Below, one piece after another: positions 1 through 64,000 of a stretch of DNA of 64,000 nucleotides (positions within the stretch are counted from its first letter, which is position 1; each line of letters opens with the position of its first letter). The translations under genes and the position numbers were made by a program. Location of the stretch: positions 806,001 to 870,000 of the forward strand of contig JANHCV010000001.1 in NCBI GenBank assembly GCA_025594325.1. Reading direction: 5' to 3'. Under the pieces are notes generated by a model, which searched no databases, was not told the origin of the DNA, and was given only the letters and a program-made list of their open reading frames with translations. The DNA is from Blastocladiella emersonii ATCC 22665. Taxonomy: Eukaryota; Fungi; Blastocladiomycota.

Positions 1-11
1 CGGGTGTTGCG

Positions 12-961
12 GTGCCGGCCGACGACTGGCCGCTGCTTCAGACCTTGACATCGGCGGTGCCAACGAACGTCTGTCGCGAGCAGCCAGTCTCGGCGCTCGA
101 ACACGCGTCGACGCATGGGGCACACCTGCACAACGTGTTGCTGTGTGGTTTCGGGGTCCATGCCCGCGATTTCATGCGCACCGTCGCCGACAACCGCGTC
201 GCCGGGTTTGGAAGTCGGTTCCTCGACGCCATGAAGACGCTTCTCGCGGCGTATCGTGGTCCCGATGCCCTTGCTCGACACGGTCTCGCCAACGGCGACG
301 ACCACGCGCTCGTCATCGTCCTGTGGGACGCCAACACGGTGTCGGCGACGGCCGACCAGATCGCGGCCATAGACGAGCCGTGGTTCGACACGCATGTGTG
401 CGCGAGTGCTGCCAAACAGGCCGAGGTACGCTCTTCCGAGGGCGAGCGTGACCTGCTCGACTGGGACTGACTTTGTACGACGCACGGTAGTGAAACGCCG
501 TCACGGGCAAGCGCAGCAGCCGCATCAAGTCGCTCACGGTGGACGCCGAGCCGTCGGCGGCGCTCAAGCACCGCGTTCTCGCGCACGTCGCGGCGGCGCT
601 CGGCTCGCCGCGCCCGCGGCCCGTGATCCTCATCTCGGACGGCACGATCTTCGACGGCGTCGAGGACACGGCGCGCCGCGAGCTCGGTCTGGACCGCCTG
701 GTGGCGGCGGCGGGGAACGGCAGCGATGCCGACCGGTGGGTCCTGCAGGTGCGCACGCCGTTGGCCGCGACCGTGATCATGTCGTGGGCCCAGATGTGCC
801 TCACGGACGGGCCCGACGAGGCCAAGGGCGAGTGGCGCGCGCGCGCCGCCGCGGCCGCGACCGAGGCATCGTCTCAGGCGTCCAAGAAGGCGACGTCCAA
901 GAAGGCGACGTCCAAGAAGGCGACGTCCAAGAAGGTGTTGTCGGACGGCAACCGTCACTGA
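12..961 (+). pseudogene. Family A (NYN/PIN-like) paralog, 3' part; exon 2 begins with TGA where paralogs have TGG
   Basis: VIVLWDANTV...PWFDTHV, then intron 426-490 (GTACGC...CTGAC...GGTAG), then RPVILISDGTIF...RWVLQVRTP. In-frame TGA at 491-493. Confidence 0.6.
880..935 (+). repeat. 15-bp coding tandem repeat (KKATS)n
   Basis: GACGTCCAAGAAGGC repeated about 3.5 times at the end of ORF 539..961. Confidence 0.85.
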
Positions 962-1127
962 ATGAAGAACTATTGTCCCCTTGTAAAGTCGCTCGCCTGA
1001 GTCGCAACGTCGTGAGCGCGGTGACGTAGTACGCTCATGCCGGCAGGCAGATGAAGCGGATCACGGTGGCCACGGCGACGGCGGCCGGGAGGGTTGGTGG
1101 TCCCACGCTGCTCCGTCGGCCGCGCCG

Positions 1128-1138
1128 GGTATAAAACG
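1128..1138 (+). promoter_or_regulatory. TATA box followed by a pyrimidine-rich leader
   Basis: GGTATAAAACG in a GC-rich context, followed by a CT-rich tract and an ATG. Confidence 0.45.
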
Positions 1139-1419
1139 CGTTCCCGCTCCCGCCCTCCTGCTCTCCCTCTCTCCCACGACGATCTCTTCTATCAAGAACA
1201 CTCACTACCTGCTATGCATCAACCACCGTGCTCTCAACCGCCGCGGGCAACACCACCACCTTCAACTGCCCGCCGGCGCCCCAGTGCTTGACGCGCGAGG
1301 AGTTCGTTGCCGCCGCGTGCGTCTCGTCCTCGAGGCGTGCACAATCGCTCTCTGGAATCTCTAGCTGACGGGCTACCCCCCTTGTCTAGTGTCGAGGCCG
1401 GCCTCGACCCCATCTAGCT

Positions 1420-2352
1420 CCTGTCCGCCATCGCCGCGGCGCCGGCTAGCGCTCCGGACCGCGTGCCGGTGACGCGGCCCGTGCTAGAGAAACTACGAGG
1501 GCTCGTCCAGTTCACGGACCCCGAGATCGTCATCCCCGTGCACGTCCTCGACGCGGCGTGAACCGACGCGCTCGCCGCGACGCTGCGCACCCTGCCGTCG
1601 CCCGACGCGCCGTGCCGCTTCGACGCGACGGTGTACACGTTTGACGCGGGGTTCGCCGAGACGCACGGCATCGGCCCGGCCGCGGCGCACGGCGCTGATG
1701 ACGGCGGCGCACGGGTTCATGTGCGTGTCGAGGCGCCGCCCGTCAACGAGCTGTTCCCGCTACGTTCCGAAGGTCAAGCTGGTCGCGCAGCGTGGATCCG
1801 CAGCTTAGAACTCGCTCGTGCCACCAGGACCCGACTACGACGACCACAACGACGAGGAGTACACCAAGTACGACTACTTGGACGGACCCGGCACGAGCAC
1901 CGTCCAGGCGATCCCGTCGCCGTCGCCGTTTTCGCCACGGCAGCAACTCCAGCACTACCACCAGCAGCAGCACCACCACCATCTGCAGGCGGAGCCGTGG
2001 CCGCCGCACGCCATGCTGCCCTCGCCCTCGCCGCCGCCACCGTCGCAGGCACCCGTCCAGTACGCGCACGTCGACCTCTCGGACGAGGACAAGCACAAGC
2101 ACCCCGAGGCCTACGTACGTGTCGTGGCAGGTGCTGACCTCGCTCGACTCGGCGGCGCAGACCGACACCCCGCTCGCGCCGCGGCCGCCGCTGACCGTGG
2201 TCGTGACCAAGTCGCTGCACGGCCGCAGCAGCATGCCCACCATCACGGGCACCAAGTACGAGCGCGGCGGCCAGGTGGTCGTCGTCACCGAGTGGGACGG
2301 CGAGATGCAGGCCGTCGACGCGTGGGTGCGGGCGCGCCGGGTTGAGCGGTGA
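1420..2352 (+). pseudogene. Family B paralog (homolog of the 8145..9885 gene) with a stop and frameshifts
   Basis: VHVLDAA*TDALA aligns with YVIESAWNDSLA; RVEAPPVNELFPLRSEGQAGR with RVQAAAVNELRPLSVDGQAGR; QVVVVTEWDGEMQAVDAWVR with QVVLTTERSGEAMAVDAFLR. The pieces lie in three frames. Confidence 0.75.
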
Positions 2353-2869
2353 TCTGGATGGGGATTGGATGGCGATTGGATAGGCTGAATACGACGATCG
2401 TGTGACTGCACGTCTCTCTCGACTCTTGGTGGACACTGACAGCTGTTGGGGATATCCGATGGGTGGGGCGAGCGCCGTCGCGAGGTGAAGGACGCGACGC
2501 GTTTCAGGTGGCGCCTCCGCCGAGCGACCGCCGCCGCCGACCCGACCTCCACTGCTTCTTCTCTCGCCGAAACGACGATTACCAGCACGCCGTCCATGTA
2601 ACCTTGAGCAAGCCGCTCCGCTGATCTCGGCCCACCATGCACTACTCGCGGCCCCGCCGACGTCGACGCGGGATCGCGCCGCGCTCGCCTTCCCCAACTC
2701 TCGGTCGACGCCGACCACGTCCTCGGACGCATCACACGCTCAACAGCCATGGATAGCGTACGTCGCTCGCGCAGCAGCACTGGGGATCATGGAGTGTCAA
2801 GGCTAACGAGGCAGCCTCGCGACCCCAGCCGGCATGTAGCACGCACCGACGCACGCCGCGAGCGACCGA

Positions 2870-4199
2870 GTGCACTTCTTCGAGCCTGCGGCGGCAGCCG
2901 AATACGTGTCCATCCTGCCTGTCGTGCTCGACCACCTCGATCCCGCCCGGCACCCGCTGCAGCTTTCCTGCCAGAACCTCGGTTCCCTCGACTGTGTGAT
3001 GCGCGGCGCCGGCTCGGCCCCGACGGCTGCGTATCTCGACAAGGCCTACGATGTGGCGGCGCGCGACCTGCGCGGGGATCCTGCGGCCGCCGACCGCTTC
3101 GAGGCCCGCTGCGTGCCCAACCGCGCCCCGCGGCGTTGCGGTCCCACAACCCGCTCCCGCTCCCGCTCCCGCTCGACGCGCCCATCCACGGGTGCATCCT
3201 GCTGGCCTACGCCGCCCTGGAGTGGGTTCCCGCGGCGCCATCGGTCGTCGTGGGCAGCGGCAACGCTTCGTCCAACGTGCTTGCGCTCGTGGCCGCGCCG
3301 CCCGAGGTCCTCCACCTGCGCCGCCTGCTGTCGACCGCCGTGGCCGCGCCGCCCGAGGTCCTCCACCCGCGCCGCCTGCTGTGCTGTCGACTGCATCGGT
3401 GAGCCCCGCGTGGCGCGGCGGCGCGCCGACGTGCCACACCTGCTCGACCTCGTCCCGCGGCTCATTGACTCGGCCGCCGCCGACGGCGTTCACGCCCGAG
3501 GCGCAGCTACTCGACGCCGTGCCGCGCGCGGGCACAGCATCCACACCGGCGGCTTCACGGCCGCGCTGCGCGACATCCGCGCCGAGATGGTTTGGCGCCG
3601 TGGTCGCCTCGCCGCTTACCGCGTCTGCGCCGCGTCCGCGCCGCAACTGGCCGGTCGGCTTCGACTTCGCGCGGCGGCCGCAGTCGTCCGGTGCTCATCA
3701 TGATCGACGGCGACACGGTGTCGCTCACCGCGGACCGGATCGCCACCGTCAGCACGTTGTGGTTCGAGGCACGCGTGTACGGGACCGGTGCGAGCCGGGT
3801 CAAGGTACGCCACCCGTGCGGGCTCGGACGGTTGTGTGAGACGAGCGACTAACTCTCGGATTTCGATTGTCCGGTAGTCGGCTTTGCTGGTGGCTCGGGC
3901 GCGACCACATCACGTACCACCACGTCGCGGCGGCGCCCACCAAGGCCGTCAGCTTCCACACGCTCGACGTCCTCGTCCTGCACCTTGCCACGCAGCCCGT
4001 CCAGCCCGTGATCATCGTGTTGGTCGACAACAAGTGGCGGGCGCGCGCGCTTGCCGCCGTAGGTGCCGCGCCTGCAGTCGGTGCATCGACCATCACCGAG
4101 GGAGGATTCGAGGGTCATTGTTGCGCGTCACCTCGCGGAATGTGTGTTTTGAATGTTACGGAGCAAGGCTTTCGTTGTCGTTTCGTGCCACACAGATAG
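2870..4199 (+). pseudogene. Family A (NYN/PIN-like) paralog, frameshifted
   Basis: VLIMIDGDTVSLTADRIATVSTLWFEARVYGTGASRVK, a GTACGC intron (CTAAC branch, GGTAG acceptor) at the same position as in the paralogs, then QPVQPVIIVLVD. Confidence 0.6.
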
Positions 4200-4594
4200 G
4201 GACCTCCGCGCGCCACCCCGACCGCCTTCCTCGTTGCGCCAGTGCTCGCTCGAGCCGCACCGGGTACTCGCACGCCCGTGGCCACGGCCGCGGCCATGGC
4301 GAGCCCGCTGCGGGCGGCGGAGGAACACGAGGTCACAACGATCGATCGAGGCCAAGGCGGCAGCCACTGCGCCACCGCCACCGCCACACTGACGCGTTCT
4401 TCACTTCGCGTGTATCACCCGGTCCCAGCCAGGCAGCAGCGCCGGCTCGCCGCGGCGCTGCCGCCGCCGCTGCCGCCCTGATCGCCCACTCTCACCTCGG
4501 CGCCAGCGGACAGCCGACTCCGCCCGACGCCCCATGTAACTTGACGCACTTGACTCGACGCGCCGGGCTCACGCACACACTCATTGCTTCCACC

Positions 4595-5632
4595 ATGTCC
4601 TACTTGCGCAAGGTGTTCGTCACGGTCATGACCTGGGATCGGCCCTTCGACCAGGACAAGTACATTCTGATCCGCAATGAGCGAGGCGGCACCTACCGCA
4701 GCGTCATGCCCAACCCCAAGGAGGTGCCCTACTTCGACCTCGACGCCGCCTACTACATTCCGATCAAGCCGCGGCGCCGCACACTCGACGACTACGACGG
4801 GCTCGCCATCATTGTGCCGTCACCGCCGGCCAACCTGACGACGTGGACCATGCTGCGCATCAGCAACGAGTCGGACGACGTGATTCACGTCACGGTCCTC
4901 GGGCGCCGCTCATCGCTCGGCCTCGCCAGTTTCGTGCTTCAGGCGTGGCAGGAGCCCAAGGTCGTCGACCTCGGCCTCCTGGCGCACATCCGGTTCCCGC
5001 TGCGGCTCGAGGTGCGCCGCGCCCGTCACCGCGGGTCCGACCAGTACGCGGTCGAGGGCGACGACCAGTACCTCGCGACGCACCTGCTCGGCACATTCTG
5101 GCTCAAGCTGAGCAAGGTCCGGCCGCCCAACGCCGAGTCGCTCGACGAGCTCCTGGCCAGCGACCCCTACGGGCCCGAACCGCTGTGCGCGCCGGCCACG
5201 GCCATATCCAACCCCCAACTCCTCATCACGTACCCGGAGCGGCCAGCCTCGTCATCGGCCCAAGTGCACGGTGCCGCGGGCCCCGGCGTGGAGCGCACCG
5301 TCCTTAGCCGCTTCGACACGCGGAAGGTTGCCGCCGCCGCGGTGCCCGCCCCGTCCTACCGACCCCCGCCGCTCCTGGCCTACGACCACGACGAGAGCCA
5401 TGGGCGCTTCTACGGTCCAGAGCTGGAGCCGGAGCCAGGTGCTGCAGGCGAGCCGACCTCGACGGTGCCGATGGAGCTCCGCGTGCGTCGGCTGGTCGCG
5501 GGCGACCCGCGCGCCGACAACAGCGTCCTCGCGGGCTTCGTCGGCGACAGCAGTGGGTCGCTCGAGATGCCGGACGGTTGCTGGCGGAGCGGAGCCTGCG
5601 CGCCCTCGCCACCCGCCAACCCGCCGCTTTGA
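4595..5632 (+). CDS. Hypothetical protein (345 aa, MSYLRKVFVTVMTW...)
   Basis: CACCATG start, protein-like composition and strong GC3 bias; the upstream part of ORF 3884..5632 looks non-coding. Confidence 0.7.
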   Translation: MSYLRKVFVTVMTWDRPFDQDKYILIRNERGGTYRSVMPNPKEVPYFDLDAAYYIPIKPRRRTLDDYDGLAIIVPSPPANLTTWTMLRISNESDDVIHVTVLGRRSSLGLASFVLQAWQEPKVVDLGLLAHIRFPLRLEVRRARHRGSDQYAVEGDDQYLATHLLGTFWLKLSKVRPPNAESLDELLASDPYGPEPLCAPATAISNPQLLITYPERPASSSAQVHGAAGPGVERTVLSRFDTRKVAAAAVPAPSYRPPPLLAYDHDESHGRFYGPELEPEPGAAGEPTSTVPMELRVRRLVAGDPRADNSVLAGFVGDSSGSLEMPDGCWRSGACAPSPPANPPL

Positions 5633-5962
5633 TGTCTTGAATGATGCCGCCCGCTTCCTCTTGCACACCCATCTCTCCCTCCCCTCCCTCCCTCGCTGGA
5701 CTACTCTCGACATAATACACTGGCGGCACGACCGCCCGTTGGCTTTGAATCGCCGTGTCGCTCGCGTCCGCTCGCCCGACGGAGGCAACGGTTCACTCGG
5801 GCGCAGGCCGTTGGGCTGTGGCCGCGGGCGCGACGCGAAGCCACGTGCGCCGCGTCGCGTGAGACCAGCCCATCGCCCTCGCCGTGTGCCCGCTCCTTCG
5901 CTCTCCCCTCGCTCGCACTCATAGGCCCAACGACGGCCTCACTACAACCACAACTCGCTGCA

Positions 5963-6231
5963 ATGGATCCGAAAACCACGCAAAACGTAAGGACATGCCG
6001 TCTCGGGCCCGCAGCGAACGCAGCCGCCGCCCACGCGCGTGTCCCGCGGGAGGGACCCGCGAAAACCATCACGATGCCACTGTCTGACGCTGCGCCGACC
6101 CCGTAGCCGACGCAGGAGCTGCCGGACCAGCAGCCGGGTGGCGGGCCGCTGGCGGTGGTCCCGGCCGCGACCAACGCCAACCTCGGCGCGGCAGCGCCCA
6201 TCCTCAAGTACACCCTCGACCCCGACGAGCT

Positions 6232-6274
<43 letters not shown>

Positions 6275-7823
6275 ACCGCGACCGCTCCCTCGGTCACGTA
6301 CGGCATGCGCGCTTTCGAGGTGGCGACGCTCATCGCTCGCACCGGAGTCCCGGACTTTCCTCGGGTCCAGTCCACGCTCAACGAGACGTATGTCGCGTTT
6401 CTCGCTGCCGGCAACCCGCCGTCGCCCACGTTCTCGATCGACGCCAAGATGCACACCTGCCAGATGCTCCTGTACGCCGTGTCCGCGCACGGATGCGCTG
6501 ACGCGCGCATCACCGAGTTGTGCAAAGCGCGTAAGTCGCGCAGCTCGAAACGGTCGCGCGGCTCGACCTCGGGACCAGCGGTGGCGCCACCTGCTCCGGC
6601 ACCGGCACCGGCACCTACGCCGGCCGTGGGCACCGAGGCCGACGCGGTGGCGGCGGCAGAGGCCCAGCTGCGCGCAGCGGTTGCCGCGGCCGAGGCGTAC
6701 ATGGGCGACGCCGTCTCCGATTTCCCCGCATTCGGGATCCCCAACGACCCGATTGCCACTGCCGCTGAGATGGCGCAGCTGCAGCTGTTGCTGGCGAGGG
6801 CGCCGGCGAACCCGGCGTGGACCCACGGCGACGCGCTGCAGCTGCTGTCCACGATCAAGGGCATCCTCGCGATCATCACGGCGGGCACGCTGTTGAAGTC
6901 GGGCGCCGTGGTGCTCGCGTACTTTGTCGAATTGGCCCGCAACAACCTGCCGCTCCACGTGGCTGGCGTCGAGGTCGCTGCTCAGTACCACGTCCATCTC
7001 CAGCTGTACACGCGCGTCGCCGCCGACGACATGATGGCGTGGCACGCGCATGTGGCGACGGCGGCGCGGCTGTCGCCCAAGCAGCAGCTCCGCGAAGCGC
7101 TGCAGCACCGCTTCCAAGTCGACGCCGGCGCCGCGACGCGCGCGCTGTCCACGCTGAACGTCGACATGATTGGGCCCTCAATGCTGCGCGCCATGGTCCT
7201 CATGCTCGGGCTGTGCCGTGGGCTGGCCATCGCTCCGCAGCAGGTGCCAGCCCCCGCGCACGAGCGCGTCTCCGTCCGGTACCTGTGGGACGGAGACAAC
7301 GTGGTCCCAACCCGCGACGAGCTCGAGGCGCTCGACAAGCCGTGGTCCCAGGTGCACGTGTATGTGCTCACATCGGGCACGAGTCGGGTACGCGGCGTTC
7401 GACTGCGCAACAAAGAGGAACGACACTAACGCGTGCATGTGTGCGCGCGGGTAGTGGACCAACAAGCTCTCCAACCCGCGCCCCCGCAACCTGCTGCTCC
7501 ACGACCTCGGCCGCGACATCAAGGAGTCGGCCGACTACTACGCGCAGGCGCGGTTGGTGGCGAGCCGGGCCGAGCTGTGCGCGCGGACCCACCCGCTCTT
7601 TCTCGTACTCGTGTCGCACGACGGCTCTTTCGAGGTGATGGAGAGCCTCGCGCACGCCAACTTCGGGGTGGCGGGCGCGGGCGGCGGCGCGCTTGGGCCG
7701 GCGACTGAGTCGGGATGCTGGGTGGTGCGCGTGCGCACGCCGGCGCATGCAATTGCGCTCACTATGTGGATGGAAATGTGTCTGTCGAGCGGCGCCGGCG
7801 AGGGCTTCGGGTCGGCTGGGTAG
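5963..7823 (+). CDS. Family A (NYN/PIN-like) gene, apparently intact, 3 exons (5963-5986, 6107-7387, 7455-7823)
   Basis: Introns 5987-6106 (GTAAGG...CTGAC...TAG) and 7388-7454 (GTACGC...CTAAC...TAG) splice in frame. Motifs RYLWDGDNV...KPWSQVHVY and FLVLVSHDGSF...CWVVRVRTP. Confidence 0.75.
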
Positions 7824-8144
7824 GTCGGGGGCCGCCGCTGCAGACGCGGACGTCAACGTCGACGCGGGTGGGGCGTAAAGCGGTGGCGGATTCCAATAGA
7901 AAACTGCATTTGCATTGCACACGGAGACGGTGCGCGAGGGCGAGGGAGGGGAGGGGAGGAGACGCGACGGTCGTGCGCGCGTGACGTTGGTCCGGGAAGT
8001 GGGGACGCCACGCGGGCAGGCTCAGAGCAGATTCCGAGCGCCTCGGCGACGCGTCCGGCGTCGTGCATCGCTTCCCAGCCCCAACCGCTCTCGATACCCA
8101 ACATACCCGACTTGCACGCCGCTAGTAGCAAAAACCCCGTGCAA

Positions 8145-9885
8145 ATGCATTTGCTCACTCGTGGCGACGGCCCCGCCTCGCCGCCGCCGCCGCCTCGGCC
8201 GGGCCCGCGCGCCGCGGCTGCCCCGCTCCACCCAGCGGCAACCGACGCCGCGCCGGCCGTCACGGGCGCCGCTTCGAGTGCAGCCGCGCCAGCACCTGCT
8301 CCTGCTCCTGCTCTCGGCCGCACGCCCGCCCTGCCGCTCGCGCCGGGCCCGGCCCACGGCCCCGTCTCGACCACTCGGGCGACGGCCACCGTAAGCGCGT
8401 TGCCCCGCTCCAGCACGTACTTCCCCGCCCAGCAGCGCACCCAGCAGCGCGCTCAGCGCCTCGCCCAGCATCGCAGCCACCCGTACCGCCGGCCGAGACC
8501 CACGCCGTCGACTCGCGCCGCGACAGCAGGGCGTGCCGCACCGCCGCCCGCGCCGCCTGCACCCGCGCCGCCTGCGCCCGCGCCATCTGTGCCCGCGCCA
8601 TCTGTGCCCGCGCCATCTGTGCCCGCACCATCTGTGCCCGCGCCATCTGTGCCCGCGCCATCTGTGCCCTCGAACCCGCCGCCTCTGCCACCTGTGCCCT
8701 CGAACCTGCCGCCCGCGCCGCCAAGACCACAGCAGCCACCACACTTTGCCCTCCGTTTCCCATTGGAAACGCTCTGCATATCACGCTTTGCGTTCCGCTT
8801 CCGCCTCAAGGACGTGCCGCGCGGCGCCAGCGTCATCAAGCCGTTTCTGGATACCATGTACGTGCCTGATCGGCGGCCAGGTCCCGCCAACGTGGGCCTC
8901 CGTGGCGTGCTCGCTCCCTTACCCCCCGTCTCACACTGCCACCTGTAGCGACGACGTGATTCGCAAACTCGCACCCCAGGGTGCCACGTCCAACACCGCA
9001 CCGTCCCTCGACTGCATCCTGCTACGGACTCGGTGTTTTGTGCACCTCATGGACCTGCCGCGCACCCTTGTTGCCCCGACCGCGTTCTACGTCTACGTGA
9101 TCGAATCGGCGTGGAACGACTCGCTCGCGTACGTTCTGCTGGCTCCGCTGCCGCGCGGCGCCCGCTGGTGGTACATCATCACCATTGTGACGACGGACCC
9201 CACGTTTGCCGCCAAGCCCGCGATCGCTGCCCTCCTTGCGGCGTACGGCGACAACGCGCCGCATGACGGGCGCCACCGAGTTCGGGTTCGCGTCCAAGCG
9301 GCTGCAGTGAACGAGCTGCGCCCGCTGTCCGTGGACGGGCAAGCCGGGCGCGGTGAGGCGATCCGCGCACTCGAAGCGCTGCTGCCGCCCGCACCTCCGC
9401 TCGCGCGTGCACCCGCAATGGCAGCAGTGGCCGGTGCGACATGGCCGCCGCCGGCGCACCCGTACCGGGTTCGGTACCACCAGCAGCAGGCGCAGCAGCA
9501 GGCGCAGCAGCAGGCACAGCAGCAGCAGGTGCAGCGGCCCACCATCTACGCGCCGCGTGGCCTTTCCAGGAAACCGGCTAAGGAGTGGGTCCAGTACAAT
9601 GTCTCGCTCCAGATCCAGGTGGCGTCGCCGCTGCGCAAGGCGCGGGGCGGGAGTGGGGACGGTTCCACGTCGCCGTGGCCCGCGCCGCCAGCGCTGCTGC
9701 CTCTGCCGCCGCCGCCCGCAACGTCCCCCGTTCCCGTGACGCTGGTCGTGGTCCCGGCGCTGGTGGAGGGCATGGAGCATCTCACGCACCTCATGCACCT
9801 GCCCAGCGCTCAAGTGGTCCTGACCACGGAACGGAGCGGCGAGGCCATGGCGGTGGACGCCTTCCTGCGGACGTGGTTTGTTTGA
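8145..9885 (+). CDS. Family B hypothetical protein with a Pro-rich N-terminus, 2 exons (8145-8857, 8949-9885)
   Basis: Intron 8858-8948 (GTACGT...TAG) joins ORFs 8112..8948 and 8533..9885 in frame (550 codons); homologous to 1420-2352. Confidence 0.7.
8560..8700 (+). repeat. 15-bp coding tandem repeat (PAPSV)n
   Basis: GCCCGCGCCATCTGT repeated about 6 times. Confidence 0.9.
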
Positions 9886-10371
9886 CCCTCGGCCCAACTG
9901 ACGCCGCCACATGGGGTGCTCGCTCCCGACTCGTTCATTTTTACTTCCCATACACTAAACTGTTGATTTGCGCCCAAAGTTGCGGCTGGGGATCGAGTGC
10001 GAGTGCGAGGGAAGTGCGCCGGAGCAGAGGCACGGCCAAGGGAGGGGGTAGACGCGTCGCGTTTCAGGTCGGGCTCGTGACCAGCAAGAGAAGCCGCCTG
10101 CCCCCCGCACTCCGTCCCTCTCCGCCTACGCCGCCACACAATGAACAACATGGACAGCATCCTGGTATTTACTACGTGCATTACGACGGCCTCGATGATG
10201 CTTGGCGAGTGGAAGCCGGCTGCTTGCTCCGACGGCCAAGCGCGCAGGGAGGAAAGCAGCGGACGCAGGCACGGCGTGAACGTGGACTCACACGGACGCA
10301 TGCACTACGCACGCCATCACGTCGCACCCGCCGCGTCGTGCACATGACGCTGTGTCCCGCCTTTCCCGTAG

Positions 10372-12114
10372 TTCCGTGCCAGCGGGGGCAGCGTTGGAGG
10401 TGCGCTCGTCCGGTTCCGCACACAGGACGGCGTGACAGTCCTCGCCCCGCGGCGGATCGCCCAGAAGTCGGGGCTGCTCAAGGAAATTCTCAACGGCTGC
10501 ACCGAGGACATGGAGGTGCCCCTGCCGAAGGTGCCCTCGAGCCGCGCGCTCCTCCGCATGGTCGAGTAGGTCAAACATCACCTCAACAACGAGATGCCCC
10601 AGCGGCCCGGGCCCATTCCAGGTGACCAGGGCGAGCGCGCGACGCGCGTCTCGGACTGGGACGTCAACTTCTTTGCGCAGTTATCGCACTCCGCCGTCGC
10701 TGAGCTCGTCTGCGTGTCCCACTACCTCGACATTGAGCCCCTGTTCGACCTCAGTTGCAAGATGCTCGCCTGCGTGATCCACGCGTGCGGACTCGAGGCC
10801 GAGCAAATCGCCAATACGCCCCCGGCAATCGAGTCTTTGTCCTGGGTGCAACAAACCAGCGTCGACTGCCTTCAGCAGCTTGCCATCGATCCAGTGCAGT
10901 CGGCCAACCTTGGCGTGCTTGCGTGGGGCAAGCTTTTCGCCGAGACTCTCAGCAGCACCCTGCCGCCAGCGGCTGGCGCAATTCTGAATCGGTACTGGAC
11001 TTCATTGGCGGTCAAGCTCGCTCATGACCCCGAGTTCCGCCTTAACGTAGTCATCGCAGGTGCGCATCGCTTGCTGGGTCCGCGGCAGAATAGGGCGCAA
11101 TGCTAACGAACCTTGGACCACGTTCGGCTCTGGCTGTACGTGCACGCTGCTCATACTATAGCGTTCCGGTACGCGTTTGCCATTTGCAACGGCTGCGCAC
11201 CCGAGACCACGCAGCGAGTCATTCGCTTTGCCCGCGAGCGCACTTTGCCCATTGACGAGCTTGATGCAACCCTCAAACGTTGCTTCCCGACCGAGCTCTG
11301 CTGCGACCAGTGCTCGACCCATGCATGTCTTCTGCGTGCATTTGGTGGCCCTGCCCCCGAATCCGACCCGCGCGACGTTCTCAAAATCATGCTCTCGGTC
11401 GTGTCCCGCTCTGCTGGAGCCGTAAACGACGTCATGCGGAGCGCCGCGTATGCAATGCTAGCACATCCAACGTTTACATGGGTCATCCTATCCCTCCTTT
11501 GCTCGGAGCACCGCCATGCAACGCTATCATCCATTACCCAACACTCCGAATGCGCCGCGCTTCTTCTCAGCGCCTTGATACTTGCGCTTCTAGACCTCAA
11601 CAGCTTGCGCGGGATTGACGCTGGCGGGCGCTACGGCGTTCTCCCAAAACCGAGCTCGCCCACATTTAGTATGGATCCCGCCTACTCGACTCTCCTTACT
11701 TGGATTGAGTCCACTTGCCGTCTCAAGGACGAGGTGGCGCTTTGGGCCCACGCAGTCCCACAGATTCTCCGTAGCTTTCCAAATGTCTTGGACAACATCT
11801 CGACCGACGCCAAGCGCGCGATCGGTAACTTCTTTCGGACTCAAAATGGCCAGTCTGAATTTATGATCGCGTCCAAGCGCATGTCGGGCAAGATCGCAAC
11901 GGAAGCAATGCTCAAATACGGTGCCGTCAACGCGAGCGGCGTTGGCGCGAGTCACGCAGCGCTTGCCGTGGTTATGGACATGTGGTCTGCCGACCTTGAC
12001 GCTTTGGTGCGCATTATTTCTCACGAGCTGCCAGGCGAAACAGACCAGTGGTGTAAGCATCTCGAGGAGGTCGCGCTTGCCCATGGTATGGAATCGGTTG
12101 ACTTTGGGTATTAA
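10372..12114 (+). pseudogene. SKP1-like domain fused to an uncharacterised C-terminal region; one nonsense codon
   Basis: VRFRTQDG...SGLLKEIL...VPLPKV...MVE*VKHH...SDWDVNF...VSHYLDIEPLFDLSCKMLA matches the SKP1 POZ and dimerisation motifs. TAG at 10567 where Trp is expected. Intron 11060-11161 joins ORF 11113..12114 in frame. Confidence 0.75.
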
Positions 12115-12589
12115 TCACCGCTACGAATGCAAATCCACCAAATACACGACCTTTTGCATGAGTTGCGCACCATGATTGCTTGGAACAAGTAGTTCTGCTC
12201 GCTGAACTTAGCCACAAGAAGAATCGTTGTTCATCGTGGAGTGGAAGCAAATGACAGTTAATCACTCCCTTACTGAGTCCCAAGAAAGGCGCCAAAGACC
12301 CGAAAAGTGGATATAGTAGCGAGGCGACAGCCCGAGATCGAGTCGCGAAGTTGATTTCACGTGACCACTTGCTACGCAAATGAGCGCTTCGCATGCCGCT
12401 GCACGAGTCGCCAGTTGAGAGCAATGCCCAAATATGTTATTTTACTTGAACCAATTAGTCGCTTCGCGTCTGATTCTCAGCAGTAGGCTGAGTTTCTGTC
12501 GAGCTGAATTCGCGCTCAAGCTGGGGTTTCTGGCTCGCGTGTCATTCCTTTCACTCCAATCACATCACCAAACCGTGCCCCAGCCATTT

Positions 12590-12900
12590 GAAGTGGATCC
12601 ACCTTGGATCCAGCCGTGGACTGGATGGACCTCGGGGGAATATGGATCCCGATATTACTTTTCTGGATCAAGCGTGGATCAAGCTTGGGTGAGCTGGATC
12701 CACCTGCAAACCGTGCGGACCTCTCAGATGGATCCAGATTTTGGTCAAGGTGGATCGCGAGCTGGATCCAGGAAAGTAATATCGCAATCCAGGCACGGAA
12801 CTAGGCCACGATAAACATGGATCCTTGCGTCGATCAGTTTGACGATCAACTTGACCTTGGCGTGGATCCATTTGGTTATAGCCCGAGTCGAGGCGCTGAT
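12590..12900. repeat. Cluster of TGGATC(C/A) motifs
   Basis: About 11 TGGATC copies in 300 bp, including GTGGATCCACCTTGGATCCA. Confidence 0.8.
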
Positions 12901-12949
12901 CCACGTCGCAATCCACGTAAGCGCACTCAAGATCCACGAGCGAATCAAG

Positions 12950-14880
12950 GGTCGAACGGTTCAATTTATACACACGCGTACGCCCCACAACGATGACCAT
13001 GGAGTGCGCAGAGAGGTCGAGATGAAGGAAGGGAACCTGCCCTTGATGCGCTCGCACCGCCTGCTGCACACCCCGCCACCCGAGATGTGGTATGGCGCAG
13101 CTACTCGTCAGGGCAGATGTCGTTCGCAATGTCGACGGTCATAGCCGCCTGGGTCTTGGTCGTCTCGACGCCCGTGTTCTGCTGGGCGATCTCGGCGAGG
13201 CTGATGTCGAGGATCCCACGCTTGAACAGCGCGCAGAGCTGCGAGGCCAGGTAGATGCGCTTGGCGACAGAAACCGAACCCGTGCTCGCTCGAGACGGGG
13301 AAGGCGTCGTAGTAGTCGGCGAGCGTCACCTTGGCGTCCTCCTTGGTCAGGCCGACGATGATACCTTGTTGGTACGCGCTCCCAGTGATGCGCCATGCAC
13401 ACTAGAAAGCGGCGAGCGTGCATCGCGGTGAAGTCAGAGAGGGCGAAGGCGAACGGAGGAACCCGGCAGATTGCAAGAGCAAAACGTACAAGGACAGCGA
13501 CCGCGGCCATGATGCGCCACACCGGACTTGACCCGTCGGTTGGGAAGGGCTTGTTGATGTCGAGCAGCTTGAGGTCGTTGACAATCGCGTAGCCGGCCAA
13601 GCGCTTGGCTACAGTGCGGAACGTGAGCGACGGGATTGAGTGCGACTTGGTGAGCAAAGCCGTACCGTGCGACGACTGGTTCGAGCCTCGAGCGTTGGCC
13701 ATGTCGTTCGCCTGCCCAAAGAGGAGTCGGTCGAGGAAGGACAAATACAGCGGGTGAGCACCACGGCACGCGCGGACCGACATCGCCGCATCGACGTCGG
13801 CGTCGGCGTCGGCGAAATCCATGTCGAGCTCGGCGTTGTCGTACTCATCGACCATGGCCAGCGTGGCGCGGTGGAGCTCCTCGGGCGCCTCGCCGACCAG
13901 CCACTGCTTGGTGAGCGACTCCTTTTCGCCGACCTTGTTGGTGATAATGCACGAGTTGTCGGCGGCCGCCTGCACGAGGTCGACCCACTTCGAGTTCTCC
14001 TTGAACGGCTTGCGGATCGTCTGCAGGGCCTTGGTGACCTACACAGAAGCGGCATCAGCAACTGCCACCGCGGCGACCCACACCGCGTCCGCGTACCTCC
14101 TTCCCAAATGCCTCGATATCCTTGATCCCGAGCTTGTACTTGAGGTTCCAGTCCTTGATGCGGGTGTATGAGATCGACGCCGCATGACCTCGCGCGCGCC
14201 ACAAGGGCAGACGAAGAGGCGACCCTTGCCGCTGCAGCTTGACGTACTGGATAAACTACTCAAATCGGCCGTGTCAGCTTCGGTCCATGGGCGCGTGTTG
14301 ACCGAGTCGCGTACCTCGAACTCGGACTCGCACGTGCAGCCAGGCGCGTGCTTGAGGCCAGCAACGACCCGAGCAGCGAGACCTCGCCGCGTGTTCTGGA
14401 GCACCTTTGAGGCTTGTCGTGGTTGACCGAGGCTATGGGTGACGTGGCGGGGACAAGTGAGCAAGGGGTCGGGCGAAGTATACACATGGCGCGAACGGAC
14501 GGGCCGCGTCGCCAGGATCTGGGCCGACGACACGAGCGATGTCGCTCGGGAGCTCGAGGTCTGCGTCGCCCGCACGCAGCGCGAATCGCCTCGAGAACGC
14601 GAAGGAGAGGAACCGTACCGTGCGGGCTTGAGCACGTCGTGCGCGAGTCGACGCGATGGTTGAGGGGCGGCCCTTGTCGCCGCGACTTGGCGTACTCGGC
14701 GCCCTTGTCATGGCGGCCGCGAACGTGTTAGTCTCGGGCAATGTAAGAAGTAGGCCGAGTCGCACACCGCGTACCATGTCGTGAACTTGGTCAGGATCGC
14801 GAACCTGGTCAGGATCGACGCAAACACGTTGCCGCGGACCCCACGAGCGCCGTTGCAGCATGAGGTGCTTGTCGAAGACT
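12950..14880 (-). pseudogene. Degenerate multi-frameshifted gene, possibly a DNA-transposon (MULE-like) transposase
   Basis: Protein-like segments in shifting frames (LLTCPRHVTHSL resembles the MULE CxxH motif; AYQQGIIVGLTKEDAKV; RIYLASQLCALFKRGILD). Lies between two TGGATC clusters. Confidence 0.3.
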
Positions 14881-15602
14881 AAGATAGCAGGGCAGAGCGG
14901 TCGTAGCGTGGGGTACGTCAGTGAGCGAACGGACAGCCGGCGCGGAAGGCGTGGGAACGCGGCGTGACCCTCGAGAGCGGTGGGCGCGAGTTCCGTCGAC
15001 GCGTGCAGGGCGTGTCGGCGGAGTTGAGGGGTGACTGCGGATGCACATCGCGGGGGAGTACAAGGTGCGGAGAAGGCGAGAGACGCGAACCGTGGAAGTC
15101 ACCGAGCGGAGCGGGCCCGTGGCGGCGTCGGGCGGATGCGCGTTGACATGAGGTACATGGAGGTTGAGGGGTGACGGAGGAGGCGGTTGCGCTAGGTCGC
15201 AAATGTCGAGTTGGTCGATAGCATGGTCGAAAGCATGGTCGCTGGTGGTGGGGCGAGGGAGCGCGAGCCGCCGCGAGCGAAGTCCCGGAACGATCGACGC
15301 GCTCACGTGACGTTGGCTTCGACGCGTTTCGCCTCGCGCTTCGCCGCAGCGGCACGCTCTCCCCTCCCGGCGACGGCACCTCGACGTTGCAAGCTATGAA
15401 TAATCTATGAATTACTTGCCGCAAGCGCGTGGCAGGGACGTGAGTGTTGGAACTTGGTCGATACGGACCTGGTCGGCGGGCGAGCCCCGCCGCGGCGCTC
15501 CTCCCGCGATGAGAGTCGTCACGGCGGGGCGGTCGTGAGGGCTCTCACATCTTGAAGCTTTATGAGTTGAAAGTGAGGTGTTGAGCGCGTCGTTGCCCTC
15601 TG

Positions 15603-16043
15603 TTGCGATTGGTCGAGCGGAAACCGCGCACCTGGCTTGTCAACCTGGAGTTGGACGGCGTGCAGCTCGAAAGCACGGTCGTCGAGCACTTCCACTTGTA
15701 CCAGTCGGTGCTGCACGTCGTTCAGCCGGGCCTCTATGCCTCGCAGACGTTTGCTCTCTGCCCCACGCAGCCCGCCACGTGCGAGTTCCACATCGTGCCG
15801 CTGTCGGTCATCACAGCCTTCCTCCACACCGCACCAAATGGGAACCGGCCATCGTCGGCGCACCAGGGCGGGTACACCGAGTACCTCATCACCGTGTACG
15901 ACGACTCCGCGAGCCTCACGCTGTTCATGATGCCGCAGATCGACAACTCGCTCAACTTTGTGGACCGCCGCGATCCTGGCGGCGTAAACACAACGTTTGG
16001 CGACGGGCTCGAGCTCATCCTGCAGCAGAACGAACATGTCTAG
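15603..16043 (+). CDS. Hypothetical protein (146 aa, possibly 5'-incomplete)
   Basis: Protein-like composition and GC3 bias; no ATG start and no recognised motif. Confidence 0.45.
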   Translation: MRLVERKPRTWLVNLELDGVQLESTVVEHFHLYQSVLHVVQPGLYASQTFALCPTQPATCEFHIVPLSVITAFLHTAPNGNRPSSAHQGGYTEYLITVYDDSASLTLFMMPQIDNSLNFVDRRDPGGVNTTFGDGLELILQQNEHV

Positions 16044-16169
16044 TTGCGTTCGGCTTCCTCGCATGGTTTGCTGGGTCGTTGCAACCATTTCGATACATTT
16101 TCGCACGGTTTCTTCACCACCATGTTCACCGTCAATCACCTCCTGGTTCTGCCCGAGCAAGAGTTGGAT

Positions 16170-16430
16170 ATAGACGTGGATCGACGCCTAGAACTACATT
16201 TACAACAAGTTGATCCAGGGCGCGTGGATGGAGGAGTGGGTCCACATTTTTGAAAATGGATCGACGTCTTGATCCCGGCTGCTTTCAAGCCTCATTCCAG
16301 CTCGCGCCAGTCAAGGCTGGATCCACCTTTCATGATTGTAGATCCAGTCTACAAAATCTGGATCAAGCGTTGATCAAGAGGTCGATTCAGCTCTGGAAGG
16401 CTCGAGGTGGATCCACCCTGGATCCATGGG
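16170..16430. repeat. Second cluster of TGGATC/TTGATC motifs
   Basis: Shares TCTGGATCAAGCGT(G/T)GATCAAG and GTGGATCCACC(C/T)TGGATCCA with 12590-12900. Confidence 0.8.
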
Positions 16431-16449
16431 CCCTCGGCAGGCGCGGTTT

Positions 16450-16980
16450 GGTGATGGCGGCTGGCTCGGATGCGGCGAGCAACACGACTGACGCGCAGCG
16501 CGTCGGCAAGGACGGTGCCGCGGCAGTCGACGATGAGCGCGAGCTCGAGCAGGAGGACGACGAAAACGACGACGAGCACATCACGTTCTCCAACCGCCCG
16601 ATCACAGACAAGGTCAATCGCCGACCGCTACATGCACCGGCCCAGCGAGCTCGAGTCGCTCTCGCTATACGACTTTATCTAATGCTGTCGCGTGAAGCCC
16701 ATGAAGGCCGCAACGAACCGCTCGCAGCAGTCCATGCCTGACAACGATGCCGGCGACAGCAACGCGCCGCGCGCCAAGCGCGGTCGCCACGCCAGGGCCA
16801 GGCCGCGGTACAAGTTCCGCGACACGCATCAGGCAGTCGACAAGCTTATTGTGGCGATGTGCGCGACCAAGGTCGTTCATGTGCCGCTTTTCAATAAGCA
16901 AGTCAGCCAGTCGTCCAACATTGGCAGCACCGAGTCGCGCGCCATGATCTCTATGATCCTGTTCAAGCCGTTCCGCACCA
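16450..16980 (+). pseudogene. Helitron-like RepHel fragment (region between Rep and the Pif1 helicase)
   Basis: YMHRPSELESLSLYDF, YKFRDTH...VVHVP and MILFKPFR motifs are typical of fungal Helitron-like proteins; stops and frameshifts present. Confidence 0.6.
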
Positions 16981-18310
16981 TCATCGCAAAAATGGTGGGA
17001 CGGCTTTGGGGCGTGATTGGACTGGGATTGGACCGCGAAAGGGCGACTGGGGCGCGACCAGGCGCAAGCGGACGATAGTGCTGCGATCCGGGCCCAACGC
17101 GCGCGGCCGGCGCCTGGCGCTCCGCTGGGCTTGGAGTGGCCGGCTCGTGGGGGCGGATCGCGGCGTGATCCGGCCGTGATCCGGGCCCAGCGCGTGCGCG
17201 ACGGCACCGCGAGCGAGCCGCGAAACCGCCCTGACCACCGAGCCCGCCTCGCGGCCCTCTCGCGCCGCTGCTGGCCTCGGATCGCGGCCAGAGTGGGCCC
17301 GCGGTCCGGTCCTGGTCCTGATCCTGGCGCGACGGAAGCCCACGCGAACCGCGATACAGGCGCGAACGGCGGCTGAAGCGGGACCGAGCCTGTCCCGCGC
17401 TCTTGGCCCAATCTGGCCCCTATCCCGCTCAGATTCGCTCACACTCCACACTGGTCGCGTGATTCATCATACAATCGGTATATCGAGTAATCCACACACA
17501 CGTGCGCGCACACCGACTGCCCCTTGTGGTCGTCGCCGTGGCGCCGCTGCCGGGTGAACACCTTGACGACCTTGGCCAGCTTGGCGGACATGCGGTTCTC
17601 GGACAGCGGCGATTCCGTGAAGGCGAGCTTGAGTTTGCACTCGGGAGCTACTTGAGCGGTCTGCTCGATAAGATACGGGCAACGTACGCAAGCAAGGGAG
17701 AGGGAGCGCACCTTTCCAGGTCACGGCCATGCTGAGTCAATCGGGTTCCTAGCGGTTCATCTAGTTAAGCGCAAAGAATGGCAGACTGAATGCCAGAGCC
17801 AATCTCGAGGGGAGATAGCAACGAAAACGCACTGAACGACTTGGGAACGTTGTGCTACAGTCAGGCACACGAGTTTTGGGGACGGCGAGTGAGCGAACTT
17901 GCCCAATGTGTACATGCGCGGGGAGAGTTCCGTACCAGTACGACCAAGGCGGGATCAAGGGGAGCTGCATGGGGCACTCGAGTGCGATGCTTGTAGCTAG
18001 CGTTGCGTACGGCGGCGTCAGGGTCGGCGGGGCGGGCCAAAGTGGCGGTGAAGGCGCAAGCGTACAAACAGGAGGGACCGGGTTGAGATAGCAGCGCGAG
18101 AGGCAGGGCAAGGTTACGGTGTTGAGCGAGCGGGTTGAAGGGTGGGGCGAGGCGGACGGCGTGCGGCGGACGGATGGAGTGGTTGCCCACAGCCACTGTG
18201 TGAGGGGAGCGGAGGGGCGGGCGTGGGGCCGCCGGTGCTAAGTAGGCGGGCGGCGCCGTGCGCAGCAAAATGGCCGCCAACAGAGGGGCTGCTGGCTGGG
18301 CACCAGTGTG

Positions 18311-18523
18311 GGCCGGATCAGGCCACGATGAGTCACTTTTTTTTGCGGCCAGCGTGAGCCGGCTGCCACTCCTGTCCCTGCTTGCGGCGCGGCGCCCAGC
18401 CCTTGCGGTGCGGGCGCCACTGGTGGCAACGCCACAGCCAGAGCGCTGACCGCGCCGCGCCAAGCTGGGAGAGAAGTGGCAGCTGGGCCACGCTGGCCGC
18501 AAAAAAAAGTGACTCATCCGGCC
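18311..18523. mobile_element. MITE-like element / long hairpin
   Basis: 30-bp perfect inverted repeat GATGAGTCACTTTTTTTTGCGGCCAGCGTG (from 18327; reverse complement ends 18518), extending imperfectly to about 55 bp. No clear TSD. Confidence 0.65.
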
Positions 18524-18999
18524 ACGAGCGCAAAGAAGCGACGCGAGCCCATATGACGGTCAAAATGAACGACGCGTCAACATCGCCGCCACGCCGCCCG
18601 AGTTGGGCACCCCACGCTCCTCCTCCCATGCATTCCATTCTCATTCTTCGGAGCACACCACTTGCTGCAACAAGCATACCGTCACTTCTAAAATGCATCA
18701 ACCTTGTCTTTGCGCACACAACTTCTGGCCGACCAGCTGCTGCCCCAGCCCAGCGCGCCCAACAAGAACGCCGTGAACTTGACACCCAGCGCGAGCGCGA
18801 GTCGTCTCCTTGGTCGAAGCGTATGTTATTAATAACTCGCATACTCAACCTTGTGTTGGTGTGCTCCACGATACTGCTCGAAGCGGCGTCACGGTTTTCA
18901 AGCTCGGACACCGCTGCCTTTGAGTCTGCGAGACTCACCGACCCCTTGCATTGTTTCGTAACTGTCTAGGGCGTCATTGTTTGCCCCCCCTTGGCAGCG

Positions 19000-19230
19000 C
19001 TGGGTGCATCCACATGGTCGAACACTTCCTCCTGGTCCCCGGCGGCTTCAGCGACAACAACTAGTACTACGCCAATGTCAACCTGATCGTCGAGCTTGCC
19101 GAGTTGGCCGGCGTCAACGCCGTGTGGGCCGGCTGGGGCCACGCCTCTGAGAACCCGCGCCTGCCCAACCGCCTTGCCGAGAAGGGCATTGGCTTCATTG
19201 GCCCGCCCAGCCGCGCCCTTGGCGACAAGA
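19000..19230 (+). pseudogene. ACC1: Acetyl-CoA carboxylase N-terminal (biotin carboxylase) fragment
   Basis: [44 protein letters not shown]...[12 protein letters not shown]. Confidence 0.9.
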
Positions 19231-19532
19231 ATATTACGGCTACTTTGTACCTCCAGCGACGAGAGATTGTTCAATTAGGAGGAAGAGTTCGAGGCGAGTC
19301 CGTACAACGCGTCGCCAAGGCCAAACCGCTCCGGGGGAGACGCGTCAATCAATCACGTGACAGGTGAGACGCGTCTCCCAAGCACAAACTTTTTGCGGCG
19401 TCGATTGCGCGTCCAGACCAGAGTTGCTGTTCAATGAGATACGACTGATCGGGAGAAGGTACGGGATGTATCAAGCTCGAATAGAGGAGAGAATGAGGTG
19501 ATGGTGCAACAGAACGGGGGCGTGGGCAACAA

Positions 19533-20701
19533 CTACTGAATGAACAACTCGAGCACGCGCTTGCGCATCGACTCGGCCACGGCCATGATGCGGAGGGCCT
19601 GGTCTTTGGTCAGTCGAGTCGCGACCTGGATCTGGAAGTCCTCATCGTTGCCATAGGCGCCCTGGGCCCACTCGATGGCAGCGGCCAGCACAGGCTTGGA
19701 CTCGGCGGCCAAGACGCTCTTGAAGACCTTCTGGATGCCCATGAGAAAGTCCGAGTCGCTGAGGCGGCGCGAGCTGCTGTTTGAGGTACGGCTGCGCTTG
19801 CTGGCGTGGGCCGCGTCGTCCTTGTCCTCGCTGACCTCCTTGCCAACCTCCTCAGCATTGCTGCCTTCCGCGTTGAGGCGCGAGTACTTGCCTGTCGCCG
19901 TCGCCTTTGACCAGATCTTGTCAGACCACTTGTAGAACTGGAAGGTCTTGCGGCCCGGCTCCAGCTGCTCCTGAAGTTGTGGCTACAATTGCAGCAAGAC
20001 GGGGATGGTTAGCTCTTGCTGATGGGCAAACAACGTGACGAGACGATCGACCGTACCAATAGTCCGTCCCAGAACTCGTCCAACACGTCCACCGTGCACT
20101 CATCCTCGTTCCAGGTGCAGCCGCTGCCCGAGTACAACAGAAGCCGCTTCACTGCGAGATACCGTTTGCAAACCTGCCGCAAGCAACAGAGAGATGATTA
20201 GCGCTCGCGCTGAGGTAGCGATGAGGGAGAGGCATACGTATGTGACACGGTTCTTGACCTGCACCAAGTGAAGGGGAGCTTGAACTTGACCGATAGGGCC
20301 TGCGCAATCGCCAACTGGTGCTGCGACTTGAGCGCGTTGCCGTTGCCAAGCACGTTCTGGCGGGCCAGGCCATCGATATATTCGAGGAGGAAGTTGGTCG
20401 ACGCAGTGTCAAAGACCGCTTTCTCGGCGCCGAGGTTGGCCTTGCGTTTGTTTGGCTTGACGATGGTTGGCAGCGGCAGCAGCAGCGGGTGGCCATTGTC
20501 CTTGTCCGCGCCCTCGTTGGCGTCCTCGTCGCTTTCAGCGGGCAGCAGCGGGACCTCAGGTACGGCCGTGACGACGTCCTTAATGGCGGGCTTGCGCGCT
20601 GCGCTCCTTTGATTGCTGCTGCAAGCGTGAGCAGGCGCGGGGGCAGTTGACACTGCTGCCGCGGCGGCGGCGGGGGTTTGTTTTTTGGATGGGTTTGCCA
20701 T
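19533..20701 (-). pseudogene. PIF/Harbinger-associated Myb/SANT-like DNA-binding protein, 3 exons, one 1-bp deletion near 20266
   Basis: FLLEYIDGL...NGNALK...AIAQALSVKFKLPFT-VQVKNRVTY|VCKRYLAVKRLLLYSGSGCTWNED...EFWD|...FQFYKWSDKIWSKATATG. The C-terminus is homologous to ORF 24761..25225. Confidence 0.8.
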
Positions 20702-20922
20702 TGTCTAATGTAGGACCTGGGGGAAAAACGGCGCGGCCGCCGGAAAAAAAAGGCGCGACCTGAAACACGCGGGGCAGGTCACGCGCCGTGATCACCACGG
20801 CCGCTTTTTGTCTCGCGCTGCGAGACGCGACTTAGACGCGTTGGAGCGGCGCTGCCGCCTGCCATAATAACACTCTTCTTGTCGGGATCGAACTGAGGGC
20901 AGGCGATAGGCACTTCCTTGTC

Positions 20923-22358
20923 TTGTCGGCCCGCGGCTGCGACGCACTGGCTCCCGCCAGCTGGGCAGCGGTGGGTGGCAAGGCGCCGCGCATCGAGACA
21001 TTTGTCACCATGCACTTCGTGGTGCCTGGAGCGGAGGGCGCCTACCAGCTCTTGTCGCTCAACGCGCACGCGCCACCGCCTGTGCTTCTCCAGGCAGAGG
21101 CAAGCGCGGCCGAGGCCTACAAGCGCGAGTGCCTCTACGTGTTCTTGCAGGCCTGCAACCAGACGCTCGAGGACACGATCGTCGCCAACGCCCACCGCAA
21201 GTACGTGGTCCAGATCAACGAGACCCGGGTCGCGTTTGCGTGGAACATGCTCGTGGTGAGCCAGGTCGCCCTTCTCCCGTTCCGCCGCACGCAGTGAAGC
21301 GGCGGTCTGTGCCACTTGTGTTCATTCATACCCATCTCTTCCCTCCTCTGTGTTCGTGCCTCATGGATAAACTCGAATCCCTTTGTACTTTGACTCGTCC
21401 TTGAAACGGTTGCGTCTTGTTCCGCCTTGGAGGAGAGCCAGAAACCACGACTGAACTGCCGGCCATCCTCGAGCTCTTTGTTGGAATGGAGATGCGCGTC
21501 AACACCAACCAGTGCGTAGCAAAGGGGTGCGCGAACGGTGCGGTTGGCGTCGTGCACCACATCGACTGGAAGCCCAAGACCACGTTCACGCGAACCACGT
21601 CCAACATGTACCGGCGATCCTGCGCTCCACTCAACGTGTGGATCGACCTGCCCAACGCTCCTCGTGGCTCTCGCTTCCCGGGCATGCCAGCCGCGTGGCC
21701 TGACACGGTCATCCCGCTTGCCGTGGAGAAGAAGGACTTCCTGTCCATGGCGGGCGGTTCCACGCCGCGAGAGCGGGTCGTCAGCACAACGAATGATTCG
21801 CTCCCGCTCTGTGTCAACAACACCAAAACCAACAGGAGCAAGTATCCTAATCATGTCGTCGCGCACATCGAGCAGTACCCAATGGTGCCAGCCTTTGCCA
21901 TGACGGTCCACGGGGTTCAAGGCGTGACCAAGAGCGCCATTGCCCTGGCAGATCCGCGTCCCGCGGGCATGGAGCGTCTCATCAGCGGCGCTTCCCTGTA
22001 CGTGGCGTTATCGCGGCTTCGTCGTTCAAAGTACCTGTGGGTGCTTCAGCCGATCCCAAGAACCGTGTTCAAGTCCATGAGGCCGGATCCACTCGCAGTG
22101 GCCGAGGACAAGCGGCTCCAGACGCTCAACGAGCTGACCAAGACCGCTTTCGATCAAGGTACAGCCATCGCGCCAGGCGACCCGCGCATCGCTAAACTCT
22201 TCGACGACGCGATTCTCTTCTTGCGCCAGCACGCGGCTGAGAAACTAGTCGCTAAGCGCGCGTCCGATGCTCTCAATGCAAGGTTTTGGCGATTGGTCAA
22301 CAAACGTGCTGGAGGCGAGGACGGCTCACAGAACGCCAAGAAACAGAAAACACAGTAG
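20923..22358 (+). pseudogene. Pif1-family helicase, C-terminal part (Helitron-like)
   Basis: LELFVGMEMRVNTNQCVAKGCANGAVG; YPMVPAFAMTVHGVQG; ASLYVALSRLR. Highly similar to 36346..37290. Confidence 0.85.
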
Positions 22359-22485
22359 AGTATTAACGTAGTGTATTCCATCATCTAATCCATCAATAGC
22401 ACGATTTCCATAGCTCGATCACCTAAATCTCCTGTGCGGGACGAACGCGACAGCACCTCCACCACTCGTGCACCATACGTGGCGG

Positions 22486-22555
22486 GGGCTTTAGCCCTCG
22501 ATTGAAAACCAAACGCGAAGCGTTTAGGTTCCTCAAGTCGAGGGCTAAAGCCCTC
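22486..22555 (+). promoter_or_regulatory. Putative Helitron-like 3' terminus: palindromic sub-terminal repeat, GAA-loop hairpin, inverted copy of the repeat
   Basis: GGGCTTTAGCCCTCGATTGA; AAACGC-GAA-GCGTTT (22511-22525); TCAAGT; CGAGGGCTAAAGCCCTC. Starts 128 bp after the helicase stop. Confidence 0.65.
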
Positions 22556-22559
22556 TTTC

Positions 22560-23960
22560 TAGACCGGGTCGCTGCCGGATAGGGTGCCGACGCTCACGTG
22601 AGCGCCATGCACATGAGCGACCCGAAAACGCGTGACAGACGCGTCGTTTCTCATGTGACTGCTGTGGCGCAACGCGTCCTGGCCTTGCACGTGATCGGCC
22701 TCGGCCCAACCCGCGGAAGCGCGGCCCTTTAACCCATAGCCAACCGGGGTTTGGCACACCAGCGTCCCCGGACTTAGCTTCTTGAAACAGGCGCCGCCGC
22801 ACCGCACAAAACTCACCTAAGCCTCGCCCCGATTATTTTTCACCTCGCTGTCGCTCACCGCTGTTCCTCCCTCCCCACCAAAAATGTGGACGCCCAATAA
22901 CATTCATTGCGCCGTCCGCAATCCACTACAACATCTCACGATTATCAACTGACATGAAGATTTCCTTGGGACCGGTGTGGCGGGACAAAGCGTATCGATT
23001 TGTCGGCTCCTTGCACATGATCTGCGGGGACGAGTCGCCGTCGTGACCCTTGTAGCTGATGATCGTGAGGAAGACCACGGACGGCTTGATCGAGTCGGAG
23101 TTCTCGGCGGGCGTGGCCGTGGGGAGCGGCGTCTTGCCCACATACGGCTAGCGACGGCGACCTTGGGGGCGGGGAGCGCATGTTCTTGTGCGCGGGCCGT
23201 TGCCTTGGCGTACCGTCGAGGGCATCGGCTTGATGAGGCGGTCGGTGAAGCTGAGAACGTTGTCGCCGACCTCGAACGTGAGCTTGCACACGCCGCCGCC
23301 TGGGTCCTTCTCTCGATCGCCGTCTTGCCGGCCTTCGTTGCACGTCTCGGCCAACAGCGTGGGCCCTGTGTAGATCAGCTCGCGTCAGTGCATGTCGCGC
23401 GGGCCCAGTGTAGTGAGCTGACGCACCGTGTTCTTCGTCGTCGTCTGAACCAGCCATGTTGGCCATGTCGCAGACGTCGCCGTTGTCGAAACCCGCCGCA
23501 CCGTCCTGCAAGCAGGGTGCGCCGGCGGCGCTAGCACCGGGACCTTCATCAGCAACGGCCACGTCAGGCGGTCCAGACTGCGCGCGCGCAGCGGTGGCCC
23601 AGTACTCCCTGCGGGCCTCGAGGTCGGCGGCCTGGCCTTTTTCTCGTCGTCGTCGCTGCCAGATCTCTCCTCGCCGTCGCTATAGGGACCAGAGTCCAAC
23701 GGCGAGACGGGGCGAGCAGGAGCAGGTTGGACGGCGAGAGCCGCGGCCGCGGACAACAAAGGTGCATGCAAGTCGACGCAGCGACACTTGCCCGGCGCAG
23801 GTGGCGGGTCCGATGGCGTAGACGGTGGCGAGGCGAGTGGCGACGGTGTCGCGGGGACGCGAGGAGCAGCGAGGTGGGACGGCAGCGGGTCCCGCGCGAG
23901 CGCGTGCTCACAGGCCCCAGCTTGGCGTAGGCCGTCTTGTTGATAACATGATATGTTGTT
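22560..23960 (-). pseudogene. Degenerate TE-associated gene, Pro-rich N-terminus, possible Ulp1-like protease remnant
   Basis: Frameshifted protein-like segments; WIADGAMNVIG...CFKKL weakly resembles the Ulp1 WLNDEVIN...FYxKL pattern. Confidence 0.25.
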
Positions 23961-24849
23961 GATGGTGGTTGAGGTCGTTCTTTGCAAGAAGGGTGAGGAA
24001 GTGGAGGGTGAGACGGCGGCGAGGCCGCTCGGCGGACGGCGGGCTGGGTGGCGGGGCGGGGACGGCTGGGGACACCGCTGTCCAACCCCGATTTCAGCGG
24101 GTCCGATCGGGTTTTCAGCGGTTTTCTCGCTCCCCCCGCAAACCACAAACCCAGTCTCAAGCTTATCAGATAGGGCGCAACGAGGCGCACACGTGGGTGC
24201 CAGTCGCGTCGCGATGTCTCGCACCTGGCTGGAGAACGGGGCGATCTTGGCTCCGAAACGCGTGGACCCGGGCGTCCCACGACTCCCACGCCCTCAGTTT
24301 TCAACTCCACATCTTTTAACTTCACACAGTGGTGGCAGTCTACGCATAGTGCGTCCACAAAAAGTTTGAACCGGATTCATGCAAAGGTGTTGTCAGGGCG
24401 GGCGCTCGCGCGAAGTTCATAACTTTGGCGGCGCCTCCCAGCTCAGCTGTTAGGCGGTGCGCCACGCTAAAAATCTCGGGCCCTAACAGTATCGATATCT
24501 ACAATTTTGCTGAACAAAGTTTCGAGAGTGTAGAGTAAAAAGTGGTGGAGATATGAGGGGGTGGGATGAGGGACACCAGTGTGCCATGGTCGTCTATGGG
24601 TTAAACCGTGACTGAACCTCAACTAAGGGCCCGTTTGGTTCCGGGGTGAATCAGGTGGATCAATCGATTTTACACGGTCCGGTGTTCACCCAGCTGAAAC
24701 GTGGCATTTTCACCCCGTCGCGTTCATCGCGGCGTTTGGGTCGATCCCCGGATGAGCTGAATGGAACCCTCGTCGCTGAATTGCCCGTCTGCTCGCCCCC
24801 GAAACCTTCAGGCTGTGCTTCCCGGCCTATATAAACGCTGTTTTCCTTC

Positions 24850-25225
24850 GTGGGGCGGCTCGACCACCACCGGCGAGTACTCGCACCTCGAGCAGGACGG
24901 CAAGGAGTCTGGTGACGTGGAAGGTGTCGATGGTCAAGACGACGCGGCCCCCGCCAGCAAGCGCAGCCGCACTTCGGACAGCAGCTCGCGTCGCCTCTCG
25001 GACTCGGAATTCCTCATGGGCATCAAGGAGGTGTTCCAGAGCGTCGCGACCGCCGACTCCAAGCCCGTCCTGACCGCCGCACTTGAATGGGTCCAGGACG
25101 CGTACAACGACAATGAAGAGTACCAGATCGACGTCGCCACCCGCCTGACCGAGGATCAAGCGCTTCGCGTCATGGCCGTGTCCGAATCGAAGCGCAAGCG
25201 CATCCTCGAGATTTTCATTCAGTAG
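24850..25225 (+). pseudogene. 5'-truncated Harbinger Myb/SANT partner gene (C-terminal part only)
   Basis: TTTGEYSHL...RRLSDSEFLMGIKEVF...RILEIFIQ aligns to the C-terminus of 19533..20701; the Myb domain is missing. Confidence 0.8.
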
Positions 25226-25538
25226 CTCACTCGCACATGTCCCCCTCCCCTCGCGTTGCTTCCTGGCCTTGTTCTCGCCCATTTGTGTCCAATACATCTG
25301 GCTTTGTGTCCATCGTATCTTCAATCGTTACCCTTGGCTCGAAAATGACGCGACTCGTTGAGAAACGCGTGGTTCGCAAAGTGTCTCACACGTCACGTGA
25401 TTGATCGACGCGTCTCCACCGATGCATTCTGACCTCAGCGACGCGTCAAATCATCTAGAATCGCTTATATAACATTATAGTACTTGACAAATCAGTATAT
25501 TACAGCATGCATGCGGGTACAACAATTATTTCGCGCCT

Positions 25539-26856
25539 TCAAAGACGGGTCCCACGAGCGGCCATGACGCGCCTGTACTCGGTCCAAAGAACATTTGCGA
25601 TGCGGTTCCGAAGCGAGATACCGCGCTGACGAGCTCCGTCCAGCGAGGCCTCGAGGACAGCGGCCTCGTCGTCCTCCTCGTTCTCGTCGTTCAGGGGCTC
25701 GCGCCCACGCACACGCGCCTCACGCGCCGCGTCCCGCGCGCGCCGGAGCTCCGTCTCGGCGTCGCAAAAGAAGGCGTCGCCGCCTTGGTTCCACTTTTTG
25801 ATCATGTTGTGCAGCGTGCAGAGCGCGTACACAAGCTTGACTTGAGTCTTGATTGGGTAGGCCGCGCCAATCGAGAGGACGCGGAACCGCTTCTTGAGCA
25901 CGCCAAAGATACGCTCAACAGAGTTGCGGAGCGACGCGTGACGCAGATTGAAAAGCTCCTCGCGGTTCTTAACTCTACGTACGTTGATGAAGCGGATGAG
26001 ATGGCGCCAACGTGATGGTCATGGCAGTGAGAACGTACCCATCCTTGCCGCGGGCAAACTCGCGAAGATGATAGCGGGTACTGCGGAAGGGCACGATGAT
26101 GGACGTGCGGTTTGCGTAGCCGCCGTCGGCGAGGTAGAAGCGGCCGGCGGGGATCTTGAACCCACGGGCGAAGGCGTCCGAGAGCACGCGCGAGTCATGC
26201 GCCTTGCCCTCCCACCCTGCGAGAACGTAGGTGAAGTTCAAGTCAAAGTCGCAGGCAGCGAGGACATTTGAGTATATGGTCCCCTTGCGGTTTCGGAACG
26301 AGTCGTGAAGCTTAGTGGGCACAACAAACGGGATGTGCGTTCCGTCAAGCGCGCCGACCGCGTTCTGGAACGGAGCGTATTTCGGGTCGTGGGCGATGCG
26401 CTCATGCACGGGCGTAGAATCGGACGGCTGGACAATGAACTCGGGCATCAGGCGGTACAGAGCGTCGAGCACTTGCTTCAGAACCCTGGACGCGGTCTCG
26501 CCAGAGATTTGGAACCGCTCCCTGAGGTTGCGGTTGGTGCTGCCCTCGCCGGCCATGACAAGAAAAACCATGAAGCGCGCCTCGACGGACAGCTCGCGGC
26601 CGTCGGCGAGAAGGCCACGGTCGCGGAACAGGCGGCAGATGGCCTTGAAGGTCTCGCGGGGCATACGGGCGATTTCCGAAAAACGCGTTTCGCTGTTGCA
26701 CGTCAGCAGCTCTTGAACCCACGACTCGCCAGAAAGCGTGGACGTGCGGATAGGCTCCCACGAGCGGCGCTCGTTGCGCGCAGCGAGACGTCGCAGGAGA
26801 GCGAGGGCGGCTGTGAGCATTAGGCCGCGCAGCTTGCGGTTGTATCCCTTGCCCAT
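25539..26856 (-). CDS. PIF/Harbinger (DDE_Tnp_4 / IS5-like) transposase, intact, intron 25975-26038
   Basis: GALDGTHI, YLADGGY, ELFNLRHASLRNSVERIFGVLKKRF; the spliced ORF is 418 codons without an internal stop. Confidence 0.93.
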
Positions 26857-27073
26857 GTTGTTTGAGGGCTCGAGAACACGATGCGTGAGGTTAGGTGTTG
26901 ATTCGTTGCAATAAGTGCGGCTGCAAAGAGGTGGGAAAGATTTTATTGCGGGGGGGGGGAGGGGCGTTCATCCAGCGGGGCGTTTGGTTCGCACGGCCGC
27001 TGAGATGAACGGGGGTGAGGTGAAACGTGGCAACTTTTTCAGCTGATCCACCTGATCTGAACCAAACGGGCCC

Positions 27074-27232
27074 TAAACCTCAACTAAACCTCGACTGAGC
27101 TCAGACTGAACTCGGAGTAAACCGCGACTAAACCGCTACTAAACCGCGACTGAACCACGACTGAACCGCGACTGAACTCGGAGTAAACCACGACTGAACG
27201 CGACTGAACAGCGACTGAACCGCGACTAAACC
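27074..27232. repeat. 11-bp minisatellite (ACTRAACCDCG)n, continued at 24600-24626 on the other side of the Harbinger
   Basis: About 14 degenerate units, e.g. ACTAAACCGCG, ACTGAACCACG. Confidence 0.85.
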
Positions 27233-27249
27233 TGCAGCAGACCATTCTC

Positions 27250-29150
27250 ATGACGGGCCAGCTCGCGTCCGCTCGCGTCCCACGCCATGAGGAGGGCTGG
27301 AAGTCCACCGGCCATTGTCAGCTTAAAGGACAGCTGAGACTGAGATGGCCGTCAAATATACGGTTATATCAAGTGCCTGCTCTGGGTCACTTTGAGAAGG
27401 AGCTTGGCATCGCGCTACACGACCGACCCAAACGTCTGTCTCCAGCGACTGCTGCAAGATCCACGGCAGAATGCTTGCCATTGGCCAAGATGAGCAGCGC
27501 AAGCGAGCGTTGCAGGTATGGGTGGCCAAGCATCAAGCGTCTTCACGAGCACCGCGACGCACTGGCCGCAAAGCCTCCGCTCCTTGTTGCTTGTCTGCGC
27601 GTGAGTGAGGGTCGCCAAAACCGTGTCGACAACATGCGATCCTTGCAAACTCGGTGGCGGGCCAGGGCACGGCGGCAGACCCTCATTCGCGACGCGACCA
27701 CTGTCAGTGCTGGCCATGGGAGTCAACGCCGTGTTGTGCTGCAACTGATCTGGCCGCGGCGGCGACGGCGCCAGCACGATGGCCACGTTGAGCTTCTGGC
27801 CGCGGCGCGCGGCGAGCTGCTGCTTGGCGCGCAGATCGTACGCCGCGAGGAGCTCCTCCTGGGAGATGGTCGCGGCTGCAAGCGCATGTTCGGGATGGCT
27901 CCACACGCGCAGGCGGACGCTCTGCGTCAGGCGCTGCGTGCGCACGTGGTTGAAGGCGAACAGGATGAACGCGGCGTGCTGCGAGAAGCGCTGGTCCCAG
28001 AGATGGAGCAGGTGCTCGTAGTACGCCTCGGCCGAGTAGTTGTGGTTGCGCCGGTCTATTTCCGAGTTGCGACCGCCAAATCCCCAGGCAAAGTTCCGCA
28101 GAAACAAGCCAGCAAGCGCGAGTCCCTCGTAGATCTGCAGGTACTGGTCAGATCGATGGACCGCGTACGCTTCGTCGACCAGCGGAGCGCCGACTCGCTC
28201 CTCACCATTCCCTTCATTGCCAGCACCTTCTCCTTGTCCGCGTGCATGCGCGGGGCACGGTGATGCGCGGGGGACCTCGAGTGGCACGGGGTCAACGACC
28301 CCGCGCGCGTTTTGGCGATCCTCAGCGGCTGCGACGGCGTGGCCATGGCGCTGATGTTGCTCACCTTCCTCCTCACGGTCGCAATGCTGGGCGTCGCGGC
28401 GCTCCCCACTTTCATGACTGAGATCACAATCAGCAGGTTCGTTGTTGTTGTCCTCGCTGTCGGCTGCACAAGCGTGTGGATGCGCGTGTGGGTGAGGGTG
28501 CGCGGCGGCGGCGCTGGCGGCGAGATCTGGGCGATGGCGAATTTGGGCTTGAGCAGCGGCCGGCGGTCGTTGCGGCAGTTCTCGTTCTTGTTCGTATCGC
28601 CAATGGCCAGCCCGCTATTGCTGCCGTCGCCGTGACCCTTGAGGCGCTTAGCACGCGCGTCGAGAATGCGTTTCTGTGCGGTCCTGAGCGCACTAAGCGC
28701 GTCTGGGTCAAAGTACGCGCCTGTCACGTAGTCGGGCCGGTTGGGGTGGCGCGTCGCGCTTAGCGGGGCAAGACCAAGGCCGTCAAAGATGCCCTTGTTG
28801 TCGCTCACGTGGTGGTAGTCGCGGACCGCGGCGGGCACCGTCTTAGGGAAGCCGAGGAGGGTCTGCACTGCCTCAAGCGGGAACTGCTCGCGCGGGACGA
28901 ACACAAGCGCCTTGCAAAGACGCTTGGTGCCGGTGACAAGGCAAACGTGCGCGTTCATGACGGTGGCGGCGTACTTGCGCGTTGCGAACTGCTTGTGGCG
29001 GAAGTCCTTGTTGCTGGGCGAGGGCACGGGGATCTGCTGCGCGTCCTTGATCTTGTTGAGGTGGGCTGGCGACAGGAGGCGCGCGCGATTGTAGGCGTTG
29101 CGCTCGTAGTTGCGCTGCAGCTCAAGGGCCGATTTGGAGAGGGCAGGAGC
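27250..29150 (-). pseudogene. Helitron-like Rep N-terminal region
   Basis: HVCLVTG...; FAWGFGG...SAEAYYEHLLHLWDQRFSQHAAFILFAFN is typical of the Helitron_like_N region; frameshifted. Confidence 0.75.
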
Positions 29151-29487
29151 AGGAGGCGAGGGACTGCGGCGTGCGCGTGACTGAGTTGATGCGGATCGTT
29201 GCAGCTATCCCCAGGGGTGTCAGAGACGACCAATGGAACCCGCTCCAAGTGGTGGATGAGGGGCACAAGTGGGCGCGGTTGGGCGCCTGGACACGATTGA
29301 GTGCTGTGACAAAGCCACAATTCCTGCAGCGCGCGGAAGGACCAAGCCTGGATGCTGAGGAAAACAACTGTTGCGACATAGAACGCGCAAGGTAAAGAAG
29401 CCATGTCCAACTCACATCAATGGCTGAGTGCGGAGCGAAGAGCAAACGATGTTTGACCTATGGCGGGCGCGCGGCCGTGGGCCTAAA

Positions 29488-29704
29488 TGTCACGGCGCAG
29501 CGTGACAGGTGTGGCGTGTTGCGTTCACGCGCAGCGTGGCGCAACTTGCCGATCCAGGATTCCCTGCTCCCCGTTCACTGTTTTCCCCATTTCAGCGTGT
29601 AGTGCGGTGCAGCCGGCTCTCGCTCTCCACGGAACAAGATCATTTATCACGCGATTAATTGCGCCTTGTGTTCATCAACCCGCCCCTGGTCCCTTGTCTT
29701 TACA
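29488..29704 (+). repeat. 5' LTR (217 bp)
   Basis: TGTCACGG...TTTACA; 10 mismatches to the 3' LTR by manual alignment. Confidence 0.95.
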
Positions 29705-31020
29705 CTTTGTTCCGTCACCCCCCTACCACCAGCGGCAAGATGTCCACCAACGCACTCCCCCCAATTCACCTCAACGACCCGGCTGTCATGGTACCGCTGC
29801 TTGAGTCCGTTGTCGCTGCGGTCCCCGTGTCCACCCTTGACCACGCCAGCCGCGAGACGTTCCTCGACATCATCCGCGGCGGCGCGCTCGCCGCGTCGAT
29901 CATCACGGCGCCCGAGGACGACCAGCTCAACCGTGCCCGCCAGACGACCAAGGTCGTTGTCCACGTCCTGGCCCGCACGACCTACTGCCTCAAGACAGCG
30001 CAGGACACCAAGGAGCGCCTCCACGCCGAGAACGTGCAGCTCCGCGCCGAGCAGGCGCGCCTTGAGTCGCAGCTCGCCCAGCTGCAGGCGCAGCTCGCGC
30101 AGCACCGCGCCGCCAAGACGGACCCCGCCAATGGCATGCCCAACCTGTCGCTCATGGTCACGCGCCCGGCCTCCAACCCCCAGCGCCAGCTCGTGATGGA
30201 CTTCTTCAAGCCCGGGAACTACGGACCAGTCACTGACTTGACGGAGGGCGTCATGGCGCACCTTCGCCGCATCGCCCAGAAGTACGCGCAGGTCCAGGAC
30301 GTGCTCGACATCGAGCACGCCCTCCAGACCCACCTGTCTGACATTGTCAACCTCAAGACAACGCCGTTTGCGCGCGCGTGGCTTGACGGCCAGTACCAGT
30401 TCGCGTGCCAGTGCCCCACGGGCGCGTGCTTGTGCTTTGTTAAGTACGCCGAGGACCTGCTCCGCCTCATGCCCAAGTCCCGCAACGGCATCAACCGGGC
30501 GCGCGGCCTGCTGCGCCTGCGCCCCGGACATGGTGGGATGGGCGCGTTCTTGGCAACAATGACGCAGCTTGTGCTCAAGTACCGCGTGCCCGGCCTTGTT
30601 GCCACGGCCATCCTGCTTGAGGCCATCCCACCCTCCCACCCCGTGCACCATCACGCGTCGTTCCTTGAGGCGACCCGCCTTGGCAAGTTCAACAAGGCCC
30701 TGCAGTCGTTTGTTGACGCCAAGGCCGGCATCAAGAACGCGGCCATGGGCCGCCTCGCCCCCGCCCCTGCCCTGTACGCGCCCCCGCCCCGCGCGCTGGC
30801 GCCCCTGACCACGTCCACATACAACGACGGGTTGAAGCCCATGGTGATTGGCGCCGTTGCCCCGCCTGGCCTCACGTGCTTCAACTGCGGCGGTCGCGGC
30901 CACTACGCCAAGGACTGCGCTTTGCCCCGCGACCAGAAGCAGCAGCAGGAGCGCCGCCAGCAGTGGCAGAAGGGCAACCCGTTGTTGACGTTGGCGTCGG
31001 GAAACGCCAGTTGGGCGTGA
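29659..31020 (+). CDS. gag: Gag with a CCHC zinc knuckle
   Basis: CFNCGGRGHYAKDC; position directly after the LTR. Confidence 0.9.
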   Translation: MRLVFINPPLVPCLYTLFRHPPTTSGKMSTNALPPIHLNDPAVMVPLLESVVAAVPVSTLDHASRETFLDIIRGGALAASIITAPEDDQLNRARQTTKVVVHVLARTTYCLKTAQDTKERLHAENVQLRAEQARLESQLAQLQAQLAQHRAAKTDPANGMPNLSLMVTRPASNPQRQLVMDFFKPGNYGPVTDLTEGVMAHLRRIAQKYAQVQDVLDIEHALQTHLSDIVNLKTTPFARAWLDGQYQFACQCPTGACLCFVKYAEDLLRLMPKSRNGINRARGLLRLRPGHGGMGAFLATMTQLVLKYRVPGLVATAILLEAIPPSHPVHHHASFLEATRLGKFNKALQSFVDAKAGIKNAAMGRLAPAPALYAPPPRALAPLTTSTYNDGLKPMVIGAVAPPGLTCFNCGGRGHYAKDCALPRDQKQQQERRQQWQKGNPLLTLASGNASWA

Positions 31021-31040
31021 GCGAGCCAACACTCGCGCCC
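30999..31040 (+). promoter_or_regulatory. -1 programmed ribosomal frameshift signal (gag to pro-pol)
   Basis: G GGA AAC heptamer in the gag frame at 30999-31005, followed by a 9-bp stem GGGCGTGAG/CTCGCGCCC; the protease ORF is in the -1 frame. Confidence 0.75.
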
Positions 31041-34000
31041 GTCAAGAACCGGCATGGGCGGCGCAAGCGCCCGCCGTTGACCCCGCCAACCAGGCAAGCC
31101 CATGACGTGGCCCTGGCAAGCACGGTCGCGGCGCTCGCTTCGTTGCCCACCCCCGCAGCAACCCAAACGGATGTTGATTTTTCTGTTGAGAAGGAGCTGA
31201 ATGAGAACGCAGTCGCTCACTACCTGGCATTGGTCTTTGCACTAGATCACTGTGACCGACACCTGTACCTCAAAGCCGCGCTTGGTGACGCGAGCGGCGC
31301 AGGCCGGCCAGCCGCTGTGGCGCACATGATCAACTCGGGCGCGCCCAACTCGTTCATCAACCGTCGGCTCGCCGAGGCCATGGGAATGAAGCTGATCCCG
31401 CTCGCGCGCCCGCGGACCATGGGCAACGCCGACGGGACGCCACTTGCAAGTGGAGCCATCACGCACAAGGTCCGCGCTGTCGTTGCCGTGCTGCGAGGCG
31501 TTGCCCACCTGCAACGGCGCGCCGCGGGCCTCGGGTCCCACGTCCTACCTACACACGCGTTTGGTCGTCGCGCCGTGCACCCAATCCCGCAGTGGGCAAG
31601 GGCAAAGGCCCCGCGTAGCCGCGCGTACGCGGGCCTGCCATGCCACCATTGCGTGACGCTCGACCTGCTCGTCATTGGCTCCCCCGTGTTCCCAACGATG
31701 CTTGGTCTCGACTGGTTCGACGAGACCGGGGCTACGCTGTGCCTGGGAAAGGAGCAGCGCCACATCCACGTCCGCTGACGCTGCCGCGGTCATTGCAGCG
31801 CCGAGCCTTGCGCAGACGTGGGCAGCAATGACCCCGCCAAGATCGAGGGCCACTGCGACCACAGCTGTGCCGCGGCCGCCACATGCTCTCTCGGCGCCGT
31901 CAACGCCGCCAAAACCACGTATCGCGCCGACGCGGATTCGCTCGAGTGGAGCGATTGAGACGGACCGCCCGACGAAACGCCGACCACAAGCCCACCCGCA
32001 CTGCCTGACCTGCCGCCCAAGATCGCCGAGTTCGCGTCCGTGTTCGACGACGCGGGCGCCAAGGAACTCCCCAAATCACGGCCCGACTACGACTGCAGCA
32101 TCAAGCTCGAGGACAGCAAGGCGCCGCCGTTCCTGCCCATCTACGCGCTGACCAAGGCTGAGTCCGAGGAGCTGCGCAAGACCATTGACGACCTGCTTGC
32201 GCGCGGCTTCATCCGGCCGTCCAAGTCGCCCGCCAGCGCGCCGGTCATCTTTGTGCCCAAGAAGGACGGGTCGAAGCGCATGTGCATCGACTACCAACGG
32301 CTCAACGCCATCACAATCAAGAACCGACACCCGCTGCCACTCATCCACAAGATCCTTGACCGCGTCCAGGGCGCCAAGGTGTTCTCCAAGCTCGACCTGC
32401 GCGGCGCGTACAACCTCGTCCGCATCAAGCCTGGCGACGAGTGGAAGACGGCGTTCCGCACCAAGTACGGCCACTTCGAGTACCTCGTGATGCCGTTTGG
32501 CCTGTCGAACGCGCCAGCCGTTTTTCAGCACCTGGTCAACGACATCTTCCGCGACCTCATTGACCGCGGCGTCCTGGTGTATCTGGACGACGTGTTCATC
32601 TATTCGAAGACCCGCGAGGAGAACGCCCAAATCCTCGCCGAGGTGCTGCGACGGATGCGCGACCACGGCCTGTACGCGCGCCGCGACAAGTGCGAGTTCT
32701 TCACCGACAAGACCGAGTACCTGGGCCACGTCGTGTCGGCGACAGGCGTCGCCATGGACCAGGCCAAGATCGCGGCCGTCCTCGAGTGGCCGAGACCCAC
32801 GTCGGTCCGTGACGTGCAGAAGTTCCTCAGGTTCGCTAACTACTACCGCCGCTTCATCAAGGAATACTTGGCCATCGCGCTCCCGTTGCATCGACTCACG
32901 CGCAAGGACGTTGCATGGAAGTGGACCGACATCGAGGAGAAGGCGTTTGAGTTGCTCAAGTCGGCGTTCACCTCGCAGCCCGTGCTCGCCCATCCCGACC
33001 CGCTCAAGCCGTTCATCGTCAAGACGGACGCCTCCAACTTCGCTCTCGGCTGCGTCCTCCTGCAACGCGACGACGATGGAGCTCATCTGCACCCAGTCGC
33101 TTACCACTTGCAGTCGCTGAAAGGGCCAGAGCTCAACTACCCAATCTTTGACAAGGAACTGCTCGCCATCAAGGTCGCGTTTGAGGTGTGGCGACACCAC
33201 CTCGAGGGCGCGCGCTGCCCCGTTGAGGTCCGCACCAACCACCGCAATCTCGAGTACTTCCGCTCGGCCAAGGTCGAGTCGCAGCGGCACGCTTGGTGGT
33301 CGCTCTTCTTTGACCGGTTCGACTTCCACATCTCGTACGTGCCCGGCAAGGACAACGGCCGCGCGGATGCGCTGTTGCGGCGTCCCGACTACGAGCGCGA
33401 GTACGACCCGCAGCTCGGGCAGCCGCTGCTTGCGGCCAAGGTTGTTGCTGCGGCCATGTCGGACACGTCGAGTCGCGCCACCAAGTCGTTCGCGCTGCCG
33501 CCCAACCCGCCCAAGGTGCCCAAGGAACCGGGCATCGGTGAAGAGCCGACGGGGACGTTGGCCGTTAGGAGGGGGATGGCTGACGATGAGTTTGCTGCTT
33601 GGGTTTGCGGTGATCCGGAGCAATACCCCTCGCTGCGCTTCGACAACAACGGGCTCCTGTGGTTCAACAAGCGCCTGTACGTGCCCGACGGCGTGGCACG
33701 CACCCGCGTCCTTGAGCAGGAGCACAACGCGCCAATCTTGGGCCACCCCGGCCGCCGCAAGACGTTTGAGAAGATCGCGGCCAAGTACTGGTGGCCAACG
33801 TGGCGCCGCGACGTTGAGGCCTTCATTGAGTCGTGCGTGCGCTGCCAGCAGTGCAAGCCGTTGCGTCAGCTCCCCTTGGGCCTGCTGCAGCTGCTACCGA
33901 TCCCGCGCCGCCCGTGGAGCTCAATCTCCGTCAACTTCATGGTCATCCTGCCGACCAGCGACGGCATGACGTGCATCATGGTTGTTGTCGACCGCCTGAC

Positions 34001-35062
34001 CAAGATGGCCCACGTTGTCGCCATGCCCGGCGTTCCGACAGCCGAGGGCATGGCCAACGCCGTGATTGAGCACGTTGTCTGGCATCACGGGCTGCCCGAC
34101 AAGATCGTCTTGGACCGCGGGACCCAGTTTACGTCGCAGTACTGGGCGCGACTGTGCAAGACGCTTGGGATCAAGCGCAAGCTGTCGACGGCGTTCCACC
34201 CGCAGACCGATGGCAGACCGAGCGCATCAACAAGTCGTTTGAGCAGTATCTGCGCCTGTACCTCGACCGCCACCAGGACTCGTGGCGCTCAATGCTGCTC
34301 GTCGCCGAGATCGCCTACAACAACGTGCAGCACGAGTCGATGGGCAAGACGCCGTTCGAGGCCAACTACAGGTTTGGGCCCAAGTTCACGGACCCGCCGC
34401 CATTGGCCGAGGGTATTGGCGAGGGCGCCAACAAGGTTGTCAACTTTGCGCAACGTATTGGCCAGGTCCAGACCAAAATGCGCCAGCACCTCAAGCGCGC
34501 ACGGGCTCAACAGAAGCAGTACGCCGACCAACGCCGCCGCAAGGCGCCGCAGTACCACGTCGACCAGATGGTCCTGCTCTCGGCCAAGAACCTGCGCCGT
34601 GTCGAGTTGTCAAACAAGCTCGCGCCGCTCTACCTGGGTCCGTTCCGCGTCAAGCGCGTCATTGGCGTGACCAACGTCAAGCTTGAGTTGCCCGAGGGCA
34701 TGGAGCGCGTCCACCCCGTCTTCCACGTCTCGCTTGTCAAGCCATTTGTTGCGTTGGACGAGCGTCGGTTCCCCAGTCGTCACGTACTGCCGCCTGACCC
34801 CATCATCCGCAACGACGAGGAGTACTACTTCGTCGAGCAGATCCTTGACTCCAAGTACATCGGGTCCAGCCGCAACAAGACCGTGTGGTACCTCGTCCAC
34901 TGGCGCGGGTACCCAATCGACAAGGCGACGTGGCAAGACGACTCAGACGACATGCGCCGCCTCGAGGCCGTCGCGCAGTTCTACGCGGCGCACCCCGACA
35001 AACCTCGACCGCCGCGACGGGCCGCGGGCGGGAGGGGGAGGTGGTGTCACGGCGCAGCGTGA
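31000..35062 (+). pseudogene. pol: Pol: protease, RT, RNase H, integrase, chromodomain; inactivated
   Basis: INSGA (catalytic D to N), YLDD, TDAS, GHPG/CxxC, YFVEQILDS...YLVHWRGY...TW. Two in-frame TGA between protease and RT, and a 1-bp deletion near 34215. Confidence 0.93.
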
Positions 35063-35261
35063 CAGGTGTGGCGCGTTTCGTTCACGCGCGGCGTGGCGCG
35101 ACTTGCCGATCCAGGATTCCCCGCTCCCCGTTCACTGTTGTCCCCATTTCAGCGTGGAGTGCGGTGCAGCCGGCTCTCGCTCTCCACGGAACAAGATCAT
35201 TTATCACGCGAATAATTGCGCCTCGTGTTCATCAACCCGCCCCTGGTCCCTCGTCTTTACA
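35045..35261 (+). repeat. 3' LTR (217 bp)
   Basis: Preceded by the purine tract GGGCGGGAGGGGGAGG; followed by the CTAAA TSD. Confidence 0.95.
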
Positions 35262-35795
35262 CTAAATTGTGCAGACCTGCCAGAAACATGTTTCGCGAAT
35301 AAACAGCAGCGTAGATCGGGACGCACAGATTACGGGATGCGCTGCATGAAATCAAAAATGGGTCCATGTCACGCTGGGTGTGGTCGGAGCGGGGCGGGGC
35401 GCGATGTGGAATTTCGACCACCGCAAAATTCACTTCTAGCTTGACCGTAGTGTGCCCTCAGCCATGGAAAACACGAATAGCGAAGTTTGGATACGCCGGA
35501 CGGGGTTACAGCGTCGTAAAGTATGGGGCCGCCAGCTGGTTTGGGCCAAGTGACACTGACAGATTCATTCAACCCTCCACGGTGTACATCAGACCCTCCC
35601 AAATGCATTGCAGAGACTTAGAATTTGTTTCATTCATGTGCGGGACCTGTACCGGGGTGACCAGCGCGTGCTTGAGGTGGCGGGGCGCGCCAAGACCAGC
35701 GTCATGTGACCTTGGCTTGAGTTGAAGCGTACTCGACTGGGAGGAAGCTCGGCACAATGGACGTGCGATCTTGGCGGAGATGAAGATCGAAGCGG

Positions 35796-35864
35796 TGAAG
35801 AGGTTCACAAGAGGGGACGATGAAGAGGTTCACAAGAGGAGACGGTGAGGAGGTTCACAAGAGG
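35796..35864. repeat. 25-bp tandem repeat x3
   Basis: TGA(A/G)GAGGTTCACAAGAGG... at 35796, 35821 and 35846. Confidence 0.9.
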
Positions 35865-36146
35865 ACAACAGGCTGTATGTGGTGGCTAGTACTAGCAACT
35901 GGTCAAAGGAACAAGAGAGAGAGGGGATGCGGAGGCGCGTCGTCCGATGTGAGCGGGCTGACGCATTGCTCGGTGAGGTGAGGCGGTCCGCAGCGATGAC
36001 AAAGGAGATCGGCGCGGTGCGCGCGACGCGCGTGACGCGGGCGGGGTCGCACGCGTCCAGTGACTGTGGCGCAACGCGGTCACGTGTACTTGAACTGCTT
36101 GACGCGGTTGGGCGGTCAAACTGAAGGAGAACTGGAAGAGAATTGT

Positions 36147-36209
36147 ACTTGAACCACCTAGACGCTTCGCGTCTGGTCTTCAATCGAGGGCTAAAGCCCT
36201 CTGCCACGT
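36147..36209 (-). promoter_or_regulatory. Putative Helitron-like 3' terminus (second copy)
   Basis: Minus strand reads GAGGGCTTTAGCCCTCGATTGA-AGACC-AGACGC-GAA-GCGTCT-AGG...TCAAGT, 145 bp after the helicase stop at 36346. Confidence 0.65.
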
Positions 36210-36345
36210 TGGGGCGACGGTGCACGTGGGTTGCCTTGGTCCGCCGCGAAACGTGCAATGACTTTCAAGACGCGTTTCGTGCACTGAAGCCGGTTGAAGC
36301 ATATGGGAAAGCTCTATATAACACTATGAGTTATGAAATGATACA

Positions 36346-38950
36346 CTAGTTTTTGCGCTGCTTCTTGGACTGCTGCTGCTGCTGCTTTCTCATGTCCGCC
36401 GCGCGCTTCTGCTTGCAGTACCTTATGCTAGCCAGCCGCTTGCGCTCCCTCCGCTCGGCATCCTTCTCTCCTGCGATCTTGCGGTGCTCCTTCACTGCTT
36501 GGCAAAACAGCTCAGAGACTCGCGCGTCATGCTGCTCGACAGTTTGGCCATGAACAAACGCCTCGCTGGTCAGCTTGTCAAGCGCTTGTAGCTGCAAGTC
36601 CTTGGCCACTGCGCGCGGATCCGGCACCATGACTTCAAAGACACTTTCCGGGATCGGCTTGAGGATCCACAGGAACGCCCAGTTGCGAAGCCGCAACAGC
36701 GCAACGTACAGCGATGCGCCCTTGATCAAACCCAACGCGCCAGACGGGCACGGGTCCATCAGGATGATGGCGTTCTTGGTCAAACCCTGGACCCCATGCA
36801 CAGTCATCGCGAAGGCGGGAACGATTGGGAACTGCACGATCTGCACCTTCTTGTGGCCTTTGTAGTGCTTGTGCGTCTTGAAGTCCTTGACCATCGTTGC
36901 GCAAATCGCATTCGCCTCGAGGTCCTTGTTGTTGTTGCGCTCGCGCGACGTCAGGCCGTTCTCCTTGTAGAGAAAGCTGTCCGAGTGCATGGCGAGCGGA
37001 ACGTCTGGCCAATCTGCCGGCATACCCGGGAAGCGAGGGCCGGACGGCGCGTCGGCAGGTCGATCCACACGGTGGGCGGCTCGCGCGATGGGTGGAACAT
37101 GTGGTTGGCCGTCTCGGTGAACGTCGTGCCAGGGAACCAGTCGATGTGGTGCACGACGCCGATGGCGCCGTTCGCGCAGCCCTTGGCCACGCACTGGTTG
37201 AGCTTGACGCGCACCTCTATGCCGACGAAGGCCTCGAGAATGGCGAGCAAACCCCCAGTGACCAAGTCGGGCTCCTTGGCGATGCGCCACAGGTCCGTTT
37301 CGCCAATGCCACTCTTGACGGTTACGCCGTTCTGCACCCGCTCGCGCGTGATGTTGGCCTTGATCTGAAACACGACGCGATCTGGGTCCGCTGCGGCGAG
37401 CCGCGTGTACAGCAGGTTGAAGGCGTGGCGCGTCAGGTTGTCGGGCGCGATGACCATGAGTCCGGGCGTTTCAAGGATCTTCTTGATCTCGTTCTTGCCC
37501 TGCTCCATGTTCAGCTGCTGCAGTCGAGCGGTCGTGCGCAAGTCGAGTAGGTTGCGCAGCTCGACGGAGGCCTTTTCGAGGCGGAACGCGTCCAAACATC
37601 TGCCCCAAGTCGGGTCGTCGACGAACCGGTTGCTGTGCACAAGGCGGACGACGCGTTGCGCGCGCCAGTACGCGAGCTGGCCCACGTGCTTCCATTTTGC
37701 GCCCGTTGTATCGTACGCGAGCAGCCGCTCGTAGAACGAGTCCTGCGCGTCGTCAAGCACGTTGGGCAGCTGGAACAGGGGCGTTCCGGTCACAGGAGGA
37801 AGCTGCAAATGATCGCCAGCGAGCATGACAATGCAGCCGCCAAACAGCTCGTCGCACCGACGCAGCGCGCGGAGGCTCGCGTCGATACGTCCGAGCAGCA
37901 CCGCGTTGCACATGGAGAACTCGTCGATGATCACAGCGTGGCGTCCCAGCCACGCGCTAGCAACGGCCGAGTCGGTGCGCATGCGCCCGATGTCAGGGCT
38001 GAGCCTGTCACCCTTGAGCGCGAGCTGGAACGCTGCGTGAATCGTCGCGCCGCCAATGTTGGCCGCCGCGATGCCGGTCATGGCCATGACCATGAGCGAG
38101 GTTTCGCGATTCCAGGACGCGAGAAAGTACCGGATGCCGTCAACGACGCGCAACTTGCCCATGCCGCCCAAGCCGGTGAGGAAGATGGGCGAGCGATCCT
38201 TGCTCATGGGCGGGAGCGATGCAATGGCCGGCGCGTGCAGTTGGCCGCGGCCCGACGCGTGCGCGTCAGTGCTGCAAGACGCGACCGCCTCAGCGACACT
38301 GTTGTCGCCGCCGATGAACGTGGCGATGAGCGGCATGAGGAAGAGGACGAACGCGTGGTGCTGCTCCTTGTTGAGGTTGAACTTGAGCGACACCTGCGCC
38401 AGGGTGGCGTAGGCGGGCGTGTGCTTGGTGCGCTGCTCCTCCTTGGTCCATTTGTCGCCGCGCGTCGAGTAGGCAAAGTTGCTGATCGAGTCCGCGGCCT
38501 TGATGACAAGAAACCAGTTTCGCGCTGCAGGCGATTCCAAGGACCGCGCTGCAAAGGTGGTGCGCCACACGTCAATCGCGAGCGCGGCTGGTGGATCTGC
38601 CACGTCATCAACGACGTTTTCTGGGTCGTCGCCGATCTGCGGTCCAACGGCTTGATCAGCGGAAGCTGCTGCGCCAACGAGCAGCGACTGCCCGCCCTGC
38701 GGTGCGACGGGGGCAGCTGCTGCTGCGGCGGCGGGCGCCGTTGCAGTCGCCGAAGACTTGTGGTGCCGCGCCATGAACTTTTTCAGCGTATTCACCGAGA
38801 CGCGCGTTGGGAGCGTTGGCGTTGGCACCGGCGCGTTGATGTTGAACTGCCGCACAGGAGGCAGCCGCAGGTTGGCGGTCAGGTCTGCAGCAGCACCAGG
38901 GATCAGCGTAGAGTTGCCGCCAATCAGAACCGCCCATGGCAGTGCGCGGT
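36346..38950 (-). pseudogene. Pif1-family helicase of a Helitron-like element, one frameshift, degenerate Walker A
   Basis: LNKEQHHAF, FLTGLGGMGKL, IIDEFSM, GDHLQLPPV, FPIVPAFAMTVHGVQG, YVALLRLR. Confidence 0.9.
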
Positions 38951-39637
38951 ATTGTGGGGGGAAATCCGGTTCCAGCATCGCAAATTTCGCGAATTTTTGT
39001 TGACGGGCGGTACCGGTTTTGAAAAAATTTGGAGCCTTGACGGACGGTTTTTTGGAGGCCCGGTATTTCTCAGCTGTAGCTTTAGCGAAGCTGAGTTTCT
39101 GTGGGAGCAATTGAAACCTATCAGGCACATCAACCTTGCTCTTGTGGTCACATGAGTGGCTCAGTGACCGTTTTCGATTTTCGTCGCGCGACGAGTTCCG
39201 TTGTTTTTCGCTTTCACTTCATTCCGACCCCTGCAACGTAAATCTGGATTGTGCTTTGCCTAGTCCCCAACAGTTCGAGGCTGTTCACTTCGAGGGGAGC
39301 GAGGTCCTGTGCAGCGGTTCCCGTGCGCAGGCGTGACGAGACGGACCTCGCTCGAAACTGACTGTTCAGCATCACGTGACCTGACATCAATCCTGTCTGG
39401 CTGCATTTTCGCGCCCTCGGAAGCTCTCCCACTCCACGCCCGCTCGCTCGCGCTTGCCGCTGCTCTTCAACGCTCTTTGAGACCTCCTGTGCTGACCAGC
39501 TCTTTACCCGCCACTCCTACCCCATGCAGCGCTTAATACTTCGCGATCCGGCGTCTGCCTGGCCGCCATGCGGCCACATATAAAGGCGCGCGGGCCGCCG
39601 CTGACAGTCCTTGCTCTCCTCCACCACTCGCAACACC

Positions 39638-41169
39638 ATGAACTTCTCTCCCACGTTCTCGCTGCGCTGCTTGTCGCGCTTCACGGTTCTCTCCGAGCTT
39701 CCGTCTCCGCCGTCGAGCCCCTTCCTCTTCTTCAACATCAAGATCCCCGTCCGCTACTCGCCTGGTGTTCCCCTCATCAACGCCAACGCCTCAACCGATC
39801 CGCTCGGCCTGCTGCAGGCCACGGCCGTCGCGTACCGTGGCAGCCTGCTCGTCGGCAACTCGTACAAGGCCAACGGCTTCATCAAGATTGACATGTGCCC
39901 GTCCGTGACAGCTCCAACCTTTGACGCCCCCAAGACGCTCGTGTTCTACCCGATCGCTTCCAGCCTGCTTGGTCAACTCGACCCCACCATCCACTACCCC
40001 GACCCCGCAATCATCAGCGGCCTGTTCACCTTCGGTTTGGTCGTCCTCATTGATTCGTTCCCTCACCGCGCTCACACACATCTCCCACTTCTAGGCGGCG
40101 GCAAGACGTTCGCCATGTGCCAACCCACGCTTGAACTGGCCCAGCCCATGACTGTCATGAATGGCACGTCGCAGTTCCTCAACCCAACGCACCGCGGCCA
40201 GCCTGCTCCCCGCGCAACCACGTGGTCCATGAGCTGTGTGATCCTGACCAACCGGTACGTCCTGATCCGCTGTTCGACTCTTCCGCAAATCTTCTCACTC
40301 ACGAATCGATGTGCAGTGTGCATGGCAGTAAGGGCCTGTGGGTGACGGGCAAGACCATGCTTGTCTCTGGCCCGCTGTTCTGCGGCTTTGAGGGTGCGGC
40401 TAACAACGACCACTTCACCATGTCCTCGTCCGTCACCTTCTTCATCACCGAGATGCGGTCGGTCGCCACTGCGACGGCTCTGCCTCCTTCGCAGGGCCCC
40501 AACGGTCCGCCCATGTTCACAGCCGGTCCCTCGTCGCCCGCCAAGATGGTTCCCAGCGCTGCGGCCGCGCCCGCTGCGCTCGTCCCGCTCATGGCCGCGT
40601 GCACCACCCGCTCGCCGACTTCCACCTTGGCGTCCGTCAACGCGCCGTTGGGCGGCACCACGTCGGGCAGCACCACGTCCGGCAGCGCCACGACGCCGTC
40701 GGGACCCGCGGCGTCGGCCGTCGTCCAGGAGCTTGACATCAACCTGCAGGAGTGGGACAACGTCGGCAGCGAGTCTGACATGACCGTGGTTCCCGCGTCG
40801 TCGTCCGCCGTGACCAAGAACAAGAACATCACCAAGATCGTTGTCGACTCGGAGGCCGATGAGGAGGTTGATGCTGACAAGGAGGAGAGCAAGTGCAAGT
40901 TGGGCCCGTCGTTGTCGTCAAGCCGCGCGCGCAAGATGGCCACCAAGGCCAAGGGCTGCGACAAGAACAAGACGGTCAAGACCCCGCCGGCCTCGCCCAC
41001 CAAGCGTACCCGCACGTCAGCCGTCAAGGGCAAGTCCGGCGCTGCCGTCCCTGCCGCCCAAGACAACAACGAGGCCGACGACGACGACTTGGCGACCCCG
41101 CCGGCCTCGCCAACCAAGCGCGCGCGTCGCGGTCCCGCCAAGGGCAAGGGCAAGGACCGCTTGGCCTGA
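39638..41169 (+). CDS. Hypothetical spliced gene with a low-complexity C-terminus (two TPPASPTKR repeats)
   Basis: TATAAA at 39579 and a CACCATG start; a GTACGT...CAG intron near 40255-40316 joins ORFs 39611..40345 and 40222..41169. Confidence 0.65.
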
Positions 41170-42108
41170 TCCTGATCCTGTTCCTTCCTTCGTTTCTTTC
41201 AAAAATACTTCCGCTGTCTGATATATTCCAAACTCTTTTTCTTCCAACTGGTTACTACTCGAATTTGTGAGGTGCTCGTCGACTGGCGAGCTCAAAGAGT
41301 TTACCCCTGAACTCTGAGAACGCGTTTCAAAGACGCGTTGCGTGACGCGTCGCGTCAGCGCTCGCGTTTGTGTTCTCACAATGATGACCCTGAACAAGGT
41401 CATTGCCGACTTCGGCGACCCCAAGCTCCCGCATCGTTTTCCTGCCCAGTACCCGTACATGGTCCTCTCTTGAGCGCGCAGGACCGAGGACATCCTCATC
41501 ATCCGGTTCAACAGTTGGGTTCTCGTGCAGAAGGCATTACAGCACGTGGCGAAGGACATGGAGCGACTGTCCCTGCTGAGCAGGATTGAGAATTGATAAA
41601 CTACTTCACTTTCACCAACTGAAACAGTCTCAAGAAGCCAAGTAAAGCTACAGCTGAGACCCAAGTGTGTGCGCAGCACACACACCTAGTGCTATTCCAT
41701 CATGAAGACATGCGCGTCCAAGCACTTTGGCCGATTCGAATGTAGCGGGCTCCTTTGAACTTCACGCACAGGTTCGTTACCTGCTACGACCGGTTTTGTT
41801 AGGTGAGTTTTGCTTTCCTCAAGGCCACATCCGTATATTTTCGCGGTTTCAGTCCCTTTCAGAGATTTATTCAATGAAAAGCTGCTAATGCAAAGGTATT
41901 CTAACAGGTGCAGGCGGTATAGGCAGTTTGGGTCTTGTAGGGAGCGGTTCTGGTTTTTCAACTTTTCATACGGCCTGCGGGCGGTTTTTTAGGGCCCGGT
42001 GCCGGTTTTTAACTCCTGTTCAAACGTGTTCTGAATCGCGGTATCGGTATCGACAATTTAGAAAGGGAGCGGTTGCGGTATTGAATTATCTGCGGAATTC
42101 AGGCAACC

Positions 42109-42870
42109 CTAGATCAGCGCGTCAATCACGTTCTTGAGGCGCAACTCGAGGGCGCTGGGCATGCCCGTGTCGCTGGCGCTGGCCGTGGCGAGCTGGCTAA
42201 TGAGGTTCTCGAACTCGGGGCTGCACGCAATGTCCTGCGTTGACTGGATGAACATGGTCCACGACGCGTTTGGGTTCTCAATGACGGGCGCCTGGCCGCG
42301 TGAGCTTGACGATTTTCCGTTGCCATTGCGCGACGCGACGTACAGCTCGCCAAGCTCCTCCTGCGTCAACCGTTCCGCGAGCTCGGCGTTCTCGCGATCG
42401 CGACCCTTGCGATACGCGCGCGCGCCGTCGAGGCTGAAGTAGTACTCCTGCGCGTACTTGAAGTGATCGAGCGCGCGGTCGCCAGGCTGGAGCGACTCCT
42501 TGAACGACTTGAACTTGGCGATTGCCGAGCCGTTCTCGTCGAGGATGTCGCTCAGGACGCGGAATCAGCAATGAAGTAGCAGGCCCATGCGCGAGTACTT
42601 TTCCTTGGACCCGGGCACGTTGTCGAACTTGCGCGGGTTGGGCAGGTGCGGGCTGGCGATCTTGGGCACGACCTCAACGACGTTCTTGCACAGCTCGTGC
42701 GTCTTGGCCAGCGGGTGCTCGGGCATGAAGCACAGCCTTGTGCCGGGGAGCATGTCGGCGGCTGAACCAAGGTTCGCTTGTGCGGACACAACGCGCCCGC
42801 CGTTGGCAAGGACCTTGCGCATCTTGGCCGGCATAGCACGGTTTGAGTCGCACAGAACCGGCAAAAGCAA
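42109..42870 (-). pseudogene. Helitron-like RepHel fragment (pre-helicase region)
   Basis: FMPEHPLAKTHEL...VVPKIASPHLP...EKYSRMGLLL matches the F-x3-HP-x2-TH...vP...Y...LLL pattern also seen degenerate at 16450-16980. Confidence 0.65.
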
Positions 42871-43224
42871 CCTGCGTCAACTCGAGGGCCTTTCAGCGCC
42901 ATGCTAAGGCTCATCGACCCACGGGAGAGCGACTGGTGCTTGCGACTTGTAGCAGCGCGCTGACACGCCGCCCTTCGCGCAGACGGCTGCTGACATCTGG
43001 CCTGACCAGCGCGGCGAGCATGGCGCGCTGCACGTACGCTTCGTCGTTATTGAGGCGGTCGCTACTGCTACTTTCTGTGCACCTTATTTATCTGTACGAG
43101 CTGAAAGTACGACAAATCTTGTTCATTCTCTATTTATGTGCGTAGGGAAACTGGACAGCCCGCTCGATCCGTCTGTTTACTTGTATGGGAGGGGATCACG
43201 CGATTACTTTCACTGGGATAAACT

Positions 43225-43365
43225 GGACGGGCCTGTCCGATTTTCCTCGCTGGGCAAGCTGGACGAACTCGTTCGATTCGTTGCGCTCGTAGAAATCGGA
43301 CGAGCTCGTCCGATCTTTCTCGCTGGGAGAACTCGGACAGGCCCGTCCGATTTTTCTCGCTGGGT
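43225..43365. repeat. 36-37-bp tandem array of 4 units, each starting with a GGAC-N6-GTCC palindrome-like site
   Basis: Units start at 43225, 43261, 43298 and 43335 (e.g. GGACGAGCTCGTCCGATCTTTCTCGCTGGG). Confidence 0.8.
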
Positions 43366-43589
43366 CACATCGTGGTCTGTGCCAGGTATGCCATCAAGGT
43401 TGCCATCAAACCAACTTGCTCGCACCGTTCATCGCGGATCACCCTTTGAGCTGAATGTACTCGAGTCGCTGCATGTTTTAATCGCCTTGATCCTTCCCAC
43501 TTGAGTTCTAACTGAGAATCAAGAAGCACACGCGAGAAACGGCCTCAAATTGGACGGTGTTGAGCGATACTCAAAGTACTGGATTTGAC

Positions 43590-43805
43590 TCGCCGTGATA
43601 CCAATACGGAACGCTGGCGGACGCGCTTATGGGAGCGATACTGGTACCAATGGGTGCACGCGGGACGATACCGATACCGCCCGCGAAACGGCCTGGAAAA
43701 CCGATATTTTGCGGGGCGATACCGATACTTGGTCGCCTGAGCGGGCGGCCGCGCTTGCCGATACCAATACCGATCCTTCTTGCGGAAGGCGATACCAATA
43801 CCATG
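43590..43805. repeat. Cluster of CGATACC(G/A)ATAC motifs; an inverted copy lies at 42040-42055
   Basis: At least 5 GATACC(G/A)ATAC copies; GTATCGGTATCG at about 42044. Confidence 0.65.
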
Positions 43806-44104
43806 AGCCTGACTCAACCGCGGCAACTCTATGCGTATTTGGCAGGCCAATGGGACTTGATACGCTCCGCCTCAGCGTCCTTGGCGCCAATGGCCATGTC
43901 AACACCCTTGCCAGCTTCCCCACGCTGGTTCTTGCACTGGCCAACGCGCTGAAGATTATTGCTGTCATTGGCAAAACTAGGGTGTGTGCGTTGCACACTC
44001 TGTCTCAGCAGTAGGCAATTTGGCTGGCTTGGGAAAGACCGGACGTCAAAGTCCGTCCACGTTAGAAGGTGAGGAGCGAATGACGTGTCAAAATCGCTAT
44101 GTAT

Positions 44105-45360
44105 TCAGGAGCCAAGTACTAGGTAGTGGTTGCCTGCGCCAGACGTTGCGGTCAAGCGGCCATCGTGTTTTGCGCGTCGCACCGAGTTCTGCGCCGTGAT
44201 GAGGGCCTGGTCGCTCCAGTCGTTGAGCTGGCCTGGGTGCTGGCCCAGTACGACGTCTGCTCGCCGCGAGCCGAGGTACCTGATCACGCGCTGCGAGACG
44301 ATGCAGTTGCGCAGGTCCTGGAGCACGTTGAGGAAGCTCGCGTCGCCCGACTGCCGCATCTGCTGCACAAGGAAGAAGACCGAGTCAAAGGCGAGCCACT
44401 GATCGCGACCAATGTTGGCGTCAGCTCGAGTTCTGCTGACCGCTGGCCGCTCCTTGCGCTTGGACGCGCGCTTCTTCTGCTGCTGCTGCTGAGGCTCGCC
44501 GTCGACCTGCATCCAGTCGCCATCATGAGCTGCATCCGCCTTGGGTTCGGGTGCGCGTTCGACCAGCTGCTCGGATGGAACCGTGAGCGAGCGGGCCATG
44601 ACGGGCTCAAACTGGAAAAAGTCGCCAAACGCGAGGACGTGCAGGCCGCCAAACGGACGATGGTCGCGGCTCGGGTATAGCGCGTCGAAGCGCAAGTGCA
44701 TTGCGGCGAACAGCTCGGCGCTGACCATGGAGATCTCGTCGAGGAGGACAAACTTGACGGGGCGGAAAGAGGCCTCGAGCTCGGCCTTGGCTTTGTCGCT
44801 CATCGGCTTGGTCGCCAAAATGGCGGTACCAATACCGCACATGGCGTGGATCTTGGAGCCGCCAATTAGCGCCGTGGCGACGCCGGTTGGCACCCAGATC
44901 TTGAGCCATGAGCCGCAGCCCTTGGCGACGAACATGTCGCGGATCGAGTTGATGACGCGACACTTGCCCATGCCCGCCTTGTTGTGGACCAGCATGAGGA
45001 GCTGCTTGACGTCCGCATCGCCGCGCTTGATGGCATTGAGCGTCGACTCGACGTGCTCAACGACGCGGCGCTGCTCAAAATTGAGCCCGTGAAGGTACGG
45101 AGCGAGATGCTCCTGCTGCACAAGCTGCACCTGGACGGCTGGCGGTGCGACACCATTGTCTGCTTGAACGAGTCGAGCGCGAGATGGCTCCGCCGAGCGT
45201 TCTGCGGCAAACTAACGGGAAAGCTTACCAGGCGACGTGTTCACGTAGTCGCGGAAGTTGTTGATTTACCATGGTTGGTTGCTGCCCTGCTGGAGCGTGT
45301 TCTTGAAGAGATCGGGTGTCTGCGACCGCGTCTCGTTGTGGACCGGCATCACCTCGTTGA
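44105..45360 (-). pseudogene. Pif1-family helicase N-terminal half (third, divergent copy), truncated
   Basis: LNFEQRRVV, KAGMGKC, PTGVATALIGG, LLDEISMV, FGGLHVLAFGDFFQFEPV, LVQQMRQSGD. Confidence 0.88.
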
Positions 45361-46039
45361 TCATCGCAAAAAAGGTGGGACGCTCGCGGCGGGATTGGGC
45401 TCCGATTCTGCGCTCAGGGCCAGATCAGAGCGCGATGGCCAGCGGGCGTGAGTGAGCGCAAGTGGTCAGGGCGCGACTGGGCCCGGATCGCGCCCCGACG
45501 GCACGTGCACCGCACTGGGGCCAGATTTGACGCGGATCGCGGCGCGAGAGGGGCGCGAGCGGGTGTGTGAAGGTCTCTGTTGCTCGATCGCTCGCGATAG
45601 CGCTAGGGTCTCACGAGCGGATGCGAGTCATGCTGAATGAATGTATTTGGGTCGTGGCCGTGCTTAAAAAGTCTTGCCGTGATGAAGAGGTTCGCGGCGA
45701 AACAGCCGAGGAAGAGAGAGCGCATGCTTGAGTCTCAATGGCCGCCGACTGTGGCCGTGGCTGCGCACGATGGTCGTGGCCATCGCCAAGCGCGGGCGTG
45801 TGGGCCCAATGGATGATGCAGCAGAAATCACACGCGCTAGCCGTCCGTGTGCTTGCGCGCGAGCGGCCGAGGGACATGGTCAGCGCGACGGGAGTGAGCC
45901 CAAGGCGAGCTGCACGCGGCACAGGCGCAAAGCGAGGATCGAGCCGGCGGCCGCGGTCGTGAGCATGGCGGGCGAGGCGAGAATCCGCCGCAGCAGCAAA
46001 AGAAGTGCGAGGAGCGAGGATAGCCCGATGATGGAGCTT

Positions 46040-49000
46040 GTCGTTGGGCGAGCGGGTCGATATGCGTGCAGTCGGACGACGCGGCGCGGATGCGGTCGCG
46101 CAGGCGGTCCTCGGCGGGATGCGCCAGTGGAAGAAGGCGCGGGCGCAAGTTCACTCGAGCACGGCGCGCACCGCGCCCTTGGCCTTCATGCGCCCGGGCG
46201 TGTCGTGCAGGTCGGTGAATTTGAGCGCGGCCAGGTGGTACACGAGTAGCAGCGACTCCTGGCACGACTGGAGCTGCGCCTGCAGCGCGACGCACATCGC
46301 TGCGGGGTTCTCGTCGTCCAAGTCGTACTTCTCGAGCGCCGCGTCGCCGGCCGCTTTGCTGCTGTCCGCAACAGCGGCGCCAGCATTCGTGGGCGCGAGC
46401 TTGGACTTCCAGTGGCGGCAGGCGTCGTTAAGGCGGTCAACCGTGGCGAGCAGCTGAGGCTTGTGGTGCTTGATCTCGGCCATGCCCCCGGGCTCGAGGA
46501 CGCCGCCGCGGGCAGTCGCGTCCGCGAACATCTCCATGCCGCCGTTCTGGTGGACCGACGGGTCGAGGACGACCCAGGCGCTGCCGCGGAGCTCGCCGTG
46601 CGGGACAATGTAGACGAAGACGGGCCGCGGGTGCGTGCGCAGGGCGTTGACAATGTAGCTGCTGAACTTGAGGATGGCGTCGAGCATGTCGCGCCGGCCG
46701 CCCTAGAGCCCGCGCCAGTTGGCGAAGATGAGCAGCGGGAGACCCTCGCGGCCGAGGTCGCGGACCGCCTGCGCCGTCTTGTACGCGGACGCGGGCGTCC
46801 ACACGCTGGGCGGCTCGACGACCGTCTGCTCGGCCGAGTTGGGGTTCGCCGGGTGCGCGGGGATCACAGTCTCGACAGCACGCGTCTTGACGGCGATCGC
46901 GCCGACGGGGACACCGCCGAGACGGCCGCGGCCGACCACGACCGTCTTGCTCCAGCCGTCCGCGGTCTCCATCCACGAGCCGCGGTGGAAGAACCCGCCA
47001 ACCCACGCGCCCAACTCGTCGCGGTGACCATGCAGCATGTGGCGCGGGTGGTACGGCAACTTGGTCGGCGCGAACCTGATGTCGCGGTCAGCCTCATCAA
47101 ACTGGAACGCGGCCGCGTCGGCGGCGGCGCCGTCTGCGACCGAGGAAGCCGTGGTTGAGAAGGCCGAGGCCGGGTGCGCGGCCGTGACTGTCGCCGGGTT
47201 GCTGATGGGCGCCTGGAGGATCGGGAGCGGCGCGCCGCGGTGGGCGGGGACGCAGCTGAGCCACTGGATGATCTGGGCGACGCCGTGCAGCGGGTCGATG
47301 CACGTGAGGTGCGAGATACCGTTGCGGTGCATGATCTGGACGCCGCCAAGCTGCAGGTTGGACGTGTACACGTCGCGGCCGAGCACCTTGTTGAGCGCCG
47401 CGGCGCCCGTGAGGATGATGAGCTGGCCGCACTGGATTGCGCGCTGGCCGAGGCGCACGAGGTACGCGCCAATGCCGATGGAACGGCACGCGACGAGCGT
47501 GGCGGTGAAGATCTCGTCGTACGCGGCCGACGTCTCGCCAGCGATCAGGCCTGAGCCCATGAGGTTCTCAACGCCGAGCCCGTCCTTGATCCCGATCACG
47601 TCGACGATGCGCATGTGCGTCTCGCCCGTGACCTTGTCGACAACGCGCTCAACCGTGACCAAGTCGCGCAGGCGGTCGTAGTCTTTGGGCGTCAGGTATA
47701 GGTACTTGTACTCGAGGGCCGGGTCGCGCGGGTCAACCCACGCGCGATGCGGTACGCGGCGAGGACCTCGTTGGCGAGCCCAATACGCGCGTCCAAGGAG
47801 GGCGGACACGTAGATGCGCGGGACGCCAAGCTCGGGGGCGAGCTTGGACGCGGCGGCGGACACGTTGTCCTCCTGCGGTCCAACTGAGCTGATGGCGAAG
47901 GTGATATCGTTGGCGATCAGGACCATGGACCAGCCGCGCGGGCACTCAGGCGACTCCATCTCAACGAGCCACGCGACCACGGCGCACATGTTGGGGCCCA
48001 TGGGCCGGGTGACTTTGCGCATGGTGCCGTCCTCGCCGATGGCAAGCTCAACAGCGTCGACGAGGTTGCCGGCGGGCCGCACAAGGTGCGGGTACCGCGC
48101 CCACTGCTGGGCGAGGGCCTTGTGGACAAGGTAGAGGTAGTCGTAGTCGTAGACGTAGGTGGTGCCCATGACGTGCGCGCGGTGCCGCTTGGGCTGCACC
48201 TTCTCCTTGTTTGGGTACGCCCAGTCAGCGGGCGCGAGATGGTGCTCGCCCTTGCCCAACGCAGACTACGTGCCCTTGGTGTGCAGCACGACGCAGCCGC
48301 GGTTGTCCTTGACCTCGTGGTACCACTTGGCCTTGATGACGCCAGACACGTTTGACACAAAGAACCGGTACGTCGTGGTCTTGGCGCTGGCGGTCGGCGG
48401 GTGGCACAGGAACCAGATCTCGGCGCTCGTGATGCGCAGCTTCCACAGCCACTTGCCGTGGCGCATCAAGAGACCCGGCGAACGAGTCCTGCACCTTGTC
48501 AGGCGACACGGGCAGCCCGGGCAGGAAGTTGAGGAACAGGGGGTTGCAATCAGTGTTGGGGAACCGCTCGGCCGCGAGCTTGAGCGCGTTGAGCGTGTCG
48601 GTGGGGATCCCGTCAACCTCAGCCGTCAGGTATTTGACTGTTGACCGCTGGCCAGCGCCGGGCGTGAGGCGGCTGGGGCGCACGAGCGCGCGGACAAAGA
48701 AGCGCGAGTCGAGCGTGTTATCCTTGCCAACGGCGTGGTAGACGTGGATGGTGCGGTTGGTGAGCGTGGCGACGGGCATGAGGTTGAAGCGCGCGGTGCG
48801 GTACAGCTCGAGCTGGAACGCGTGCAACGGCTCGATGATGCGGATCGTCGCGTCCTCGCCAAACGCGAGCCGCTTGCGGAACGTGAAGTACCGCGGGTAC
48901 TGGCCCTTGCGGTACGCGACCATGGTGACGCGGCGGATCCCGCGCAACCGGAGCGCCGCCGTTGATGACGCGAGCAGCGACCCAAACAGTGACAAGAGCG

Positions 49001-52000
49001 CTGTGTCGGCATCGGCGTTGGCCGCGGGCACCTTGACCGCGACGTTGAGCGCGTGCCACGGCTCGGTGCGGCCGAGCTTCTTGGCCTTGACCTGTGGGAA
49101 CAGCGCGAGGATCGCGGGCAGGTGCTGCTGGAGCTTGGCGGCGTTGCGGACAGCGGCCATGATGCCGACGCGGATGGGCCCAAGGTCGCCGCGCTTGATC
49201 ATGGGCGTCATGTCCAAGACCGACGCCGTGCGCGGGTTGTCGTAGGCGGACCCGCCAGCGGTGGCAGCTGACGCGTTGCCAGTCCCGAGGTTGTGGGCGG
49301 GGAACTGGAAGTGCCACTCAACGAGCGGGACGGGAAACGCGTCCTGCTTCTTTACGGCGTGGACGTGGTGCATGTTGTAGGGGCGGCGGACGTACATGTC
49401 GAGGGCGATGAGGCGGTCGACGGCGGGCACGTCGTGCTTGTAGAAGAGCGAGGGGAGCATGTCAAAGATGGAGAAGAGGGCGAGTTGATCAGGTTCATGG
49501 CCTCCTCGTGCGCGGCAGGTGACGCCTCGGGCAGCGCCGCGACGGCGCGCGTCACGTCACAGAACTGGCGGTACCGCTCGTCAAACCTGGGCAGCTGCAT
49601 TGCGATCAGCAGTGCGCGAGCGCAGAGCTGGACCGACGGGCGCCCTTGGCCTTGGCCGTGACTGAAATGGCAGCAGCGCCGCCGAGCTTGGCGAGCTGGT
49701 GCAGCGCCGTGTACAGCTTCTGGACGTTGGCCGAGCGCGCGAGGACCGAGCGCTGGACAGCGGCGACGAGGTCGAGAACCGCGCCGATCGCCGTGCACTT
49801 CCACGCGGCGCGCGACCGCAAGAAGCACGTCCAGCAGAGAGCGGCTTGGGCTCCGTGCGGGTGCGGAGCTTGAGCATTGTCTTCTTGGTGTGCACCGCGT
49901 CGCCGCCCGACATGAATGGCGACTCGGACGCGTGGAACCAGCGGATCAGGTGGTTCAGCTCGGCCACAGCGTGCGCGTTGGCGCCCGCCTCATACTTGCA
50001 GACGACCTCAAGGATTGGCGCGGTGGCGGCCTGGTTGGGGACCGTGGCAAGGAGCGCGAGCAGCTCGGCGGCTGGAAATGGCGTGTTTTCTGTCGACGCG
50101 GGCGAGATGAGGTCAAGCAGCTTGCCCTCAAGCCCGTGGGGCAGCCGGTTGTGGTAGCTGCTGAGGACCTGCGCTGTGTGGAGGACCGGCAGCTTGGGGC
50201 GGTGGATCACGTCAAGGCACGCCAATAGGAGCGAGGCCACAGGATGCGCCTGCTCGGACCCGTTGACGGCCCGGTTGAGCACCTGCTACAAGTCAAGGTA
50301 CCGCTGGTGCGCCTTGTTGGCCTAGCCAACGACAACGGCTGAGGCTGGGGACGCGGCAGTTGCGGCCAACAGAAGCGACGCTGACAACGTCGAGCGGGCG
50401 ATTGAAGACGGGAACGGCTTAACGCACAATTCTGCGATCTTGACCTGCGAAATGTCGTCAAGCTCGAGGACGGCGAGGATCTCGCCAGTGGCAATGGGCG
50501 AGCCGGGCTGCTTGGGGCCAGCGCATAGGTACCCGCGTTGGTGGCAAAGAGCAGCATGATCATCTTCATGACCTCAATCTCAGCAAACGCCTGGCCGGTG
50601 TCAACGTGGCCTGCGTTGGGGATGATCCAGTGCACGAGCGTGCCGGGCGACAGCGAGCGCAGCTGTGTTGGGTCCGTCCCCTGCGTGAAGACCATGGTGC
50701 GCCCGTTGATGGGCAGCTGGGTGCCGGCCACATTGGCGGACGCATACGTGACGTGCGACATCTCTGCGTAGGTGACGAGGACGCCGCTGTCAGGCAGGGC
50801 GTGGGCGCAGACAACGATGTGCAAGTCGTTGAGGCGCAGGACAAGCAGATCGCGCGTGGCAAGGGTCACGGCAATGTTGTAGCGCACGCCGTCGAGGATG
50901 AAGGAGGTTGAGAACTGGTCCTTGATGCCGGCGAGCGTGGGCACCTGGCCCTTGTCAAGCGACTTGAGGAACTGGGCCTTCTGGTCCTCGGCAGCGAGGA
51001 AGGCCATGGTGGCGGCGCCCGTGACGACTGAGACCCAGCGGTTGGGCCGCTCGGCGGTGAGCTTCTGCTAGATGCGGACGTTGAACCACTCGGTTGAGAA
51101 GTGGTTGTCGGCGAACTGGTCCGTCTCGAGCCAGGTGATCAGGTACTCGACGGTTGTGCGGAAGTCGCCGCAGATGCGCAGCTCCTTGGGCGTCATGATC
51201 ATGTTGCAGCGCAACAAGTGGCGGTCGTGCCCGTACGCAAACACGTGGCCAAACTGCAAGTCGGCAGATTTGTGCAGCCCGCAGTTGGCCAACGCGGAAA
51301 AGTAGCCCCGCACGTCTGTTGAGGAGCAGAAGTTGAGCTCAACAAGGCGGCCGCCCGACGGCTTGAACCCGGCGTCTGGGTTCTCGGCCGTGATGCGGCA
51401 CGCAATGACGTGGCCCGTTGGCGCCGGCATGCAATGGATAGTGAACAACTGCGGGTGGTCAAAATGGAAGTTGATCTCGGACGTGGTATGCAGCTGCAGC
51501 CCATACAGCATGCGCACGTGCGGGATCCGGTACAGCAGGATGCCCATGGTGACCTGCAGCTGCACGGCTGGGATGTTGACACCAGACACCATCTTGGTGG
51601 TTGGGTGCTCAACCTGCAGGTGCGGGTTGAGCTCAAGGAATTAGTCCTTTTGCTGGCCACGTCGTAGAGGAACTTGACAGTGCCAGCGTTGACGTAGCCG
51701 ACAAGCTTGGCGAGGCAGACGGCCGACACCTCCATATCCTCAAAGATGGCCAGGTTGGCAACGGTGACAGGGGCCTCCTCGATGATCCTCTGGTGGCGGC
51801 GCTGAACCGAGCAGTCGCAGCCAAACAGCGAGATGGCATTGCCGTACGCGTCAGCAAGGATCTGGACCTCGAGGTGGCGCGCGTTGGACGCCAGGCGCAT
51901 GAAGAAGATGGGCGAGCCCTGCACCTCGGCGGCGACCTGCACAAACGCGGCGCAGAACTGCAACGGGTCCGTGACCTTGCAGATGCCCTTGCCACCGCCT

Positions 52001-52162
52001 CCCTTGGACGCCTTGATCTGTTTGTGTTTGGTTTGGGGTGGTGCAAGTGTGAGTGAGCGAGCTGATCAATCGCACGTCAAAGAAAGCAGAATCAACGTAC
52101 CGTGAGAGGGTAGCCCACGCGGTCCAGCAACTGCAATGGCCTGTTTGACGTTGGTGACGCAT
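46040..52162 (-). pseudogene. ACC1: Acetyl-CoA carboxylase pseudogene (part of BC, BCCP, central region, CT), 5'-truncated at the inverted-repeat junction
   Basis: [28 protein letters not shown] (biotin motif), ANDITF, GETSAAY, ANWRG, DLHDTPGRMKAKG; multiple stops and frameshifts. Confidence 0.96.
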
Positions 52163-53384
52163 CAGCAGGTTGCGGGGGCGCGGGTTGGAGAGCTTGTTGG
52201 TCCACTACCCGCGCGCACACATGCACGCGTTAGTGTCGTTCCTCTTTGTTGCGCAGTCGAACGCCGCGTACCCGACTCGTGCCCGATGTGAGCACATACA
52301 CGTGCACCTGGGACCACGGCTTGTCGAGCGCCTCGAGCTCGTCGCGGGTTGGGACCACGTTGTCTCCGTCCCACAGGTACCGGACGGAGACGCGCTCGTG
52401 CGCGGGGGCTGGCACCTGCTGCGGAGCGATGGCCAGCCCACGGCACAGCCCGAGCATGAGGACCATGGCGCGCAGCATTGAGGGCCCAATCATGTCGACG
52501 TTCAGCGTGGACAGCGCGCGCGTCGCGGCGCCGGCGTCGACTTGGAAGCGGTGCTGCAGCGCTTCGCGGAGCTGCTGCTTGGGCGACAGCCGCGCCGCCG
52601 TCGCCACATGCGCGTGCCACGCCATCATGTCGTCGGCGGCGACGCGCGTGTACAGCTGGAGATGGACGTGGTACTGAGCAGCGACCTCGACGCCAGCCAC
52701 GTGGAGCGGCAGGTTGTTGCGGGCCAATTCGACAAAGTACGCGAGCACCACGGCGCCCGACTTCAACAGCGTGCCCGCCGTGATGATCGCGAGGATGCCC
52801 TTGATCGTGGACAGCAGCTGCAGCGCGTCGCCGTGGGTCCACGCCGGGTTCGCCGGCGCCCTCGCCAGCAACAGCTGCAGCTGCGCCATCTCAGCGGCAG
52901 TGGCAATCGGGTCGTTGGGGATCCCGAATGCGGGGAAATCGGAGACGGCGTCGCCCATGTACGCCTCGGCCGCGGCAACCGCTGCGCGCAGCTGGGCCTC
53001 TGCCGCCGCCACCGCGTCGGCCTCGGTGCCCACGGCCGGCGTAGGTGCCGGTGCCGGTGCCGGAGCAGGTGGCGCCACCGCTGGTCCCGAGGTCGAGCCG
53101 CGCGACCGTTTCGAGCTGCGCGACTTACGCGCTTTGCACAACTCGGTGATGCGCGCGTCAGCGCATCCGTGCGCGGACACGGCGTACAGGAGCATCTGGC
53201 AGGTGTGCATCTTGGCGTCGATCGAGAACGTGGGCGACGGCGGGTTGCCGGCAGCGAGAAACGCGACATACGTCTCGTTGAGCGTGGACTGGACCCGAGG
53301 AAAGTCCGGGACTCCGGTGCGAGCGATGAGCGTCGCCACCTCGAAAGCGCGCATGCCGTACGTGACCGAGGGAGCGGTCGCGGT

Positions 53385-53427
<43 letters not shown>

Positions 53428-53696
53428 AGCTCGTCGGGGTCGAGGGTGTACTTGAGGATGGGCGCTGCCGCGCCGAGGTTGGCGTTGGTCGCGGCCGGGA
53501 CCACCGCCAGCGGCCCGCCACCCGGCTGCTGGTCCGGCAGCTCCTGCGTCGGCTACGGGGTCGGCGCAGCGTCAGACAGTGGCATCGTGATGGTTTTCGC
53601 GGGTCCCTCCCGCGGGACACGCGCGTGGGCGGCGGCTGCGTTCGCTGCGGGCCCGAGACGGCATGTCCTTACGTTTTGCGTGGTTTTCGGATCCAT
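52163..53696 (-). pseudogene. Duplicate of the 5963..7823 family A gene, truncated 42 bp into exon 3
   Basis: Mirror copy; after RNLL it reads into ACC-derived sequence in a non-ACC frame. Confidence 0.8.
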
Positions 53697-54026
53697 TGCA
53701 GCGAGTTGTGGTTGTAGTGAGGCCGTCGTTGGGCCTATGAGTGCGAGCGAGGGGAGAGCGAAGGAGCGGGCACACGGCGAGGGCGATGGGCTGGTCTCAC
53801 GCGACGCGGCGCACGTGGCTTCGCGTCGCGCCCGCGGCCACAGCCCAACGGCCTGCGCCCGAGTGAACCGTTGCCTCCGTCGGGCGAGCGGACGCGAGCG
53901 ACACGGCGATTCAAAGCCAACGGGCGGTCGTGCCGCCAGTGTATTATGTCGAGAGTAGTCCAGCGAGGGAGGGAGGGGAGGGAGAGATGGGTGTGCAAGA
54001 GGAAGCGGGCGGCATCATTCAAGACA

Positions 54027-55064
54027 TCAAAGCGGCGGGTTGGCGGGTGGCGAGGGCGCGCAGGCTCCGCTCCGCCAGCAACCGTCCGGCATCTCGAGCG
54101 ACCCACTGCTGTCGCCGACGAAGCCCGCGAGGACGCTGTTGTCGGCGCGCGGGTCGCCCGCGACCAGCCGACGCACGCGGAGCTCCATCGGCACCGTCGA
54201 GGTCGGCTCGCCTGCAGCACCTGGCTCCGGCTCCAGCTCTGGACCGTAGAAGCGCCCATGGCTCTCGTCGTGGTCGTAGGCCAGGAGCGGCGGGGGTCGG
54301 TAGGACGGGGCGGGCACCGCGGCGGCGGCAACCTTCCGCGTGTCGAAGCGGCTAAGGACGGTGCGCTCCACGCCGGGGCCCGCGGCACCGTGCACTTGGG
54401 CCGATGACGAGGCTGGCCGCTCCGGGTACGTGATGAGGAGTTGGGGGTTGGATATGGCCGTGGCCGGCGCGCACAGCGGTTCGGGCCCGTAGGGGTCGCT
54501 GGCCAGGAGCTCGTCGAGCGACTCGGCGTTGGGCGGCCGGACCTTGCTCAGCTTGAGCCAGAATGTGCCGAGCAGGTGCGTCGCGAGGTACTGGTCGTCG
54601 CCCTCGACCGCGTACTGGTCGGACCCGCGGTGACGGGCGCGGCGCACCTCGAGCCGCAGCGGGAACCGGATGTGCGCCAGGAGGCCGAGGTCGACGACCT
54701 TGGGCTCCTGCCACGCCTGAAGCACGAAACTGGCGAGGCCGAGCGATGAGCGGCGCCCGAGGACCGTGACGTGAATCACGTCGTCCGACTCGTTGCTGAT
54801 GCGCAGCATGGTCCACGTCGTCAGGTTGGCCGGCGGTGACGGCACAATGATGGCGAGCCCGTCGTAGTCGTCGAGTGTGCGGCGCCGCGGCTTGATCGGA
54901 ATGTAGTAGGCGGCGTCGAGGTCGAAGTAGGGCACCTCCTTGGGGTTGGGCATGACGCTGCGGTAGGTGCCGCCTCGCTCATTGCGGATCAGAATGTACT
55001 TGTCCTGGTCGAAGGGCCGATCCCAGGTCATGACCGTGACGAACACCTTGCGCAAGTAGGACAT
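54027..55064 (-). CDS. Duplicate of the 4595..5632 hypothetical protein
   Basis: Identical translation in the ORF track. Confidence 0.7.
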   Translation of the reverse strand: MSYLRKVFVTVMTWDRPFDQDKYILIRNERGGTYRSVMPNPKEVPYFDLDAAYYIPIKPRRRTLDDYDGLAIIVPSPPANLTTWTMLRISNESDDVIHVTVLGRRSSLGLASFVLQAWQEPKVVDLGLLAHIRFPLRLEVRRARHRGSDQYAVEGDDQYLATHLLGTFWLKLSKVRPPNAESLDELLASDPYGPEPLCAPATAISNPQLLITYPERPASSSAQVHGAAGPGVERTVLSRFDTRKVAAAAVPAPSYRPPPLLAYDHDESHGRFYGPELEPEPGAAGEPTSTVPMELRVRRLVAGDPRADNSVLAGFVGDSSGSLEMPDGCWRSGACAPSPPANPPL

Positions 55065-58000
55065 GGTGGAAGCAATGAGTGTGTGCGTGAGCCCGGCGCG
55101 TCGAGTCAAGTGCGTCAAGTTACATGGGGCGTCGGGCGGAGTCGGCTGTCCGCTGGCGCCGAGGTGAGAGTGGGCGATCAGGGCGGCAGCGGCGGCGGCA
55201 GCGCCGCGGCGAGCCGGCGCTGCTGCCTGGCTGGGACCGGGTGATACACGCGAAGTGAAGAACGCGTCAGTGTGGCGGTGGCGGTGGCGCAGTGGCTGCC
55301 GCCTTGGCCTCGATCGATCGTTGTGACCTCGTGTTCCTCCGCCGCCCGCAGCGGGCTCGCCATGGCCGCGGCCGTGGCCACGGGCGTGCGAGTACCCGGT
55401 GCGGCTCGAGCGAGCACTGGCGCAACGAGGAAGGCGGTCGGGGTGGCGCGCGGAGGTCCCTATCTGTGTGGCACGAAACGACAACGAAAGCCTTGCTCCG
55501 TAACATTCAAAACACACATTCCGCGAGGTGACGCGCAACAATGACCCTCGAATCCTCCCTCGGTGATGGTCGATGCACCGACTGCAGGCGCGGCACCTAC
55601 GGCGGCAAGCGCGCGCGCCCGCCACTTGTCGTCGACCAACACGATGATCACGGGCTGGACGGGCTGCGTGGCAAGGTGCAGGACGAGGACGTCGAGCGTG
55701 TGGAAGCTGACGGCCTTGGTGGGCGCCGCCGCGACGTGGTGGTACGTGATGTGGTCGCGCCCGAGCCACCAGCAAAGCCGACTACCGGACAATCGAAATC
55801 CGAGAGTTAGTCGCTCGTCTCACACAACCGTCCGAGCCCGCACGGGTGGCGTACCTTGACCCGGCTCGCACCGGTCCCGTACACGCGTGCCTCGAACCAC
55901 AACGTGCTGACGGTGGCGATCCGGTCCGCGGTGAGCGACACCGTGTCGCCGTCGATCATGATGAGCACCGGACGACTGCGGCCGCCGCGCGAAGTCGAAG
56001 CCGACCGGCCAGTTGCGGCGCGGACGCGGCGCAGACGCGGTAAGCGGCGAGGCGACCACGGCGCCAAACCATCTCGGCGCGGATGTCGCGCAGCGCGGCC
56101 GTGAAGCCGCCGGTGTGGATGCTGTGCCCGCGCGCGGCACGGCGTCGAGTAGCTGCGCCTCGGGCGTGAACGCCGTCGGCGGCGGCCGAGTCAATGAGCC
56201 GCGGGACGAGGTCGAGCAGGTGTGGCACGTCGGCGCGCCGCCGCGCCACGCGGGGCTCACCGATGCAGTCGACAGCACAGCAGGCGGCGCGGGTGGAGGA
56301 CCTCGGGCGGCGCGGCCACGGCGGTCGACAGCAGGCGGCGCAGGTGGAGGACCTCGGGCGGCGCGGCCACGAGCGCAAGCACGTTGGACGAAGCGTTGCC
56401 GCTGCCCACGACGACCGATGGCGCCGCGGGAACCCACTCCAGGGCGGCGTAGGCCAGCAGGATGCACCCGTGGATGGGCGCGTCGAGCGGGAGCGGGAGC
56501 GGGAGCGGGTTGTGGGACCGCAACGCCGCGGGGCGCGGTTGGGCACGCAGCGGGCCTCGAAGCGGTCGGCGGCCGCAGGATCCCCGCGCAGGTCGCGCGC
56601 CGCCACATCGTAGGCCTTGTCGAGATACGCAGCCGTCGGGGCCGAGCCGGCGCCGCGCATCACACAGTCGAGGGAACCGAGGTTCTGGCAGGAAAGCTGC
56701 AGCGGGTGCCGGGCGGGATCGAGGTGGTCGAGCACGACAGGCAGGATGGACACGTATTCGGCTGCCGCCGCAGGCTCGAAGAAGTGCACTCGGTCGCTCG
56801 CGGCGTGCGTCGGTGCGTGCTACATGCCGGCTGGGGTCGCGAGGCTGCCTCGTTAGCCTTGACACTCCATGATCCCCAGTGCTGCTGCGCGAGCGACGTA
56901 CGCTATCCATGGCTGTTGAGCGTGTGATGCGTCCGAGGACGTGGTCGGCGTCGACCGAGAGTTGGGGAAGGCGAGCGCGGCGCGATCCCGCGTCGACGTC
57001 GGCGGGGCCGCGAGTAGTGCATGGTGGGCCGAGATCAGCGGAGCGGCTTGCTCAAGGTTACATGGACGGCGTGCTGGTAATCGTCGTTTCGGCGAGAGAA
57101 GAAGCAGTGGAGGTCGGGTCGGCGGCGGCGGTCGCTCGGCGGAGGCGCCACCTGAAACGCGTCGCGTCCTTCACCTCGCGACGGCGCTCGCCCCACCCAT
57201 CGGATATCCCCAACAGCTGTCAGTGTCCACCAAGAGTCGAGAGAGACGTGCAGTCACACGATCGTCGTATTCAGCCTATCCAATCGCCATCCAATCCCCA
57301 TCCAGATCACCGCTCAACCCGGCGCGCCCGCACCCACGCGTCGACGGCCTGCATCTCGCCGTCCCACTCGGTGACGACGACCACCTGGCCGCCGCGCTCG
57401 TACTTGGTGCCCGTGATGGTGGGCATGCTGCTGCGGCCGTGCAGCGACTTGGTCACGACCACGGTCAGCGGCGGCCGCGGCGCGAGCGGGGTGTCGGTCT
57501 GCGCCGCCGAGTCGAGCGAGGTCAGCACCTGCCACGACACGTACGTAGGCCTCGGGGTGCTTGTGCTTGTCCTCGTCCGAGAGGTCGACGTGCGCGTACT
57601 GGACGGGTGCCTGCGACGGTGGCGGCGGCGAGGGCGAGGGCAGCATGGCGTGCGGCGGCCACGGCTCCGCCTGCAGATGGTGGTGGTGCTGCTGCTGGTG
57701 GTAGTGCTGGAGTTGCTGCCGTGGCGAAAACGGCGACGGCGACGGGATCGCCTGGACGGTGCTCGTGCCGGGTCCGTCCAAGTAGTCGTACTTGGTGTAC
57801 TCCTCGTCGTTGTGGTCGTCGTAGTCGGGTCCTGGTGGCACGAGCGAGTTCTAAGCTGCGGATCCACGCTGCGCGACCAGCTTGACCTTCGGAACGTAGC
57901 GGGAACAGCTCGTTGACGGGCGGCGCCTCGACACGCACATGAACCCGTGCGCCGCCGTCATCAGCGCCGTGCGCCGCGGCCGGGCCGATGCCGTGCGTCT

Positions 58001-58697
58001 CGGCGAACCCCGCGTCAAACGTGTACACCGTCGCGTCGAAGCGGCACGGCGCGTCGGGCGACGGCAGGGTGCGCAGCGTCGCGGCGAGCGCGTCGGTTCA
58101 CGCCGCGTCGAGGACGTGCACGGGGATGACGATCTCGGGGTCCGTGAACTGGACGAGCCCTCGTAGTTTCTCTAGCACGGGCCGCGTCACCGGCACGCGG
58201 TCCGGAGCGCTAGCCGGCGCCGCGGCGATGGCGGACAGGAGCTAGATGGGGTCGAGGCCGGCCTCGACACTAGACAAGGGGGGTAGCCCGTCAGCTAGAG
58301 ATTCCAGAGAGCGATTGTGCACGCCTCGAGGACGAGACGCACGCGGCGGCAACGAACTCCTCGCGCGTCAAGCACTGGGGCGCCGGCGGGCAGTTGAAGG
58401 TGGTGGTGTTGCCCGCGGCGGTTGAGAGCACGGTGGTTGATGCATAGCAGGTAGTGAGTGTTCTTGATAGAAGAGATCGTCGTGGGAGAGAGGGAGAGCA
58501 GGAGGGCGGGAGCGGGAACGCGTTTTATACCCGGCGCGGCCGACGGAGCAGCGTGGGACCACCAACCCTCCCGGCCGCCGTCGCCGTGGCCACCGTGATC
58601 CGCTTCATCTGCCTGCCGGCATGAGCGTACTACGTCACCGCGCTCACGACGTTGCGACTCAGGCGAGCGACTTTACAAGGGGACAATAGTTCTTCAT

Positions 58698-60225
58698 TCA
58701 GTGACGGTTGCCGTCCGACAACACCTTCTTGGACGTCGCCTTCTTGGACGTCGCCTTCTTGGACGTCGCCTTCTTGGACGCCTGAGACGATGCCTCGGTC
58801 GCGGCCGCGGCGGCGCGCGCGCGCCACTCGCCCTTGGCCTCGTCGGGCCCGTCCGTGAGGCACATCTGGGCCCACGACATGATCACGGTCGCGGCCAACG
58901 GCGTGCGCACCTGCAGGACCCACCGGTCGGCATCGCTGCCGTTCCCCGCCGCCGCCACCAGGCGGTCCAGACCGAGCTCGCGGCGCGCCGTGTCCTCGAC
59001 GCCGTCGAAGATCGTGCCGTCCGAGATGAGGATCACGGGCCGCGGGCGCGGCGAGCCGAGCGCCGCCGCGACGTGCGCGAGAACGCGGTGCTTGAGCGCC
59101 GCCGACGGCTCGGCGTCCACCGTGAGCGACTTGATGCGGCTGCTGCGCTTGCCCGTGACGGCGTTTCACTACCGTGCGTCGTACAAAGTCAGTCCCAGTC
59201 GAGCAGGTCACGCTCGCCCTCGGAAGAGCGTACCTCGGCCTGTTTGGCAGCACTCGCGCACACATGCGTGTCGAACCACGGCTCGTCTATGGCCGCGATC
59301 TGGTCGGCCGTCGCCGACACCGTGTTGGCGTCCCACAGGACGATGACGAGCGCGTGGTCGTCGCCGTTGGCGAGACCGTGTCGAGCAAGGGCATCGGGAC
59401 CACGATACGCCGCGAGAAGCGTCTTCATGGCGTCGAGGAACCGACTTCCAAACCCGGCGACGCGGTTGTCGGCGACGGTGCGCATGAAATCGCGGGCATG
59501 GACCCCGAAACCACACAGCAACACGTTGTGCAGGTGTGCCCCATGCGTCGACGCGTGTTCGAGCGCCGAGACTGGCTGCTCGCGACAGACGTTCGTTGGC
59601 ACCGCCGATGTCAAGGTCTGAAGCAGCGGCCAGTCGTCGGCCGGCACCGCAACACCCGCCGCGTGAAGGTGCATGTTCTTGCGCCCGAGCAAAGTGAGAA
59701 AGGCACAATGAGCGGGCGTCACGTCCGGGTCCTGCGGCTGCTGCGACTCCTCCTCCTCGGCCACCTCGTTGTCGTTGCCCTTGCGCTCGACGAGGATGCT
59801 ACCGGCGCCCGCGTCACCCGCACCGCGGCCGCGGCCGCGGCCGCTGTCGCCGTTGGCCTGCTGCCGCTCGATCTTGTCAATGAAGAGCTCCACCTGGGAC
59901 TACATGAAGCGCGCGTCCTCGCGGCGCAACGGGGGGTTTTCGGCGCCGTCACCATCAGCTGGCGCAAATGGAGCACCACTTGCGGCGCGTTATCGAGGTT
60001 GAGCACATCGGTCTCGGACACGGCCTTGAGCGCGAGCTGTGCGCTGCCCGGCGGCGGCGCGGCCACGTGCGGATTCTCCGTCCCGCCCGACAGCGACGCG
60101 GCGTACATCATGTGGTTTGCAGCTGCGTAGGCGATATACTGGCAACCGTTTACCGAATCGCCAACGGGTATCGACCCTTCAGCGGGGAGTGCAGCGCGAA
60201 TGTGGTCCAGCGTCTGCTGAGCCAT
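58698..60225 (-). pseudogene. Full extent of the family A paralog whose 3' part appears at 12..961
   Basis: N-terminal LRQLMVTAPKTP and VELFIDKIER match MRHLMTTAPGDP and MSLIFDQIQR of 61147..62435; a stop/frameshift near 59900 and TGA at the start of exon 2. Confidence 0.65.
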
Positions 60226-61146
60226 GGGCGACGCAGGACCCGAGGCCTCCGCGGCCGCAGTGGGAGGCCGCAGCTGACGCTGGGAGCGTGCCAGCGCAGG
60301 CTACGCATGGAAGCCGGCTCGTCAGGCCCGGTTGCCGCCGCGATCCGCTCAAGTCACGACAAGGACCTACGTTTCCTGCGGCGGAACCGTTCCGTGATGT
60401 GCGTGTTTTCTTCATGAGTTTCATCAAGTCACGGTGGACTGGCGTGAGAGAAGAGCCGGAGCAAGAGGGAGGGAGAGGAAGCGCACAGCTTCGCGCGGCG
60501 CCGCCTCGACTCGAAGTCGCGTTTCCGCACGCTGAGGTGAACGTCGCGAAACCCGCGCCACAACGTGCTTGAACCTTCGCCGATCCTCCTCAACAAGCTC
60601 TCTTGTCTGATAACGCGGTACCTCGCTCATCGGTCGGCCGACGAGCAATCACGCTGATGTCGGCCCAGCTCTCATCATTCCCGCGGACCTTGTATACTCT
60701 CGAGTACTCGTTGCCGTACCTACCTTGCCTTGAATCGACCGAGCATCATAGAAAGAAGATACTGACCAATTTAGTGGGAACGCGGACAGAACCGATTGAT
60801 GAAAATTGATGGCCACAAGCTCCTGGCAGCTGCTGGCAGTTGCTGGTCGCGACCATGGCCGTCGTGAGGTAGCGGATCGGCGCGACCGTTCCTATCCATT
60901 CCTTTTACTAAATCTGGGCCAGTGCGACATGCAATCTACTGCACGCGCCCATGTTGGCGAAGCCGTGGAAAGCTCATTCGGCAATTGTCCCGATAGTTTG
61001 GGCCACGGTGGCCTCGAACGAGAAAGGATGTGGTCGTCGCGGACTCGGATGGGCTGTTTTTGCTCTTCAGTCAAGCCTCGACAGCAACAGAATGGTATTT
61101 CATTCAGCTCAATTGCGCAATGTGCAGCACGAGAACACGGGCCCGC

Positions 61147-62435
61147 TCAACCAGCCGATGCCTTGGCCGCGGTCGCGGGCGCCGCGGCAGCAGCGTGAGC
61201 CCGCCACTCGGTCTTGCCCTCGTCGGACCCGCCCGTGACGCACAGCTCGGCCCATGCGATCATGAAGGCCGCGACCTCCGAAGAGCGTAAATGCAGAACC
61301 CAGCGGTCAGGATCGCCGCCGATGCCACCGGCGCCCGTACCCTTGCCGAGCTTGACCTCGCGGCGCGCCATGTCCTCGATGCCCTCGAACGCGGCGTTGC
61401 CCGACACGAGAACCACGGGCTGCACGGTCTTGGTCGAGTTGAGCACCGCCGCCAGGTGCGCGAGGACGCGCGACTTGAGCACGACGGACGACTTGATGGC
61501 CACCGTGTGCGTCTTGAAGGTCTCGCGCGTTCCCAGGACGGCGCTCCACTACCGCGCAGCGACCAGCACCAGTGTTAGTCGAGCGGGCCACGGTTTCGCG
61601 GACACGCGCGACGGGATGAGCGTACCTTAACCTGCTTGGCGGCAGTCCCGTACACGCGTACATCGAACCACGGCGCGTCGAGTACCGCGATCTGCTCGGC
61701 CGTCGCGGTCACCAAGTTTGCATCCCACATGACGACGAGGGGAACGCGGTTGCCGCGGTACTGGACCGTGCCCGGGCGACTCAAGATAGCGAGCAGCGCG
61801 TGCATCGAGTTGAGGAAGCGACGGCCGAACATGTCGATGGGCTTGTCGCGCAGCACGCGCATGATGGCGCTCGCATCGACGCAGTACCCGCGACGCAGCG
61901 CATCGAGAAGCTGCACCTCGGCCGCCGGCACCGTCGCGCCCGCGGACCCGCCGCCACCCACCGGCGCGTACTGGAAGGCCATGCCGTCGGGCGCCATCTG
62001 CTCGAACATCTGGTGCAGCGCAAAGTCGTCTGCCGACAGCACGAGGCCCTTGGTGTGAAGAGGCAGGTTCGTCTGGGCGAGCGCGGCGGTGTACGCGAAA
62101 TGAGCGGGCGACATGGCCGCGGCCGAGCCCTCCTGCTGCTGCTGGTGATCGTCGGGGCCGCCGCTGTTGTGCGGCGTGTCGGACTGGTCGAGCATGCGCT
62201 GAATCTGGTCGAAGATGAGCGACATGTCCCCTTGGCGGCACGACGGGTCGCCCGGCGCCGTCGTCATGAGATGGCGCATGATATCTACACCCTGCGTCGA
62301 GCTTCTGGGCAGGAACGTGTCTACCACTTCATCGATGCGCGCATGCATCCGGTCGCCCATCATGGTCGACTGGAACCACGGCGGGAGCACGGGCGTGTAG
62401 CGCGCAGTCGCCGCCGGCTTGGTGGTCAGCGGCAC
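61147..62435 (-). CDS. Family A (NYN/PIN-like) gene, 2 exons (intron 61549-61625), 5' end uncertain
   Basis: LVVMWDANLV...PWFDVRVYGTAAKQVK|WSAVL...QPVVLVSGNAAFEG...RWVLHLRS; the in-frame splice is open to the stop at 61147. Confidence 0.72.
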
Positions 62436-64000
62436 CGTGCGGCGCGGAGTGGTTTTTTTGGTCGCCGTCTACACGACGAGGGCGTGACATGAGACCATCG
62501 TCGCTCTCGACGCACGCGATGCACGCGCACGAGTGCCGCGTTCCGCGCTGAGCCCGGTCGTCGGATCGTACTCTGCGAGCGCCCATGGTTGCTATGAGTT
62601 GATGATACAGTTGCGTCGTAGGATTGCTTCGTTGTGTTCAGTGATCAAGGGAGAGGAGCGGGGGCGCTTAGGCTGAGCAGAAACGCGTGGGACCCGCGAC
62701 GCGCCCGCTGGTCGAGCGGAAGACGATCTGCGGCACGTGTTCATCAGGATGGTCGGATTCTCGTGCAAAATTGATGAGAATGCCTTGTAATGAAGGTATT
62801 AGTCTTGCCGATGGTGGACTAATTGACGGACCATACGGCAGAAACATCTGACGCCAACTTTGCAAAGTTCGCGATAGTCGTCACGCGGGAACTTGCTCAC
62901 CTCCGCCTCAGCACATGAACACTCGCGCCAACCCGCTAAGGTTTCTCAAGAATCAGCGCTTTGAGCGAAAGGCGAGCAGTTTATGCACGGAACAAATTCC
63001 TGTGTGGCGATGGCCAAAGAATCCGGACAGCGAGCCGTCGCGACCATGGCCATGATCGTCGTGATCTTGCAGTCCAGCGCGACTCGTCCTGATTGAATCG
63101 AGATGGATTCGCTTGCCCTGCTTGATCAATGAAATCCAGTCCGAGACGTGCAGTTTTGCGCGTACACCGCGTGAATCCATCATCGAAAGTAGCATCGCGA
63201 CCATGGCCGACCACGCGGCGTGCCTTGAGCACTGTGCTGCGTCTGGTCCGAGCAAAAATGTTTGATCGAGAGCGAAATAAGCTTTGAGGATCAGTTTGGG
63301 ACCATGGAACAGGCGAGAATGCGCGAGGACGTGAACTTGCTGCAAGTTGGCGACCTAGTCGAGCAGCGTGCGCGAGCTGAAACATGGCGACGCCCACGCG
63401 GGACTAATCCACATCAAGTTTAGCAGGTTGTGATTGAAAGCGGGCTTGGGCCCAACAAGGGCCGCGCACGGTAATTGTTGAAGCGCTCAGACTTGGACGT
63501 ACGGTTCGGAGCTATCGAGTAGCGTTCACCTGCTTCGTGCGGGCATTTCGAGCAACACGGAGCACAGCCACGGAAGCAACCTTTGATCTTTCCTCGGTCA
63601 AGAAAACACCCGACAGGGGATCAGGAGCCGCAAAGTTCCCGTTCGAGCGGAGCTGGGTCGCGGAAGCGATGTCACCAACGAGTATCCCGCGCAAGGCTCG
63701 CCATACAGCCCACGCTCGAGTCCGCTCGACGTTCACGAAGAACAGCAAGAACTTAGGTAGGGGAGCTTGAGTTTCAGAGCGTTCCGCCGACGATCTCGGT
63801 CCTGCTGCAGGATACCCAGAACAACGCGGTTTGTGCGCCAAAGCGGTCACGACTCGGTCTCGAAAGCTTAAGCCAGTACCTTAGAAGCAGGTAAAGCGAC
63901 TGATACGAGCACACGCGCCAGCTGTAGGTCTAGGCGACCAAGTGGACGAGGCACTGCGTCGAGCAGCGCGAGCTGGCCTCAGATTCGCCGCGAACCGGAA

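Follow-up and report, generated by a model that had tools for sequence, protein, structure and literature searches.

A likely inverted segmental duplication with near-identical arms in an array of orphan genes of Blastocladiella emersonii

Introduction

In Candida albicans, long inverted repeats that contain open reading frames (ORFs) have spacers of 3.1-94.3 kb (median 34.6 kb) at inversion breakpoints (Todd et al. 2019, PMC6591007), and serve as substrates for non-allelic homologous recombination, which leads to inversions, copy-number change and loss of heterozygosity (PMC6591007). In palindrome P6 of the human Y chromosome, which has a spacer of about 46 kb, gene conversion keeps the arms more than 99.9% identical (Hallast et al. 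2013, PMC3723533). Yeast also forms inverted copies by fold-back and by origin-dependent inverted-repeat amplification (ODIRA); both start from very short inverted repeats, tens of bases apart, and yield head-to-head copies around a tiny centre (PMC6591007).

Here we describe two inverted arms in a 64,000-nt stretch of the genome of Blastocladiella emersonii ATCC 22665 (contig JANHCV010000001.1, positions 806,001 to 870,000), referred to below as the window. Like the C. albicans repeats, the arms are fungal, intrachromosomal and inverted, contain several ORFs together with intergenic DNA, share more than 99% identity and have tens of kilobases between them; they differ from them in length (at least 7.5 kb, compared to 1.7-3.2 kb in the examples quoted for C. 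albicans), in belonging to a zoosporic fungus, and in that rearrangements have been reported for C. albicans, whereas here the case is read from the sequence of the arms. The likeness to P6 lies in inverted arms of more than 99.9% identity that carry members of gene families and in a spacer of almost equal size. The arms of P6, however, exceed 100 kb and are longer than their spacer, while those described here are about one sixth of theirs; P6 lies on a non-recombining sex chromosome, which as far as is known is not the case for this locus; and conversion in P6 was demonstrated by phylogeny and outgroups, whereas here it is one possible cause of the identity. Fold-back and ODIRA likewise produce inverted duplications of chromosomal segments through errors of replication or repair, but in our window 44.7 kb separates the copies, one of which is joined bluntly to unrelated DNA at the junction.

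Results

Positions 1-7496 of the window are the reverse complement of positions 52163-59658 over 7496 nt, with no indels and one mismatch (99.99% identity), as found by both direct comparison and a repeat finder. This bears out the original prediction of an inverted duplication without indels and with a single difference at 4029/55630. The difference is an A at 4029 on the plus strand against a C at 55630, i.e. a G on the mirrored strand (GACAAC vs GACGAC, a CpG transition). A repeat of this length and identity cannot have arisen by chance. The left arm (1..7496, plus strand) begins at the first base of the window and is cut by the window start, so that 7496 nt is a lower bound on arm length; the right arm (52163..59658, minus strand) is its mirror, and 44,666 nt lie between the two. 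The inner boundary is sharp, with only 6 of 18 bases matching just inside the arms (7497-7514 vs 52162-52145), and no trace of a once longer right arm turned up when 7497-13000 was compared with the other parts of the core by blastn and blastp. Comparison of the window with itself by blastn revealed no other long repeats apart from remains of old transposons and a paralogue of 72% identity at 61166-61735, and no tRNA genes or Rfam matches were found. The GC content of the arms is 69%, compared to 62-64% in the flanks; the observed/expected ratio of CpG is above 1 everywhere and is thus uninformative as an age marker. With two multi-kilobase, near-identical inverted copies on one molecule, the locus has the sequence features of large inverted segmental duplications or chromosomal palindromes, and, as high-identity, multi-ORF inverted copies within the range of kilobases to tens of kilobases of each other, also those of recombinogenic long inverted repeats of the C. 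albicans type.

The arms carry members of two orphan gene families, A and B. Sequence comparison places three family A members (3-958, 3469-3849 and 5963-7823) and one family B piece (1562-2134) on the left arm. The third family A member, A3 (5963..7823, plus strand), is a complete gene: its ATG at 5963 is followed by 8 codons and a GT donor, the large exon occupies 6107-7426, and the arm stops at 7496 within the last exon (7455-7823). Past this point A3 runs on into a C-terminal domain conserved in paralogues, where it aligns with the C-terminal exons of two of them (A1 and A_out) with 21 invariant columns. The mirrored copy of A3 on the right arm (52163..53696, minus strand) lacks the C-terminal domain: it breaks off after codon 14 of exon 3, and its reading frame continues for about 100 codons, out of frame, into an acetyl-CoA carboxylase (ACC) pseudogene before reaching a stop. 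As A3 is intact on the left and truncated on the right, the left arm appears to represent the original arrangement and the right arm the derived copy, in agreement with the proposal that the left copy was the donor.

The gene array extends beyond the arms on both sides. The left end of the core (7497..12114, plus strand) is gene-like, comprising the end of A3, a family B paralogue at 8395-9885 and more ORFs whose GC3 signal resembles that of coding DNA; no Pfam matches were found in this segment. On the other side, the first exon of A1 lies at 59659..60225 (minus strand, ATG at 60225), and the ORF at 59192-59899 is open across 59658; 59659..60225 is therefore probably an outward extension of the right arm. 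Relative to its paralogue, A1 has an apparent frameshift and in-frame stop near 59900-59960. A diverged family A paralogue follows in the right outer flank (61150..62468, minus strand), in tandem with A1, with 72% DNA identity to 58792-59343 and 37-47% protein identity. The genes of the arms gave no Pfam match at E values up to 10, and PDB profile searches and the ESM atlas were equally blank. The NYN/PIN-like label given to them earlier accordingly found no backing in Pfam (E <= 10) or in PDB profiles, in searches made with unspliced queries in which the putative domain is split by an intron. Families A and B form a species-specific, fast-evolving array.

At the inner end of the right arm, the truncated A3 copy abuts an ACC pseudogene on the same strand (46154..52162, minus strand), the novel junction falling at 52162..52163; a right copy cut in exon 3 and joined to a broken ACC gene is just what had been predicted. 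The pseudogene is 5'-truncated and frameshifted, and covers the protein from an early point in ATP-grasp through to carboxyltransferase, with Pfam matches in the order CPSase_L_D2, Biotin_carb_C, ACCA_BT, Biotin_lipoyl, ACC_central and Carboxyl_trans on the minus strand. Missing from it are the biotin carboxylase N domain and the first part of ATP-grasp; its frame shifts near 51640-51646, and there is an in-frame stop at 46703-46705. None of the ten ORFs of the right outer flank contains a remnant of the ACC 5' end beyond the arm. ACC-derived k-mers occur at 2-3x local depth, indicating that ACC pieces are multi-copy.

The remaining identified features of the core are transposon genes, confirming its earlier description as transposable elements plus a pseudogene. 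They are a PIF/Harbinger-type DDE transposase split over two ORFs with DDE_Tnp_4 matches (25542..26967, minus strand), a Ty3/gypsy LTR retrotransposon with gag (zinc knuckle) and pol (reverse transcriptase, RNase H and integrase; 29467..35263, plus strand), and two Helitron-type PIF1 helicase fragments (36951..39125 and 44108..45130, both minus strand). The LTRs of the Ty3/gypsy element (29467-29706 and 35024-35263) are 92% identical over 240 nt by the repeat finder, or 95.4% over 219 nt by blastn, making the retrotransposon far older than the divergence between the arms. No Rep domain was detected between the 44108..45130 helicase fragment and the ACC pseudogene.

No member of a recombinase family was found among the 70 window ORFs scanned against Pfam. 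A search for a target-site duplication in the window, beyond which the true outer ends of the arms lie, returned none, the junction and the outer flank having in common a single 8-mer at chance level.

To follow the junctions in sequencing data, we used three public runs (X1, X2 and X3) of one sample and one study, which are probably the source data of the assembly itself. The evidence consists of k=31 contigs with one depth figure per contig, a depth that is not reliable as copy number, and minor paths are dropped. Read-derived contigs cover the right arm in all three runs. Junction 52162/52163 is bridged by a contig of X1 (51924-55999, no mismatch) and one of X3 (51924-52479). In X2 the contigs branch exactly at 52163, one path coming from the ACC side, while the 30 loose letters of the other are the reverse complement of 7497-7526; the arm contigs of this run have a depth of about 260, compared to about 105 for unique flank (about 2.5x). 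In X1 and X3, on the other hand, the arm contig passes 52163 unbranched, no contig contains the left junction, and the depth of the arm is close to that of single-copy neighbours (35 vs 39-46 in X1 and about 5 vs about 5 in X3), the pattern expected from a single-copy arm. Of the features that the original prediction wanted checked, the right junction is thus seen in all three runs, and the left junction and a raised arm depth in X2 but not in X1 and X3. It is possible that Illumina GC bias produced the pattern in X1 and X3, the left flank having 70-72% GC and the ACC side 53-60%.

The runs also differ in sequence. At 55630, X2 contigs have the left-arm allele and X1 and X3 the right-arm allele, and the letters of X2 at 52219, 52247 and 55630 are not those of the window, so that the true number of differences between the arms may be anything from 0 to 3. 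Judging from year and depth, X2 would be the long-read (HiFi) run and X1 and X3 the short-read (Illumina) runs. The published assembly was made from HiFi reads with a mean length of 10.5 kb at about 186x (PMC9730499), and an arm of about 8 kb ought therefore to be crossed by numerous single reads. Separate DNA preparations served for Illumina and PacBio sequencing, and haplotigs had to be removed with purge_dups (PMC9730499). The single difference between the arms could be a half-applied Pilon correction.

Discussion

Our analysis points to a real inverted segmental duplication within an array of families A and B, a passive structure, as the likely explanation of this locus. The duplicated block is at least 7.5 kb long and probably about 8.1-8.7 kb. 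We propose that a block with A1, B1, A2, B2 and most of A3 was copied in inverted orientation 44.7 kb away; copying would have stopped in the middle of exon 3 of A3, and a non-homologous join would have fused the copy to an ACC pseudogene, by then already truncated, that bordered on a graveyard of transposons. The 99.99% identity of the arms would be due either to recent copying or to arm-to-arm gene conversion, which are inseparable in the window. The decayed state of the ACC partner and the GC content of the arms relative to their flanks are indirect hints that bear on the possibility of a palindrome maintained by conversion.

A different history, unlikely but with several observations on its side, is that the polarity is the reverse of the one we propose, or that the structure is polymorphic between DNA preparations. 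In its reverse-polarity form, the duplicate is old and diverged, the right arm and its junction with ACC are stable, and it is the left locus that was recently overwritten in the DNA used for long reads, by full-length conversion or a break-induced copy that stopped where homology ends (7496). In its other form, the structure is hemizygous and the two DNA preparations or haplotypes differ. Both would fit the right junction being alone in X1 and X3, with 52163 unbranched and depth like that of single-copy DNA, when X2 has both junctions, 2.5x depth and other letters at three arm sites. The depths of X2 can be read in the same way: relative to the 186x mean, the ACC flank at about 105 is near half and the arms at about 260 are about 1.4x, which fits one dose of the core and three of the arms, and the separate DNA preparations and the haplotig removal described for the assembly (PMC9730499) provide an opportunity for such a discrepancy. 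However, these figures come from contigs, whose depth is an unreliable guide to copy number and which omit minor paths, and the types of the runs were themselves deduced. Short of a strong GC bias, a hemizygous core at 39-46 misfits the depth of about 34 expected for Illumina 31-mers; strongly diverged copies at a distance of 45 kb are unlikely to undergo conversion; and the arms differ at one site only in the final, Illumina-polished assembly.

The unbranched contigs and single-copy-like depth of X1 and X3 would also be expected if the arm were single-copy and had been placed twice, or if the core had been mis-joined, during assembly or polishing. We consider such an artefact improbable. Both inner junctions are found in k-mer contigs, which were made from the reads without the assembler, and the novel one in 3/3 runs; the arms have different outer neighbours, with a family A paralogue beside the right one; their depth in X2 is 2.5x that of the flank; and the 44.7 kb of unique spacer rule out fold-back reads from missed adapters. 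The right junction in three runs, together with the left junction, the raised depth of about 2.5x and the left-arm allele in X2, indicate that the duplication is no invention of the assembler.

The original prediction further suggested that the arms might belong to a giant mobile unit. In such a unit the arms could be the terminal inverted repeats of a 60-kb transposon or, in another version, the right arm and the ACC fragment could be host pieces captured by a Helitron. The latter has some appeal, as in Helitron gene capture host gene fragments are cut mid-exon and abutted on one strand near Helitron sequences: here A3 and ACC are both broken mid-exon and follow each other head to tail on one strand in the manner of such patchworks, that strand has Helitron helicase fragments 1 kb and 7 kb further downstream, and ACC-derived k-mers are present at 2-3x local depth. 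On the other hand, no Helitron termini or Rep domain surround the block, and no Rep domain adjoins ACC; the arm is pristine, unlike the Helitron and other transposon genes, which are old and in fragments; and the captured piece, at about 8 kb + 6 kb, would be unusually long. A transposon with terminal inverted repeats would have symmetric termini, but the left inner end lies within an exon that continues seamlessly into the rest of its gene, on that side only, and the right inner end is a truncation. The lack, within the window, of a target-site duplication (save the chance-level 8-mer), of transposon ends and of any transposase associated with the arms also argues against mobility, the transposon genes of the core belonging only to separate, decayed Harbinger, Ty3 and Helitron elements. 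We therefore regard a mobile unit of either kind as very improbable.

Least credible of all is a programmed invertible segment, a flip-flop switch controlled by the arms, which the long identical inverted repeats around a discrete segment might bring to mind: Pfam scans of the sizeable ORFs in the window returned no tyrosine or serine recombinase, in or beside the segment, inversion would restore the same junctions and the same pair of intact and truncated A3 genes, and the core is mostly dead transposon sequence. This does not preclude passive inversion of the core by homologous exchange between the arms, which is mechanistically possible, repeats of this type having been seen to do so in C. 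albicans (PMC6591007). Exchange between identical arms would create no new junction and no altered gene product, and hence no switch. On our reading the structure is neither a switch nor a transposable unit, although its arms are good substrates for homologous exchange.

Large inverted duplications are already well known from fungal and sex chromosomes, and the locus described here adds one more. Its derivative arm, truncated and fused to unrelated DNA, allows the founding event to be oriented, and its wide spacer bears on the distance over which arms can remain identical. Short-read polishing of the duplicated arms may have changed the published assembly at this locus. There is also some chance, though we think it a small one, that the duplication or the last homogenisation of its arms took place recently enough to set apart two DNA preparations or haplotypes of one strain. 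If this were true, the disagreement between the runs would make the rate of duplication or conversion measurable in a laboratory strain, and the formation of a palindrome arm, or the conversion of an arm over its full length, would have been caught in the act in a culturable fungus.

Results

Direct comparison confirmed the near-perfect inverted duplication claimed in the original prediction: positions 52163-59658 of the window (the right arm, on the minus strand) are the reverse complement of positions 1-7496 (the left arm, on the plus strand), with no indels and one mismatch. This sole difference, an A at 4029 versus a G on the mirrored strand (C at 55630), lies in the context GACAAC versus GACGAC and is a CpG transition. 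A repeat finder returned the same pair of arms, 44,666 nt apart, and a blastn comparison of the window with itself gave no further long repeats; apart from remnants of old transposons, the only other self-match was at 61166-61735, where a paralogue of the first gene of the arm shows 72% identity. The match drops to 6 of 18 positions immediately inside the arms, and the inner boundary is therefore sharp. The arm length of 7496 nt is a lower bound, because the left arm starts at the first base of the window. A minus-strand ORF (59192-59899) is open across 59658 and an ATG is present at 60225; the true arm length is probably about 8.1-8.7 kb.

The stretch is contained in three public sequencing runs (X1, X2 and X3), all from one sample and one study, whose k=31 contigs were compared over positions 50000-55999. 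The right junction (52162|52163), where a copy of the acetyl-CoA carboxylase (ACC) gene meets the right arm, is spanned by contigs of X3 (51924-52479) and X1 (51924-55999), the latter with no mismatches. X2 branches exactly at 52163: its contig from the ACC side ends 30 nt inside the arm, and another contig carries a 30-letter loose end that is the exact reverse complement of 7497-7526, showing that the left junction (7496|7497) is also present. The left-arm allele of the SNP is seen in X2 and the right-arm allele in X1 and X3. Both junctions and both alleles thus occur in read-derived, assembler-independent data, and fold-back reads are ruled out by the unique 44.7-kb spacer.

The X1 contig is 24 nt shorter than the window at a GGGCGC hexamer array (53364-53433), owing either to collapse of k-mers or to genuine length variation. 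All three runs also contain a contig at roughly single-copy depth that links 54063-like to 52625-like sequence through 11 other letters, suggesting that the array described below has another paralogous locus elsewhere in the genome.

The arms carry a tandem array of two orphan gene families, A and B, as judged from comparison of ORFs and from GC3 profiles. Of family A, the window contains four members: A1 (from upstream of its first base to 958), A2 (near 3469-3849), A3 (5963-7823, with its last exon at 7455-7823) and, in the right outer flank, A_out (61150-62468, minus strand). Family B pieces at 1562-2134 and 8395-9882 match each other at E = 5e-7. The ORFs of the array had no match in Pfam (with E values as high as 10 allowed), PDB profile searches, the ESM atlas or word searches of a 5.8-billion-protein collection; the NYN/PIN label proposed for the arm genes is backed by no search, the queries being ORFs and the putative domain being split by an intron. 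The last intron common to the family A genes is very short (7380-7454, 440-493) and has a branch-point-like ACTAAC or ACTGAC motif about 25 nt upstream of the AG. Near 59900-59960 (mirror about -240 to -300), alignment of A1 with its paralogue at 61578-62468 requires a shift of frame at an A4C6 run and reading through a TAG; the A1 that the arm carries is probably a pseudogene. Given this apparent damage, purifying selection does not explain the identity of the arms. A perfect 15-nt tandem repeat of 3.8 copies (879-935 and 58724-58780), missing from the paralogues, encodes SKKAT repeats at the A1 C-terminus.

The polarity of the duplication can be read from A3, whose last exon extends past the arm end at 7496. 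In an alignment of the segment beyond this point with the C-terminal exons of both A1 and A_out, 21 columns are invariant, among them RWV..VRTP and W..MCL motifs. The right-arm copy of A3, on the other hand, ends after codon 14 of the last exon and then reads about 100 codons out of frame into the ACC pseudogene, which lies on the same strand. The left arrangement is thus original, and the right arm is derived from it, truncated and fused to unrelated DNA, in support of the donor and copy assigned in the original prediction. Three checks agree with this polarity: the right part of the core (the DNA between the arms) retains no mirror of 7497-13000, the junction and the right outer flank share just one 8-mer, the chance expectation, and no ACC 5' remnant was found beyond the right arm, in ten ORFs of that flank. 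The founding event resembles a non-homologous join rather than an insertion with target-site duplication or the later shortening of a longer right arm.

The left end of the core (7497-12114) is gene-like: besides the final part of A3, it contains a family B paralogue and further ORFs whose GC3 signal is coding-like. Transposon debris occupies 12.5-46 kb and includes a Harbinger DDE transposase (25542-26967) divided between two ORFs, a Ty3/gypsy element (29467-35263) with LTRs 92-95% identical, and two Helitron-type PIF1 helicase fragments (36951-39125 and 44108-45130). Within this region, a degenerate tandem array of an 11-nt unit (27073-27233) contains AAACCT, which has been reported as a telomere-like motif of this species (PMC9730499). 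Short hairpin-bearing elements form an inverted pair, 85% identical, at 22463-22555 and 36147-36222; the latter copy, about 0.7 kb downstream of a helicase fragment, fits Helitron 3' ends.

The ACC copy (46154-52162, minus strand) has, in order, part of the ATP-grasp domain, Biotin_carb_C, BT, biotinyl, the ACC central region and carboxyltransferase. The biotin carboxylase N domain is missing, as is the beginning of the ATP-grasp domain. The reading frame shifts between profile positions 170 and 173 (about 51640-51646), and an in-frame stop occurs at 46703-46705; this copy is a pseudogene. At 50862-50953 and 51857-51953, short contigs in all three runs have 2-3 times the depth of their surroundings and are 2-3 letters off the window. 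Only these contigs cover 50909/50920 in any run, and the same is true of 51902-51909 in X1 and X3, X2 having the window letters in addition. Such contigs indicate ACC-derived sequence in more than one other near-identical genomic copy.

Discussion

The sequence shows that part of a tandem gene array was copied in inverted orientation, and that the right arm is the derived copy, bluntly joined to a dead gene. The near-identity of the arms would come either from very recent copying or from arm-to-arm gene conversion. We lean slightly towards conversion, because the ACC junction partner has decayed and because GC content is higher in the arms than in the flanks; in the human Y palindrome P6, conversion proceeds despite a spacer of about 46 kb (PMC3723533).

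Homologous exchange between the arms could also flip the core, and inversions of this kind are documented at comparable C. albicans repeats (PMC6591007). Since the arms are identical, inversion would re-form identical junctions, with one intact and one truncated A3 gene as before, so that nothing would be switched and the event would be undetectable in short-read data. Core flipping is possible in principle but would have no functional effect. The giant mobile unit also envisaged originally is not supported, searches of the window having found no recombinase, terminal-repeat ends or Helitron ends.

The runs disagree in several respects. Neither X1 nor X3 branches at 52163, and none of the six loose ends of X1 falls there. 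At 52219, 52247 and 55630, X2 has G, C and T versus A, T and C in the window, X1 and X3. Arm contigs have a depth of about 260 versus about 105 in unique flank in X2, 35 versus 39-46 in single-copy neighbours in X1, and about 5 versus about 5 in X3, contig depth not being a measure of copy number. The B. emersonii assembly (21 contigs) was built with LJA from HiFi reads (mean 10.5 kb, about 186x) and purge_dups, and Pilon-polished with 65-nt Illumina reads (about 64x) from separately prepared DNA (PMC9730499). This Illumina coverage would give a 31-mer depth near 34, matching X1; probably X1 is an Illumina run and X2 the HiFi data. The disagreement may stem from GC bias in the short-read libraries, GC content being 70-72% in the left flank versus 53-60% on the ACC side. 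It may instead reflect a real difference between DNA preparations or haplotypes, or half-applied polishing, which could also have made the single arm SNP. The feature itself is an inverted segmental duplication of an already known kind, in whose arms short-read polishing may have altered the published sequence.

Follow-up and report, generated by a model that had tools for sequence, protein, structure and literature searches.

Four distinct paralogs of a fast-diverging gene family, known only from the genus Blastocladiella, lie in the stretch of DNA analysed here (the window: 64,000 nt, at 806-870 kb of contig 1 of Blastocladiella emersonii ATCC 22665). B. emersonii is an early-diverging fungus and a model for phototaxis. 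The best overall explanation, to which we assign a probability of roughly 0.7, is that the family carries a divergent NYN domain and is made up partly of probably active and partly of decaying members. Each protein would begin with an N-terminus that varies between members, followed by ~190 conserved, helical residues and then by a C-terminal domain of ~150 residues; the evidence, in part, supports reading this last as a highly diverged homolog of NYN domains of the MARF1/limkain-b1 type. Domains of that type have a PIN-like metal-dependent endoribonuclease fold.

The initial annotation had proposed the four paralogs from motifs and a shared intron, and both the motifs and the approximate positions proved real: tblastn with the annotated copy D protein finds the other copies at E 1e-7 to 1e-49, and among loci E-values of 1e-7 to 1e-54 support paralogy. 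Common to the window copies are the motifs hhhWD(A/G)(N/D) or WDGDN, PWF/PWS..V.VY, hhLhS(D/G)..F and W.h.VRT. For spliced forms the analysis relied on the database proteins P0001-P0008 or on the contig 16 gene, which has no intron; otherwise copies were treated exon by exon. Copy D is an intact gene on the minus strand (61147..62586; H9P43_000296, protein P0001, 419 aa), with exons at 62572-62586, 61626-62468 and 61147-61548, the last including the stop. Copy C (plus strand, 6764..7823, its ORF starting at or before 6155) is open across its intron, with one exon reaching to 7387 and exon 2 at 7455-7823. Copy A is complete at 58698..60111 on the minus strand (annotated model P0003), and is cut by the window edge at 1..961 on the plus strand, where its exon runs to 425 and exon 2 occupies 491-961. 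Copy B is a degenerate relic (plus strand, 3592..4199), whose exon 1 ends (..IDGDT..WFEARVY..) at 3804.

All four window copies are interrupted at the same phase-0 site by an intron with 5' GTACGC and 3' GGTAG: 426-490 and 59169-59233 in the two occurrences of copy A, 3805-3877 in B, 7388-7454 in C and 61549-61625 in D (GTACGC..CTAAC..GGTAG). These introns had been described as identical, which is right for the site, phase and end signals; their interiors differ, as do their lengths of 65, 73, 67 and 77 nt (A to D). GTACG is moreover the general donor of the B. emersonii genome, also used by other introns in the window. Of the 11 loci in the genome, 10 retain the site, together with normal donor, branch and acceptor signals; the contig 16 gene has lost it cleanly.

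Copies A and B and most of C are present twice because they are located in an 8.5-kb inverted repeat. Its left arm covers 1..7496 and extends 1,034 nt beyond the left edge of the window, while the right arm spans 8,530 nt (52163..60692); positions 1-7496 pair with 52163-59658, and the pairing then continues to 60692. Thus 12..961 and 58698..60225, which had been listed as paralogs, are not a pair of genes at all but the single gene A, seen in both arms. The mirror of copy B lies at 55460-56067, and that of copy C (minus strand, 52163..53504) is truncated: beyond exon 1 and the intron, it has only 42 nt of exon 2. It adjoins an acetyl-CoA carboxylase paralog that is itself truncated at the 5' end and of which contig 18 has the intact copy. 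Within the window the arms can be compared over 7,496 nt, and show a single mismatch, at 4029. We considered an assembly artefact; this internal mismatch and the end of the right arm inside the truncated carboxylase paralog speak against it, and argue for a real, recent duplication. The near-perfect palindrome merits attention.

The claim that at least two copies are disabled beside transposon-rich DNA agrees with what we find. With the family splice sites, the first codon of copy A exon 2 is a TGA; the annotated model bypasses it by using a different donor and acceptor, at the cost of ~25 domain residues. Exon 2 of copy B starts with TCG and then reads one base out of the homologous frame; this copy has a degraded third motif (VLVDNKW) and has lost the family C-terminus. 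Together with the truncated mirror of C, these copies are probably decaying duplicates from a recent segmental duplication in a transposon-rich region.

Genome-wide, B. emersonii has about 11 distinct loci of the family, and eight of these fall within the 490-930 kb interval of contig 1, with Ty3, Helitron-like and Harbinger-like sequences beside family copies. A phmmer search of 1.84 billion protein representatives matched only seven B. emersonii proteins and one of B. britannica, and a word-index protein search (with D exon 1, the alignment of the family and the P0002 domain as queries) returned nothing beyond family members, so that the earlier description of the family as lineage-specific is upheld. 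The B. britannica gene lies amid housekeeping genes (CNOT1, IFT122, cytochrome b5), and its neighbourhood shows no synteny with the B. emersonii loci; CNOT1 of B. emersonii is at 3.97 Mb of contig 1, distant from every family member. N-termini had been said to differ between copies, which holds for the extreme N-termini only: the ~190-residue helical region upstream of the domain is conserved family-wide, and has no known relatives.

Paralogs are 25-45% identical. The ratio dN/dS is ~0.46 for the closest pair, in line with the earlier description of fast evolution, and 0.5-0.9 for most pairs, close to neutral, with dS unreliable in this genome (~70% GC in the gene-carrying arms). One might suppose from such values, which near 1 in distant pairs, that the whole family is non-functional, consisting of relics or gene-prediction artefacts, i.e. 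chance long frames in GC-rich DNA; long ORFs do occur in every frame at this composition, and several copies are visibly broken. We regard this as highly improbable, given the ~340 residues over which the proteins are conserved across contigs and in two species, the splice site and signals kept at 10 loci, the confident folding of the domain in a predicted model, and the dN/dS of the closest pair.

Family models are silent on the identity of the C-terminal domain. Pfam, applied to every exon ORF and eight full proteins, and NCBIfam, applied to the eight proteins, gave nothing relevant at E <= 1; no member reaches the gathering cut-off of PF01936 or matches it even at E = 1, and a six-frame PF01936 scan of the genome produced zero candidates. 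A phmmer search of PDB with P0001 found no match, and the full-length family profile found one, irrelevant. The family HMM had one match at E <= 10 among 177,635 PDB sequences, the human MARF1 NYN domain, at an E-value (0.26) that is not significant alone. The active site of MARF1 consists of Asp358, 426, 427 and 452 (PMC6294520), and the HMM alignment sets the family's 'sADy' and 'vvLVS.D.sF' opposite the MARF1 segments AADD and LVSTDVNF, i.e. Asp426 and Asp452. The hhalign comparison with 11 PF01936-verified phage NYN proteins reached a probability of 32% (P 4.8e-4), confident only for the third motif, pairing 'VLVS.D.SF' with 'VLVSGDSDF'; this NYN set is biased because it was fished with that same motif. 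Protein-language-model features place the whole protein among NYN clusters (0.85) and the isolated domain nearest to clusters of PIN7 (PF18475), a member of the PIN-like clan (0.89, 187/256 shared features, recognition 3026).

Structure prediction points the same way. The domain-only AF2 model (pLDDT 77.7, pTM 0.76, from a shallow alignment of 10 rows) has five alternating strand-helix units, and its best matches predict a PIN-like alpha/beta/alpha fold with a central parallel sheet. Foldseek with this model puts MARF1 NYN of human and mouse in its first three places (E 8.7e-4 to 3e-3, prob 1.00), with TM 0.54/0.60 over 150/151 columns against a TMq of 0.33 for the next-ranked match. VIA-align, run against 48,161 chains, also puts MARF1 NYN first (Z 10.6, rmsd 3.0, 121/150 residues), with LabA-like 2qip (Z 8.8) and Rae1/YacP 5mq8 (Z 8.2) both in the top five. 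In the full-length model, residues 1-185 have a pLDDT under 50, so that Foldseek yields only noise; in VIA-align this model gives a three-way tie of MARF1 (Z 9.0), Csm6 CARF (Z 9.7) and HAD phosphatase (Z 9.1).

That tie raises the alternative of a generic alpha/beta domain of Rossmann-like type (CARF-like, HAD-like or FNR-type) that has no nuclease ancestry and whose NYN likeness would be convergence plus chance motifs; NYN models without any sequence match fit this as well, and even with the domain model an FNR-like domain scores Z 9.2 and Rossmann-like domains from other families Z 8-9. The domain-only model, which is the better of the two, resolves the tie: MARF1 NYN comes first in both aligners, two more NYN structures are in the top five, and Csm6 CARF, which had been a candidate for the best fold match, drops to Z 7.6-7.8 against 10.6 for MARF1. 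Since the family profile's sole PDB match is also MARF1 NYN, with catalytic Asp positions aligned, and the language-model neighbours belong exclusively to the NYN/PIN7 clan, we consider the generic alternative unlikely. The NYN-like reading that had been proposed from the motifs is thus largely supported, by predicted fold and language-model clusters, and finds no backing from family models.

In comparison with MARF1/limkain-b1-type NYN domains (PF01936; PDB 6FDL and 5YAA, Z 10.6/10.4; 121 of ~150 residues aligned at 18-19% identity), the family shows its motifs in the same order: W-D at the end of beta1, then a helix with 'A-A/S-D', and, after beta4, 'hhLVS-x-D-x-(N/S)-F'. The third motif has, as in MARF1, a single Asp followed by N or S, where the bacterial form is D-x-D. 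Unlike MARF1, the family is restricted to one fungal genus, has its own upstream helical region and a conserved 'AWAEMC..GGS..KAEWRA' tail, and has lost one or more catalytic residues in half of its members; RRM or LOTUS/OST-HTH domains, as in MARF1 orthologs, are found in none of the eight proteins. The predicted fold also resembles bacterial and phage LabA-like/DUF88 NYN proteins (PDB 2QIP) and Rae1/YacP (PDB 5MQ8), at only 13-17% identity and with the second Asp of GDxDF replaced by Ser in the family. PIN7 gives no HMM match, and its proteins, unlike those of the family, are bacterial, 146-186 residues long and without the N-terminal region.

Catalytic acids had been thought only partly kept, and the loci bear this out. 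Three of the four MARF1 aspartate positions are retained in 6 of the 11 genomic loci, among them copy C (WDGDN, SADY, VSHDGSF) and the contig 16, contig 17, contig 4 and 545-kb genes (WD..,.ADY/AADH, S.D.SF). Members keeping the Asp426 equivalent have Tyr or His in place of Asp427, and those with three aspartates have an additional Asp two residues past the first. Such members probably bind metal and cut RNA; judging by their residues, this likely active set includes copy C, the contig 16 and 17 genes and the B. britannica gene. Copies A (WDAN., SAALK, ISDGTIF) and D (WDANL, SVVLK, VSGNAAF) keep the first Asp only, so that the four-acid active site is absent from both. Since the frame of copy D is nevertheless open, it is most likely a non-catalytic pseudo-nuclease that would bind RNA or a partner.

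A second conserved family, which we call the B module, lies 3' of the gene described so far (here, the A gene) at no fewer than six loci, on the same strand and 1-1.5 kb away; in the window it follows copy A at 1418..2349 and copy C at 8956..9885, both on the plus strand, the latter being one uninterrupted frame into which a low-complexity, Q-rich stretch is inserted. In gene models P0003 and P0004, the B module is fused to the A gene. When compared by hhalign, the A domain and the B module show no similarity, so that the module does not duplicate the NYN-like domain. The pairing merits attention, and could mean that A and B are the two parts of a selfish or conflict cassette (meiotic drive, a toxin-antidote pair or unrecognised mobile-element cargo), amplified and then decaying. 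Such a history would account for the clustering, the palindrome and the dead copies, and would suit the concentration of most copies in a 440-kb tract near mobile elements, the near-perfect inverted duplication, the rapid divergence and the frequent lesions. However, the putative cassette has no transposase, reverse transcriptase or terminal repeats of its own, the divergence among paralogs makes them far older than typical element copies, and no B module was detected near the B. britannica gene in its housekeeping setting; we therefore hold the cassette to be quite unlikely. That A and B are specifically a Blastocladiella-only two-component conflict system (genome defence, toxin-antidote or drive) we think very doubtful; on that reading a (pseudo-)nuclease and its partner would have multiplied within an accessory, palindromic tract of contig 1; gene conversion between the arms would keep some copies there as others decay.

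The family opens no new kind of mechanism, being a divergent variant of an already known nuclease fold. What it adds, from an early-diverging fungus, is a clade of the PIN-like/NYN superfamily that is invisible to current family models, and with it a testable annotation for the hypothetical proteins H9P43_000296, H9P43_004057, H9P43_000272, H9P43_000319 and H9P43_000187. The clade is also a natural series, in which broken copies stand next to others that are probably active or probably inactive.

The four paralogs recognized in the window by the initial annotation are distinct genes that carry the motifs described for them. The annotated protein of copy D (P0001, H9P43_000296, 100% identical to the exon-1 ORF of that copy) matches copies A, C and B by tblastn at E 4e-49, 2e-14 and 1e-7. 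Copy A is incomplete at the left edge (1-961) and complete at 58698-60111 (minus strand), copy B lies at 3592-4199 and copy C at about 6155-7823; copy D (61147-62586, minus strand) has three exons, is otherwise intact and agrees with the annotated protein. All four share an intron at the same codon, in phase 0, with GTACGC at its start, GGTAG at its end and a CTAAC or CTGAC branch signal, but it is not identical among copies as had been stated: the interiors differ, with lengths of 65-77 nt. Because unrelated introns in the window also use a GTACG donor, the matching ends are largely those of the splice consensus in this species, and the informative feature is the common position and phase rather than the end sequences.

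Fourteen matching places, representing about 11 distinct family loci, were found in the B. emersonii assembly (32.7 Mb in 21 contigs, sequenced with PacBio HiFi reads by Leonard et al. 2022, PMC9730499; the window covers 806,001-870,000 of its contig 1): on contig 1 at 490, 545, 788, 806/865, 810/862, 813/858, 867 and 926 kb, and one each on contigs 4, 16 and 17. With P0001 as query, full HMMER run over 1.84 billion representative proteins gave eight relatives, seven from B. emersonii and one from B. britannica, and word-index protein searches added no further family relatives, which agrees with the proposed lineage specificity. The B. britannica gene, flanked by CNOT1 on one side and cytochrome b5/IFT122 genes on the other, has its nearest B. 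emersonii relative in the contig 16 gene. The family intron site is retained in that B. britannica gene and in 10 of the 11 B. emersonii loci, the contig 16 gene having lost the intron precisely; the spliced forms used here were database proteins or this intron-less paralog. One contig 17 protein (P0005, ~743 kb, 1,014 aa), annotated 'Endopolyphosphatase', joins a Metallophos/ASMase_C phosphoesterase to a family gene and looks like a gene-model fusion.

Conservation extends over about 340 residues, beyond the C-terminal domain, and includes an upstream helical region in which a His and a Gly are invariant ('LH..G'); thus the reported divergence of N-termini holds for the first 60-270 residues alone, while the helical region after them is conserved. 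Nei-Gojobori dN/dS, computed exon by exon, is 0.45-0.47 for the closest pair (490 and 545 kb, 72% identical) and 0.5-0.9 for more distant pairs, where values are unreliable because of strong codon bias and near-saturation. These ratios do not demonstrate positive selection; fast-evolving is a fair description, under weak purifying selection.

The C-terminal domain had been called NYN-like. No Pfam or NCBIfam model matches the family, PF01936 found nothing in the six-frame translated genome, and no member falls within that Pfam family as defined. In the full-length AF2 model the N-terminal half is of low quality, while residues 245-395 make up five strand-helix units; fold searches with it were noisy or tied. 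The domain was also folded alone, from the intron-less contig 16 gene (L002:1114-1623, minus strand, in the stretch around that gene) with the family as alignment, giving pLDDT 77.7 and pTM 0.76. In Foldseek against the PDB, the best three matches of this model are human and mouse MARF1 NYN domains (E 8.7e-4 to 3e-3, probability 1.00, TM 0.54/0.60, 150 of 151 residues covered), the next match having TMq 0.33. VIA-align, run without Foldseek over 48,161 representative chains, likewise ranked MARF1 NYN first (Z 10.6, rmsd 3.0 Å, 121 of 150 residues), followed by LabA-like 2qip (Z 8.8) and Rae1/YacP (Z 8.2), with unrelated Rossmann-like domains also at Z 8-9. By sequence alone, a search of 177,635 PDB sequences with the family HMM gave a sole match at E <= 10, again human MARF1 NYN (E 0.26), aligning family 'k.sADy' and 'vvLVS.D.sF' with MARF1 KNAADDK and VVLVSTDVNF. 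By language-model features, the whole protein is nearest to NYN clusters (0.85) and the domain to PIN7 clusters (0.89, with 187 of 256 features shared). A comparison set of 11 ORFs, collected from phage contigs by a degenerate VLVSGDSDF.P pattern (10 scanned, all 10 above the PF01936 cut-off), gave an hhalign P of 4.8e-4 and probability of 32%, with motif 3 alone aligned confidently and a greedy alignment colinear across motifs 1 and 2; this comparison is weak because of the way the set was selected. We put the probability that the domain is homologous to NYN/PIN-like domains at about 80-85%, judging from all of these lines together.

Nishimura et al. 2018 (PMC6294520) place the MARF1 active site at Asp358, 426, 427 and 452 and report that mutating two of these residues together (D426A/D427A) strongly reduces RNase activity; on this map the aligned family residues correspond to Asp426 and Asp452. 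Three of the four catalytic Asp are retained at five B. emersonii loci and in B. britannica (motifs 1/2/3): copy C (WDGDN/SADY/VSHDGSF), contig 16 (WDGDN/SADY/VSRDRSF), contig 17 (WDGDN/SADY/VSGDGSF), contig 4 (WDGDN/AADH/VSADNSF), 545 kb (WDLDN/IADY/VSGDGSF) and the B. britannica gene (WDADN/SADY/VSHDRSF). The 490-kb gene (WDLGN/VVMD/VSDNDSF) may also retain three, its motif-2 Asp being one position off. The 926-kb and 788-kb genes read LDGDN/TANA/VSKDKSF and WDGDS/AINY/VSTDESS, and only the first Asp remains in copies D (WDANL/SVVLK/VSGNAAF) and A (WDANT/SAALK/ISDGTIF).

As the initial annotation held, at least two copies are disabled. Exon 2 of copy A opens with TGA where the others have TGG, and its annotated model (P0003) bypasses this stop through an alternative donor and acceptor that remove ~25 residues. 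Copy B starts exon 2 with TCG, its homologous frame is off by one base, and motif 3 and the C-terminus are degraded. The mirror copy of C is also cut off, 42 nt into exon 2. After copy B, a 582-aa open frame (3884-5632) is protein-like for ~300 residues from an internal Met (MSYLRKVF...).

The mirror copies arise from an inverted repeat: 52163-59658 is the reverse complement of 1-7496, so that copies A and B and the greater part of C occur in both arms. The repeat runs 1,034 nt past the left window edge, making arms of 8,530 nt, with one mismatch in the 7,496 nt within the window (position 4029, A versus G); such near-perfect arms would point to very recent duplication or arm-to-arm gene conversion. 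The 44.7-kb spacer is transposon-rich, with a Ty3-type pol (RT/RNase H/integrase ORF, 32040-34670), two PIF1-helicase (Helitron-like) ORFs (36951-39128, 44105-45130) and a DDE_Tnp_4 (Harbinger-type) transposase ORF (25975-26856); GC is 57-63% in the middle of the window and 68-70% in its family-bearing parts. An acetyl-CoA carboxylase paralog lies in the spacer too (46703 to about 52160, minus strand). It shares 88% identity with the complete contig 18 gene and is truncated within the biotin-carboxylase domain, precisely where the repeat arm ends. Some 40 carboxylase fragments are dispersed in the genome, often covering query residues 323-397 (the query being an ORF with the carboxyl-transferase domain), a pattern suggesting that a mobile element has captured gene fragments.

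At six or more loci the family gene is followed on the same strand, 1-1.5 kb further downstream, by a second conserved module, B: in the window at 1418-2349 (after A) and 8956-9885 (after C), and in stretches around other loci at L019:4788-5502, L020:6794-7564, L021:6082-7224 and L018:4889-5104. Its motifs are 'IPVHV..MW.K', 'RHRVRV...PPVN.L.PL..GQAGR' and 'VTVVLT...QVVL.T....AVDAWFRT', and its low-complexity inserts vary. The module has no Pfam match and no hhalign similarity to the upstream family, and none was detected near the B. britannica gene. The two are joined in one gene model (P0004), and the module may belong to the family gene itself as a further domain downstream.

None of these results speaks for the suggested function in defence, toxicity or drive, though the family may have one; that its members cleave RNA is inferred only from the predicted fold and the retained residues. 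The family is best explained as an expansion, confined to the genus, of a divergent NYN protein of MARF1-like type, in which some members appear catalytically competent, others appear to be pseudo-nucleases, and several would be broken copies from recent duplication, in a tract rich in duplications and transposons.
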